This document shows positions 1 through 64,000 of a stretch of DNA of 64,000 nucleotides, one piece after another (within the stretch, counting starts at the first letter, position 1; each line of letters begins with the position of its first letter). The notes under the pieces were generated by a model. The model had not been told where the DNA came from, ran no database searches, and saw only the letters and a list, made by a program, of their open reading frames with translations. The stretch covers positions 620,001 through 684,000 of the forward strand of contig JBPGPT010000005.1 in NCBI GenBank assembly GCA_051047955.1. The letters run 5' to 3'. The translations under genes and the position numbers were made by a program. The stretch is from Cystobasidiomycetes sp. EMM_F5 (taxonomy: Eukaryota).

Positions 1-1008
1 TACCTGACATTCCCAATCGCGACATCTACTGTCTTGATCTGCCAGGTATGGGCGCAAGTACAGCTTGCGTCCATTCTGCACAGCGAGTCTTTCGCAGTGC
101 ACGCAAGGAAGCGACTGACGGCGGGTCAGATCTTGCAAGTCTCGTGATTCATACAGCGTCGAGGTTCTCTAGCTGAAACGCACTGGATGTAGGCATTGCA
201 CTTTTACTCGTCGGCCATTGAGGCTTGGCGTGTTCAGATTGGTCTTGAGAAGATGGATCTCGTAGGGCATTCGCTGGGTGCGCCGGAACAGGCTTATTGG
301 GTTGTGAATTATTGACCGAGGGCATTTTCAGGAGCTCTCGTCTCACTGCACTTGGCGACGAGCACTGCTGCTGCGAGTATTGACAAGCTGATCCTGCTGT
401 GTCCTGCCGGATTAAAAGCAGCTCCGGTAGCACCGTCTTCGAGCGGACCGAAATTGGGCGGAAAGGAAGCTGAAAAGCCGTTCCTGCGGGCACTGAACAA
501 GTTCCTCGGGTTTTTATGGTCAACTTGGGGCCTGACACCTCTTAGCGTCGCTCGGTTAAGCGGGCCAATGATGCCACTACTGATTCATACGTTCCTGCGA
601 AAGTATGCGCACTGGCAATTGGGAGATGCCGCAACCAGCGATCTGTTCCATACGTATTTCTATGCTCTCGTACGAAATAGAAGCTCCGCCGAGGTGTTTA
701 TGCGCTATGCAGTCGGTACGTCTTGCTCGCGTTGTCTAAGCCATTGAAGTCAGAGACTGAGCTCTGCTCTAGGGCCCCGTGGAGACTCAGCGGCCATGTC
801 GAAAGACATGATGTCCACTCTGGATCAGCATGTAGATGTTTCTTGCGTGAGAGGAGAATATGACTGGGTTCCTCCCTATGACGGGTTACTTGTGGCAGAT
901 CAGCCGGTACGCATCATCCAGCTTCCCGGACTGGGACACAGTCCGCACTTTGAGGATCCGAAACGTGTATGGGCAGCTTTGCGTTCGCTTCTCACAACTT
1001 CCTGCTAG
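1..1008 (+). CDS. Alpha/beta-hydrolase, ABHD4/ABHD5 (Cld1/Ict1)-like lipase/acyltransferase; 5' end lies outside the window; multi-exon
   Basis: Spliced reading gives IYCLDLPG, AIEAWRVQIGLEKMDLVGHSLG|ALVSLHLA (nucleophile elbow split by an intron), KLILLCPAG, and a C-terminal VRGEYDWVP...LPGLGHSPHFEDP catalytic Asp/His region. Confidence 0.75.
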
Positions 1009-1247
1009 TCGATATATAGGCTTGTTGTGACTTCCGACGTGCCTGCTTCTTTGGGATGCGCTGGTTTCCGTTTGAATAATCAATCACCAGCGAAGATTGA
1101 AAAGGTGTCTCAGAATTCCTGATATGAATACGTGACATGCAGTCCGGTGCTGCGACAGCGTCAATCCAGAAAGGTCTTACCAGTTGTTGAAGGCAAAAGC
1201 TGCATCAGCCGGACCATCTGGGCGAGCACATCATTGAACAACGCAAA

Positions 1248-3752
1248 ATGGATCCAGACGTGTCTGTCGTCGACAACTCGCAGGCTCTGACGCTGCTACC
1301 TCAGCCTATGACGGGCCAGTTGCAGCCATATGCGCCGACACCCAAATCCGCAGAAACCGCCAGCTCTTCCACGCTACGTACAGTACCGGCTTTCCTGAAC
1401 AAGTTGTACAGGTAAGCTAGTATTGTTTTGAAGCCAGGTAGTCAACCGTGATGGTTAGGCATCGCGCAACGATGGTCTGCACACTGATCATGACGCATTC
1501 CTGTATTGCCTGAACAGCATGGTCAATGATTCAACCACCGACAACCTCATACGATGGACCCCTTCTGGTACTTCGTTCATCGTTCCATCTTCCGAAAAGC
1601 TTGGCCGAGAACTCTTGCCTCGTTTTTTCAAGCACTCAAATTTTGGGTCATTTGTCCGCCAGCTCAACATGTATGGGTTCCACAAAGTGCCTCATCTACA
1701 ACAAGGAGTACTGAGACTAGAAGGCGATGCTGAGAAGGAAAAGGCGGAAATGTTGGAGTTTCGCAGCGAGAGTGAGCGAAGTTGGCTAGTGCACTAGACT
1801 TTAGTAAGTGAAACTAATGTGCATCTTCTTTGTCTAGATTTCCAACGCGACCAACCCGATCTTCTGTATTTAATCCACAGGAAGAAGGGCGCGGCCGGCG
1901 CCATAAATGATGGAGCGGATGGTCTCGCTGGGGAACAGAAAGATCAGGGACCCTCTGGCAGCCTACCGCCAGCTGCTCTAACGAAGTTTCATGGTGATCT
2001 ACAGAATCTCCTGGGAGAAGTAGCGGCAGTGAAACGGCATCAAGCGATCATATCGGCCGAATTACGAGACCTTCAAAACACAAATCGACAGCTTTGGCAC
2101 GAAACCATTGCAAATCGAGCAAATCACGAAAAGAATGGTGATATGATTGACAAGATACTCAAGTTTCTTGCTGGCGTTTTCGGCGGTCGTGTCCTCGGCG
2201 AAGGTGGTTCGAACTTTTCTACAGGGAATATCCAGGCAGCAAACACGAATTCTGGTCTTGGTCTTGACTCGTATAACCAACGCACGTCAAACTTCCACGA
2301 CCCGACGCAAGCTTCGGAACCTGCGATAAATCGCAAACGGGTGGAGAGACACAATTCTGGACTCGAACTTGTTCCGGCCGCCAAGCGGCAGCGCTTGCTG
2401 CTCAAGGATTCGCCGAAGAAAGGAGCCTCAGCATCGTCTCGGGCGAATCAATCGACAGCTGACCACAACATTGACTCATACTTCGAGGAATTGCATTCTG
2501 ATGAAGATGTTCCAGCAAATACCATACGGGACGATGCATCAACATCGGTGTTATCCATGACGAACTCCCCTGTGGAAAGGCCGGCCGCAACCTTCGAGGA
2601 TGTTGCAGCAAATCAAGGAGCAGGAATGCCTTCTTCAGCACCGAATTGGAATATCGACAATACTACACAACAGCCAGTCCCTGTACCACCTCTCAACTCC
2701 AACTTCCCCACAGATAATTACGCGAACGGCAATTTTGCGATAGATTGGCCTGCTATCAATTCCTATCTGAATGACCCCAATTCATCGAGCAGAACAAATG
2801 CTCTCCCTGACTATAGCTCCTACAATTTTCCCGATCCTACAGCTTTATTACAAAGCATTGGCTATGTTCCCGGTGTGAACTCGCCTGCCCCATTACAGCC
2901 CGAAGGACATGATGGCTTGTCGATCCAGCCACAGAATGGCACGCCGTTATCGTCCTTCGCTTTGGCCCTGTCTCCTCAAAACGGTGCCTATCAATCCAAT
3001 CAACAACAGATGCACAGCTATGACTCTGCATTGGACAATGCAGTGTCTGAGAACGCCCGGCTGAAAGAACGGATGGACAGTCTCAATACGGCAATCAACA
3101 AGCTTGTCGCCCAGATGCCGCAATCTTTCGACCCATCGGCTACAAGTTTGCCCGCAAACAACACATACAGCGCGGGTATCGGCGACGATTTCGACTTTTC
3201 GCAGTATTGTGAGTAGCCGTTTCAAAGTGCATATCTGACAGACAAGAATGTACTAAATGGCATCTGTCAGTGGATCACGCAGGAATTGACGAGAATGGAC
3301 AAGCGCCATTAGCACGCACTGCATCATTCGACGATGCCTTGGCGCAGTACCTAGGACAAGATCCAGAAGTTCTCGCTCCCAATGCACCAGTGCCTCAAGA
3401 CCCTACACCATCTTCTGGCGCCCCGCTGCCTTCGGATTCTGCGGTACCCTTGGCAATTTCTCATACGCCGGTCCCAGTACCTGCGTCGATATCAACCCCT
3501 CCGCTGCTTGACGAAGTTCCAGGTCTGCCTGTTTCCGCCGATGTCAGCGAGCCTCCTGCAGCCGTGCCAGCCGTGCCAGCTCCGGCCCCCGGCAAGAAGC
3601 GCAAGAAGAAGACTGGTGATGTACCGTCTGAGGCCCACAATACCAAAGCATCGCCTGCTGATCTATCCACACCGGAGGTCAAGCAGGAAGCTGAATCGCC
3701 AGACGGTACCGCTCCAACGAAGCGACGCTCAGGACGCGCCAAGAGGTCATAA
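1248..3752 (+). CDS. HSF1: Heat shock transcription factor (4 exons)
   Basis: HSF DNA-binding domain VPAFLNKLY|SMVND...IRWTPSGTSF...LLPRFFKHSNFGSFVRQLNMYGFHKV...FQRDQPDLL, followed by an HR-A/B coiled coil (ELRDLQNTNRQLWHE...IDKILKFLA); GT-AG introns. Confidence 0.93.
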
Positions 3753-3896
3753 AGCGCAGCATTATAGTCCGAGCAATTGTTGAGACCCTGTAGCTACTAA
3801 ATTTGCGATCTACGAACATGCGGAAGACGTTGTAGCAAGTAGATCCGTCAGAGCCAAGGGTTGGTGCTGCGTCGACCAGAGCTGTCCAGCGAAAAC

Positions 3897-4245
3897 ATGG
3901 CCGCTTCAAGACTAGAGAACCCGTTTGAAGAACAGCAAGTCGTTATACTAAACCGCATCATGGGCCATGTTGTCTGTACAGCGCAGCTGTATGTTCGCCT
4001 GGATACATTGCTGACAGGCCTGAACAGGAACAGCTCAACGAGGGACTGCTCGAGCTCACAAAGTCGCTTACCGTAGGCCAAAGCAGGCATTCCATATTTC
4101 TTCGCTGACTTTGCTTCTTGCGACGCAGGAGGTAAACAATCTCAATCAGGAAACTGCCCAATTCGCGTCAATGTACGCGGCCTACACGCGCAACATGCAA
4201 TTCAACAGCACGCAGAACCAGAAAGCGCAAGACAGTTCTCAATGA
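3897..4245 (+). CDS. DAD4: DASH/Dam1 kinetochore complex subunit Dad4 (3 exons)
   Basis: Spliced MAASRLENPFEEQQVVILNRIMGHV|EQLNEGLLELTKSLT|EVNNLNQETAQFASMYAAYTRNMQFN matches the Dad4 pattern ENPxEx.Q..IL.RI..NV..LNE...Y...VQFN. Confidence 0.85.
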
Positions 4246-4316
4246 GTGAAGGCTGTGCGCGCCCGGTGCAAAGATGCCGACAGCATCGACATTCCTGAAA
4301 CAATATACATCGCTGC

Positions 4317-7300
4317 CTATATACACTTTGGAGCTTGGAAGGATGCCGTGGACTCCCGCAAACTAAAGTATAGTCCCGGCGGCTTGCTCGAACGTTCATA
4401 CGAGCGCCATCCCAGCCACTCTTGCAGCTTCTCCCACGCTCGTTGGCGGAAATAGACTAGGTTTCTGCCAGATGCGAGACTCGTGGCTCTCTGGTCATAC
4501 AACTCTTCAAATGCCCACGGCGGCCGATTACGAGTAAAGTCTTCGTCGTGGTCTGTCCCTTGTCCGGTATCATATGTCAGCATCGTTTCGTTGCCGAATG
4601 AATCGTCCATGTCAAAAGGCTTCAAGCGGTCGAGTTCGTGAAAGTCGACTTGGTGACGATGTCTTCCCACTTTTACGCGAATGGAGTGGGCAGTGCCATG
4701 AAACAACATCTCGTCTAGGTAGAAATAGATTCGGCTGCTCGTTGTCAGCGTTAGCCTGGTGGGCTTCCAGATTCGATGTTGTGCTTACTTCAATACACCA
4801 TTGTTGAAGAATCGCCTTTGGCTGCGTCCCCAGAGACCTCTCTGCGCCAAGAAGTCTTCTAAACTCGCGCGCGTCATCGGGCGGTAGCATATGCTGGTCC
4901 GATAATGAGGAGAGAAGTCGGCTTCGTGCTTTACCATCGCGCTGATGGCCTGATAATTGCGTCTCCACAAATCATCCCAAGCAAGATACCACCACTGGCA
5001 CAGAAAGTCGCGTTGCACGGCTTGCATGCGGAGGAGGGTGTAGTCTATTGCGCCAGAGTTACGATCCGCCAATTGTCTAACACTGGTTTCGTATTCGCTT
5101 TGTAGGGCATTATCAAGAGTCTCTTTGTCAAGCGCGTCGTTCCCGTAGACGCTGACTAGGAAATTGTACGACAGGACACTCTGCTTGTGCCATGCCTCTT
5201 CCGCAAAATAGGCTTGATGCGCATCCAAGCGTGATTTGATATCGGTAAGCTCATCGTGCAGTAGAACTCGGTTGAGCTGGAAAAGACGAGCTAGCTCGGG
5301 CGTCAATTGGTATGATGGCGTAATTCCAAGAGTCCGCGCATTAGCGGTGAACGATATGCCGTTCCGTTCCTTTCCTTCTCTGGTCAGCTGACGGCCATCA
5401 CGATACTCCATTGTGATCCTAAATCCAGAGTTATAGCTAGTACACCAGGGAGTAAACGTATCAATGGACGCTTCCGTAATGAGGGTTGTTGATCTTACTT
5501 GTAGCCTTTCCAGCAATATTGAGAATTTCTAGCTATTCGAAGCACACCATAATCATGGAGCACAGGCTCCTCATGGTCTTCGCTATGTTGATTGAAGATG
5601 CGCGACCACCTTGTATAAGTCCGTGAACCGACTCTCGGAAGGTAACATTTCTTGTTCTCCAGAGCTCGTATAGCCTGACGCACATTTCGTGCCGCTATGA
5701 TCTCAGTAGAAGTATTCTGGCGTAGATACTCTTGGAGATCTGCTCGGTCCCGGATGAAACTTGGCGTCTTGCCCTCGTCATAATAGAATATCAACGTGTA
5801 CGGAAAGGGTAAGATGCTGGTTCGGCCAAAGAAGCTCTGCCCGTCTATTTCATATTGTGTAGAGTCTGGTAGCCAGAAACAGTCTGGTCCGGTGTAGTAT
5901 CGCTGTATTGTCTCCTGCAGCTGTCGCAAAGCGAGGCTTTCCACTTCCGAGTTATGTTGTTGGAGTGCATCAATGTATCTTTGCATGCCGATCTGACGTA
6001 GAATCTGTCGCCAAGGGCCTCAGAGATGTAGACTGATCTTTATGAAAGATTTCGACCTCGAGCTCACCTTGAGATTCTCTACGTGTCGTTCTCCCGCCGC
6101 CCCTTGGAAATGCAGCAGGTACGGCGGCAGTGATTCTTGCGTTCTCTCAGTGGCGATGGTACCGAATGTAAGTATCGCTTCTGCATCTTTGATTTTGTAT
6201 GCTGGCTCGGCGAGTAGAATGGTACTAAATGTTTCCTGCTTGATGCGCCGGACGATATGTTTTGGAAGATCGAGATGCGGGGAAAAGATATCAACAGAGA
6301 AGTCCAGACGCTTTTGAAATCGCTTGATGATTTGCTGGGCAAAAGCCGTGCCGACTAGCGCATAGTAGCCATTTGCCAGATAACATGCAGCCATAACGAG
6401 ATAGACGGCCCATCCCTGTAAGGCTTCCTGCCCTGGCAGCCGGAGCGCTACGGCCAAACTCATCAAGGCCAGTATGACGTACGTAATACGGGAACACCAG
6501 TCTGCTTAAGGGCTCGTCACGTATCTTCAGTATCTCTGTGTAATATGCGTACCGCTATTATTGGACAGAGAGTCAATGAAAGGTCTCGCCCATGTTTCCA
6601 GAATCATCCAACACCCCATGAAAGCCAGCTAATCAAGCGCCCAATCAGCTCCCTACTATCTGAACATGAGCTTGCCTACGATAGTCCCGCCTCGTACGAT
6701 ATCCAGGTAAGCCCGCGTTCTAGAGCGGAACAAGCAATTATCTTTGGTGATTAAAGTGACTGCCAGAACGTTGACCAATTTCAGAGCCATGTATGCACTC
6801 TTGAAGCCAGCCCACTTCCTTCGATAATCTCGATACATGAAGGAGAAGGGTGATCTGTCAATCTCGAGCAGCCTCTCGTACTCGGCTGCATTTCCTGTAC
6901 TTCGGCGTTTCTCTCCCAACTCTGTGTAAGGGTCGACTGTGGGAATACTGGCTTGCACGACGGTGAACAGCCGTATAGGAAACCAGACGGTAACAATAAG
7001 AATAGTCAGAGTTGCGACAATCAGAATCGGGGGTGCCCAATTGAAACTTTCTCTGCGCATGTTTGTACGATAGCAAAAGTCCAGTGTCTCGTAGTATGCT
7101 GCGCTCGAGCCAAGTGGAGGCAGATTAGGAGAGTCTGTTCCGATGTACGGATTCGACGGTAGGGCCCAAAAGTCTGATGACCATGCGAGTGCGCCGATAC
7201 TGATCTTGGACAAGGGGACATACAGACTAGTGATGATGAAGACTATGGTCATACGATATGCGCGAGAACGTCGGAGTCTTCCGAAAAACTTGTAGAAACC

Positions 7301-9157
7301 GCCTGTTGAGCCGTTGATAGCATGCCTGCAAGGCCCGCTGTGCGCATGCACTTCCTCGCTGTCGAGACCTTCTCCCAGATCTTCCTTCTTGCGGCCAAAG
7401 AGAAAGCCAAAACCTCCTGCGATAATCATAAATTCGTAGCAGGCCCACATGCAGATCAGTGTGAAAATCCAGAGCCATGTGATAGCGTGACCAAAGGATG
7501 AGACAAAGTCCAGGCCAAGTATGCGATTGATCTTAAGCATCAGCTGAGCCGACTTCGCCGTCTTTGAGGTGTCTTCTGTAGCTGAAGTAGGCTCGGAGGT
7601 ACCGTACGACGGCGAGAGATGCTGTAGCGCAAGCCCAATCGTCTGTACCAAATCTCGAAAGGCCTCGACAGTGAGCAGACTGATAGCAGCTGAAGATCCT
7701 TCGGCACCCAGGACCCCATTAATGCCGGTGCTGAGAAGGGTGTTGAAGGAGATGAGAGGAAGTCGAGATGAGCGATTGTGCTTGAGATCCGATATTGTCA
7801 ATTTGGGCGGTAAGAGATGCATAGGCGGAAACATCAGCTGACGCTTAAGGGTTTCTGCAGTACTTGCGGCAAAGCGCTGTGCTTCCTCTTTAGAGCCTGG
7901 TGCGCAACTCTTCCGCGGTTCGTCAATCCGATTGTATACCCGCCGGCGAGTCGGTCTCCATGAACACACCCGTCGCAAAGTCCTCTTCCACCATGGCGCA
8001 GCATAGTTCTCCTTACTGCCTTGTGACAGCCATTCATTCCACACCGCAAGTTCCTGACTATTGAGCACCTTCTCAGGCTCAGGAAACGATATTTTCGGCA
8101 GAGATTCGATATACGCATCTAGCAGTGGAAGGTGCAAGGGCTTGGCAGAAGGGAGGAAGACGGTGTACGCAGGAATATCAGAGGTTCCTGTGGTCAAGCT
8201 TGAGATTCCACCGGTGGAAATCGAAGTTGGCAGTGATGGACGGAAAACGTCTGCACGCACGTCTTCTCTCGGCTGCTGTTTAATTGAGGATTCGCCTTTA
8301 CTGATAATGGGCAGATCATCCACAGACGTGTATGTCGGAGGTTCTGATCGTATACTCTTTTCCGTCTCGGAGGCCAAAGGAGGAGAGTACGGCGATATGT
8401 CGACAAATTTATCAGGGTGGGCGGGCTTGGGAGCTGTTTTGTCCTTCGCTTGTGATGTCCTCGTCCGTGATGTGGTGTCGTCGCTTGCTAAAGTGTGCCG
8501 GGTTTCAATGAGCTGTCGAAAGAGAGAATGCGTACTTCCGCGTGGAATGAGATCTGGCTTGGTGGCATCGACCTGAGTGCCAGTGGTAGATGTGCGAGTA
8601 GGCGAGACGTGCCTCTGACGGAATCTGTCGACGATTGCAGGCGGTATATTTGTCACATCCCCTCCCACTGACTTGTCGGGGCTATCTCTGGCGGATGTGT
8701 CCGAGAATGAGGGTTGTTGAAGCTTCTGTGTAAAAGCCGTTCCTGTAGTGCGTTGCTGAGCAGAAACCAGTCTCCCACCCATCACGTGTTGTTTCACCGT
8801 GACGGGTGGCGACCAAGATGGCGTAAATTGTGTTGCCCATGTCGGTCTGATGGGCGTGTCTGACTGGCACTGCGCGGCAGGAGAGGCTCCTTGGGTGTCT
8901 AGTGGTCCAAGCACGCCGTTCGTTGGACTGTGTCCATCTGGAGCAGTATCATCGGATATTGCAATGTTGCTGATGCGTGCAGTCGGTGAGCCAACATCCG
9001 GGGCAAGGGCTGCGGACTGCCGTCGAGGTGTAGGCGTACGATTTGCGCTATGGATGCTTGTCGGGGATGCAGACTGTCCGCGCTCAGTATGCTGCCTGTC
9101 CTCAAAGTAGCGGACGAGGTCTCTAGTTCGCCCAGACGGTGACGGCGAAGGACCCAT
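4317..9157 (-). CDS. Large (about 1500 aa) uncharacterised polytopic membrane protein with a disordered N-terminus and a TRP/FLC-like transmembrane region
   Basis: Consecutive minus-strand ORFs (6656-9157, 6020-6466, 5495-5986, 4785-5516, 4317-4709) are joined by GT-AG introns; several hydrophobic helices; motifs SPFSFMYRDYRRKW and RPFIDSLSNNSADWCSR. Confidence 0.75.
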
Positions 9158-9604
9158 TGCATGAGCAGCGTCAGCAGGTAAGTAGCAGAATCAGCATTAG
9201 AATACGAAGACTGCACTCAGTGAGCGTCGTTGGGAGGTAGTCAGTCGCATTTTAGCCTCCTGGCCGCTCCAACAGTCACGGCACAGCTCGGGCAGCAGAC
9301 CAGGAGCTTTGAAGCGCGTTGCATTTGGCTGGAAGACTGCGACTGCGACAGTTTGCAAGGCTGAGGCATCTACTCGAGTGCTCGCAGGTGTGCTGGAGCT
9401 TCAGAAATCTTCACAGCTTTCCGGTCCCATTTCCGGTCTACCCTCGAGGTCAAAAGAAAGAAAGACCTGCATCGCTTCAACGCAGACCAAACTTGGACTT
9501 TCGCCAAAAAAGTCATCAATTTCATACAGTGAGCCTGCAGCAAGTTGTACTGCTCTGCAGGTCTGTTATCGATGCTGAGGATGCTCCTCTTCACCCTCCC
9601 AGCC

Positions 9605-10600
9605 ATGGCTAGACTGCAACAAGCTGCTCTCCTCGCAGGACTGACGTTGACCGGTGAGATAACACTCGAAATTCAAAAAGAAAGCTGAGAATCGCAGGTC
9701 TGACAATGTTTCACTCACTCAACAGGTCGTGCATACGCGTACAACTGCTACTACGATGTGCGTTGACCTCGCTGCAAGAGCTTCAGACCTTCCTGCACCG
9801 CCACGTTTGGCTCGCTGACGATTGACTTGCTGCAGGTTTACAACAACTACGTCTGCGATGGACTGACGTACGGTGCAAGGACCGGTATCGCTGCTGCAAT
9901 CAGTGAGTCTTCCTATCCATCCTTCCCTCTCCGCTGGCAATGCTCCGCAGAGCTTCCCCGTCGTCCAGCTCAAAAAGGCTTGGCTTTCGGCACAAAAAAA
10001 GCCAAAAGCGGTGATGTGGACGCCCATCGCCAGAAGCACGACGACGGGGAGACTTTGAGTGTTTGCTGGCCCACTCTAAGAGAGCTGCTCCGTTGGTCAC
10101 ATTACTGACACGTTCTCTCTCACCTTCTTACAGTCATTGTCGTATGTCTGCTTCTTGGAGGTGTTCTCTTCGTTCGAAGAAGGCGGATGCAAAGGCTGCA
10201 GATGCAAGCAGCTCAGCAGGGGTTACAAACCAATACCAATACCAACCTTCCCCCGTCTGGCTACTACCAGCAGCCGTATGGAGCTCCGGGAGCAGCCGGT
10301 CAACCACAGCCGGGGTACTATGGCGCACCGCAGCCTCAGGGTCAGTACTACTACGGACCTGATGCAGGCAACTGGCAAGCTCCTCCTCAATACGAAGCTC
10401 CTCCCGCGACAAAGGGACCGCAGAATAGAAACAGCGATGCTACTGTCGTAGGGGACGGTCCAGCCGTCGAAGACGTCAACACCAAACCAGCATCGGCTAA
10501 TTACTATGGCATGAGCGGTCACGAACAGTGGAGTGGCAATGTCCAATCGTATCCTGCCCCTCAAGGTCCGCCGCCAACCGATAATACTCATCGCGTCTAG
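9605..10600 (+). CDS. Small single-pass membrane protein, RCR (Congo red resistance)-like, with PY motif (4 exons)
   Basis: Spliced MARLQQAALLAGLTLT|GRAYAYNCYYD|VYNNYVCDGLTYGARTGIAAAI|IIVVCLLLGGVLFVRRRRMQ...: signal peptide, two-Cys ectodomain, TM helix, RRRR stop-transfer, and a Gln/Pro/Tyr-rich tail with APPQY. Confidence 0.7.
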
Positions 10601-10997
10601 ATCCACATGAAGATTCTACATATCCCTGTCGACTCGAATTCAAGATGAAAGTTTTGCAAGTCGTAGCTCCGTCTGTACATATGCCGTCTCCGCGGCCGCA
10701 GTAAATAAGATTGAAGTGGGTGTTGCAGAAACAGACAACATGCTCTACATGTACAGAGGTATCGAATACAAACACAATTAACACGATTTGCGATGTAGAC
10801 TTAGCTTTCTGCATTGACTAGCTTCACTTATCAACTTGACCACCTTACGCCGTCCGATTTCCACTTATCCCATAAATGCCCACTAATCGAAACTGATTAC
10901 TGAGATTTTTGTAGATGACTCAACCACTACGACTTTCTCTTTATTACCTGTCTATGCCAAGCGCTACGGATCGCCGATGACGCCCTCCCTTTGAAAG

Positions 10998-12233
10998 TTA
11001 ATAGAAGCGTCGCGGAATGACACCGCGCTTTCGTAGACGGTATAGATACAGGAGGCCTGCTGCTGCTCCACCAAGGTGAGCTGCAGCTCCATAAAGCCCA
11101 TCCTGCGGGAGAAAGTCTGTATCAGCGGCAGTATGCGGGGCATACGAGACACGACCTTACAGGATATGCAAGTGTGTAAAACAGATCGAATGACATTATA
11201 CCTCCCACAGCCAGCCAAGCTGGAGCTGGCAAGACGAAGAAAAGGAGTATTGTGTTGCGTGGAAAAGCTCCCGCAAAGAAAGCCAGAACACCGTAGATCG
11301 CACCGGACGCGCCGACACCCCATGCGTGCCTGCGAGCATCGCTGGCGCTTGCCGTTGGCAGCTTGCTGATAAGATATGTGACACTGCCAGCCAATCCTGC
11401 TGTCAAGTACAGCCCTATGGACTGAGTCACTGTGAGTATACTGAACGCCGAGGGTGCTGCATGCCAACATTCGTCAGTTTGCTCCCTCCTGTTTTGGGAA
11501 TACCATGTCGATTGAGCTTACCTAGGAATGCCATCGTCAGCATGTTGAACAGAATGTGCTGGGAGTCCTTGTGCGAGAAACAGGACGTCAACAGCGTCTG
11601 TGACATGCCAGATACATGTATTAGCCTTGCCAGCACTCGGGCTAGGGAAAAGTCGCTTTTAACAGGCATACCCAGGGTCGCGTTACGTTCGCCCAGGACA
11701 CAGTAAAGTTTTCATACATGAACTGAAAGAGCTTTGCGTCGCCGAATCTGTCAAAACACCTTAGCAAAAGCCTGTAATACTTGTCGATAAAGCAAGCTGC
11801 CCTACCTCTCGTACACTGATTGACTGTAAGTCCATGCTCCGAAGACCAGTGTATTCAAGCCAATGATTGCGTAAACGACCCAGTCTTTGGGAAATCTTCT
11901 GTTCACTATGTCGCGCCAACGCTTGATGGTGCCTTGCGGGCCGGGTCGAGATGCAGGTGTGGGATAGGGATTTGCGCGAGCTTTACCATATGGTGACGAG
12001 AACAGACTGCGTAGTGAAGTTGTGGAGAACGGACGATAGGATTGCGATGAGGACCGTAGCGGCTTCAAGGAGATCTTCAAGGCCGGTTGGATTTTGAAAC
12101 CAGTCCGACATGTTGAAAAGAAGAATGACCCAAGCGGTCTCCCAGCATGTCGACATGACTTTGTCCTGATACTAGCCTCGCGGAATGGCCCAAATTCATG
12201 CGACAGGCGCCCCAGGAGCCGGTTCATGTTCAT
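10998..12233 (-). CDS. Rhomboid intramembrane serine protease, PARL/Pcp1-like (copy 1)
   Basis: Arg/Ser-rich presequence; RPW|TLLTSCFSH..HILFNM; GVGASGAIYG (catalytic Ser); last exon DGLYGAAAHLGGAAAG (catalytic His), ending IPRRFY*. Confidence 0.85.
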
Positions 12234-12697
12234 CCTTTCCCACTGACGCTAGGACGGCACCAGTCTGACTTCCTTGTCGACTGTTAAAGGATACCTATAT
12301 CGTGTCGGCAGGCTGTCCTACTTGAAGTGGACTCTTTTCAGAATGGGTGAAAAAGAGATACTTGGCATATGGAGCAATATACAGCATTGACGCCACAACG
12401 AAATGCCTTTAGTATTGCAATCCAACACGCAACGTCCTGCAGATCTAGCGATCGGATTGTTAACGTCGTCTTATTCCGCTCCTGAGCCCCAGGCTTGGCC
12501 ATTAATATTTCCGCCAATCCGCTGGCACTTTTCCTGCACCAATTCCTTCCCAGAAAGGCTTTGCGAAACCATTATAAGCATCTTGTTTGCGCAAAGCGAA
12601 GAAAAGCATGCATCATATTCACAATAAGACGGAGAAGGAGTACAAGTTTGACTTGAAGATGCACATAACATATGGGAATTGACAAAGAGGCTATGGA

Positions 12698-14078
12698 TCA
12701 CAGTGGCCTCGTGACAACATCCTTGCGAGCAGTGCAAGATTTGCACATCGTTCGCTGCTGTCGTCGCTTCATTATAAGCCTCGACCGGAGTGCTGAAATC
12801 CTTTGCCTCAGGGCCGGATTTTGGCTCCCATCGGACAAGTGCCTCCTCATCCTGTCTTGCAGCAGTCTCAAATTCCGATGCAATACCCCTCGTGATTGCA
12901 ATACGACGAATGCGAGGGTTCCAGTGAGTGCACCGCCAACGTGAGCGGCATGGCCGATCCTAGCTTCCTGCGAGCGACACACTGATTCAGTAGCGCACTA
13001 GTTTCAAAAGCCTTCGATATTACTGGCATAGTGCGGGCTTTATAGCCCTCCGATATCAATTGAGCGGCCAGAAGGGACCACGGTAAAAGTGCAGAGCCAA
13101 CCATAGGTGATAATCGTTTTGCTAGAACCGCGGCCGAAAAAGCCATGATACCTAACACCGCACCAGAGGCGCCCACGAACAGAAACGGCTGGTTGCCGAG
13201 CGTAGGGTCGATGTAACGTGTGTTGTTGATCAGAGCGGCTAGATTTCCTGCAATCCCTGATCCCACATATACAGAAAGGTACTGTGAATTCGTGAGAACC
13301 CTGAAGGCCATAGGAGCTTTTGCAGCCACATTTTCAATACCAATATGCTGCAGTCTGATGGGAGGCTTACATAAAACTGCTAATAGGAACATGTTGCAGG
13401 CAAGGTGTTGCATGTCTATATGCGATAGACAACTTGTCACGATGGACTGCATGATGGATCATCAGCTTCTTCCCGAGCGTTGCCAGATGGTGAACTTGCC
13501 CAAGGGTGCGAATCGAGGAGACTTTCAGACATAGCTTTGCGCTTGAATAAGGCAAGATTGTACAGACAGAACAGTCCAATCGACTCGATCTTGGTCCTGT
13601 GAAATTGACAAGCAAGAGTGAGCGTTGTATTCAGATGCTTCAGCTTACCGTACTCTTTGTATATCGCATTGAGAAGAAGCCACAAGGCGAAAACCATGCA
13701 GTTGATGGCCAAAATAGAGAGTAAAATCGTGCCCGGCGAAGCCTTGTTGATGTGGTCCGCCGCTCGTTTGAGGCCGCACTCGCCGAGGCTGATCTTCCAC
13801 GGTTCGCTGTTCGCTTTCGAAGAAATGGGTTTGGGAAAAGGAATCGACGGTCGTGCCCATTGTGTAATATGGGATATCCCCGGAACAGGCGACGGAAGAG
13901 TGCGCAATTTAGCGAAGCGAGCCCTTGCTGCGCTGACGAGTTCACTGTCCTTTACATGGCGGAAGGTGGAGAACGACACGGTGGAGGGATAAGTGAGCGG
14001 AAGCTGTGAGCGGAGTCCTATCCTCAACACCCTGCAGGTGTTTGTTCCGAGGACGAGTCGGTCTAGAACGCGCTTCAT
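12698..14078 (-). CDS. Rhomboid intramembrane serine protease, PARL/Pcp1-like (copy 2, divergent)
   Basis: Presequence-like N-terminus; VTSCLSH...HLACNM; FVGASGAVLG; EARIGHAAHVGGALTG; basic C-terminal tail. Confidence 0.8.
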
Positions 14079-14484
14079 AATTGGATCTCGGCTTGGCTGT
14101 CTTGTCGTTCTTCAGCTTACAGAAGATGAAACTCACGTTAAGTAGGTAATCTCAGTAACATCGTACGAAAGAACCGTGCTCGAAAGCGTCAAAGAATGAA
14201 AAGATTACGGAGCTGGAATGTAAAGACCTGGCTACCGAAGTGAGGGGATCCGTGCGATATACAATGCTGCATATTATGCCTCCACAGGATAATATTTTCT
14301 TTGTCCAAACGATGGTGCTTTTCGGCTGAGAGGGTCAGTGTAAAGAGAAAAGACGGATCGAAGCGCAGGGTATCCTCGCTCATCGCAGAACCGACCGTTG
14401 TCTGAGGGTCTGTGCGCCGCCACGGCATGAAAGGCTTGAACGAATCACATTGCATGTCTATTGATATGGGTATGGACAGAATCA

Positions 14485-17400
14485 TCAGTACTCGATATCC
14501 AGACTGGCCCGGGTGCCGGAAGTACTGCTCGAATCAGCTCGATGTAGGCGCCTCGACGATGCCAGCCTGCGCTTTGCCTTCTCGACAGGTGGCAATGGGT
14601 CCTTTCCTTGTCGATAATCTGGTTCTTCACCAGCAGGCAATGAAGATGTTCTTTGTCGCCTGCTGGGCGTTGCTGGCGACTGAGGCCCGGCAAGCGCTGC
14701 CGAATTTGATGAAGACGACCTCCGACGGTGGTGGGAAACCGGCGGTCGCGACATTGGTGATATTGGAGACTGTACAGATGGCGATGTATAGCTGTCAGAC
14801 CTAGGAGGTGCGGAGTTTGGCGGCGCTTCTAAGCGATATTCATTTAGATTGTCAACTTTCGCAGATCTCGCAGCTGCAGAGCGCTCCATGTCCCGTTTAA
14901 TGTCAGAGAGGACAGAGCTTGGTGAAGACATCGGAGCATATCCGTTTCGAGATTGTGTCTGCAGAAATGAAAAAGTTATACAGGGATACAAAAAAGGAAC
15001 AGAGTCAACATTGCACTCACTTCGTCAACAGACATCGTTTGGCGAGATGAACGAGGACCCCGAGCGATGGAGATGTTGCCCATGCTAGTTTCGAGAAACT
15101 TGTCGTCCTCTTCCACTTCAGCCGGATGATTATCTTCCTCGGACGAGAAGACCGCATCGGGCAATTTGCCGTTACGCGACCTAACAGCTCGAATTCCGCG
15201 GGTGTTGTTCGTCTGCTGACCACCGACTCTGTACATTCCGAGGGTATGGGCAGATCCAGCACGCGAATGAGACGGCTGGCGCATCATGTGCGTTGGCGAC
15301 GGACTGCGTGAACGTTGTATAGACATCGGTATTCCGCTAGTCAGACTGTTGTCGAGATCCGTCCCGTTTCTCATGCTCGCAGGAAGCCCTGCAAGTCCTG
15401 CATTTGATGACCGGCGAGATACGGACGGCGAAATGTTGAGTGTTTCGGAAGTTGCGCTAGCTCGACGTGCCGAACTCGATAGCAAGAGCGGCTTTGGACC
15501 ATTGGATGGTCGCCTTTCTGATACTACTGAAGTTGGAGTGCCATAGCCAAGACTTGCCTGGCCGCTGCTCGGAGATAGAAACCTGCCCGTAGAGGCCGTA
15601 GGTGGCGTAAATGGAGGGTCATGAGAGGGGCTTGGTGGGCGTATCGCAGTCTTTGCGCTTCCGGCTACAGTATTGACACGAGCGGAAACATCTGAGCGCA
15701 ACTTGAAGATGGTCGAAGGCGCAGACTCTTTCCACTGCAATGCAGCAATATATCCATTTGTCGTGGCTTTACTGAGGGAGGCTGCAGCATCACTCTGCGC
15801 CAGTGTCGAGGCGTACTTTCCGAGCATTGCACTTGCTGCAGCAGGTGAGTAGTTGACTGACGTACGCTTGCTTGGTGACAAAGGAGTCCCTGAAGGCGTG
15901 TGTGCGGAATGCGCTTTGGCTGGCGTGTGGATCGAGGTTTCTGATGGCACATCTTCAGGCAGTTCTTTCGAAGGTGATCGCCAAAATCGGCTTTTGAAGG
16001 CTTTAGCAGCGCTACTCTCCGCTGCGGCACTTAGCATATTTTTGGCAGATTGTAGGCCTGTACTAGCTACGCTGGTGCCTGGTTGAGCAGTATCTTCAAA
16101 GCCGTCGTTCGGAGCTGCAGGAGAGTTTGGTACAGACGAATACGACGCGATATTGAGGCCAGTCAACGAGCCCGTTATCCGCCGTTCCCGTATTGAAAAA
16201 GCCACAGCCAAAGGGACTTGTATATCGTCACATACATAATTTTGGAGCATTTGTAGACAAGAAGAGAACTGGAGTATGCGCGATTAAATCATTTTGTATT
16301 CACAGGCTTCAAACTTTGTAGTGAAGATACTCACATTCGAAGAAAGCAGCTCCCGCCGCTTCATGAGGACAATAGCACAACAAAAGTCGAGAACGAAACC
16401 TTTGGCGGATGGTCCTTCTAACGTGCCTGCTTCGCGCCTCGTCGGTGTATGTATATTATCGGTCGCCTGCTCCAAAAGGGCAAAGATCATGTCCCAGATC
16501 TGCACCAAATCCGGGATCGGTACTTCCATAGCGAACAGAGTTGTAATCCACCTCAAAGCATAAAATGTTCTTTGAGCAGAACGCGACAGATTCAGCTCGG
16601 ATGAAGCAAACCAACGTGCCCATAAACATACGGTTGGATCTCTTTCTGGCGATGTAAGCTATAGGCTAGCTCCGCATCCAGCCAGTGCAGCTCTTGCGCA
16701 TAAGCCCTCAAGGTCGCACCGAGACCAGTACGCGATTGTCCTGTTTGACTGGACGTGTTATTCCAGGAGGTATCGGGCAGTTGCAGCAGTGCACCGTCGC
16801 TGTCCTGGACAAAAAAGTCGCCAAACTCGGCCATGAGGGAAGAGAATGCCCAGAACGTATCTTCTTCTGCGTACATAGCTTCTTGAGACTGGCTGCTCGA
16901 GTCGGACGGTATACTAGGCGAGTGCGCAAAGACGTAATATAGTGGGGCGGCTAGCTCGCTCATGCCTTGTACATAGTGTACAGGGTTTAGAAGAGCAAAT
17001 ATGTATAGTATGCGAATAAGACATTCGAAATGACGATCCGCTTGTATCGAATCGGCCGTGTCGTCGCCGTATGATGCGGGAAAGCGCTCTTCAATCTCTT
17101 TCCGCCTATGCGGGTGCATGCGGTCGAGTCTGTCGAATATATTCCGTCGATATGGTATCGACACAATGGACGAAGTTGCATGATTGTGCCATGGCGCATG
17201 CTGCGAAAAGAAGGCATAAGAAGTCTGGGTCCGTCGAACATCCTTGTCTATATCGTCCAGCCAGACGTCCTGTTGCGGTCTGCGAGCTGGCTCGTCCTGC
17301 ATTCACAAAGCCATGACTTCATTCAGGCGGAATATAACGAAATACGTCAATGCATCCCACATACCGGCTGGACTTGCTCATCGGCAGCCAACAGCTCGCG

Positions 17401-17658
17401 TACTAGCTCCACGTATTGACTACGTCGCTGCGCTTTCGTTCTCTGACGGTCATGGAGCTGTGCTACCCCGAGCAAGCAACGCCATGCTTCCGGTCGATGG
17501 ATGTCTGGAATACCTCGCAGACAAGAATGCTTGAAGGCGTAGCTGTCGAGATGGGTGTCGTCGAGCAATGCTGCAAACTGCGCTTCCCTGGCAGATTGAC
17601 CCAAACTCGTCAAGGGCGTCAGAATGTCTCACGTTGTGGCTGCACACCTCGCGAGCAT
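14485..17658 (-). CDS. TBC-domain Rab GTPase-activating protein (TBC1D13-like) with a long Ser-rich C-terminus
   Basis: CLRGIPD..RPEAWRCLLG, DIDKDVRRT (Arg finger), YVQGMSELAAPLY (Gln finger), EEDTFWAF, RWITTLF..E..IPDLVQIWD. Confidence 0.85.
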
Positions 17659-17993
17659 GTTGAGTCCAAAGAGCAAGCCTAGACGAGACTACCGACGAGC
17701 ATTAACGCGGGCATATTACAGACAGTATAACATGAGCATATGGTTGCATTGTTGATTTATTTGAATGAAATTAAAAGGACCCATTAGCGCGCAGGTTGAA
17801 CGCCGTCTGACCAGACTTCAACTCGCGACTTCCAGCACAAAGCAGACTTGGACGCAGAGTAGGCTTACGATTCCAACAAACGACGGGCAACAGGCTGCAC
17901 CACTTCTTCTGAGCCACGGGCAGCCAGCTGTTTGCTCGCTCTGACAAAGGAATACCCTGCCAACACTGCTCGGCGATATCGACGCACAAAGCC

Positions 17994-19605
17994 ATGTTCA
18001 GGTCTCGGAAAGCCAGAAAGGACGAGACTGAGGATGAAGTAGCAGCAGAGATGAGGGAGAAGAAGAAGTGGAGCAGAAGGCCAGCCAGTGAGCTTCGCTG
18101 TGTCGAATGGGTTGGCTCCCGGATCTCAGAGTCGCGACCGAGCGATGACAGTCCAGATCCGGGATGCTGGCCTGTAAATTGGCTTGCAGCATTTAAGCTG
18201 ACTCCTGTACACTACCTGCGACGATTTTCTACTCTGCTCAAAGATACGGCCTTTAAACAGCGTAAGTCGCATGCTCAATATCGTTATGCCGCCGCGTTGC
18301 TGACTGGCCCCGAATCACGTAATACGAAATCGCAGAACGTCTCAAGGCATGGCAGCCAATCCTAACGCCAAAGACAGTCCTCCCAACATTCTTCATTATC
18401 GGAATCATCTTTGCGCCTATCGGAGGAGTCCTGCTCTGGGCCAGCAGTAAAGTCTCGGAGTTTACCATCAGTTACACCGACTGCGAGTTTACGGCTCCCA
18501 ACACCACGTTTGGCGACCTACCTTCGTCAGCGTATACGTACTCTGTTTCGGGATCGAGCGATATACCCATTGTCGCGCCGCAGTGGACCTTTACGACGAC
18601 CAATGATGCAAACACCCCAGCGCGCCTGCGTTCAGTGTGCACTTTGCGCTTTACCGTCCCAAAGACGCTCGACTCTAGCGTATTCATGTACTACAAGCTG
18701 ACGAACTACTTTCAAAACCATCGTCGATACGTAAAGAGCTACAACTCCGACCAGCTCAAGGGGGTAGCTAAATCGGCAAGCGATCTCAACTCGGATGGTC
18801 TATGCAAGCCTCTAGATCAGAATGCTCAAGGTCAACCAATCTACCCATGCGGACTCATCGCCAACAGCGTCTTCAATGGTAATTTCGCCTGTGCCATTGT
18901 CTGACTGCGAAGCTGACTGCCTACTCACCTTTCCAGATACGTACGATCAGCCGAGACTTATTCAAACATCTAGCAATGCTGCCGTAAGTCAGACGTACAA
19001 CATGACGGACCGCGGTATCACCTGGCCGGGCGAAGCGTCAAAATATGGCAATACAACCTATCAGCCGGGACAAGCTGTCCCTCCACCCTTCTGGGCACTG
19101 CGCTACCCAAACAACTACACCCAGGCTGGATCGTACCCCGACTTGGCGTCCGACGAGCATTTCCAGGTCTGGATGCGTACGGCTGGACTGCCCACGTTCC
19201 GGAAACTATACTATCGCAACGACAATGAAGCTATGCAAGCCGGTCGTTATGAAATGCGCATATTCATGAGTGCGTTGTGTAGCCTTCTGCCATTGCTTAT
19301 TGCAGCTGATGCAGAGCGTTATCAGACTACCCTGTCGCTCAGTTCGGAGGAACCAAATCCATCGTCTTCAGCACGGTATCTTTCATTGGCGGCAAGAACT
19401 CTTTCCTCGGTATCGCCTACATTGTCGTAGCAGGTATCTGCGTTCTTCTCGGCCTGCTCTTGACTTTGAGACACCTAATCAAGCCGCGCAAACTCGGTGA
19501 TATGAGATATTTGAGGTGTGTCGTAACCACAACCATATTCTTCCGCTTTAGAGCTAAGACTTTGTGTACTAATGTAGCTGGAATCGCGAGCAAAAGACAA
19601 AGTAG
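17994..19605 (+). CDS. CDC50: CDC50/LEM3 family P4-ATPase flippase beta subunit
   Basis: [94 protein letters not shown]. Confidence 0.95.
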
Positions 19606-19882
19606 GCTAGCATATTCGGAACCAGCTCAATCCGCCGAGGTGTGGGACCATCTAGTCTATGCGTTCAGTAGAGAGGTCGTTGATAGTGGTCTGATGTGTA
19701 TGCCTAGTGTTCTGTCTTGTGTAATACTGACTCAGCTTCGAAAGGACTCCCTCAAGTCGCATGCATTGTGTGGCAAATATCGATATCTATGTGTCTCTAG
19801 ACTGCTTGTTGGACAGCCTTCGTGCTTACCAACAGCTTGGCTGGCTGCACAAGCTGAGTTTTCATTACGGACTGCTGCAACG

Positions 19883-22429
19883 ATGCCCATCACAGCGCTG
19901 GCCATCATTACTGGCCTGCTACCGACGCTGGACGGCGCTGTGTGCGACTACATCAGCAGTTTCGAAAGCAGCGATGACTTGACGAGCGAGGACAGCGAGG
20001 AAGAACTGCGAGACTTTGTCAGACCTCTGCTGGAGGGAGAAGGCGTGGAGGCTGAGGAAGTGGAAGCAGCTATTGAGCAGATTCGAGCAACGAGAAGCCA
20101 TTTACACGGTCAAGATGGTGACGAGGGAGTCGCTGGGCCGAGCACGGGCGGAGCCCGTCGACTCGAAAAGGCAGTCGATATGAAGAACAATCCCGCAATC
20201 TCATTCACGGCCAGCCTGGCTAATGGTCCGGTCGACATCGAATCCACGACCAAGGCCCGGTCGACGCAAGTAGATTTGAAAAAGCTCGAAAAGGCTGAAG
20301 CAAAGATTCGAGCAAAGATGGAGAAGCGCTCGAGGAGGACAGTCGAATTTGAAGGTAGCAAACTGGTCGATGCGGCAAAAGCCCAACAGGCGTACGAAGA
20401 TATGTACATGAAGGTCAATCCATTGCAATCAGCAGCCAACAAGGGCAAATCAAAGGATATCCATCTAGACGCAATCGATGTCAACTTTGGCTCAAACCAG
20501 ATCCTCATGAATGCAAGTTTGACTCTGGCGCATGGTCGCAGATACGGTTTGATTGGTCGAAACGGTGTCGGCAAATCTACACTGTTACGAGCCATGTCTT
20601 TGAGAGAAGTGCCTATTCCTGGTCATATCACAATCCTTTCGGTCGAGCAAGAAGTGCTCGGTGATGACACTCCGGCACTAGATTCCGTCTTGCAGGCTGA
20701 TGTCTGGCGAGACAAGCTACTCAAAGAAGAAAAGGAATTGAATACAACGTTGATCGAGGTCGAGAATCTTGCGAATGCTACAGAAGACACAGCAGATGTA
20801 CGAAAAGCGAAACGCCAACGCGACGACGCAACTACGCGTCTTGGAGAAGTGCAGCAATTGCTGGTCGAGATGGAAGCTGATACCGCTCAATCAAGAGCGG
20901 CAGCACTCCTAGCAGGCTTAGGATTCAGCCAAGAAGATCAATCTCGACCCACGAGAACCTTCTCCGGTGGTTGGCGAATGCGTCTCTCGCTGGCGAGAGC
21001 GCTGTTCTGTAAACCAGATTTACTAGTGCGTTCTTGGCCTGTTCAGGCTGCCATGTCTGCTGACGAATATCGCAGATGTTGGATGAGCCTTCGAATAACT
21101 TGGATCTCAATGCTTTGGCGTGGCTGGAGGACTATCTACAGACCTGGCAGAATACTCTACTGGTCGTCTCGCACGATCGAGCTTTCTTGGACCACGTTGC
21201 GACAGACATCAGTAGGTCGTGGCAGCTGTTCAGAGTACTACTATATCTGACTATTATCCTTGTCAGTCTGGCAACATTCGCAGCGTTTAGACTACTTCAA
21301 GGGAAACTTCACTCAGTTCTACGCTACCCGTAGCGAGCGGCAACTACAACAACGACGGGAGTATGATGCACAGGTGCAGTACCGTGCACACTTGCAGGCC
21401 TTCATCGACAGATGGCGGTACAATGCCAATCGAGCGTGAGTTGATTACGTATCATCCCATCAGTATCAGTTGGTAATGAATAAGGTTGAACAGTGCACAG
21501 GCGCAAAGCAAAATTAAGATTCTTGAAAAGCTACCTGTGCTGGAGGCTCCAGAGGAGGAAGACAGCATGCAGTTCAAGTTTGCAGAAGCAGACAAATTAT
21601 CCCCACCTTTACTACAGCTCAACGAGGCTTCATTCGGCTACGAGCCTACCAAGCTGATTCTTGGTGGTGTCAACGTTGATGTGGGAATCGATTCACGCAT
21701 TGGTATCATTGGACCAAATGGGTGTGTCAAGCGTTACAATGTTGTAGAACTTGGCTGAGCGATAACGCTCAACAGAGCTGGAAAATCGACGCTTTTCAAA
21801 TTGCTGACAGGAGAGCTGAAGCCTCTTCACGGACAAGTGAACAGGAACGGAAGGTTGCGAGTAGCATATTTTGCGCAGCACCACGTAGATCAGCTCGATT
21901 TGGCAGTATCGCCTGTCGCTATGCTAGCACAACGATTCCCTGGCAAGACGGAGCAAGAGTATCGTGGCCATCTCGGAGCTTTTGGTATCACTGGCATGAC
22001 AGGTCTCCAGACGTTGAATACGCTATCTGGAGGTCAGAAGAGCAGGGTCACTTTCGCTGCCTTATCTCTGCAGGTGAGATATCTTCATATCTCGTTGCCA
22101 GCATTCAGCATGCTGAATCAGGTCTGCAGCGTCCCCATGTCCTCCTGTTGGACGAACCGACAAATCATCTGGATACATACGGTATGGATGCGTTGATTGG
22201 AGCTCTCAAAGTCTGGGTCGGCGGAGTCATCATGATTTCACACGATGAACGCTTCATCAACGCTGTCTGTAATCAGCTGTTTGTGTGTGCGGACGGAACT
22301 CTTACTAAATGGAAGGGCGACGTTAGCGCTTACAAAGTAAGCAATCCGTCAATCGTCGTGAGATGGCGCGTATACTGACTTCTTCGATAGCAACTCATCG
22401 TTTCAAATGCCAAGACGAAGCCAACATGA
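19883..22429 (+). CDS. GCN20: ABCF3/Gcn20 soluble ABC-F ATPase
   Basis: Two ABC cassettes ([52 protein letters not shown]), no TM segments, Gcn20-type N-terminal extension. Confidence 0.92.
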
Positions 22430-22758
22430 GGCGTGCTCAGACGGTTGGAATGTAAGCATCGGTACTCTGCCGCTACCACGAGTGAGGTATTTGGCGGAGA
22501 AAGTCATCAATGTGACCATGGTCTGAGTCTCCCGCAGAATTAGCAATCCGGTTGACGGGCTAGTCTTGTTTAAGTTTATAGCAGAAGGAACTCCTCGATG
22601 TGTTAGTATACGCTCTTCGCTATGTGTTGTCCTAATCGAAAGCATTCCGAGTTTCAGGCTTGCCGTCAAAGTCCGATTGCGGGCTCCAACTTTTGACGGC
22701 TTCAGACCCATCTGCCTGAGGCTTGCCGTCACCCGCTGTCCGCGACCCGTCACCCGCA

Positions 22759-23766
22759 ATGATACAAACAGCAGTCGCAAGGTCTGCTCGTGTTGGCGCC
22801 AGAGGCATCGTGCTCTCGTCGTCGTCTGCAAGAAGGGCAGCAGTCGCAGCAGCTCCAGCTGGACTGAGGCAGACCTACGCAACAGCTCAGATCTCGCCAA
22901 CGTCGACGCAGCCATCGCATGCTACACCTGGCGCACCCGTAAAGGCCGACAAGCTCCCTTCGCTCGGCTCTGTCAGTCCATAAACTTGTCCGCCAGAGCG
23001 TTTCTCGAGCAGCGAGATTGGATCACTCAATCTCGCGCGCTTCCGGAATGAAACGGTGGAATAGCAAAGCACATCTGGACAAGAGCTGACGTGGTGTACA
23101 TGTGCTGCAGATTGAGGCTTCGTGGGTCTCGCTGCCCCGTCCCGAGCAGGAGCGAATCTACAGCGAACTGCAGGAGCTGCAAAAGAAAGACTGGAAAGAG
23201 CTGAGCTTGGACGAGAAGAAAGCTTGTACGCGCAAACCATCATAAATCGTACCCAGTACACTGCAGCTGACTGCTATGCTACTCCGCAGCCTATTACATT
23301 GCATATGGACCTCATGGACCCCGGGCTCCTATCGTTCCAGCCGGCAGCGGACTGCAGGTCATCATGGGATCTTTGGTCTGCTTCCTCTTCGCCGGTGGCA
23401 TATTCGCTCTCGTACGATCTCGATGTCAGTGTTGCACCTTTTACCGATGCACCTATGCTTTCGCTGACGGTATTTTACTGGTCTCGCCGTCTGCTCAATT
23501 CGATCGCCCCGCTTCCTCCGGCTCGTCTGGCTTCGGTCGCTCATCATACATATGCATTGGGTACAGCACTGGAAACACCAAAGACGATGACAAAGGAGTG
23601 GAAGGAGGCTCAAAACGAGTACGCGAAAGAGCAGAAGATGGACCCGTAAGTTGCGCTCGATCTGAACGCCATACTGGGCAACCTTGTTGAGTTTCCCTAT
23701 TCCTGCAGTTTCACCGGGGCAAGCAGGCCAGATGGCAAGGGCAAGAGATTCGAGACAAGTATCTAA
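22759..23766 (+). CDS. COX5: Cytochrome c oxidase subunit IV (yeast Cox5), 5 exons
   Basis: Mitochondrial presequence; IEASWVSLP...LQELQKKDWKELSLDEKKA|AYYIAYGPHGPR; TM helix; PKTMTKEWKEAQNEY..EQKMDP|FTG. Confidence 0.92.
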
Positions 23767-24007
23767 CCTTCATCACACTTCAGTCGTTTAGATATAGTAT
23801 GTCTATACACAACGGTGCACGATCGATCATAGACTACGTTTCGCAGCCTATAAAACGCAGCATTGGACTTTGCATCTTCTCAAAGGCCTGCGTGTATGCC
23901 GTGTGCTGCCAATCTACTGATCGTCGGCTGCATATGCGACGAGGACTGAGTAATCCAAGCCTCCGCCCCTCAGAGTTGTTGAATATTTCCGACGAGAAGC
24001 GATTCGG

Positions 24008-25734
24008 CTACGCCAACATTGACCCTATGTCAACCACCTCTCGCACCAGTCTCTCTACCGTCGCCCTATGAGTCTGGATGCTAACGACCACACGCAGCAT
24101 CTTACCACGTGGTCCCGGTGCGATATCTATCAAAAGCCCCCGGTGCATCAAAGCCTTGTAGATAACCATGGTCTGCGCAGAGATGTCTTTCACGGAGAGA
24201 GACCGGAAAGCGTTATGATCCGCATCTTTCACAAAGTAAAAACAGACCTGGGTGTTGGGCAGAGGTAGCGGTGTCGCCAGCTGGAAATAGCGAGACTGAG
24301 TGCCGTTTACGACCAGGTCTGCCATGTAAGCTGCTGTCGCAAATGCCTGTTCGACTGATCTACCAAGCGCGTCGGAGCCGTAGTATCGCCATACAAGGTA
24401 CATCTTCAGCGCATCGCCCCGGCGCCCGCATTGCGGGGTCAGATCTGCTAGATCGTACATTTGCCGGGGATCTGGTTCTTCTCCATGCTCGTCGTGAAAG
24501 AGACTGCGAAAGAATACAGTCAATTTGCAAAACGCTTGAGTATCTGCTACCCTGCTTACTAGCCCGCAGGAAGTGTCATGGCCTTCCAAAACTGCCGCAT
24601 ATCTTTCCCAAGCAGAAAAGAGCATGTCAGTGGAACTCCAAGGAGTTTGTGCGGGTTGAAGGCGATGCTGTCGGCTCGCTCGATCCCATCAATCCTGCCT
24701 TTACGGAGCTTGTCAGAGAAGACGACTGCGCCGCCCCAGGCCCCGTCGACGTGCATCCACATTCTGTACTTTTTGCAAATATCGGCTAGAGGATGTATAG
24801 GATCGAAGCTCCCCAGAACGGTAGTTCCGGCAGTACAGTTCACATAGAATGGCTCCTCTCCTTTCTGAATAGCATCCTCGACAAGTCGCTGCAGCTCCTC
24901 TGGGATCATCTGGCCACGAGAGTCGACCGCCACGCTCCGCACTGCTTTGCTGCCAAAGCCGTGCATTTGAGCCGCCTTCTCCGAGCTGTAATGGCCATGT
25001 TCGCTTGTGAATATGACAAGCTTTCGTCCGGCCAAACCATCCTCCTTCATTTCGGGAAAGAGAGTGTTTCGTGCGATTATGATTGATGAGCTGTTTGAAG
25101 CAGAACCGCCAGGCTGCGCGATTCCTCCTGCGTATGGCGAATCGAAGCCAAATAGACCGGCTAGCTGCTCGGTGACGTACTTCTCGACGATGGCCAGGAC
25201 AGGAGCGCCATTGTAGACATGTGCATTGGAGTTGATAGCCGATAAAACCATCTCCGAAGCCAAACCGACCTGTGCGCGAGTGTGGGAATTATTCAGAGTA
25301 GCCCTGAAATGAATTGCCTAGCGAAACTCACGGCGCTCGTCGAAGCATACAGCTTCCCCATAAAGCCCTGATGCCAAGTATTGACGGAGTTCTCCAAGAC
25401 ATCGCGGACAGAGTTCATGAACGCTTCTTGCGAAATACCATCTGCACCGACATTCAGGTCTAAACGTTTCCTGAGTTCGATCGGAGTGTGGATGCCATGG
25501 ACAGCCAGCGGCGGCAAAGAGTGGTCAGCTTCAGAGGAAAGAAGAGAGCCAGAAGCCTTTCCGCGATCAATATGGTCAACGACTTCCTTGAGAATCTCGC
25601 GGAGTACCTAAACACGCGGTGTCTCAGTTTGTAGCTTGCTGACGGGCTTTTGTTCCGCAAGAGCACACCTCGCCCGCCGAGTCGACGTCATTCACACCGG
25701 CGACTCCATTCTCATCAGAGTGCGAGCCGTTCAT
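24008..25734 (-). CDS. Group II PLP-dependent decarboxylase (glutamate/cysteine-sulfinate/aspartate decarboxylase-like)
   Basis: SVNTWHQGFMGKLY, QPGGSASN, FTSEHGHYSSEKAA, TAGTTVLGSFD, WMHVDGAWGG, FNPHKLL (PLP lysine), QCGRRGDALK. Confidence 0.9.
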
Positions 25735-25918
25735 GTCAAGACCACACAGCTGGTGCAAAAGCAAGAAGCGTGTACACAAAGAAACGATGCGTCACGCTGA
25801 AATAGGAGGTGGCGGAAAGAGAATGACTAGACTCCGCTCAAGAGCCAAACATACTATCCCCACAGTTACGATTGATCTGAAACGACGACAACGCGTCTTG
25901 ATATAACTTTCGCATATT

Positions 25919-27525
25919 CTAGCTCGTGCTGTTGCGTCTCTTGCCTTGTTTCTTTACCGTATCATCGAAACGTCGAACGATGACATCGCATTTGACCTGT
26001 CTACATAAGTCCTTCGAAGCGGCTTTTAAGTGTGAATCAAAGAGCGTCAGTCCAGCTGCGCGTTCTACCGCGTCCACTGCACACATTATCAGTCCGGTCT
26101 CGCGGTCTCGACAATTTTGGATCATACCTGGAACCTTGAAGGTTTCGAAGGGTGTCTCGTCCGGTATTGGAGCATTGGGGAGTACAAACGCACCAATAGA
26201 GGTTTCCTGAAGTAATGGTTGAGACGGATTCGTCGGCTTTGAACCAAGCACAACCTTGCTGAAAGTCAGGTTTGTACGTTAGTATAGAACAGAATGTGCA
26301 GCGTGCATGTATGCAGGACTGACGCAAAATGAGTGGGAACAGCCACAGATGGTACATTGCTTCCCTGTGCACCTATCACTTCGTACGTCTGACGGAATGT
26401 ATAGGAAAGCTTAGCTATCGATGCAATCCGAAATTTGTAGAAAAAGCACTCACCACCCTCCATTTGCCGTCCGGATCCCGCTTCGGTAAATAGAGTGGCA
26501 CGGTGAAGACATACACGTCTGCGAAGGGTCCTGTCAACCGCCGACAGAAATCTTCCACGTAAGCCCAATCTGCGATATCATTGTCAAATTCGGGCCTTTA
26601 CAAACATTGTTCCGAAAAGTTGTGCTTACAGTGTCTGTTGAAGCCATCGCCAACTTGTGGGGCGATGTTGGACAAAAGGAAAGTCTCATCCATTGCTTCC
26701 TGAAAGCAACCTTCTGTCAGGTCGTGCCAAAGTGTTTGTAGTCGGCTCAGAGAGCGCTACTCGCCTGGCTTCGCTTAGCATCTGCAGCGGGAACCATATG
26801 GCCTCTGTCGTATCCACTTCTAAAGTAATCTTCCAACGTCGCACGGAAAGGAGCTGGGATGTCGACATCCTCGCGGAATGTCGAGTTTGAGCGGTCTCCG
26901 ACGGGGATCTGCTGTCGCTGCTCCTGTTGCGCTATCAATGCTCTCGCATAAGCTGAAGCAGAAGAATCTGCCGCGCCGGCTGGCAGCGGTGTGACATCGT
27001 TACTGTTTACACTTGGTTTCCGCAGATCGGCCGCAGTCAAATGCTCTGCTGTCTGGAAGATTGACCAACGACGCGAGAGGGTATACGTCAGATGACCTAT
27101 CGCGAGGGTGGGTGGAGAAACGCAAAGCAAGTACCCATGCAGGATGTCGTTTTTGGCGGTCATAGCCAGCAACGTATGCTCTTCGCTTCAAGACATCAGC
27201 AATGGGACCTACATGCAAACATAGTATCCTTCAGACAACTTCAGTCGCTACTCTTGTAAACAGGCCCACCTGGTAACCCATACTTGAGTGCTGTCACAGG
27301 CAAGTCTGAAGCAGGTGGCAGAGTAGGAAAGACAGGCAGACTTGACGGTGCAAGTGCAGAGTAGGATGCAGATGTTGGCTGAGACGCGTTTGTCAATGGT
27401 GGAATGTCGCGTCTAGTGCTATCCGGAGCAGGCGTCGTCTTTGCCGACGAGGTTGATGCAGAGACAGCGATTGCACCGACTGTCACGCCTGCTGCGAAAA
27501 GCGCAGCCTGGACGGCGAGAGACAT
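25919..27525 (-). CDS. NUC1: Endonuclease G / mitochondrial DNA-RNA non-specific nuclease
   Basis: LKYGLPG, RRAYVAGYDR, DYFRSGYDRGHMVPAAD (RGH active site), VAVPTHF, AFVLPNAPI, VERAAGL. Confidence 0.92.
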
Positions 27526-27669
27526 CTTAATCAGGTAACAGACTGGGACAGTCAATGGCAATGGATGTCATGCAGGCGAAGCGAAGAAAACTGCTGCGAC
27601 AAAATATTCGGCTCGATAATTATCACGTGCCGCAACGACGACGAAGTGAATGTTGACTAGTTATCGAGC

Positions 27670-29111
27670 CTATATTGTCCGCAGCATCTCCTGATACCTG
27701 TGCCTTCGTAGCGGATCAGCCCGCTGTAGGGTTTGCAGACGCGTCCGACACTGCGCTCTGATGCTTTCTGTTTCTGAGCCGTCCCCTACGACATGTTGTA
27801 AGAGCAGCCTGTTGTAGTGTACTAGTGATTCCAAACACCCTATTGTATGTAGGATCATCAGTAGACGGGACACCTCTATGCAAGTGTCATCACGCACATT
27901 TTGATTCTGGCTCAAGCTCCGTCAATTCCTCGATGACACCGATCTCGCGCCGCAATACGTCTTCTTTGCCTGAAGACACATTACTTCAGCGAGAGTAGCA
28001 ATCTATCATCAGTGTTCCGTGCCCCACCTTGACCCACTAGCCAGCGATGGTATATCCATGCGCTTTGATCGTCTGGATCCGTATATAATGCCTGTTTTAC
28101 CAATTCAAACTCTGATAATGTGAAATGCATCAGCACGACCATTGTCGCCATTTGCTGCGATACCAATTACCCTCGTCAACCTTTCTCTTTCGCTCGTCGC
28201 TTTCGGGATTCTGCGCAGTCTCCTGCCATAACCTCGCCAGCATTTTACTCCGATAGTGCCATGCTGAAAAATTGGAAAAGCTTGCTGAAATTTTCGCGGT
28301 GGTGAATGCCAGTTCGGACGAGGTTGACGGTGCGGGACGTTTCCTCGTAGAGTATTCTGGTAGTGGTATTGTGTTCGCAGCTTGAATGGATGCGACAAGG
28401 TATCGTCTGTAATCCCATGCGTGATCTAGGAGGGCGACGTTGGCTGACGAGAGCTGACAAACACGAGATGGCCTACAATTTCTGGCATCGCGTTCTAGCA
28501 GCCCTTCTACAGTCTTTAGCTCGAATCGCCAGTCTGGGTCTGGCATAGTCTTGAGTATCCATTTCCGATGATTCCACACTGCATACTCTTTGGGGTTTCG
28601 TTTGAAACACTGCGTGGTCACGTCTAGATCAGAGTCTAGGATCTTTTGCTGATCTTGTTCTCGTCTGCTGGCGATGCGTGGTGAACATTGTGCAGGATGC
28701 TTGAACAGCTGTGAGTGCCGATACTCACGCGTCAGGCAATAACCCTCGCAGAAGAATGCGACGTCGGTAAGACCATCCGGACGGGTACTCTGGGTTCTTG
28801 AGCAGGATTTGCGTTGTGAGATCCAGCGCCCGTCGCGTGTAATCCGCTGATAGTTTCTGTAATGATCTAACGGCGTCAGTGTGGCCAGCTGGGAGGACGT
28901 TACCAGCCTACACATTCCGCTAGCTGAGCTCTCAGCCCGGTATACTCTTGTACTCTTGCAGACTCCTTTGCTGCCTTGGCTCTTGCAATGTCTTCTGGGT
29001 CCCTTTGCCCAGGTCGCTGACGCCTAACTCCATGCTACGACACGCCATTCAACCAGCAGTCAATGAATTTGCGCGTCAGAATGTGAACATGTTGCAAGGA
29101 TAGCACACCAT
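27670..29111 (-). CDS. BET4: Rab geranylgeranyltransferase alpha subunit
   Basis: M|HGVRR start; PPTA repeats [65 protein letters not shown]-terminal DPLRRHRY. Confidence 0.9.
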
Positions 29112-29491
29112 GGCAAGGCGATGACAGACTCTGAGATCAGGAATCAAATATCAAGTCCTGTTGTGAATCAAGCTGCACAGTGCGTCATCGGCGCGCGTCG
29201 AACAAGCCGGATCAACACAAATCAGCAAAGTATGCCTAAGTCTAGCTATGGTTGCAGCTGCAGTACATAGTCGAAGTATCGTGATTGACTATCCGACATC
29301 TGCATTATTTCTGCCATCTTATCTGATTTCAAACAGGATTGGCATTCAGCTACACCAGCTTTATCAGATACCGTACGGAGAAATGGCAGCTCAATTACAA
29401 AATCTCTGACCCGCCGATGCCATGCTCGCACTCGATTTTCCGATAATCTCCCTATTGCGGCAAAATGGTAGTCGAGCTGAAATTGCGAGTG

Positions 29492-29673
29492 ATGGCGCCT
29501 TTGGCGATATGTACAATTTCAAACGGGACCGCGGGATCGGAGAACTGCCAGGATTTGCAGAAGAGTATGGCGACTTATAGAGCCGGGCGTCGCGGCCGGT
29601 GATGGGGAGAAAATATGTGATGATAAATGCAAAAAATGGCGACATGGCGCAGGAGTACAATTTGAAAGGCGAC
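29492..29673. promoter_or_regulatory. Duplicated module of ATGGCG motifs plus GTACAATTT upstream of the sulfate permease; CYS3/MetR-like sites
   Basis: ATGGCGcctTTGGCGatatGTACAATTTcAAA at 29492 and ATGGCGacATGGCGcaggaGTACAATTTgAAA at 29636. Confidence 0.45.
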
Positions 29674-29899
29674 ACAGAAATCCGACGTCAGTTTGCAGAA
29701 GGGATGGGCATGGTCTTCTTCTCGACCACACATCCTCCCCTCTAATCTCTTCCTGTCTACTCTGCTTGCTGAAACTCCTGTGACAAATCTGCCTACAACG
29801 TGCCTCAGGCCGGTGGCCAATACTGCTGACAGCATACTGCCAAAACGAAAAGTGCAGAAATTTGGATATTTACAAGACTAGCTCATCATACTTAACGAC

Positions 29900-32420
29900 A
29901 TGTCAAACGCACTGCGCTTCGTCGGGGAGAAGATCCTCCGCATACCGCTTAGCACGGAAGGGAAGGAATCGTACCAAGACCGAGTAACGCGAGGCGAGAG
30001 TATCATTTCGGCACACGATACCGTAAACTACGTCGACAAGGAAGCCGATGTCGGCGAATGGCTTCGAGGTCGAGTGCCGTCTAAGCAGCAATGGAAGGAG
30101 TACGGCCTCAGTCTCTTCCCCTTTGTCGACTGGATACCCAGATATAATCTTATATGGCTCACTGGTGACCTTGTAGCGGGAATTACTGTCGGAGCAGTCG
30201 TAGTGCCGCAAGGTATGGCTGAAGACACTGTGTTTACTATCCCGGTCCCGCAAACTGACTCAGATCTCACCAGGCATGGCGTACGCTCAGATTGCTCAAC
30301 TTCCCGTTCAATTTGGTTTGTACTCCTCCTTTGTCGGAGTTATGATCTATTGGCTGTTTGCAACCTCAAAAGAGTGAGTGGTGGCAAGTAGATCCGTTTC
30401 CAGTCACGCTGAGCAGTACCTACCAGCATCACCATCGGGCCCGTCGCCGTCATGTCGAAGCTTGTTGGAGATATTGTATTGGAAGCTAGATCAACAGCCC
30501 CGCATTTTGCCGGAAATGTCATTGCTTCGGCATTGGCGGTTATCGCTGGTGCCATCGTCTTTGGACTCGGCATTCTCCGGCTCGGTTTTGTGGTCGACTT
30601 TATTCCCCTCCCTGCCATCGCAGCCTTCATGACTGGTTCCGCGCTCAACATTGCTATGGGCCAGATTCCAGGCTTGATGGGAATCACTGGATTCAGCACG
30701 CGCGACGCCACCTACCTAGTACTCATTCATACGCTTCAGAACCTCGGTAAAACAACCTTGGACGCAGCTATGGGCCTCACGGCGCTCTTCCTGCTGTATG
30801 CTATTCGAAGCACCTGCAACTACTGCGCGAGACGGTTCCCCAACAGACAAAAAACTTTCTTCTTCATTGCCACCTTGCGTACTGCATTTGTCATCCTCCT
30901 CTTCACCATGATTTCGTGGCTGGTGAACAAGGATCACCGAAGCAAGCCGAGCTTCAAGATCCTGCTCGATGTTCCTTCTGGTTTCCAGAATATGGGAGTT
31001 CCGAAAATTAACAGCGAGATCGTCAGTACCTTCACCAGCAATATCCCGGTCACAGTCATCGTTCTCTTGATTGAGCACATTGCCATCTCCAAGTCTTTCG
31101 GTCGTGTCAACAACTACCAAATTAATCCATCACAGGAGCTGATTGCCATCGGCATTACCAATGTGAGTTGAGCGAGGCAATCCAGTGATATCTCGCCAAT
31201 TCTGACATGGCTACATTTAGATCTTTGGCAGCTTCTTTGGTGCATATCCTGCGACAGGCTCCTTCTCGCGTACTGCCATCAAGTCAAAAGCAGGTGTCCG
31301 CACGCCAGCAGCTGGTGTCATCACTGGTATTGTAGTGCTTCTTGCTATCTACTTGCTCACCGCCGTCTTCTACTACATTCCAAGCGCTTCCCTCTCCGCT
31401 GTCATCATCCATGCCGTTGGTGATTTGATCACCCCACCCAAGACGATATACCAGTTCTGGCGCATCTCACCTCTCGAGGTCATCATTTACTTTGCGGGTG
31501 TGATCGTCACCGTATTCACGACCATCGAGATTGGTATTTACGTCACTGTTGCTGTGTCTGGCGCTGTCTTGTTATGGCGAGTAGCAAAAGCGCAGGGTGA
31601 ATTCCTCGGCAAGCTGCAAGTCAGACCTCTTGAGGGAGGAAACGCTAGCAATGTCTATCTGCCACTTGATCGTGCAGACGGCTCCAATCCCGCTGTTCCC
31701 GTCGAGCAGCCGCACCCGGGCATCTTCATTTTCCGCTTTGCATCCTCCTTCCTGTACCCGAATGCGACTCATGCGACGGACAGACTCGTTGACTTTATCA
31801 CCGCGGAAACTCGACGAACCAGTCTCGAATCGTATGGCAAGCTTGGTGATCGCCCATGGAACCAATCTGGACCACGTAAAATCGATCCCTCCGCACTCCA
31901 AAATGATAATCGACCAACCCTCAAGGCTGTCATTATCGACTTCTCTCGCGTGGCCAATATCGATGTGTCAAGTACTCAAGTACTCATTGACGTGCGCAAC
32001 CAGCTAGACAGACACGCCTCGCCGGACCGTGTCGACTGGCACTTTGTCAGCGTCCATAGTCCATGGACGAGGCGCGCTTTGATTTCTGCAGGATTTGGCA
32101 GAACCACAACTGGCACAAAAGCCGTCTTCAGCGTCGCTTCTGTCGGTCAGCAAGGCGGAGCTGGTGACGGTCGCGATGACCTGCACGAAACCGGAGATGA
32201 GACCCGAGATGATGAAGAGATCCAACAAACTGGTGTCAAACCCTCAAAATCATGGTCTCGCGGCCCGAAGGTCCCGGTCCTCAGTACCGACTATCCGGCT
32301 TTCCATCTGACAATCGATGAAGCCCTCGATGCTGTTCAGCATACATTTTCTCCAACGTCCAGCACAAGCAGCCTTCGGAAGGAACCGTACACTATGACGG
32401 ATGTCGAACTGAAGCACTAA
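29900..32420 (+). CDS. SulP/SLC26 sulfate permease with STAS domain
   Basis: GDLVAGITVGAVVVPQ|GMAYA, ATSK|DITIGPVAVMS, EHIAISKSFGR, QELIAIG, YPATGSFSRTA, STAS domain LKAVIIDFSRVANID. Confidence 0.95.
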
Positions 32421-32692
32421 ATGACAGATTCAGAACATACAGTATGACCGATTAGCAGTGGGGTCCACTCCGATGTCTAGAGAGTAATATGTTGATCGAT
32501 AGTCAGGTAATTTGGCGGGTCAAGGTCAGGGTGTATCAGCGAAGACCACATTAATTCAAAGATCATGTGCGTATGCTGAACGGACCGTGCGTCAGCTGTT
32601 CTACAGCATGGAACGTGACTCGTTCGCGCGATAGACTGTATACGTATTTCTCCGCATACTGTCCAAGTCTTATTTTCTACTAACTTCAGGCG

Positions 32693-33469
32693 CTACATCA
32701 ACGCCATTATAGTATTGACTATATCCCTGTCATTATCTTTGAGGCCCTTGATGGCTCTTGCGCGACTCGAGTTTGTCTGCTGCATGACTGTTTTTATATC
32801 CCCCTCGTCAAGATCGCCCGCATCCGCATCCGCATCATCGTCTGGATCAGCGTTGTCGTCGTCGTCCTTCTTTGCCTCATCATCGTCAACACCTTCGAAA
32901 GGATCTATGGCGTTTCCTGCATCTGTAGATCGTCCAGCAGCTTTGGCTTGACGTTCCATTTCAGCTTTGTGTCGAGCCTCGGTCGCTTGCGCAGCCGCAA
33001 CAGCTTGTTGACTGAATCCAGTTGTTGAGTTGGGATCTTCGACCTTAGCCTGATTGGTGTATGGATATTCAGCAAAGTGCTCCTGCAAACACTGAATCCA
33101 AACCTACCTCGCCAAAAACGATGTAGCAATCAGAATGGGCCGACTTGTACACTTCTGGTTTAGATACGATGAAGAGAACCTGCAGAAATGTTGACATACG
33201 TCAGCATCATGTTTTGTGAATCATGCGGACGAGTTTCCACAGGTCTTTTCGAAATAGTTATGCACCGCAAACGCCGGCGTAATGACAAGTCTCGGCCGCA
33301 GGGCGTACAAATACAAGCAACTTACGCCTTGAGGTCTGCGCAGGACTACGCGGTTGATGCCTTCTACCTTGCGTAAGCCCAGCTTGGCGAGGGTTTGGCG
33401 ACTCTTCTTTTCGAGTCTGGGCAACAAACGGCCCTCTTCTGTCGCCAAGATTGCGTCTGTGTCTGCCAT
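32693..33469 (-). CDS. EGD2: Nascent polypeptide-associated complex alpha subunit (3 exons)
   Basis: [56 protein letters not shown] and a C-terminal UBA ([34 protein letters not shown]). Confidence 0.9.
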
Positions 33470-33702
33470 ATTGGGATATGTATGTGCTCAGAGAATGAGG
33501 CTGCTTTGCTTCCCTTTTGCTGTTTGGGTTGATGCGAAATCACATTACTGCAACCGGTGTGCTCTGACGCCAACTCACATAAACTGGCAACACATCCAAC
33601 TCTGGCTTGCAGGCGGCTGGGTCTACGCACCGTCACCAGGACACTGTAATACTATCTGTACCATCGGCTGGCGATTATCTGATACCGACATCATCGGCCG
33701 TA

Positions 33703-34636
<934 letters not shown>

Positions 34637-34753
34637 GGGACATATGAGATGCTGCCTGTGTCCCTGCACTCTGTTGACATGTATCCTGGTTGCGCTCTGT
34701 GGAAGAACATGCATTTTTGCGGTGATGAACGTGTTTATATCTCGTCTACGATT

Positions 34754-35536
34754 TTACGGTAGCGAAGCCGTCGAAGCTTCTCGTTGTTTAGCATCAGCAT
34801 TGGACTCTGCGAATTTGTAGCTCTTTATGTGCTGCCAAGGTCCATTGCGATAAAACCAGAGATCCAAGCCTATGATCTCGCCACTTTTCGGTTGCTGTTC
34901 CAATTTTGCCAATTCATCCATGACTTTTCTTGCATAGTCCTCCGAGCATTTATTTGCGATGGTGATGTGCGGCATGATGCGGCTTCTCTGATCTTGCTGG
35001 GTTAGATCCATCTTCTCACTCTGGAACCGACTGAGCAGGAGTGACCGGATGCCGTTGATCTTGCTTGACTCTAAGAGCGGAATCATGACTGTTGAGCTGC
35101 GAGGACCTTCGCGCAGAATAGGCTTGCGCGAATGAACTGATATTGCATCCATGCTGGATATCATTTCCTGCAAAATACCCTCTACGGCTTTCTGCTGATT
35201 GCCAGGTAGCGCATGGAACAAGGTCAGATGTCCGGTCAGATGGTTTCGATGTCGTGGAAAGAACCTGGTCCGTAGCTGAGTGAAATAATCCGACAATTCC
35301 GAATCCATTAACGTGCTAATGATCAAAGGTGCTTCGGGCTCTACAGACGAGTCGATAAGTCTTGAGGCTGGATGGGAAGGAGAGGAAATTGGGAGAGCCT
35401 GTAGGGTATTCGATGAAAAAGAAGCTGAGGCGTCGGGCGAAACATGCCTGGTCGAATGAGCCTGAACGCCACTCGAAACGGCCAGACCTGTTCCAGACTT
35501 GACGCTCTGCGGCAGCGCTGACTTCCAAGCGGACAT
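34754..35536 (-). CDS. 2H phosphoesterase (2'-5' RNA ligase-like superfamily), intronless
   Basis: Two HxT motifs: FFPRHRNHLTGHLTLFHALP and PHITIANK; ends with GLDLWFYRNGPW. Confidence 0.8.
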   Translation of the reverse strand: MSAWKSALPQSVKSGTGLAVSSGVQAHSTRHVSPDASASFSSNTLQALPISSPSHPASRLIDSSVEPEAPLIISTLMDSELSDYFTQLRTRFFPRHRNHLTGHLTLFHALPGNQQKAVEGILQEMISSMDAISVHSRKPILREGPRSSTVMIPLLESSKINGIRSLLLSRFQSEKMDLTQQDQRSRIMPHITIANKCSEDYARKVMDELAKLEQQPKSGEIIGLDLWFYRNGPWQHIKSYKFAESNADAKQREASTASLP

Positions 35537-35687
35537 TATGCGATCAGTGCAGTCGTAATTGTTGGATGGGCTTAGCGAAGAGAAAAGCAACTAGCAGCCG
35601 TATACTGCATCGATCATCCAATTTGCGCGTAAAGGTGACAATTTCTTCATGTACGTTCTTTATTCCTTGCGACACACTCTGCTCGCC

Positions 35688-37225
35688 ATGTCTGCCAACG
35701 AGAGTGAACAATTTGCATTAGATTCCGGCAGCGAAGATGGTTCCCAGCCAGTAGCATCCACTTCAGCAAGCAAACTGGACGATGTGGACGATTATGAACA
35801 GCAAGCTGTTGAATCTGATGATGGTCAAGACGTCCCAGAGCAGGACGATGAACCAGCTACATTCGCTTCCCTTGGCCTAATCCCGCAGATCTGCGAAGCG
35901 TGCACATTGCTCAACTTTAAGGCCCCCACAGCTATTCAACGAGAAACTATTCCGTATGCTTTGCAAGGCAAGGATATCATTGGTCTAGCTCAAACCGGAT
36001 CAGGCAAGACAGCAGCTTTCGCCCTTCCGATAATTCAAGCTTTGTACGACAATCCGCAACCCCTCTTTGCGTGTGTCCTGGCGCCAACCAGAGAGCTGGC
36101 CTATCAGATATCTGAACAGTTCACCGCCCTCGGCAGTACTATTGGAGTGAGGTGCACAGTCATCGTGGGAGGCATGGACATGATGCAACAAAGTATTGCA
36201 CTCTCAAAACGCCCTCACATCATTGTTGCGACTCCGGGCAGATTGCAGGATCACCTGGAGAATACGAAAGGCTTCTCTCTGCGCAACTTGAAGTACTTGG
36301 TGCGTTTGACTTGGTATGCTTCTAGGAGGGTTATTGATTTTTGAAAATACAGGTCATGGACGAAGCCGACAGGCTGCTAGATATGGACTTCGGTCCAGCA
36401 ATAGACAAGATCCTCAAAGTTATCCCCCGCGAACGCCATACCTATCTCTTCTCCGCCACCATGACCACCAAAGTTGCCAAGCTGCAGAGAGCTTCACTCA
36501 GCAATCCCGTAAAGCTTGAAGTTTCATCGAAATATTCTACAGTCTCTACTCTGCTCCAATACTACATCTTCATCCCGCTCAAGCACAAAGATACTTACCT
36601 TGTCTGGCTAGCAAACGAGCTTTCGGGCAGGACCATGATTATCTTTGTGCGAACCGTGCATGATGCGTCTCGTATCGCCATTATGCTCCGCCATCTAGGC
36701 TTCCCAGCGATTCCATTGCACGGTCAATTGTCTCAATCACATCGCCTTGGCGCTCTCAACAAGTTCAAATCAGGCGGAAGGACGATATTGGTCGCTACCG
36801 ATGTTGCTTCACGAGGTCTTGATATTCCACTCGTGGATTACGTCGTAAACTACGATATACCGACGCATTCCAAAGATTACATACATCGTGTTGGTCGTAC
36901 GGCTCGAGCTGGTCGCGCCGGCAAGAGTATCACAGTCGCCACACAGTACGATGTTGAGCTGCTACAGCGCATAGAAGCTGTCGTGGGCAAGAAGATGGAC
37001 GAGTTTCCTACAGATAAAGATCAGATTCTGGTTTTGGCTGAACGCGTGGCCGAAGCGCAACGCGAGGCTGCGAAAGATTTGCGAGAGAACGGAGTTTCGG
37101 GTCAAGGCCATAAAAAGGATCGCAGGAAACGCGGAAGGGACGATGCAGATGACAGAGACCGTGACGATGACGTGGTACAAGCAGGCGCTGTGTCAAACAA
37201 GCAGCGCAAGTTTAAGCGTAGATAA
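35688..37225 (+). CDS. RRP3: DEAD-box rRNA helicase Rrp3/DDX47
   Basis: [64 protein letters not shown]. Confidence 0.95.
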
Positions 37226-37767
37226 GGCTTGGTCATTCCACAAGGTGCAATGTTAGCTGAATTAGCGAGAGATCCCAGACATTTCCCTTACAGTGGATCT
37301 ATTGAAGGTCATACTGCATCGATACTTCGCACACATGACTTAACTCGGTCGAACGCTTGGGTGGGCCTGTCAGTCAGTATCAATCCTCACCGTGAATCAC
37401 TGTGGCTCCCACGATAGCGTTGACGACGCCATCAGAATTTGACTGCATGCGCGAAGACGTGCGTCATTGCTTACCCTTAACCTTTTCTTACATAGCTGCA
37501 ACAATAATGGTGGAGCAGGCCTTCTCCAACTGAATGCCTGGACCACCAAAAGAAGCCAGACAATAAGGACCATTACACTCACGTAAGGAACGTTTCGAGA
37601 TAGATAGAGATGATCCTCTCTTACCTTCCCTTCCAACGACCTTCACATCCCTTGTCTCTTCATTATCTTTTTGCGAGCTCGCCAAACCACGTTCATTTCG
37701 AAACCCCAGGCTCTCACAGCAACCTGAACCTACTACTCCCTATAATCTTCTTCAAATACCACACAAT

Positions 37768-38262
37768 ATGCTTCTCAAGGCATTAACCTCCATCGTCCTC
37801 CTCGCTACTACGGTCGCTGCTGCAGTCGCCCCACCCCGCATTGTCACCGTACCTGATGCTTTGACCCCTGCAGCCTGCTACAATTTGGTGAGAGACTGTG
37901 CTCAAGCATTTGCTTGGTCTCTTGACTGATGAAGAGAATATCAGGGTTATGATGAAGGCTTCAATCAGTGCTACAATGCCATCTACACTGATGCGAGTCT
38001 AGATTACGGAAATAGCCACGGAGTGGGATACTCGCCAGAAGGCGCGGGCGTCCGCAAGCCCACTGATTACGGACCGCCTCACGCCAATTGTAATGCTCCT
38101 CTCCACATCGCGCAGTACAACGTAGGCTACGTCACTGGCTACGCAGCACGCTATGTCAACGTGCTTCAAATCTATCGCGCTGCCTTCATCGCTTGCGGCG
38201 GTACTCCTCCGCCTGTTCCATCTACGATTTCCCAGACCAGACGTGTCCAGCGCCGCCAGTGA
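37768..38262 (+). CDS. Small secreted protein of 145 aa with 4 Cys (exons 37768-37887 and 37945-38262)
   Basis: Signal peptide MLLKALTSIVLLATTVAA; canonical 57-nt GTGAGA..ACTGAT..TCAG intron joins the exons in frame; CT-rich and TATA-like sequence upstream. Confidence 0.75.
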
Positions 38263-38712
38263 GGTTACAGCCCCCTTGTGGAGACATACAATGCTGATCA
38301 GTGCGAAATCACAGGATGGAGATACAGAAACGCCACTCTGATCAATGGTAGAGCGCGTTTGTATATCCAGCGCGACGCTTCATTACAACAGAATGTCTCG
38401 ATATTATCCGTGCTTTCGTTAATTTCTCGCTGTGAAACATTCTTCGCAGAATCGTTATTATACTCTTTTCATACATAATGGTTTGTTATCGCCCATATAC
38501 GTACGCAGTCTGTGCAATGCTCTTTGTGCTTGCGGGTAGTCTATTAGTGTTTGTAGGGGAAACCATAGATGGACAATGTGTCACAGACTTGACACTCGCC
38601 TGATGCTGGCTTATTGAGCAGGCTACTACCGCCTATTATACAGAATTACCACCTTCGCACTTTTTGACTAGACGGAGACACGCTATTGACGAGCTTTCCT
38701 AGACTGAAGAAA

Positions 38713-41559
38713 TTATTGCATGAAGTAGCCATCATTCCGCGTGAAGCTGGCATTGGAAGGTCTGCCGCGCATGCCGAGTTGCACGTCCTGTACCTCTTGT
38801 GGCGTGTACATCCCTACGTTCTGCCATAGTCTATCTTGGTGCGAAGTCGCTCCTGGAGCGTCATTGCTCCATAATATGGATGATCTACCTGAGTCCGGAG
38901 TCTCGGCTGTCTGCTGCTGCGAAGGTGAATATGCGCTTCTTGCGGTAATCGCCTGACTTGAATGCAGCGGCATAGTAGGATAGGGGTGCGTCATGTCTCG
39001 CCTTTCGCCATGGCTGTACAAATCGCCCACGGAATGGAATGCTAGATTAGACACCGGTGGCAAAACACTCTGCTGAAGCTGTGTTGCATTTTGTCTAGAC
39101 GGCACATCTTCCGCATTACCATCCGGTGGTGTGTGGCCTGTGCTGTCGCTGCCATTGCCAAAGATGCCGCGCCATGGTCGCCAGCCGGTATGACCGCTGC
39201 TGGACCTCGTTGTACTCTTCGTCAATTGCATGGGTACTTCTGATGCCACTTCCGCTCGATGATGCAATTCCTCGTGTCCATCGTCGTTGCTGTTAGTAGC
39301 AGACGAAGACACTTCTTTCGTGAGCGGGAATTTGTGTCCTCCATCTGGATCATCCTCCGGACTGCTGGTACCCAGAGATCGCGCATCGGGGTTAGCAACC
39401 GATAGCTGTAAATATATCTTTAGCAAACGAGCCAACTTTAGTGCAACAATGAACGCACCGGACCGCTTCTTCGTCGTCGATAGGTATCTGACACGTATGC
39501 AGAGGGTCGACGTGCTTGCTTCTGTCCGTGCGCGTATTGAGCATGATCCTCATCACTGCCCACATAGGTCAGAACTTCGGTTGCAGACCCTCGGTCCTCT
39601 CCGACGCTCTGATGATCGTTGAAGCCGAGATGCGTGGAATGGTCGTGTGAATATAATTCACCAGGTGTATCGGCGAAAGGGTCGCGGTGCGCCTCATGCG
39701 ACGCAGAAGCCTGTGGCGTCAATTGCCTCGGTGCCTGCGCGTATGACATTTCAGAGAAATCGTTCATGTTGCGTGAGTTGCCCGCTGCAAAAGCGCCCGC
39801 AGGTATCGTCCTCCTGCGATCTTGGCTTGTCACGTAAGCCTGACCAGCCATGTCGCCGTATGGTTGATTACCTCCATAGTCATAGAGAGCTGTTGCGTCG
39901 TCCGCTATTACAGCTGTCGACCATGGTGAAGATGCGTAGGGGTATTGCACATCAACAAGATTGTTGTTGGGTTGATAGACATCGCCAAAGGGATCGTTCA
40001 TCTCCCTCCCGTAGTCACCATCACCGCTCGGCAAATACTGAGCACGATATGTATCTTCAGCCAGGCCAGCTCGGTAGCGCTCCTGCCTATGTTCAGGTTG
40101 ATGGACGATCACGCCCAAACTCGTTGTCGAATCACCGAAGCTCGAAACGGAACTTGCTGCAGATGCACGATACTGTTGTCTGCTAAGTGATCGAGTAAAT
40201 ATCCCCTTTGCCGCAGCAATTGCACCCGCGCCAAAGCCTCGTTTCTCGTCGTGACTATCGGGTAGGCCGAGTTGGGCGTCACCAGAGGAAGCGGAGACTC
40301 GTCTGCGCCATAAGAGCAGAAAAAGTGTCAGACCAGCAACAATGGCTACACCACCGATTGATATTCCGGCAATTGCGCCTTTGCCTGTGCTGGTTGCAAA
40401 GAAAGTTGCCGCCTGTTGGCCCGCTTGATCTGCTGCTCCTATCGGTGATGGTATCGCAAGGCTGCTGCTCGTGGCAGCACTGCTAGTAAGAGGAACAGCA
40501 TCAACGCTGATGTTGTCGACGCTAGCGGTGTGAACGATTGATGAAGAGGGTGGTGACGCTGTAAAGCTAATACAGTTCGAATCAAAGACGGTTGTCATAC
40601 GCTGGTTCACAACTACATTTGACGTTGGGGACTGTGTCGAGCCTGTACCAGGCTGAAGCGCTGTCCATACTATCTGAGAGGCTGTCAGCGAGACTGATGA
40701 ATTGCCTGGCGCTCTTCTCGACAGGCCCGTTTCTGCTTGGCTACCGGTCGTCGTAGTCGCGTACGCCGCACAAACGTAGATGACTTTTGCTGCGGTAGGC
40801 GATGGGGTATTGAGTGCCACGGCGGCGCTTGTATTCGAAGATAATGTCAAGGTCTTTGGCGGAGTCGACGTCGATAGGGTGGACTTGCTTGACGCAAGAC
40901 CAGGAGTACTAGATATCTGGTCTGTGTTTGCTGGACCGGACGTGATGGCGGCCGTAGAGGCGGTGGATGTACTGACGATTGTTGAGGAGGTCGCGGAACT
41001 GCCGGTCTTGGGAGAAGCATTGGGTGAGCTAGGTACTGCGACAGCGCTTGGCGTAACTAGACTTTGCCTGATTGTCGTCGATAATGAAGCCGAGGTGAGA
41101 TTGGTATTTGTAATGGTCAATTGTGCGCGCGTTGGCAAGGTAAAAGGTACGACAGACGATGGTGCAGTCGCGGAGCCGGGGGATGAAGCCCTGTCAGAAG
41201 CGGCGGTAACCGGGTTGGATGCCGCGGCTGTGATTGTCGTTTCGGCAGGTGTATCCGTGTTTGTTATAGGTATGAACGAGAACTCTTTACGCGTGTCCAC
41301 CTGGCGTCGCCTTTTTGCGCGATGTCGGTCGCGTTGGAAGACGAGGGGTCCGTGCGATTGGTTTGACGTGCTGGAAGGCGCAAATATGATGAGCTGCATC
41401 CCTGAATCACGGATATGCGTCTTACTTGTTTTTACTATCAAGCTTGTCCCCGTTGACAGGATCGTGTACGGTTGCCGAAGAACCGGGACATCTGCTGAGC
41501 GGACTGGAGTATCCGAGCATACGCGCGAGCATACATAGCAGTTCTGTACTTGTATCCAT
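38713..41559 (-). CDS. Ser/Thr-rich single-pass membrane protein (Mid2/Wsc/Msb2-like surface sensor); start uncertain
   Basis: Long S/T/A/P-rich region, TM helix AIAGISIGGVAIVAGLTLFLLLWRRR, cytoplasmic tail with DPF motifs; the 53-nt intron 39406-39458 joins the two large ORFs. Confidence 0.75.
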
Positions 41560-42021
41560 TTACCCAATCTGTGTAAGCTTCCTGCGTCTTTGCTGTCTGC
41601 AGTGCGAATGGCCTGAAATCTGATAATAATCGCGTCTGTGATACGAGGCCAGCTCGATAATTAATCTTCGACGTGGTAGAGACCAGCTCCTTGCAGTTGA
41701 GTGAGTGTAGTAATAAACAGAGTGAGTGTGTGGTGGTCGTGTTCGTGCTAGTGCCTTGCGGCGGTTGTGAGGTCGGAAACAGTCGCAGTCTGCTGGCGAT
41801 TACCAGGCAGCAATAGCGGAGACAGACTGCATTTCGTTTACCTGTGCACGACAAGCTGGCAGTATGGTGCAAGGAGGGTGAGCACAACATTGAGCCTACA
41901 ACACAGACCGTCATTCGCGCTAACAGCTTTTGAGCTCGAGCCCTCCCAGCCGTTGCATCACGTCAATCATCAAACATATGTCACGATTGACAAGAAGCGA
42001 TCTTTTTCATTTACATGTAAG

Positions 42022-43234
42022 CTACAGCGCGTCACTATTGTCTGCGACCTTCTTCTTCTTTGGTGTGATTTTTAGACTGAAATCAATGTGCTGAACTGAC
42101 TGATGGATGGAAGAAGTCGACATGATGTCCACATCTGTCGAATCATTGTGAGTGATTTAGCGGGACGTCAATGAATCAGGTTCTCTTACCAGGATGGACG
42201 TGAGACTCGAAATTCTCTGGCGTGATTCCGCCGCTGACTTCGATGAGCCATTTCCGTTTTGCCAGATTCTGTTCCGCTTCGCCATACCTCTGCTTTAACG
42301 ACTTGCAGCATTCGTGAAGCTGCTCAGGCGTGAAATTATCCAGCATTACGACGTCCGCGCCGGCATCGATAGCTTGAACTGCCTCCGCTTCGTTCGTGCA
42401 TTCGACATCGATGCGTAACGAGAAGCCGCACACCGATCTGGCTGCGGCAACTGCGTCCGGTATGCTTCCTTTCGACCAGATGTGGTTGTCCTTGAGCATA
42501 ACCATACTACTCAAATCGTAGCGATGCGGATCAACGCCTCCGACAAGCATTCCGTACTTCTCCACTATACGAAATCCTGGAGTGGTCTTCCGTGTTCCAG
42601 CAATGATGCCCTTGTAGCCGCATGCTTTTGCCTTGTCGGCTAGTCTGCGTGATCTGCAGCGGCATGGCTCAGCTATTGTTAAGTTGGAAAAGAAGCGCGA
42701 TACCGACTGTGTCGCAATGCCGGAGCATCTTGCCAGTGTGTTCAGTGCCACGCGCTCACCCAGCAGTAGATGACGGGCTTTCCCAGAAACTGTCGCTACC
42801 TTGACCTTCGGATTGCTTGTAGAGACCGCGATGTCGTCGCCTTCCTTGAAATGCCATTGTACCCTGTCCTCCAGCGTAAGTGTGTAATCAGCGTCTAGTT
42901 AACGGCTCTGGGTATCTTACGTGCAATCCAACTGTTTGAATATCTCGTCGAAGAAAGGAACTCCGGCCAACACACCCTGAATGACATCAATTGTCGGACG
43001 TTCTTCAGACACAATCAATCTAACATACCGGCTTCTTACATAGTAAGACCGCTTCTTCTTCGCTTTCTCCCACTACGAACCCTCCGTAATCAAAGCTTGG
43101 AGTGTCTTCGGCTGTATAGACTGATCAGTTGGTAGGCTTTGATTCGAGCGATAGCCAGGCATACCAAGCCATTGAGTAATGATGGCTTTCCACGATGGAG
43201 GTAGTAGGTGGGCATGCTCGCCGTGTGCAGACAT
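42022..43234 (-). CDS. BNA6: Quinolinate phosphoribosyltransferase (nicotinate-nucleotide pyrophosphorylase)
   Basis: [80 protein letters not shown]. Confidence 0.95.
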
Positions 43235-43518
43235 AGTTTATGTTTAGAAGAGGTGAATTGAAGAAGGGCATGCTGTCCATTGCTCCGCTACACTTTCGGC
43301 AACGATCAGGTCGGGAAGACATGTCTGTTGCTTTCTGCCCATCAAGTTCACACAGTACCCAGGCTAGCGTTGCATCACAATGATGACACGTCCAACACTG
43401 CCGCCCTCTGGACGTCGACATGCCTGACCGAGCGCAGCCGACCCGTACCGGCAACTAAGTCTTGGCCAACCTACGTACTGACTTGCGCACGTTGTCTTCC
43501 TGACATCTCTACGAAGCC

Positions 43519-44282
43519 ATGGGCAACTCACATAGCACCATAGGCTTGATGGGCAGCGATGACGTCGTGCTCGAAGTCATCAGCGGGTGCGGCAAGCGTC
43601 CATCAACAATCACCAATGTTGCTACCGGGGAAGTCGTGTATACCACAGTCCTGGAGAAGCCTGGTCTACTGAAATCCAATATCCTACATGTCCATGGCGG
43701 CAGTCACGGTCAATCTCAAACTCCGTTTGCTTCCCTGCATGGCACCAGCACCGTGCAATTTCACATGGATGTTGGACAGGCAGCGGCAGACATGCAGCAA
43801 AGGAACTTCCTCTTCAAGGTTGGAGGCATGTTTTCAGGGTAGGTACCATCACCATCTCCGCTTTCAGTGGCTCATACGTTGCACCTAGTCGAAATCGCTT
43901 CATTGCACGAAGCGAGACATGGCGTTTTGCACGAGCTGGGAATTCCATAACGGTAAGTTCAGCAAACTAGATCCACTTGTCCGGGCTGAAGTGGCCGTGT
44001 CCATCACAGCTCTATCCGCCTTCAGCTGTATCACCGATCGCCATCTTTACGTACGTACCTGTCGGGTTGAGGTCGCCTGTAAAGCGCAGCATTCGCATCC
44101 TGCAAGACGGTAACGTGACGAGCGGAAGCGACAAGAAGTCTAGATATGCACTGTACGAGTATGGCAAGCCAACAGCGTACTTGGACATTACAATTGTTGC
44201 TGAGCTTCTTTGGCGCCGTTGGGATGCTGGATGGGAAGGTACGGATGGAATGGGAGGAGAGATACTTGTAGTGTCCGGATAG
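43519..44282 (+). CDS. Uncharacterised protein with N-myristoylation motif (tandem paralog A, 3 exons)
   Basis: MGNSHS start; colinear with the 44647-45438 paralog, with the same two intron positions. Confidence 0.8.
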
Positions 44283-44646
44283 AAGTTGCGAATCATTCCG
44301 TCTCGCTGAGTACTGTATTGTATCTCGTATGTCACAAAATTTGGTTGGTGACAAGTATGATTCCCCCTTTTCCACCAAGTAATGCGACCAAACTTGCTTC
44401 TTTGTCTCCGCAAAAGCTGTGCCGGCATGTACGTGGGGGACATTATGCTCGATGGAGTAATATGATACATAGCTGGTGCTTGGCATGACATAGGGAGAAC
44501 GTGACGACTCTAGCCGTTAACGTTCACGGTTTGCATGACGCCCGCTATGTTGGACGCAACCGAGCGGACCCGAGACCAAATCTTAGCGCTGGCCTCTTCT
44601 GACGTCCACGCAGTACAATCATGCTTGTCTTCGCATCTTTCGCATC

Positions 44647-45438
44647 ATGGGCAATTCCCACAGCATTGAACGCTTACAGAGCGAGGGTGATATCGTCCTC
44701 GATGTCGTCAGCGGCAAAGGCAAAGAACCTTCCACTTTCACCAACCTCGCTACCGGTGAAGTCCTGTACACCACAGTTCTAGAGAAATTCCCTGGACTGC
44801 TCAAGTCCCGACATCTGCACCTCAATGGTGGCAGTCATGGTCAACTTGATACTCCGTACGCAACCTTGTATGGCTCGAATACCATAGGATTCCACATGGA
44901 CGTCGGGCAGGCGGCAGCAGAGATGCAGCAGCGCAACTTCCTGTTCAGAAGGGGTAGCATAATGACCGGGTACATTCCATCACCCCGTTCGAAAACGTCT
45001 GAAACACTGATTTGTTCCGTCTAGACGAAATTACTTCATTGCGCGAAACGAGACATGGAGATTCCAGCGCGCTGGCAAATCTATTCTGGTGTGTAGTCTG
45101 GATTCCACTTCGATATCATGCTCCTGACACCACTGTCACAGCTCTTCGCGCCATCAGACGTGACTCCAAGCGCCGTCTTTACGTACAGCGCCGCCTGTCT
45201 TACACACAGGTCGGTACAGCGCACAATCCGCATACTCGAAAGCGGTATCGTCGGCAGCGGCACCGACAAGAAGTCTCGGTACGCTCTCTTCGAGCACGGA
45301 AGACCCACGGCCTACCTAGACATTGCTATTATTGCCGAGATCCTCTGGCGCCGCTGGGATGCTCGCGCTGAAGGTGGAGACGGCATGGGAGGTGAAACCC
45401 TTCAAGTAGCGCCGGCAGTAGCAGTAGCAGTGAACTAG
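44647..45438 (+). CDS. Uncharacterised protein with N-myristoylation motif (tandem paralog B, 3 exons)
   Basis: MGNSHS start; shares ATGEV.YTTVLEK, GGSHGQ, FHMDVGQAAA.MQQRNFLF, DKKSRYAL.E.G.PTAYLDI and LWRRWDA with paralog A. Confidence 0.8.
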
Positions 45439-45734
45439 CTGGCATTTCGGCGTTGCAGTTTAGGATGTTGTCGAAGGCTGGATGGATTTCAGCTCGAGTA
45501 GTGAATCATAATGATAGCAGCTGCTGTATGAGGCTGCTTCATCAATGTCGTTGCTATTTCCATCAACGCTTTGTGGCTTCTACGCTGTTCCACGTGACGC
45601 GTTGAGAGTCTGTTGCGGCTTCAAGTTCTTGTGCTTGCCTGCGCTTGGATTTGTTTCCACAGCAATACCTCCCGCAACTCACACTGAAGCATCTGCTTGC
45701 TCTGCCGTTTCCTGCTGGGTCCGCTGCAACAACC

Positions 45735-47582
45735 ATGCCGCTCAATTACAGGTGAAACACCCGGTCGCACAGCTGCCGCAAACCGCGACATTCTGACAGT
45801 CGTGCTCAAACGTATGCAGCAAATGGGATCAGTTGGAACTCAGCTCTGATTCTGACATCGAAGTGCATCCAAAGTACGAGAATTCTGCAGGCCGTTTGCG
45901 CACTGCCGCTGACCATAATGTGCCTGACGTGGTAACAGTGTCGACAAAAAGTCCTTCATTCGGTATGCGAAGCCTTATTAATATCTGCATACTAGATAAA
46001 TCATTGACGCGCTACTTCGTGATGCTGTTCAGCATGAAACAGCGCCAGATACACGAGAAACGAGAAGAACGCAAAGGCAAGATAGCGTTTCTCAAGAGCG
46101 AGATTGAATTGAACAACACGCTGGAGCCTAGAATCGACGAAGTTATTGCTGGAACGTCGAAAGAAGGTTCTGCATATTTCGAGCGCAAGGTAGCAGAGTT
46201 GGCCGTCACAAAGAATGATCCTAATGCAGCACGACCGCCTACTGGGAGAGCGGACCAGCCGTCATATGACGATATGGTGCATGCGCTCATGACGACGGTT
46301 GCCGATGAAGTGCGCAAGAAGAATATCAAGGAAACGGAGGATCGGTCGAAAGAGCTGGAGAAGGTCTTGCGAGAACATCGCAAACAACTGTCCCAGCGAA
46401 CTGAGCAGTGTCACAAGGAGATTGAAGCTGAAGAGGCTGAGCGAAGGAAGCATATTACCAGTGAAGATTTGCACGATGGATTCAGCGTTGGCGTCAGTCG
46501 CATCGTCTGCCTTCAATATTCTATGCGCAGACACTAAATTGGGGGTCTAATATACAGCACGTCAACAAGAATGCCGCGACAGCACAAATTGTAGATCCCG
46601 TGAAGCCAGTGCCCAAACTCAACAAGGCCGCGGCTACAAAAGTCACTTCGACCGAATTCGAGGTACTCAATCCCAAGTCTTCGGGCTCGCAAGCAGACGC
46701 GGCGCCACATTCAGGATATGCGCCAGACTCCGAATCGACAGCAGGGCCCAGTACGATAAATGAAACTACTGCTGACGACGATGACGATGAGGATGAAGAG
46801 ATTCCTACAATGTCACCGGCCGCTAAACGATTCTCACAATTACAACCTGGCAATTGGGAAGCCGCTTTCAAAGCGCTGTCCGTAGAACCCACCTTGCTCC
46901 AAGAATCTGTCAACGACGCCATACTTATGGAGGCGTTTGAAGCCGGCATTCGTGGTGATCTGAAATACGCAGAAGCGTGCGTTCATCAGGCACTTGTGTT
47001 ACAGTACTGCCGGAAACTAGGCAGGGATGGCGTTACATTATTCTTCAAACGGTCGGTCTACTTCTTGGCTTAAAACCCCACATTCTGATGGATGTGCTAT
47101 TTTACAGCATGGCCACGAATAAAGATGCGTTGCGCGTTTTCCAAGACGACGTCCGCACAACTTGGCAACGGATCAAGACACGCTCCGGAGAGATGGCTAA
47201 AGAGCGAGAGGAAGCTGGAGTGAATGGGGCTGGCGAGCGCGAGCAGATTCAGCTCGTTGCGCAGGATGAATCTACGACGATCACGTTTGAGGTACCGGAC
47301 GGACCGCCTCCAGAGAATCTCACTTTGACCGGTGAAGGATCAGAAGAAATGGACGTGGAGAAAGTCCGAGAATTTTTGCAGAAACGCTGGGATATCTTTG
47401 AGTCCTTCCCAAAGAATTTCAAGTCGGCTTTGCAAGCCAAAGACTTGACGGAAGTTAATCGCGTGCTTGGACGCATGTCTGTTGATGAGGGAGAGGAGAC
47501 TGTACGCCTATTGGACGAGGCCGGAATCCTGAGTTTCAGCAGTACGGATATTGTCGATCGGACGCAGGAGGGACAACCGTAG
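45735..47582 (+). CDS. CDC37: Hsp90 kinase co-chaperone Cdc37
   Basis: MPLNY|SKWDQLELSSDSDIEVHP|NVDKKSFI|RMKQRQIHEKRE, ITSEDLHDGF, CVHQALVLQYCRKLGRDGV, EVNRVLGRM. Confidence 0.95.
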
Positions 47583-47687
47583 TCGTGAGTACAAGTGATG
47601 TAAGGCAAACAACCTTGTAAGCTTGAACAACATAGCTCAGGAGCAGCACGCCTTGCCACATGCCTCTGCGTCGCTGTAAGCACTTTG

Positions 47688-48733
47688 CTAGGAAGACGGG
47701 GCTTGAAAGGGAAGCTCGTCCTCATCGCTTAGGGTACCATCGAGATGTTTTGCAAAGCGGATGGCCACCTGCGCCGCAAACTCCTTGCGCTTATCATCAT
47801 TTGGCATCGCCATGGCTTGATCTCTCAGTCCTGCCAGCTGTGCGAACATTGTTGCTAGCTGTGTTGCAGATTCATCTTCGTCGTCGACATCGAATTCATC
47901 GTCTCCACTGAATTGCCGCGTCCCAGATTTGCCGCCATGTTTGCCATTCGAGAAAGCTACAAAGGGCGCAAAATCGTCTTCGAATGCCTCGAGAGCAGGC
48001 GATACCGAATTAGAGGGATGCGCGGCTGTTGTGTCTTGCTCAGAACCGCTGAGTTCGTCATCATCGACGAAACGCCTCGTTGATTTCGCTTTCATCTGGC
48101 CTGACGGCCAAACGTGCGCTTGTAAAGCCTCTTGAAAACGGTCAAGACCGCTTTGTCCTGAAATTACATATCAGCTCGCATGTAGTTGTAAACCACCGCC
48201 AAAGCGCACCACCCGTATCGTCATCCGCTGTTGCTTCCAGATCAATGTATTCCCAGCCTGTGTCGATACACTTGTCGGACTGCTGCTCTGCAGAGAACGG
48301 GGACTGTGACGCGTGAGAGACACCCAGGACTATTGGAATATCGATGTTATCCGTATTGAGGTTGTTTAACAGAGAGGTATCGATACTCTGCGATGCGCGA
48401 CTTAGCAATCTGTCATCGGTAGGCTGTCTGATTCAGCGCACATCTCCTCGGTCTACTATGATTACGACCGCTGCTACGCCTGCTGAGACTCTGTCTTTGA
48501 GGTCGCGCAGTTCGTGCATCCACTTTAAAGACACTCTTGCTTGGTAGTATCGATTATCGATAGACCAAATTAGATGGTCGCCATTAACCAAGGAGCCCTT
48601 CACTTCTCCCAAATCTGCAGAGAGATCAATACTTCAGCGTTGCGCTTTGCGAGGAGCGTCATTAGCTGACTCTGCAAGACGACCTGGCACACTTCGACCG
48701 GTAGTTGCGACAGGACATATATTGTGTTTTCAT
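47688..48733 (-). CDS. Alpha/gamma-adaptin-binding protein p34 (AAGAB/Irc6-like); start uncertain
   Basis: WSIDNRYYQA motif, GWEYIDL, acidic linker, C-terminal LAGLRDQAMAMPNDDKRKEFAAQVA. Confidence 0.7.
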
Positions 48734-48961
48734 GAGTGAACGGTGCCGGAGCTGCGACCATTGCTGATCCAGATAGACTATGTCAATCTTGGTACTCAGT
48801 CAGGCTGCGCTGTCGCTTTCGCAACTCATTACAATAATGCCATGATCAGGTCCCACCGAGCCAAGTCCAGGGCGCTGCTTGTCGCGCGTCCGTCATAATA
48901 TTGCACATCAATTCCTGCTTGTAATTCTGGCATACACTGCTGCTTTCAAGTCTGATTCCGC

Positions 48962-51839
48962 ATGGCCACGCCGACAAGGCCTCCCAAGCCCAGGGAGCCG
49001 CCGGCTTCGGGCGAGCAGCTAGGCACTCTGGTCGTCGTGGTTTATAGGGCGGTGGGCTTGATTGATTGGGCATTTCAAGCATACAAGTGCGCAGTTGAGT
49101 GCTGATGATGCTCGTACTCTCAGCGTAATCTGCCCAATAAACAGGTATGTCAAAGTGCGAACCGCCAGTCGGTCATTAGCTGAAGTTGGCGCAAACAGCG
49201 GATAGGCAAGCAAGACCCATATGCGACAGTCACCGTCGGTCATCAGAAGATGCGGACAGAGGCTGTGAAGCGCGGCGGACAGACACCGAGATGGGACAAG
49301 CAACTCCAGTTTGAAATATGGCAGCATCAGGGTGACGAGGTACAAGCAATCACATCGGAGACTGGCGGTATCGGGCCTGCATCGACCTCGAAGATTTCAG
49401 CAGACGATCCACCACTCCAAGCTACTGTTGGGAAACCTCGCTTGCCAAAGTCGTCGACTGACTCCAACGCGTCTACTTCGTCGGCATCGTCCAAGCGATA
49501 TCTAAAGTGCGCATGTTACGCAGACGATGCAAAGGAACCAGATCTCATAGGAGAAGGGAGTCTAGAATTCTCCAGTATCTTCAAATCGGGCGAGATGGAT
49601 GGTACGGTCACTTTGCTCTTTCTTGAGTCTACTGCCTAATGATGCGTCTCTAGAGTGGGTGGAACTGAAGCACCGCGGAAAATATGCCGGAGAGATATTC
49701 TTGGAAATGACATTCTACTCATCGGTGAGTCGCGCGTATGGTCTCTGAGCAACATGCAAGTATCCTGAATTTACATGATACATCTGCCAGGGTCCGCCTC
49801 CCGTGCAGAGAATACGACATGCTACGTCAACGAATCCCGAATATGGAGGACCTGGTCTGCACGAGGCTCTTTCAGTAACATTTCCACAGTCGCCGCCTGC
49901 GGGGAACAGACTTCCTTCGCCAAGCAATACACGACCGGATCAGCGTCCACTCGGTCCGCCGGTGGTTACTAATGCACTGAAGCAGAGCGTCAGTCAGCAC
50001 TTCCCATCTCCGTCAACGTCCATTAGCGCATCCACAGTAGGCGGATACAGACCTTCGAGTACAGGCTCAACGGCAACGAGCGCATACCCTTTCCGGCCTT
50101 TAAGTACAGGTTCTGCGGGAAATCCAGCTTCGCAGCCATTTCATCAGCGCCTTCCATCACCTGGTGGTACATTTGCTCCAGTAGCCGGCCGAGATGATAC
50201 ATACAATCCACCTTATGCTCCTCCTAATCTCGTCTCATCACCTCCACAACATGCTTTGCGGCCCCAAAGAGCTTCCATATCTTCTTTCCCAGCCAGTGGT
50301 TCAAACAGCGATATCGCTTCCCTACTGAGACCGATGTCGGGCATGTCTGTTAGTAAACCTTTGCCAACGCCTAGTCCGAGCATGGGTCATCCTGCCACAT
50401 CAAGACCGCCGTCCGTCCAACAAACTCCGGCCTTTCCCGTCGCACCACCATTACAGCATCACGGGTACTCGGATACCGCTGTCTCCCCGCAGTATGCGCA
50501 TGCGCAGCCGCAGCAGGACCAAAACCCGCATCCGCATATCTCGCACAGGCACAGCGTCCAGGCGTACCTGCCGAGTAGTATAGATACAACGAACGTCAGC
50601 TATACCGGCTGGCATCCATCTCACAACTCGTCACAGCTGGAAGTTGAGGCAGGTATACCGATGGAAGCGGCGCCTGTGCGGACCAATGGTTGGCAGGATC
50701 CTCGTACCCCTTCACCTGCGATGCATGCAGGTGGTGCTTCTGTCATGGCTTCACCTATGCGACAACCGTCATCTCACGTCGGGTATGCTATGCCTGCTCC
50801 ACATCCGCCCGCTCTGCAGCCAGGTATGAGTCCGCCTCCCTCTGCCGGGCAACATGCAGCATTCTCGGCATCTCCGCAATCTATTCACTCTTTCCAAAAC
50901 CCTCCCATGTCGCCGTCAGGCATGCTGGCGGCTCCTCATACGCCAATATCACCGCATACTCAGTACACAACCCCTACAGGCACGTTTTCGGATACATACG
51001 CTGCGCCGAGTCAGCATTATGCAGATCAGTCGTACGCTGGTTCTGGTGCATCCGACCATGGAGCGCATAACGCGTCTTCTGCGACATTGCAACCTGCTTA
51101 TCAAGATAATTATGGCAGCGGAGTATCGTACAACCATGACGTACAGCAGCAGCAGCATGCGTATGAGCAATCTGCAGCGATGACGGCAGGTCCGTCTCAC
51201 TCTCAAGCCCAAAATGGGTACTCGGGCGATCAAAACCAGTATCAGCCTGACGGACAGTATCAGTATTCGCAAGCCTACACTGGAGACCAATACAGCCATG
51301 ACAATGTGCCACAGCAGCCGCACCAACCTACCTATCATACGTCTGAGCCTTCTCTTGTAGTTCAACATCTGCAAAACGAGAGTCGGACAGACACTCCCTA
51401 CCGACCATTGCCTGCCCCTGCTCAAGCTACACATCATGATCAGCAAGCTTACTATCCGGATCAGCAGCAGCAACAGCAACATTATGATCAGTACGCGCCG
51501 TCTCCTTCTCCAGCACCCACTTCATCTGCCACTCAGCATCAGCCGCGCTTCGGCTTGCCGGTCCATCAGCCCTACGACCCACCGTACGTGCATCCGAACG
51601 ATCGCTATCGCCATGATGGATATAATGGGACATCACAAGGCTACGATACTGTTCCTCAAGCACCACCTTCGCTTCCTCCGGTACCGACGGAACTGCGAAA
51701 GGAGGCATACCAGCAGCAACAGTACCTCCAGTCGCAGGGGTATTATTCGCAGCAGCAGCAGCATCATACCGATGATTACCATCGTCATCAGCCTTCTCCT
51801 GCGCATCAGTACGGCGCACATCAATATCAGTATACCTAG
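48962..51839 (+). CDS. C2-domain cytokinesis ingression protein (Fic1/Inn1-like) with a Pro/Gln-rich tail
   Basis: LGTLVVVVYRA|RNLPNKQ|RIGKQDPY...RTEAVKRGGQTPRWD, PDLIGEG, EWVELK.RGKYAGEIFLEMTFY, then a PxxP-rich region. Confidence 0.85.
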
Positions 51840-52303
51840 GTAGGAGTGGCAGAAGATTCGCCTGGAGATGCTTCGCTTTATAACGTAGACAGTACTAGAG
51901 GTCTGTCCAGTCTCCTCTTGATACGAGGTTGTGCACTTTGATGGCTATGAAAGATGATTATATTCCAAGAATCTGGCAGTTCGCCCGAATGAGATCCGCG
52001 ATAGATGGACACGCTCCATTCCGACCGCCTTACTTCTTGCCAGCGCAGGTTGCAATTGGAAAGACTGACGTACAAGACTGCCAGAATTTGCCGCAACCCC
52101 CGCATCCCTCGGTGATCGGGCTTTCTCGCTTTGGTGTATTTTAGTCAGTCAAAGTAGAGTAAGCACCCAGTCTGACGGCTCCTTGCTCCCTCATGATCTG
52201 ACTGCGTCGACGTCCTTTGCACAGGCTCTCATATACACGTTGGCAGGCTAGGGCAGAGGGCGAGCAGGCGTATTATCCCCCCACGCAGTTTCAGTGCATA
52301 CAA

Positions 52304-54836
52304 ATGACTTCACGCTCGACACGCCGGACGGTGAAGCTGCTGGCTGTTCTGGCTATAACGCTGCAGGTCATTCTGCCAGCCAACGCGCATGAGCACCACC
52401 ATAGCCATGACGCTCCACCAGCGCCAGTCCAAGTCTACAATACTTCTTTCTCGGCCAGCGAGCCGTATGATGACGCTGCGAGGGCGGCAGCAGTCTCAGC
52501 CATGCTAGCAGCTGCACGGAAAGCAAGGGATGACAGCGAGGAGGGCCACGAGCATCAGCATCATCACCATCACGGCAGCGAACCCAAGATTATGCTCAAC
52601 GAGGTAAGTCTTTGCTCTTTTTGCCAGACACCTGTCATAAACGCCACCCTCGGCCAAACGGAAAGCTTCGGCGATAACGTATTCTCAACCAAATAAAGCC
52701 ATATGGAGCTGGCTCACAAATGTATATAACGTATTCATGCATACTGATGCTTGGTCTGCTTCGGCGTCACTTTCCTACAGACCGAATACGAGCTTCAGCA
52801 TGGTCCAATCGCCCCGTCATACTACGCCCTGGACAGCGGGAGTCCAGACGTTCAGCAGCTCTCCGTCATGTACGGTTCGCATTCAGGTCTCATGGTAACG
52901 CACATAGCGTCCATGGTTCTCGCATTCTTTGTCTTTCTGCCCATTTGTGAGCTCACATACCGCAGCAGATCCAACCGGCCATATTCTAACGAGGAAGCCC
53001 GACTCTTGCAGTCATCTTTGTCAAGATTGCAAAGCATACCTTCCTATCCGCATGTTCACAGCTCCTCCTTCTCACAACTCTGGCTGTTGGGCTCCTGTCG
53101 GGAATGGCATATTCAGCTGCTACGCCCGAGCTGTACGATGGACAAAAGCACGGCAAGCTGGGTTGGATCACATCTCTATCAGTCATTGCCCTATCGTCTG
53201 CCCAAATCTTCAGGACGCTATCGCACATGCTCAACAGCAAAAATGGGGATTCTTTCAAGGATCGCTTGCTTTCGCTGAGGTCGTCAGCGGCTTCGACTAG
53301 TGCGCAGTACGGTCCCGTTGGCGCAGGGGTCGTACAAAACGACGAGGAGCGAGGACCTCGAATTTCCAGTGCTAGTACGCACGTCAATGAGGATGCATCA
53401 CAGCGTAGTGGACGAGAAGACTCGGATTCTAGCTACTGGACGCGGCACGATTCTTCTGATCCCAGACACTTCAGCAGAGACAACTCGCTCTCCTCTTCTG
53501 ATTTCCGTCCTTCGACATCCATTCCCAGGCATCCAGAAACCACACGCTGGCATGGCCACGATTCATCCAATTCTGAACGATATGGTATGGTCACGTCGCC
53601 CGTCTCGGAGGTAACACTCAATGGCGAGTCGGATTATGACGATACAACGCGTTACAAGCATGCACGGCAGGAGTCTGAACCTTATGAGAAGCCCTTGCGG
53701 TCGTCGAGTTTTGATCGGCCACAATACCGTGCTTCGAAATGGGCAACAACGCTCAAGTACGCTGAGATATTCGCATGGCGAGCCTTGGTCCCCTTAGGTT
53801 GGGCGAACCTGGTAACGGGAATAGTGGTGTATGGCGGCACCTGCAGAGCCGAGGCGGATTTCAAGGTATTTTACGTTTGGGTCATGCATCTCGGCTGAGA
53901 TATATCGCTGATAAATTGTCAATACTCTAATCTGTCTTAGAATGCATGTCTCGCTCATCATATAAAGGGCTCCATCTTCTTCTGGTATGGTATTCTATAT
54001 TTCGGTCGCTATCTAGGTGCATGGGCGGAACTAGGCTGGGCATGGAACAAGAAACCGTCGTCCACTCGGGGGACATGGAGAGAGCACTTACCCTCGGCTG
54101 AAATGGCAGAGTGCTCTCTTCTGTGTCTCTATGGCGCTATCAATACGTGGATGGAACGATTGGGTGTCGGCCCTAATGACCCTTTTACGGTGCATCAGAT
54201 TCAGCACATCTCCATTGCAGTCATGTTTTTCTTTGGTGGTGGTCTGGGTATGATGTGCGTATTTTGCAGGCAAGGTTGATTGAGTGATCTTTTCGCTGAC
54301 ATCTCGGACTGCTTCCTCGTCGCTCTGGTGACAGGCTTGAAAGCAAGACGGTCCGCTCATGGATAAGCGATAGCGTTCTACAGAGAGTCGACGAGCGGAG
54401 AGCCACTGCTCCGACATCTTATTCCGGTTCCTTTAACGTCTTTCCCGCTCTCATCATCGGCATCACTGGCCTGGCGATGAGCGCGCACGAGCAAGAATAC
54501 GCATTCTCAATGACGATACATTCGCTTTGGGGACGTCTGCTTGCTCTCGCAGCAGTATGTCGCGTTCTCACCTATACCTTCCTTTTCCTTCGACCGCCCG
54601 CATCCATACTGCCTTCAAGACCACCGACGGAAGCCCTCACAGCCTTCTTCCTCTCGGCAGGAGGAATCGTATTTATGCTATCGTCTGACGAAGTCATCTT
54701 TTGGGCTCTTCGGAACGGCATGGACAGCGTTATGGCCTTTGCAAACGCTACCGTCGCATTCGTCTGCTTTGTCTTTATGTTTGTGTTTGTGCTCATGGGT
54801 CTCAAGGGGTGGGCTAGCCGGCGTGCAGCAAAATAG
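52304..54836 (+). CDS. YTP1/DUF2427 (YCR061W-like) polytopic membrane protein
   Basis: Signal peptide followed by HEHH; HIASMVLAF; PELYDGQKHGKLGW; CLAHHIKGSIFFWYG; GRYLGAWAELGWAWN; IQHISIAVMF; MSAHEQ; LPSRPPTEAL. Confidence 0.85.
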
Positions 54837-55393
54837 TGGTCGCTGTCCGTCTATGTGGCAGTAGTCAACCGGAGGAGTACCCGCTGTGCATCTCTTCGAT
54901 GCTGAAATACGGCAAATTGTGAGCGCGCGTCAGCATCGCAAACAATGCAAGTCGCAGCAAACGCAGCATCAATCTTCCCATATGATAGAAGAAATCAATA
55001 AGCAAGAATACCTAAACACCTACTATCGTTACTCGTTCCTAGGTAGCATATTTAAGTCATAACTCATTCGAAAGTCGTTTAATCAACATTTCCCCGTATA
55101 TTTTCATGTCCATGCATAGAACGCTAGTACCGACGCCTAATATGTTGTTGACAAGACGTATTAATTGCGATTACATGGTAGTTACGGAATTGCGGATGAC
55201 GGGTTGAATGTCGACAGTGTTTTGACTCGTCCTGATCTTCACGTAACGATTCTTGCCGCCATCGTCATAGTGGAGCACATTATTTGCGGAGACGTTGTGG
55301 CAAAAGGCGGATTGTCGCGCACAAGGCAGAGTCCCAGCTCTGTTGATCCTGTACCGCTCAGCTGTACGCCATACTGCACCCATCACACTCATC

Positions 55394-55821
55394 ATGTCTT
55401 CCGATCCAGCACTCAAGCCTGAAGGACCACTAGACAAATTGACTGGCTCGCTCAGCACGTCTACAAATCAAGGTCCCGGCATATTCAAGGAAGGATGGGC
55501 TGGTACAGCTGAGACTGGCAAAGCTGGCGGAGAACCTGGTGATACGCGCTATGTGAAGAACCCGGTGACTGCTGAGACTGCTTGTAAGCGTCCGTACTGG
55601 CCGCACCGGACTTTAGCTGCGTCATCAGCCAGGGGCAGCAAGCTCATCTAAATCTTGTTTTAACTTCAATACTGTAGCCGGCAAAGGATCTGGTAGCTCT
55701 ACGGAGAATGACGAGAGATCCACCATGGAGAGTATCAAGTGTGTTGGATACGGTCGACCTAAATGCTGACCAGTACTGAACGAGGCAAAACATCACCAGG
55801 AACAAGCTATCAGGTCATTAG
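55394..55821 (+). CDS. Small Gly/Ser/Thr-rich hydrophilin-like protein, 90 aa (3 exons)
   Basis: Exons 55394-55583, 55678-55738 and 55800-55821 total 273 nt and read MSSDPALKPEG...STMESIKNKLSGH*. Confidence 0.6.
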
Positions 55822-56039
55822 TTGGGACGTGTGGTCACATGTTAGCACAGAATGCTTAACACGGAATCTTCTGGATACAGCGTTGAAGTGTATGTTGAAT
55901 TGCCCACACTTAAATATCATTTAAAACCCGCCAGTATAGACTGCGCAGAATCCCAGGTATGCTCCTGACGGCAAAGAGTAGCATTGGAATTCCGAAGAGA
56001 GTATAGCAGCGACCAATGCCGTATCCACACGGACGTGTA

Positions 56040-56064
56040 GCTGTCACGGCTGTCACGGCTGTCA
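56040..56064. repeat. Short tandem repeat, (GCTGTCACG) about 2.8 copies
   Basis: gctgtcacggctgtcacggctgtca. Confidence 0.7.
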
Positions 56065-56878
56065 TTCTGGAACTAACCAGGCTTTGCTCAATTGGCAGTC
56101 GTGCCGCGAATACGGTAACTTTGCAAAGCAGATTTCCCGCAGCCTTTGCCCGTTCCTTTCTGCTTAGACAGTTGCCGTCTATTCCCGACCGCGAACAAGT
56201 TCAGATACTGTACAGTGACGATCCTGAGGCCGATCAGAAGCCGAGACCAGCTGGCTTGGGGCACACTGCCAGCCCACAATAATGCTTAAGTGAGGATTGT
56301 TTGCATTATCCTCGAATGGCCGTTGCCTGTTCTCGAACAGGCGTTGAGCGCGCCAGTCTATGATTCTGCATTCTGCAAACAAGAATCGACGTCATTTCCA
56401 AGGTGTTTAAACTGCGAGCGGCGCACGCTTGCAAAGGCTGAAACCGTCGAGACAGAATAATACTCAAATTGCAAACCCCGTAGAGTGTCCGCATCAGCCT
56501 AGCTGGCTGGCGGAGCTCCGGCAACCCGCAACAGTGTCGGGATCAGGCGCAGTTTTCGGAAATCCCGAAACAGACGCTTGTAAGTCTGTCGTTTTGGGTC
56601 GTCAGAGGAGACACAGGCGTAGATCGCATGCTCCACTCATGTAGTTGGTGCAGCGCGCATCCTGCGGAGGGCGACGCGTCTCGCCCTAGTCAATGGACTC
56701 CAGGATGCGAGCGAAATGGTCAGCAGTTTGCTGACATTGTGAACACCATTCCCTTCTCCCTGCGCTCTCTCGACTGTTCGATAACACACCTGCATATACC
56801 TGCCCGTCGTCTACGCATCTGAACCTCGACAAACATTATCAGCTGACATATCGGCCTATCAAAATGCCAGTTTCGCAG

Positions 56879-59095
56879 CCTCCGGAAATGCGATAGCAGG
56901 CGGGCATCAGTCGTCGACACAGGCTCATTCTACATACTCCGGCATCGACCGACCTCCTGCATTGCATAATATTAAGAGAGAACCAGACGAATCGTCGTTT
57001 GCGTTTCATCGAGGCGACGTAAGGCATCCTGGAATCGCAGCCAGTTCCAACTTTATAAGCGACCGTAAAGAACCGCTACAGCACCACGGTACATGGGACG
57101 TCAACAGCATACCGCCTTCAGCCAATTATCAAACGTATCCTAACACATTTCTCGATGTCAATTGGTATCCCTCCTCACCTGGGCGGCCGTATGTAGATTC
57201 AGTCTCCCCGGTCGGAGGCTCATCAGCTCCCAGTCAATGGCCAAGTGAGATATATGGTACAGATAGCTACACAAATCAATTCTATAGCAATCCTTCTGCT
57301 GGCTCTGCCGGTTCCGCGTTTGCACAAGGCTCGCACTCCGAGTGGGTGCAACAAGGTCCATCGCATTCAAGGATACAGAACTTTGCAAACCAGACTCCAC
57401 TGAAGGATGAAGCTGTACAGTCGCCCACATTTCAGCCTGTACAGTCAGCGCACTGGCCGCCTTGGAGCCGCAGTGGCGAGGAAATGGTCTTCGAATCCGC
57501 TCCATCGGAATTTCACTCTTCTTCACAGGCATACACCAGTCCTGTCAAGTCTAGTGGGTATAGCCAGCGGATAATCACACATCGCGACTCTTCCATACTG
57601 CCGGATGCTAGCGTAATTCGACAAAGGCTAGAAGGTCGCTCAGCTGTACACGATCTTCCAGCAACCTCATATCAGTCAGAACAACACCAACATTCGCAGC
57701 TGTTTCTGCCCCCTCTTCCAAGCGAAAGCGCAATGCCTGTCGACGACTTTCGTGCCTATCACGCGCACCACTCAAGTCTTCCCCGGGCTACAGCAGAGCC
57801 GCAGATGCCAACATCCCTCGCTAGTCCGTCCGACCCGTCAAGAGACCATACTTCGCTGAATCAACGCCGCTTACAAAGTAACGTGCTGTCCTTGTCACCT
57901 ATGTTGACCGAGCAGAATGCACCAAGACGGATACCCATCGAGTACGTTTGTTCCATTATCTGTGAAAAGTGTCAAAATCTGACACACGCCATGACGATGC
58001 TTTCTCTACCTACCGTCGCTGGCTACTGCTACTGCGTAGTCTGCGTGCACCGAGACATCCCGACTCTCCTCGAACCGCACTTCGACGCGCAGTTGAGCGA
58101 GAGCTGCCATCAAACGCCTCCGCCGAAACCGTTGTGAACGCTACTGAAGCAAGATGGGACGAACTGTCATCGAGTGATTGTAAGATGCTACAAATCCACT
58201 ATACTGCCGGTGAGTCGACGATGGCGGTACTCTGCAGAGCTAGCTGCTCCCAAGTGATGTACTTTTTCGATCATGGCTAACATGTCCCACTCTTGTAGCC
58301 CTGGATGCATATGAACAGGACATGCGAGCGTATGTCCACACGGAGGCGTGTAGCGAGTACCTGTCTCTTCTCGAACGGCAGGCTCTGTATACACAAACGG
58401 AATATGTGAACCCGTATGCTTCCTACTATAGTCCGAACGATGATTCGCCCGTCAGCGCAGAAGAGAGGGTGACTACACCTGTGGCTTCAGCCAGCGCAAA
58501 GAAACCACAGCCGAAGGAGGGGACCATCAAGCAGCGAGGCGTGTCCAGTCAATCTGGCAGTAGCGCTAGTGCTGGCGCCAAACGTCGCAAGCCTAAAGCC
58601 GAGTGAGCTCTACAGCCATGTCTAGTCGGAATAAGATCATGTCATAACGTCTCTACCCCGATACAGTATCAACGCCCCGGTCAAGCCTTTCAGCGCCTAC
58701 GTCAAATTTGGCCGTGATATGCGACATAATATGCAAGAAAACGGCGATGCGTCATTCAGTGAAATCAGTAAGGCTATCGGCGAGGCTTGGCGAGCCATGC
58801 CGCCATACGAGAAAGAGGTGAATTATTTTCGTACCGTGCTTCGTTCGGCTATAAGTTTACACTCGTTACTTCATCCTTTACAGCAATTACTCGATCAGGC
58901 TGAAGAGGGTATGTAGTTAGCGATCGCGGCTGGTGCCAATGACACCTCGATACTAATTCGCGGGCTTTGAATTCTAAAACAGCCAAAATGAATTATCGTA
59001 AAGCCCTCAAGGAGTACAGATCGACGGACGCCCACCAATCGTATCAACAATATCTTCAAGCCCTGGAGGACAATACGCAAGAACGAAAACCCTAG
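56879..59095 (+). CDS. HMG-box transcription/chromatin factor (one canonical box plus one degenerate box); true start not resolved
   Basis: KAD|INAPVKPFSAYVKF...SFSEISKAIGEAWRAMPPYEKE|QLLDQAEE|AKMNYRKALKEY; upstream degenerate box D|LRAPRHPDSP...EARWDELS. Confidence 0.8.
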
Positions 59096-59470
59096 TGCGA
59101 CGCGAATACATATGCAATCCTTGCTATGTTTTCGTGGCGTGACCAGTCTCATTATGTTCTGTGTCGTGTTATTTAGTCGTTTGTAATTGTATCTTTTGAT
59201 CTTATGTCTAATTTAGTGGGAGGATGTTTAGTCCACGTATAGTTCGACAGGCGAAGTCGTGACACTTACGTTCAGATGTAAAGTATTCGGCAGACACGTA
59301 GGTGAAAGTCGACGCAGAATGAAGGTTGTTTGTAGATGAACAAGCTACATTTGGTACATTGCAAAGCTGCTACTTCAAGGCTGCCTGCTGCCCACGCAAT
59401 ATCTCAATTCCTTGTTTTGCTTGCAAAAAGAGAAAGAAGCGAGTACTGCTTCGTGCAGGAATATACCTCG

Positions 59471-62102
59471 TCATTCCTCTAGATGACGGTAAAAGAATGA
59501 GAAATTCTCCTTTCTCCGTTGTGCCCAGCTTCCCTCGAAATCAAAGTACAGATAGACTCCCTGTTCATATTCGTCCGTAATTGTCGCTGGCTCGTTCGCT
59601 CGCTGAAACCAGGTTAGGTATTGCTTGTGAAATCGCCACGACTGCTTTTTGAGTTCCTGTGCCGCAAGATACTGCATGTACGTGCCCTGGCAGTAGTAAA
59701 AGATATAGAAGAGCGTCTCCACGTCAAACTTGGCGATCAGTGCTGGATTCGCTAGATGAGGGGAAGGCTGTTGCGGGTAATATGCAGGCGTAGGGAAGGG
59801 ATTGCGGGGAATGTAGTATTTCGGTCTGCGAACAGTACCCAATAGCACACATGAGAGGGAGAGCGCCAGCGGTATAGTACGCTGCAGTCATTACTTACTT
59901 GTCTGCATCTGACGGTTGCGGAATGTTGGAGTAGCCGGCATCTAGTATCTCATGCACTGCACTTAGGTCATTATCCCTGTTCAAAGCTTTTATTGTACGC
60001 GCAGCAATCAGTTTCTGTCCTCCCGGTGAAAAGGGGCTCAGTAATTTACACTTCTGCTTTGCGCTCTCAAATGTCGTGACGAGGTCAGCCAAGCTGCTGG
60101 GCAACCTCGTCTCTGTCGATGGCTGATCAGCGCGCTGTTGATTGGATACGCTTGGTGATGCTCTAGACGAAGGTACAGCCTCCTTCGCGAGTGATGATGG
60201 GGTCGTTGACCGATCAGATTGAGCAGCAGCAGTGACGCTTTCGGATGCTTGGTGAACTGATAGCAGGGCGTTGTGTGGCGGCGGAGAAGCTGTGCTGAGC
60301 TTTGGACTAGCAAACGTGGGCGATGTCACACTGTGCAAGCCGCTCGCAGCAGATTGCTAATTACCCATTGTGCAGGATGATGTGAAAATAGATGGCGAGG
60401 GAGCGAAACGTCAGCGTGGACTCGTCGTGGTCATCTTCTTGCCTTACCGGTACGGACGCGTAGCTAGGTGCCGGACTTGGCGCAACATCGCTGATCAATG
60501 TTGCCGGTGCAGCCTTTGGAGCGGGTGTAGGTGACAACGCATCAGCAGGCGCTTGCGAAGCCTGAGACAAGGTTGAAGTCGGCGGGATAGTCGAAGTTGG
60601 GGATGTGATGGTTGCCGGAGCGATTGCCGTAGGCGTAGAAGCTGCAGTAGTTTGATTATTTGCGGAAGAGGGAGCGATAGAGCTGCCTGCTGTTGCTGCT
60701 GGTGATGCTGCAGCTGCAGCTTGAGGAAGTGCGACTGCAGACGCAGCTGCAGCGGCGTATCGTATTGGCGGTAGTACAGCTGGCACTCTGGTCGTTGTCG
60801 TTGTCGTTGTAGCTGATGAAGAAGGTTGAGAACCGCTCAAGGCGCGCGTCGGACCAGACAGGCCTGTCGGACGTTGGGCAGTACCGTCCAACGTCGGTTT
60901 CCGCTGTCCAGTGGTTGATGTCTTTGTCTTTGTCGCTGTCGGACTCTTTTCTCCTCCTTCTTCGGGTGTAGCTGTCGATGCGAGGGGAAGGGCAGGTGCA
61001 TCCTTTGCCGTTGAGGCTGACGACGATCTCTCGGGAGGTTTCACACTCTTTGCAGGCGTCCTTATCGGAGGCGCAATGGGAGGGGTGAGTTCTGAAGTAT
61101 CGGCGACCGACATGCTGTCGTGCGAAGAAAGGACATCGTCTCGCTCGCCCATTCCAAACGCTTCCTCTTGTTCGTCCAGATTCAACTCGTCGTATATCCC
61201 TTCGTCCTCTTCAAAATCTTCTTCGGTATTGCTTTCGACAAAGTAGCTTATATCCTCCTTGAGCGTCTGCACGCGATCCGGGTCGAGGTTGCCATTCTCT
61301 AAAAGGCGTAGGATGAGTTCCAATTTCGAAACGTGCCATTTCCTGCGCTCATTCATATCTTCGAGCTGTGCTACCCTATCCCCGTTCGCCTTTGCATCCT
61401 TTTTACTCTTCTTTGCGCCCCCTTGCAATTGCTCGACCTCTGCTTCAGTCACCTCGAGCTGCCGTGATAGCTCGTCGACCATGTTTGATATAAACGACGA
61501 CGTCTCCACCTTGAGCGCTTCCTTCGGGTCGAGCTTTGTTCCAGCGTTGAGCCCTTCTTTGGAAAATGCCTTTGTTTTCATTTCCTTTTCGCAGGCCTTG
61601 AAGCGTTCCATTTGCTGATATGGCGGGATTGAGAAGGGTCAGAGAGGTGCAGAGTATACACGTACTCGGCGGCATGGGTCGACCTACCTGCTCAATCAGC
61701 TTTCGATTATCCGTCAGCGCCTTCTTGTCCTTTATTTCGTTTGACGCGAGCCATGTCTTTATCTGATCGCGTAGTCGTTGGAGCTTCTTTATCTGGGTCT
61801 TGAGCTCTGCTTCCACTGCGCAAAAATGTCATTGCGGATTGCCATTTCAGCCGCTAAGACATGGGCCTCGGAGTCCCCAGCTTGCAGACCACCACTCACA
61901 CTTCTCCTTGTGAGCCACATTTGTCGTCGCCTGTATCTTCTTGTACTGCTCATCAAACTGCTCCACCCCCTCTGCTACCCTCTTCAAGACCCGGTCCACT
62001 TCGGCTGAATATCAGGTTTCGAATTCGAATTTCCAGTCAGCCATTTGCAGAGTATGCCTGTGTGATACTGCATCCCTCACTCTGCAGCTTGCGTGCAGCC
62101 AT
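59471..62102 (-). CDS. NOT3: CCR4-NOT complex subunit Not3/Not5
   Basis: [59 protein letters not shown] box [31 protein letters not shown]. Confidence 0.95.
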
Positions 62103-62593
62103 CCTGTCGTCGCCGCGCCCTTCGTGGTCAGGATGTCACAGGTTGCCAGTTGGATTGAGCAGAGAATACAAGGCAAACACGCGTCGGAAGGTAGTACAAA
62201 TGGAGAGTGGTTTGGGATCCAGCTGCATTACACATAAGCACTAGTACAACACACGTATCGACGTATATTATATACAAGGCAGCCTGACTTATGGCACCTT
62301 GGTTACTAATGGTACTGTTGATATACTCTTGACCCGCCGTTGTATAATCAGACAGACAACGTCCATTGTCTCGGTATTTGGACATTATACAACCACATTT
62401 ACAGCCCTCGCAGCACTTACCTGTTTGAATCCCAATTATCCAAAATCCAATCCGCCACTGATTTCTTCAAACTCGAGAGATCAGATCTGGCCCCGGCCTT
62501 GGAATCCGACAGACACTAAAGAAGGTCGAGCGAGCACATCGACGGCACTACAACACATCACACACACGGGAATACTGCACGCACACTGCAACC

Positions 62594-63571
62594 ATGACAG
62601 CCCTCCGAACTACAGGAACCGCAGCACTCCGGAGTCTGTCTGCGAGAAGCACAGTCCTGCCGTCATCTGCGAGGGCCTACCACGCCAAGGTCATCAGTGA
62701 GTCGGGATGATGGTTTATAGTGTGCATCGACTGGCCAGTATGCTGATGATTGCTCATTTCCCATCTCAAGACCGTACGCCGCGCTTCACCTCGGCAGTGA
62801 CGGAGAACTAAAACTGACAATATTAAACATTGTCGTCTATCTCTCTCTCGCGCAGACTTTGAAAAGCCTCGTAATGTACGTCTTGATGTACTCGCCCAAT
62901 CCCCGATGTGCACTCGTCTGAGGTGTCATCTCTCTCGCAGGTCGGAAGTTTCCCAAAGAGCGACCTCGGTGTTGGCACCGGACTCGTCGGAGCGCCAGCG
63001 TGCGGCGACGTGATGGAGGTGTGTAGCAAATGCATCGTACATGGCTTGTATCGACTCAATCCTCACTGATCTGCACTTTCCTCTCCCGTCCCCCTCGCCA
63101 CAGCTTCAAATCAAGGTCGATGACAAGGGTATCATCTCCGATGTCCGCTTCAAGACATTCGGATGTGGATCTGCTATCGCTTCTTCCAGCTATATGACGG
63201 AGCGAGTCAAGGGTCTATCTCTCGAAGAGGCTGGAAAGATTCGAAATACTGAAATTGCAAAGGAGCTCAGCTTGCCGCCGGTAAAGTGCGTAAAAGCCAT
63301 CATTCTGTGGATGACCTTGATACTCATTGTTGTGTGACTGTAGACTGCACTGCTCAATGCTCGCCGAGGACGCTATCAAGGCTGCTATCCGAGACTATCA
63401 CACAAAGATCAAGGGCAAGACTGAGGGAGTTGCCGGATCTATCGATGTCAGCCAGTCGGTGCGTCCAGTTCTTGAGTGTACATGTCTATTTCAGCCATGC
63501 TTATTCCTATCATGGTTATGCAGGTCGTCACCGGCAAGACTGTTGCAGAGGCAAGACCCGGTCAGGCATGA
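62594..63571 (+). CDS. ISU1: Mitochondrial Fe-S cluster scaffold Isu1 (7 exons, including a 3-nt microexon)
   Basis: [19 protein letters not shown]...[15 protein letters not shown]...[14 protein letters not shown]...[19 protein letters not shown]. Confidence 0.95.
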
Positions 63572-64000
63572 GCGTGACTCATCGAGACCCTACCCTGCCC
63601 TTGAAGACTGCCAAACGTCCGTTTATGTATCATGTAAAGGCTGTATCGACATTACGCACCATCGATGTATCATAAGGAGGTCTTTGTCAACGTATCTGAT
63701 CTTGCCTTCGTTGACTGCTGCTTTCCTTTCCATTCACGCCAGTGAAGCGAGTCAAACGCATGTCCTCAAGCTGGTCGCCTCAATTTTCTGTTCACAGTCT
63801 AACAATGCTGATGCTGTACAGTCGATGACCGCACTGACCTGTCGTATCGCCGGCGTCTTCTCTCAACGGCACGTCTTTCCGTTTCACAGTGGGTTGCCAG
63901 GGACACTCACGCCCAAACGCAACCCACTGGCACAGCCATGACACTTGACGCAGCTACGTGCCCTCTTTCCCTCTCCATTCCCTCCATTTCAATCGACCCA

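Follow-up and report, generated by a model that had tools for sequence, protein, structure and literature searches.

Are long introns in this genome tolerated only when a stem folds them back to normal size? The question is raised by a window of 64,000 nucleotides (the whole stretch of DNA that was analysed) from a basidiomycete yeast of the Pucciniomycotina, Cystobasidiomycetes sp. EMM_F5, in which several long introns carry inverted repeats between donor and branch point. The original prediction was that the spliceosome enforces a strict effective length and that long introns survive only if zipped by a stem. Our results largely refute this rule on computational grounds. With somewhat more confidence than doubt, we favour a different answer: a small number of zipper-like introns, of a kind already described, within a mixed set of long introns, in a genome with a narrow donor-to-branch span.

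Dimensions of normal and long introns

Introns were called by a self-trained gene model over 1.05 Mb, comprising the 64-kb window and 99 genome stretches; calls other than the profile-checked ones are ab initio predictions without RNA confirmation. The 1,661 confident introns have a median length of 59 nt, and 96.6% of them have a donor-to-branch distance of 30–55 nt, a result that, like the AG depletion described below, is partly circular because the model itself learns and prefers these features. A peak also appears without the model: pairs of GTRAGT and RCTRAY (845 donors) occur at separations of 35–49 nt at 5–10 per nt, against a background of about 1.5. That most introns here are 50–75 nt long, as had been noted, holds for 79 of the 93 confident introns in the window and agrees with the sample median. 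The dimension held tightly is the donor-to-branch span, not total intron length.

Among the 57 introns of at least 100 nt, 31 have a donor-to-branch span below 58 nt and 23 a span of at least 85 nt. AG exclusion zones with distant branch points are familiar as long AG-free stretches between branch point and acceptor, and such stretches are found here. Where at least 45 nt separate branch point and acceptor (43 introns), we count 8 AG against 105–137 expected, and 110 GA; 39 of the 43 stretches are AG-free. One such intron lies in the window and was absent from the original list:

23425 to 23566, plus strand: COX5 intron 3, 142 nt, branch A at 23467

Its donor-to-branch distance is a normal 42 nt, followed by 99 nt without AG, and it is unstructured (z +2.3). 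Splicing gives LVRSR-SLETPKTMTKEW, and P0122, the read-through translation from a relative, can be reconciled with this donor and spacing. Most AG-free segments are likewise unstructured and mildly pyrimidine-rich (0.5–0.7); mean folding z over 45 branch-to-acceptor segments is +0.08. Two of the 45 (L023 and window positions 57942–58039) have a strong stem, like the downstream stems described in the accessible part of PMC12350175, unlike the unstructured majority.

We propose that introns are defined across a narrow donor-to-branch span of about 35–50 nt, and that the acceptor is the first AG 3' of the branch point, as the sequences suggest for a scanning process. A narrow span and first-AG choice would together make most introns about 59 nt long. 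The long introns, a few percent of the total, would be of mixed nature. The larger group would combine a normal span with an extended unstructured region that lacks AG and precedes the acceptor. In a smaller group the span would be truly long; these introns are frequently the first of their gene (12 of the 22 with a long span, compared with 318 of 1,453 short ones, p 0.0009), would mostly lack a selected stem, and may be spliced anyway through weak generic folding, strong signals or just at lower efficiency. Only in a minority (CDC50, COX5 and RCR-like) would a stable donor-to-branch hairpin probably aid U1–U2 pairing, as yeast zipper stems do.

Hairpins in the long introns of the window

The remaining long introns and candidates of the window are the following.

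9903 to 10133, plus strand: RCR-like intron 3, 231 nt, in a small membrane-protein gene with no Pfam match; branch A at 10108
18088 to 18243, plus strand: CDC50 intron 1, 156 nt, confirmed by homologues; branch A at 18201
22972 to 23110, plus strand: COX5 intron 1, 139 nt (3n+1), in a Pfam COX4 gene; branch A at 23089
33180 to 33325, minus strand: EGD2 (NAC alpha) intron 1, 146 nt, NAC profile 1–29 / 31–53; branch A at 33201
52604 to 52780, plus strand: intron 1 of a YTP1-like gene, 177 nt, model posterior 0.99; branch A at 52747
56580 to 56870, plus strand: HMG candidate intron, 291 nt, candidate only
62104 to 62420, minus strand: NOT3 5' region candidate intron(s), strong donor at 62420, acceptors at 62315, 62223 and 62104

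As introns, CDC50, COX5 and EGD2 are confirmed by homologues or profile, whereas YTP1 is supported by the model, RCR-like has the support of its signals, and HMG and NOT3 remain candidates. As for the stems attributed to long introns, those of RCR-like, CDC50 and COX5 go beyond shuffles (the whole-intron fold is matched by 3, 1 and 5 of 200 shuffles, respectively); EGD2, YTP1, HMG and NOT3 are at chance overall.

CDC50 provides the clearest case. The spliced product WSRRPA-NTAFKQQRL agrees with homologues P0001 and P0003–P0007. Its long hairpin (core 18109–18126/18155–18173, outer helices to about 18097/18195) contains a 10-bp stem (p 0.003), folds at z of about −4.0 to −4.5 and leaves linkers of 21+28 nt (zipper test p 0.003). 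Nine of its 35 pairs are G-U. The sense strand folds at −47.5 kcal/mol (z about −4) and the antisense strand at −33.1 kcal/mol (z −2.0), and this much better folding of the transcribed strand fits an RNA-level structure.

COX5 intron 1 is confirmed by the spliced product PSLGS-IEASW, the same as in P0123. Its core (23007–23021/23027–23042; an alternative outer 7-bp pair lies at 22985–22991/23077–23083) has a 9-bp stem (p 0.013) and folds at z −3.4 (MFE p 0.003), with linkers of 35+47 nt (zipper test p 0.053). The RCR-like stem (core 9933–9965/10040–10070, interior branched) has 11 perfect base pairs, found in 0 of 300 shuffles; folding z is −2.35/−2.39 and the linkers are 30+38 nt (zipper test p 0.008). 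This 231-nt intron is a candidate, suggested by its splice signals and by the one continuous hydrophobic helix that its removal yields; a homologue search returned one 134-aa protein, not spanning the intron.

One could also argue that the three hairpins arose by chance or as neutral by-products, for instance of ancient local inverted duplications by which the intron grew, without any role in splicing, and that their clustering drew the choice of window. Hairpins of the CDC50 and RCR type (score about 20) occur at about 70 per Mb in shuffled and 100 per Mb in real DNA, counting both strands; 5.4% of short introns also reach z −2; RCR-like and COX5 fold about equally well on both strands; and the long-intron class as a whole shows no excess. 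Against this stand the z of CDC50 together with its sense bias and G-U-rich outer helices, the position of the stems wholly between donor and branch point, and the local frequency, three of six long-span candidates in one window against 2 of 19 outside (Fisher p 0.07). The local excess was helped in part by the choice of a striking window. Overall we consider neutrality rather unlikely, though well worth keeping in mind. Lengths, spans, AG depletion and folding statistics are direct computations; from them we infer that the hairpins probably form in vivo and help splicing.

The hairpins might instead be regulatory switches that tune CDC50 retention or RCR-like donor choice (52 extra residues each), or bind a protein. 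The CDC50 intron is 3n and stop-free, so its retention preserves the reading frame. In the RCR-like intron a weak rival donor, in frame and at 10059, would give a 75-nt intron and 52 added codons; it sits within the 3' arm of the stem. When exon flanks are included, the predicted folds pair donor and branch site themselves (0.67–0.93); such folds could serve a switch and fit a purely helping role poorly. We nevertheless find switching very doubtful: the rival donor is weak (score −0.9, below the 5th percentile of 2.8, against 5.6 for the donor of the 231-nt intron), the COX5 intron is 3n+1, and the 52-residue CDC50 insertion is absent from all eight homologue N-termini inspected.

Terminal-like inverted repeats could also point to mobile insertions (introner-like or MITE), stwintrons or small-RNA hosts. 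Microexons of at most 30 nt are a common feature, accounting for 99 of the 1,181 internal exons, so some long intron calls could hide two introns. These origins seem extremely improbable. The earlier observation that the introns share no primary sequence is borne out: each structured intron is single-copy in the genome (G000), where an absent match does not prove rarity, and among 60 long introns we find only matches of 14–23 nt (E 0.02–0.05). The position of the CDC50 intron is also old, being occupied by a 76-nt intron in a distant fungus (metagenome locus L107, one of 7 loci found with the CDC50 exon, mostly transcripts or distant species and none a close genomic relative). The stwintron test, which covered inner donors and proximal branch-plus-AG, found 0 inner donors (2.8 expected) and 1 proximal branch-plus-AG (2.6 expected) in 28 long introns. 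The long introns lack box C, and neither the window nor 15 loci match any Rfam family, although divergent fungal snoRNAs can escape such a search.

The preferred reading, a minority of zipper-like introns, does not extend to the rest of the list. EGD2 folds at chance (z +1.0; 134 of 200 shuffles fold equally well), its stem (33291–33300/33224–33233, 9 of 10 pairs) has p 0.17–0.24, and a repeat search of the intron found 0 inverted-repeat pairs. The YTP1 intron, upstream of a weak DUF2427 match, was said to lack a stem and is indeed unstructured (z +1.4). The HMG candidate has z −0.75 and a 9-bp stem with p 0.15; it is equally readable as a 74-nt intron (56580–56653), an exon and a 152-nt intron (56719–56870), and neither the long nor the split reading folds above chance. 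For NOT3 at least four forms are conceivable (106, 151, 198 and 317 nt), all folding at chance (z +0.3, −1.05, +1.0 and −0.1); its perfect AT-rich 10-bp repeat (62339–62348/62384–62393) is found in 0–3% of 60 shuffles.

Effective length across the genome sample

The strict rule drew on the idea that subtracting the folded part leaves an intron of normal size. This argument fails since shuffles collapse equally far: folded donor-to-branch paths of 25, 21, 39, 16, 37 and 23 are not shorter than shuffle means of 23–36. We therefore dropped the graph-based effective distance as evidence for zipping. According to the part of PMC6193969 that is accessible, a short end-to-end distance is generic. Stem geometry is similarly permissive. 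The zipper definition in the accessible part of PMC12350175 asks for a stem of at least 6 bp, at least 10 nt after the donor and at least 20 nt before the branch point, with linkers of 42–85 nt in total. CDC50, RCR-like, COX5 and EGD2 (linkers 25+23 nt) all have this whole geometry, which alone does not discriminate, as 76–100% of shuffles yield a stem of score at least 6; a 7-bp stem with G-U pairs is present in 82–97% of shuffles.

Some observations do speak for the rule: the donor-to-branch span is very narrow, three of six long-span candidates in the window are significantly structured, and even the weak EGD2 stem leaves 48 nt, within the native span. Outside the window, folding against shuffled controls finds long introns no more structured than the controls: 19 introns with a long donor-to-branch span have a mean z of −0.23 (Wilcoxon p 0.42; two at z ≤ −2), and the 15 left after dropping four with a proximal branch point have a mean z of −0.19. 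Zipper scores of the outside introns do not differ from shuffles either (Fisher p 0.42 and 0.26). A z of −2 or lower is found in 3 of the 23 long-span introns called by the model, not significantly above the 5.4% of short introns with such values (p 0.12), so it is mainly CDC50 and COX5 that speak for there being a selected minority at all.

Profile-confirmed introns agree. A Pfam check found both flanking exons contiguous in 3 of the 23 long-span introns, the others having short exons or no family: EGD2, a kinase intron of 292 nt (L063, z −0.3) and a carbamoyl-phosphate synthase intron of 304 nt (L027, z −1.5). These and a further profile-confirmed long intron (L113) are unstructured or not significant. 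Sixteen further stretches were picked by eye from gaps in Ras, UBC and kinase profile tables (those for proteasome and carrier proteins yielded none). Most gaps turned out to be at least two introns of normal size with microexons between them, and one was a coding insert; five profile-anchored introns of 94–115 nt were found, none structured (z +0.03, +1.38, +0.43, −1.15 and −0.08).

Of the three structured introns in the window, the gene model failed to call RCR-like and CDC50, also when its length prior was relaxed, and is thus blind to in-frame long introns. Scanning for hairpins first, strong hairpins between donor and branch point are not enriched (observed/expected 59/66, 19/22 and 9/8 at three thresholds), which excludes the density of the window (about 30 extra per Mb), though a handful in each Mb could still be present. 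No called long intron (0 of 21) has a zipper score of at least 15; among hidden candidates (all with a signal score of at least 9 were covered) 1 of 259 and 5 of 174 do, against 1.6% of 900 antisense decoys. With the outside class at shuffle level, and EGD2, counted as a positive, at chance, the strict rule is very unlikely; most other long introns have no hairpin, so there is no genome-wide fold-back rule.

A narrower variant is improbable, if a little less so. Here a near-hard span limit would coexist with a small hidden in-frame class (CDC50, RCR-like) whose sense-strand hairpin decides between splicing and retention: folded, the span would be about 49–68 nt and the intron removed; melted, the mRNA would keep 52 codons and escape nonsense-mediated decay.

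Relation to known zipper stems

In Saccharomyces cerevisiae, zipper stems of the RPS17B type are reported for 32 of 88 long introns in the accessible parts of PMC12350175 and PMC2536676. As here, these are donor-to-branch stems without common primary sequence, in only some long introns. As far as those parts describe it, the yeast class beats shuffled controls, whereas the class here does not. The host here is, moreover, an intron-rich basidiomycete with 59-nt introns, whose candidate zippers are predicted by sequence folding. The strict rule itself has a precedent in Giardia, Spironucleus and Trichomonas, where the accessible part of PMC6679479 describes uniformly short introns and predicts that longer ones fold back to short length. 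In those species folding is ascribed to most long introns; here only a minority fold, and the constrained dimension is not total length. Ascomycete introner-like elements and sister stwintrons share internal inverted repeats with our introns; in the sources as far as accessible they form multi-copy families at new positions, whereas the introns here are single-copy and that of CDC50 is at an old position. Our search for literature on such stems in introns of Cryptococcus or Cystobasidiomycetes, with most subscription journals and supplements beyond its reach, found nothing relevant.

A strict fold-to-fit rule, if true, would make the span limit of the spliceosome directly measurable; the genome sample shows no such rule. 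What is left is a modest result, three introns outside the budding yeasts that are candidates for zipper stems; of these, CDC50 would be the best reporter substrate. For this yeast, the fixed dimension of an intron is the donor-to-branch span, and the free one is the distance from branch point to acceptor, which is kept AG-free.

Intron architecture

Introns were called from sequence alone in the window (G000:C199:620001-684000) and in 99 spread 10-kb stretches of the same 18.3-Mb genome (1.054 Mb in total). The caller was a self-trained generalised HMM. It modelled donor, branch point, acceptor and both distances explicitly and included no term for structure. A near-identical database protein bears the class label Cystobasidiomycetes. 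The top named relatives of CDC50 are Pucciniomycotina (60–65% identity), and the nearest named match of COX5 is a Cyphobasidiales species.

At a posterior of at least 0.8 there are 1,661 introns with a median of 59 nt. That most introns measure 50–75 nt, as originally noted, holds for 79 of the 93 window introns. The tightest quantity is the donor-to-branch distance (span), with a 5th–95th percentile range of 35–52 nt and values of 30–55 nt in 96.6%. Because the HMM itself learns this distance, we also ran a model-free check on 845 donors: GTRAGT-to-RCTRAY pairs number 5–10 per nt at 35–49 nt versus about 1.5 elsewhere. Among the 57 introns of at least 100 nt, 31 combine a normal span with a long branch-to-acceptor part and 23 have a span of at least 85 nt. 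These long-span introns are enriched for first introns (12/22 versus 318/1,453 short introns, p = 0.0009).

The 43 introns with at least 45 nt past the branch point contain 8 AGs where 105–137 are expected (GA, 110), and 39 have none; the depletion is partly circular, the calls being model-derived, but frame constraints alone would keep about two-thirds of the expected AGs. Such stretches fold no better than shuffles (mean z +0.08 over 45 segments, of which 2 lie below -2; z is folding energy relative to dinucleotide shuffles, negative meaning more structured). A further COX5 intron at 23425-23566, absent from the original list, belongs to this class.

Other features of genes and introns
L023:5046-5158 (+), G000:C1: predicted 113-nt intron, normal span (39), near-perfect hairpin past the branch point (z about -4) concealing two AGs and one GTAAGT; if folded, branch-to-acceptor would shrink from 73 to about the genome-wide median (18); best "downstream stem" candidate
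57942-58039 (+), window: 98-nt intron of the HMG-labelled gene; 57-nt AG-free post-branch part, 9-bp stem, z -3.0
L072:7528-7687 (-): 160-nt intron, largely CACT tetranucleotide repeat
L108, L114, L115, L116, L118, L120, L121: many microexons of about 7–25 nt in genes of the small GTPase and ubiquitin-conjugating kinds (sample-wide, 99 of 1,181 internal exons are at most 30 nt)
11000-13860 (-), window: two neighbouring look-alike open frames, apparent tandem duplicates, which we take from their motifs to be rhomboid-like
43519-45438 (+), window: two adjoining look-alike genes starting MGNSHS, apparent tandem duplicates

Folding of the long introns in the window

Long introns considered
9903-10133: RCR-like gene
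18088-18243: CDC50
22972-23110: COX5
33180-33325: EGD2

Homology confirms the last three. The CDC50 intron sits at an old position, shared at the same base with a 76-nt intron in a metagenome locus (L107). The RCR intron is likely real, judging by a strong donor, a weak rival donor and a continuous hydrophobic helix when spliced; the protein search found no homologue spanning it. The HMG candidate is equally readable as two introns (74 nt and 152 nt), and the NOT3 candidate has four possible forms.

Inverted repeats had originally been described in all of these, reaching from near the donor to near the branch point in all but the NOT3 candidate. Compared with dinucleotide shuffles, the donor-to-branch segments of RCR (z -2.35, p = 0.023; -2.39, p = 0.01 with 400 shuffles and a corrected branch point), CDC50 (-4.5) and COX5 (-3.4) are indeed more structured, while EGD2 (+1.0), the 291-nt HMG form (-0.75) and the NOT3 forms (+0.3, -1.05, +1.0, -0.1) fold at chance. 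YTP1, described as stemless, has z +1.4. Whole-intron folds point the same way with weaker effect: shuffles fold as well in 1/200 (RCR), 5/200 (CDC50), 3/200 (COX5) and 134/200 (EGD2). The longest perfect stem is significant in RCR (11), CDC50 (10), COX5 (9) and one AT-rich NOT3 repeat (10), and non-significant in EGD2 (5) and the HMG candidate (9). Seven-pair stems with G-U allowed arise in 82–97% of shuffles. Subtracting the folded part from intron length proved uninformative, with folded path lengths of 16–39 versus shuffled means of 23–36; a short end-to-end distance is general to folded RNA (PMC6193969).

The three structured introns are single-copy and, as originally noted, have no sequence in common. 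Rfam gave no match for them or for 15 other loci. Neither an inner donor nor a proximal branch-plus-AG, as a stwintron would have, was found in them. These sequence features speak against reading them as introners, stwintrons or snoRNA hosts, and a mobile or RNA-host origin is very improbable.

Long introns across the genome sample

The original prediction also suggested that the genome may impose a strict effective length and tolerate long introns only when folded. This rule is not supported, and we consider it improbable: outside the window, 19 introns were called with a long span, and these are no more structured than shuffles (mean z -0.23, sd 1.19, Wilcoxon p = 0.42; 2 with z at most -2, 3 with p at most 0.05). 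Four of them more probably branch at a proximal site; with these set aside the mean is -0.19 (n = 15), and introns with spans of 58–84 average +0.03 (n = 21). Some long-intron calls may be wrong; three bracketed by contiguous Pfam positions have z +1.0 (EGD2), -0.3 (a 292-nt kinase intron) and -1.5 (a 304-nt carbamoyl-phosphate-synthase intron). Sixteen further stretches, from gaps in whole-genome profile tables, hold mostly normal introns around microexons; five single introns of 94–115 nt there, with boundaries partly set by eye, are unstructured. Outside the window, structure among long introns is strongest in a 310-nt intron of the 14-3-3 gene (L091:953-1262 (+), G000:C2; z -2.4 to -2.5), which has several separate hairpins and no single zipper.

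A zipper score gives Fisher p = 0.42 (PMC12350175 geometry) and 0.26 (native-span geometry) for the long-span set; CDC50 reaches p = 0.003 in both geometries and RCR p = 0.008 in the former only. Alternatively, the three structured introns of the window may carry neutral inverted repeats that a lucky choice of window brought together; we consider this rather unlikely.

The HMM missed the RCR and CDC50 introns, both in frame, even under a relaxed prior (CDC50 18088-18243 and RCR 9903-10058 fool the ab initio gene finder). We therefore ran a structure-first scan. Strong local hairpins are mildly commoner than in shuffled DNA (100 versus 68 at score 20), and those flanked by a donor and by a branch point plus acceptor show no excess (observed/expected 59/66, 19/22 and 9/8 at three thresholds). 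Since RCR and CDC50 both pass this filter, the window's density of about 30 extra per Mb is excluded; a handful of hidden structured introns per Mb may be compatible with the scan. Zipper scores of at least 15 occur in 1/259 and 5/174 hidden in-frame candidates (two of the five being one alanine-rich coding palindrome), in 1.6% of 900 antisense plus 900 intergenic decoys and in 0/21 called introns.

Hairpins outside called introns
L060:7311-7420 (+), G000:C210: intergenic, upstream of a gene; a strong hairpin (z -4.3, linkers 15+22) enclosed by splice signals of good quality (donor, branch point, acceptor), a possible structured 5'UTR intron
L042:6223-6266 (-): intergenic near-perfect hairpin, about 20 bp, 4-nt loop
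L007:7439-7515 (+): intergenic near-perfect hairpin, about 19 bp

Probable zipper-like stems in a minority of introns

CDC50 is, on the predicted folds, the best zipper-like case. With the stem formed, 21+28 = 49 nt would remain, a length within the native span, and the stem is far stronger on the transcribed strand than on the opposite one. Two results weigh against the idea that the hairpins simply help splicing: when flanks are included, the splice signals are paired too in the predicted folds, and the excess of strong folders in the called long class (3/23 versus 5.4% of short introns, p = 0.12) is non-significant. The hairpins might instead be regulatory switches, as CDC50 retention (18088-18243) and splicing from the rival donor of RCR (9903-10058) would each add 52 codons in frame, although we regard this as a slim prospect. 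Both additions are exactly 156 nt; this is probably a coincidence, the sequences being unlike.

Zipper stems are established in Saccharomyces (PMC12350175, PMC2536676), and PMC2911113 mentions them. CDC50 and RCR score significantly under the PMC12350175 geometry, whereas the long class does not. PMC6679479 already put forward a fold-to-fit rule for Giardia, Spironucleus and Trichomonas; such a rule is not supported in this genome sample. A literature search of incomplete coverage, supplements excluded, turned up nothing published on stems of this sort from Pucciniomycotina.

The original observation is partly confirmed and its genome-wide inference is not supported. We favour, with reasonable though limited confidence, a reading in which introns would be defined by a donor-branch span of 35–50 nt and the acceptor would be the first AG past the branch point. 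Long introns would form a mixed, mostly unstructured set with first introns over-represented, and a minority would carry zipper-like hairpins. RCR, CDC50 and COX5 are three new candidate zipper-stem introns of a kind already known.
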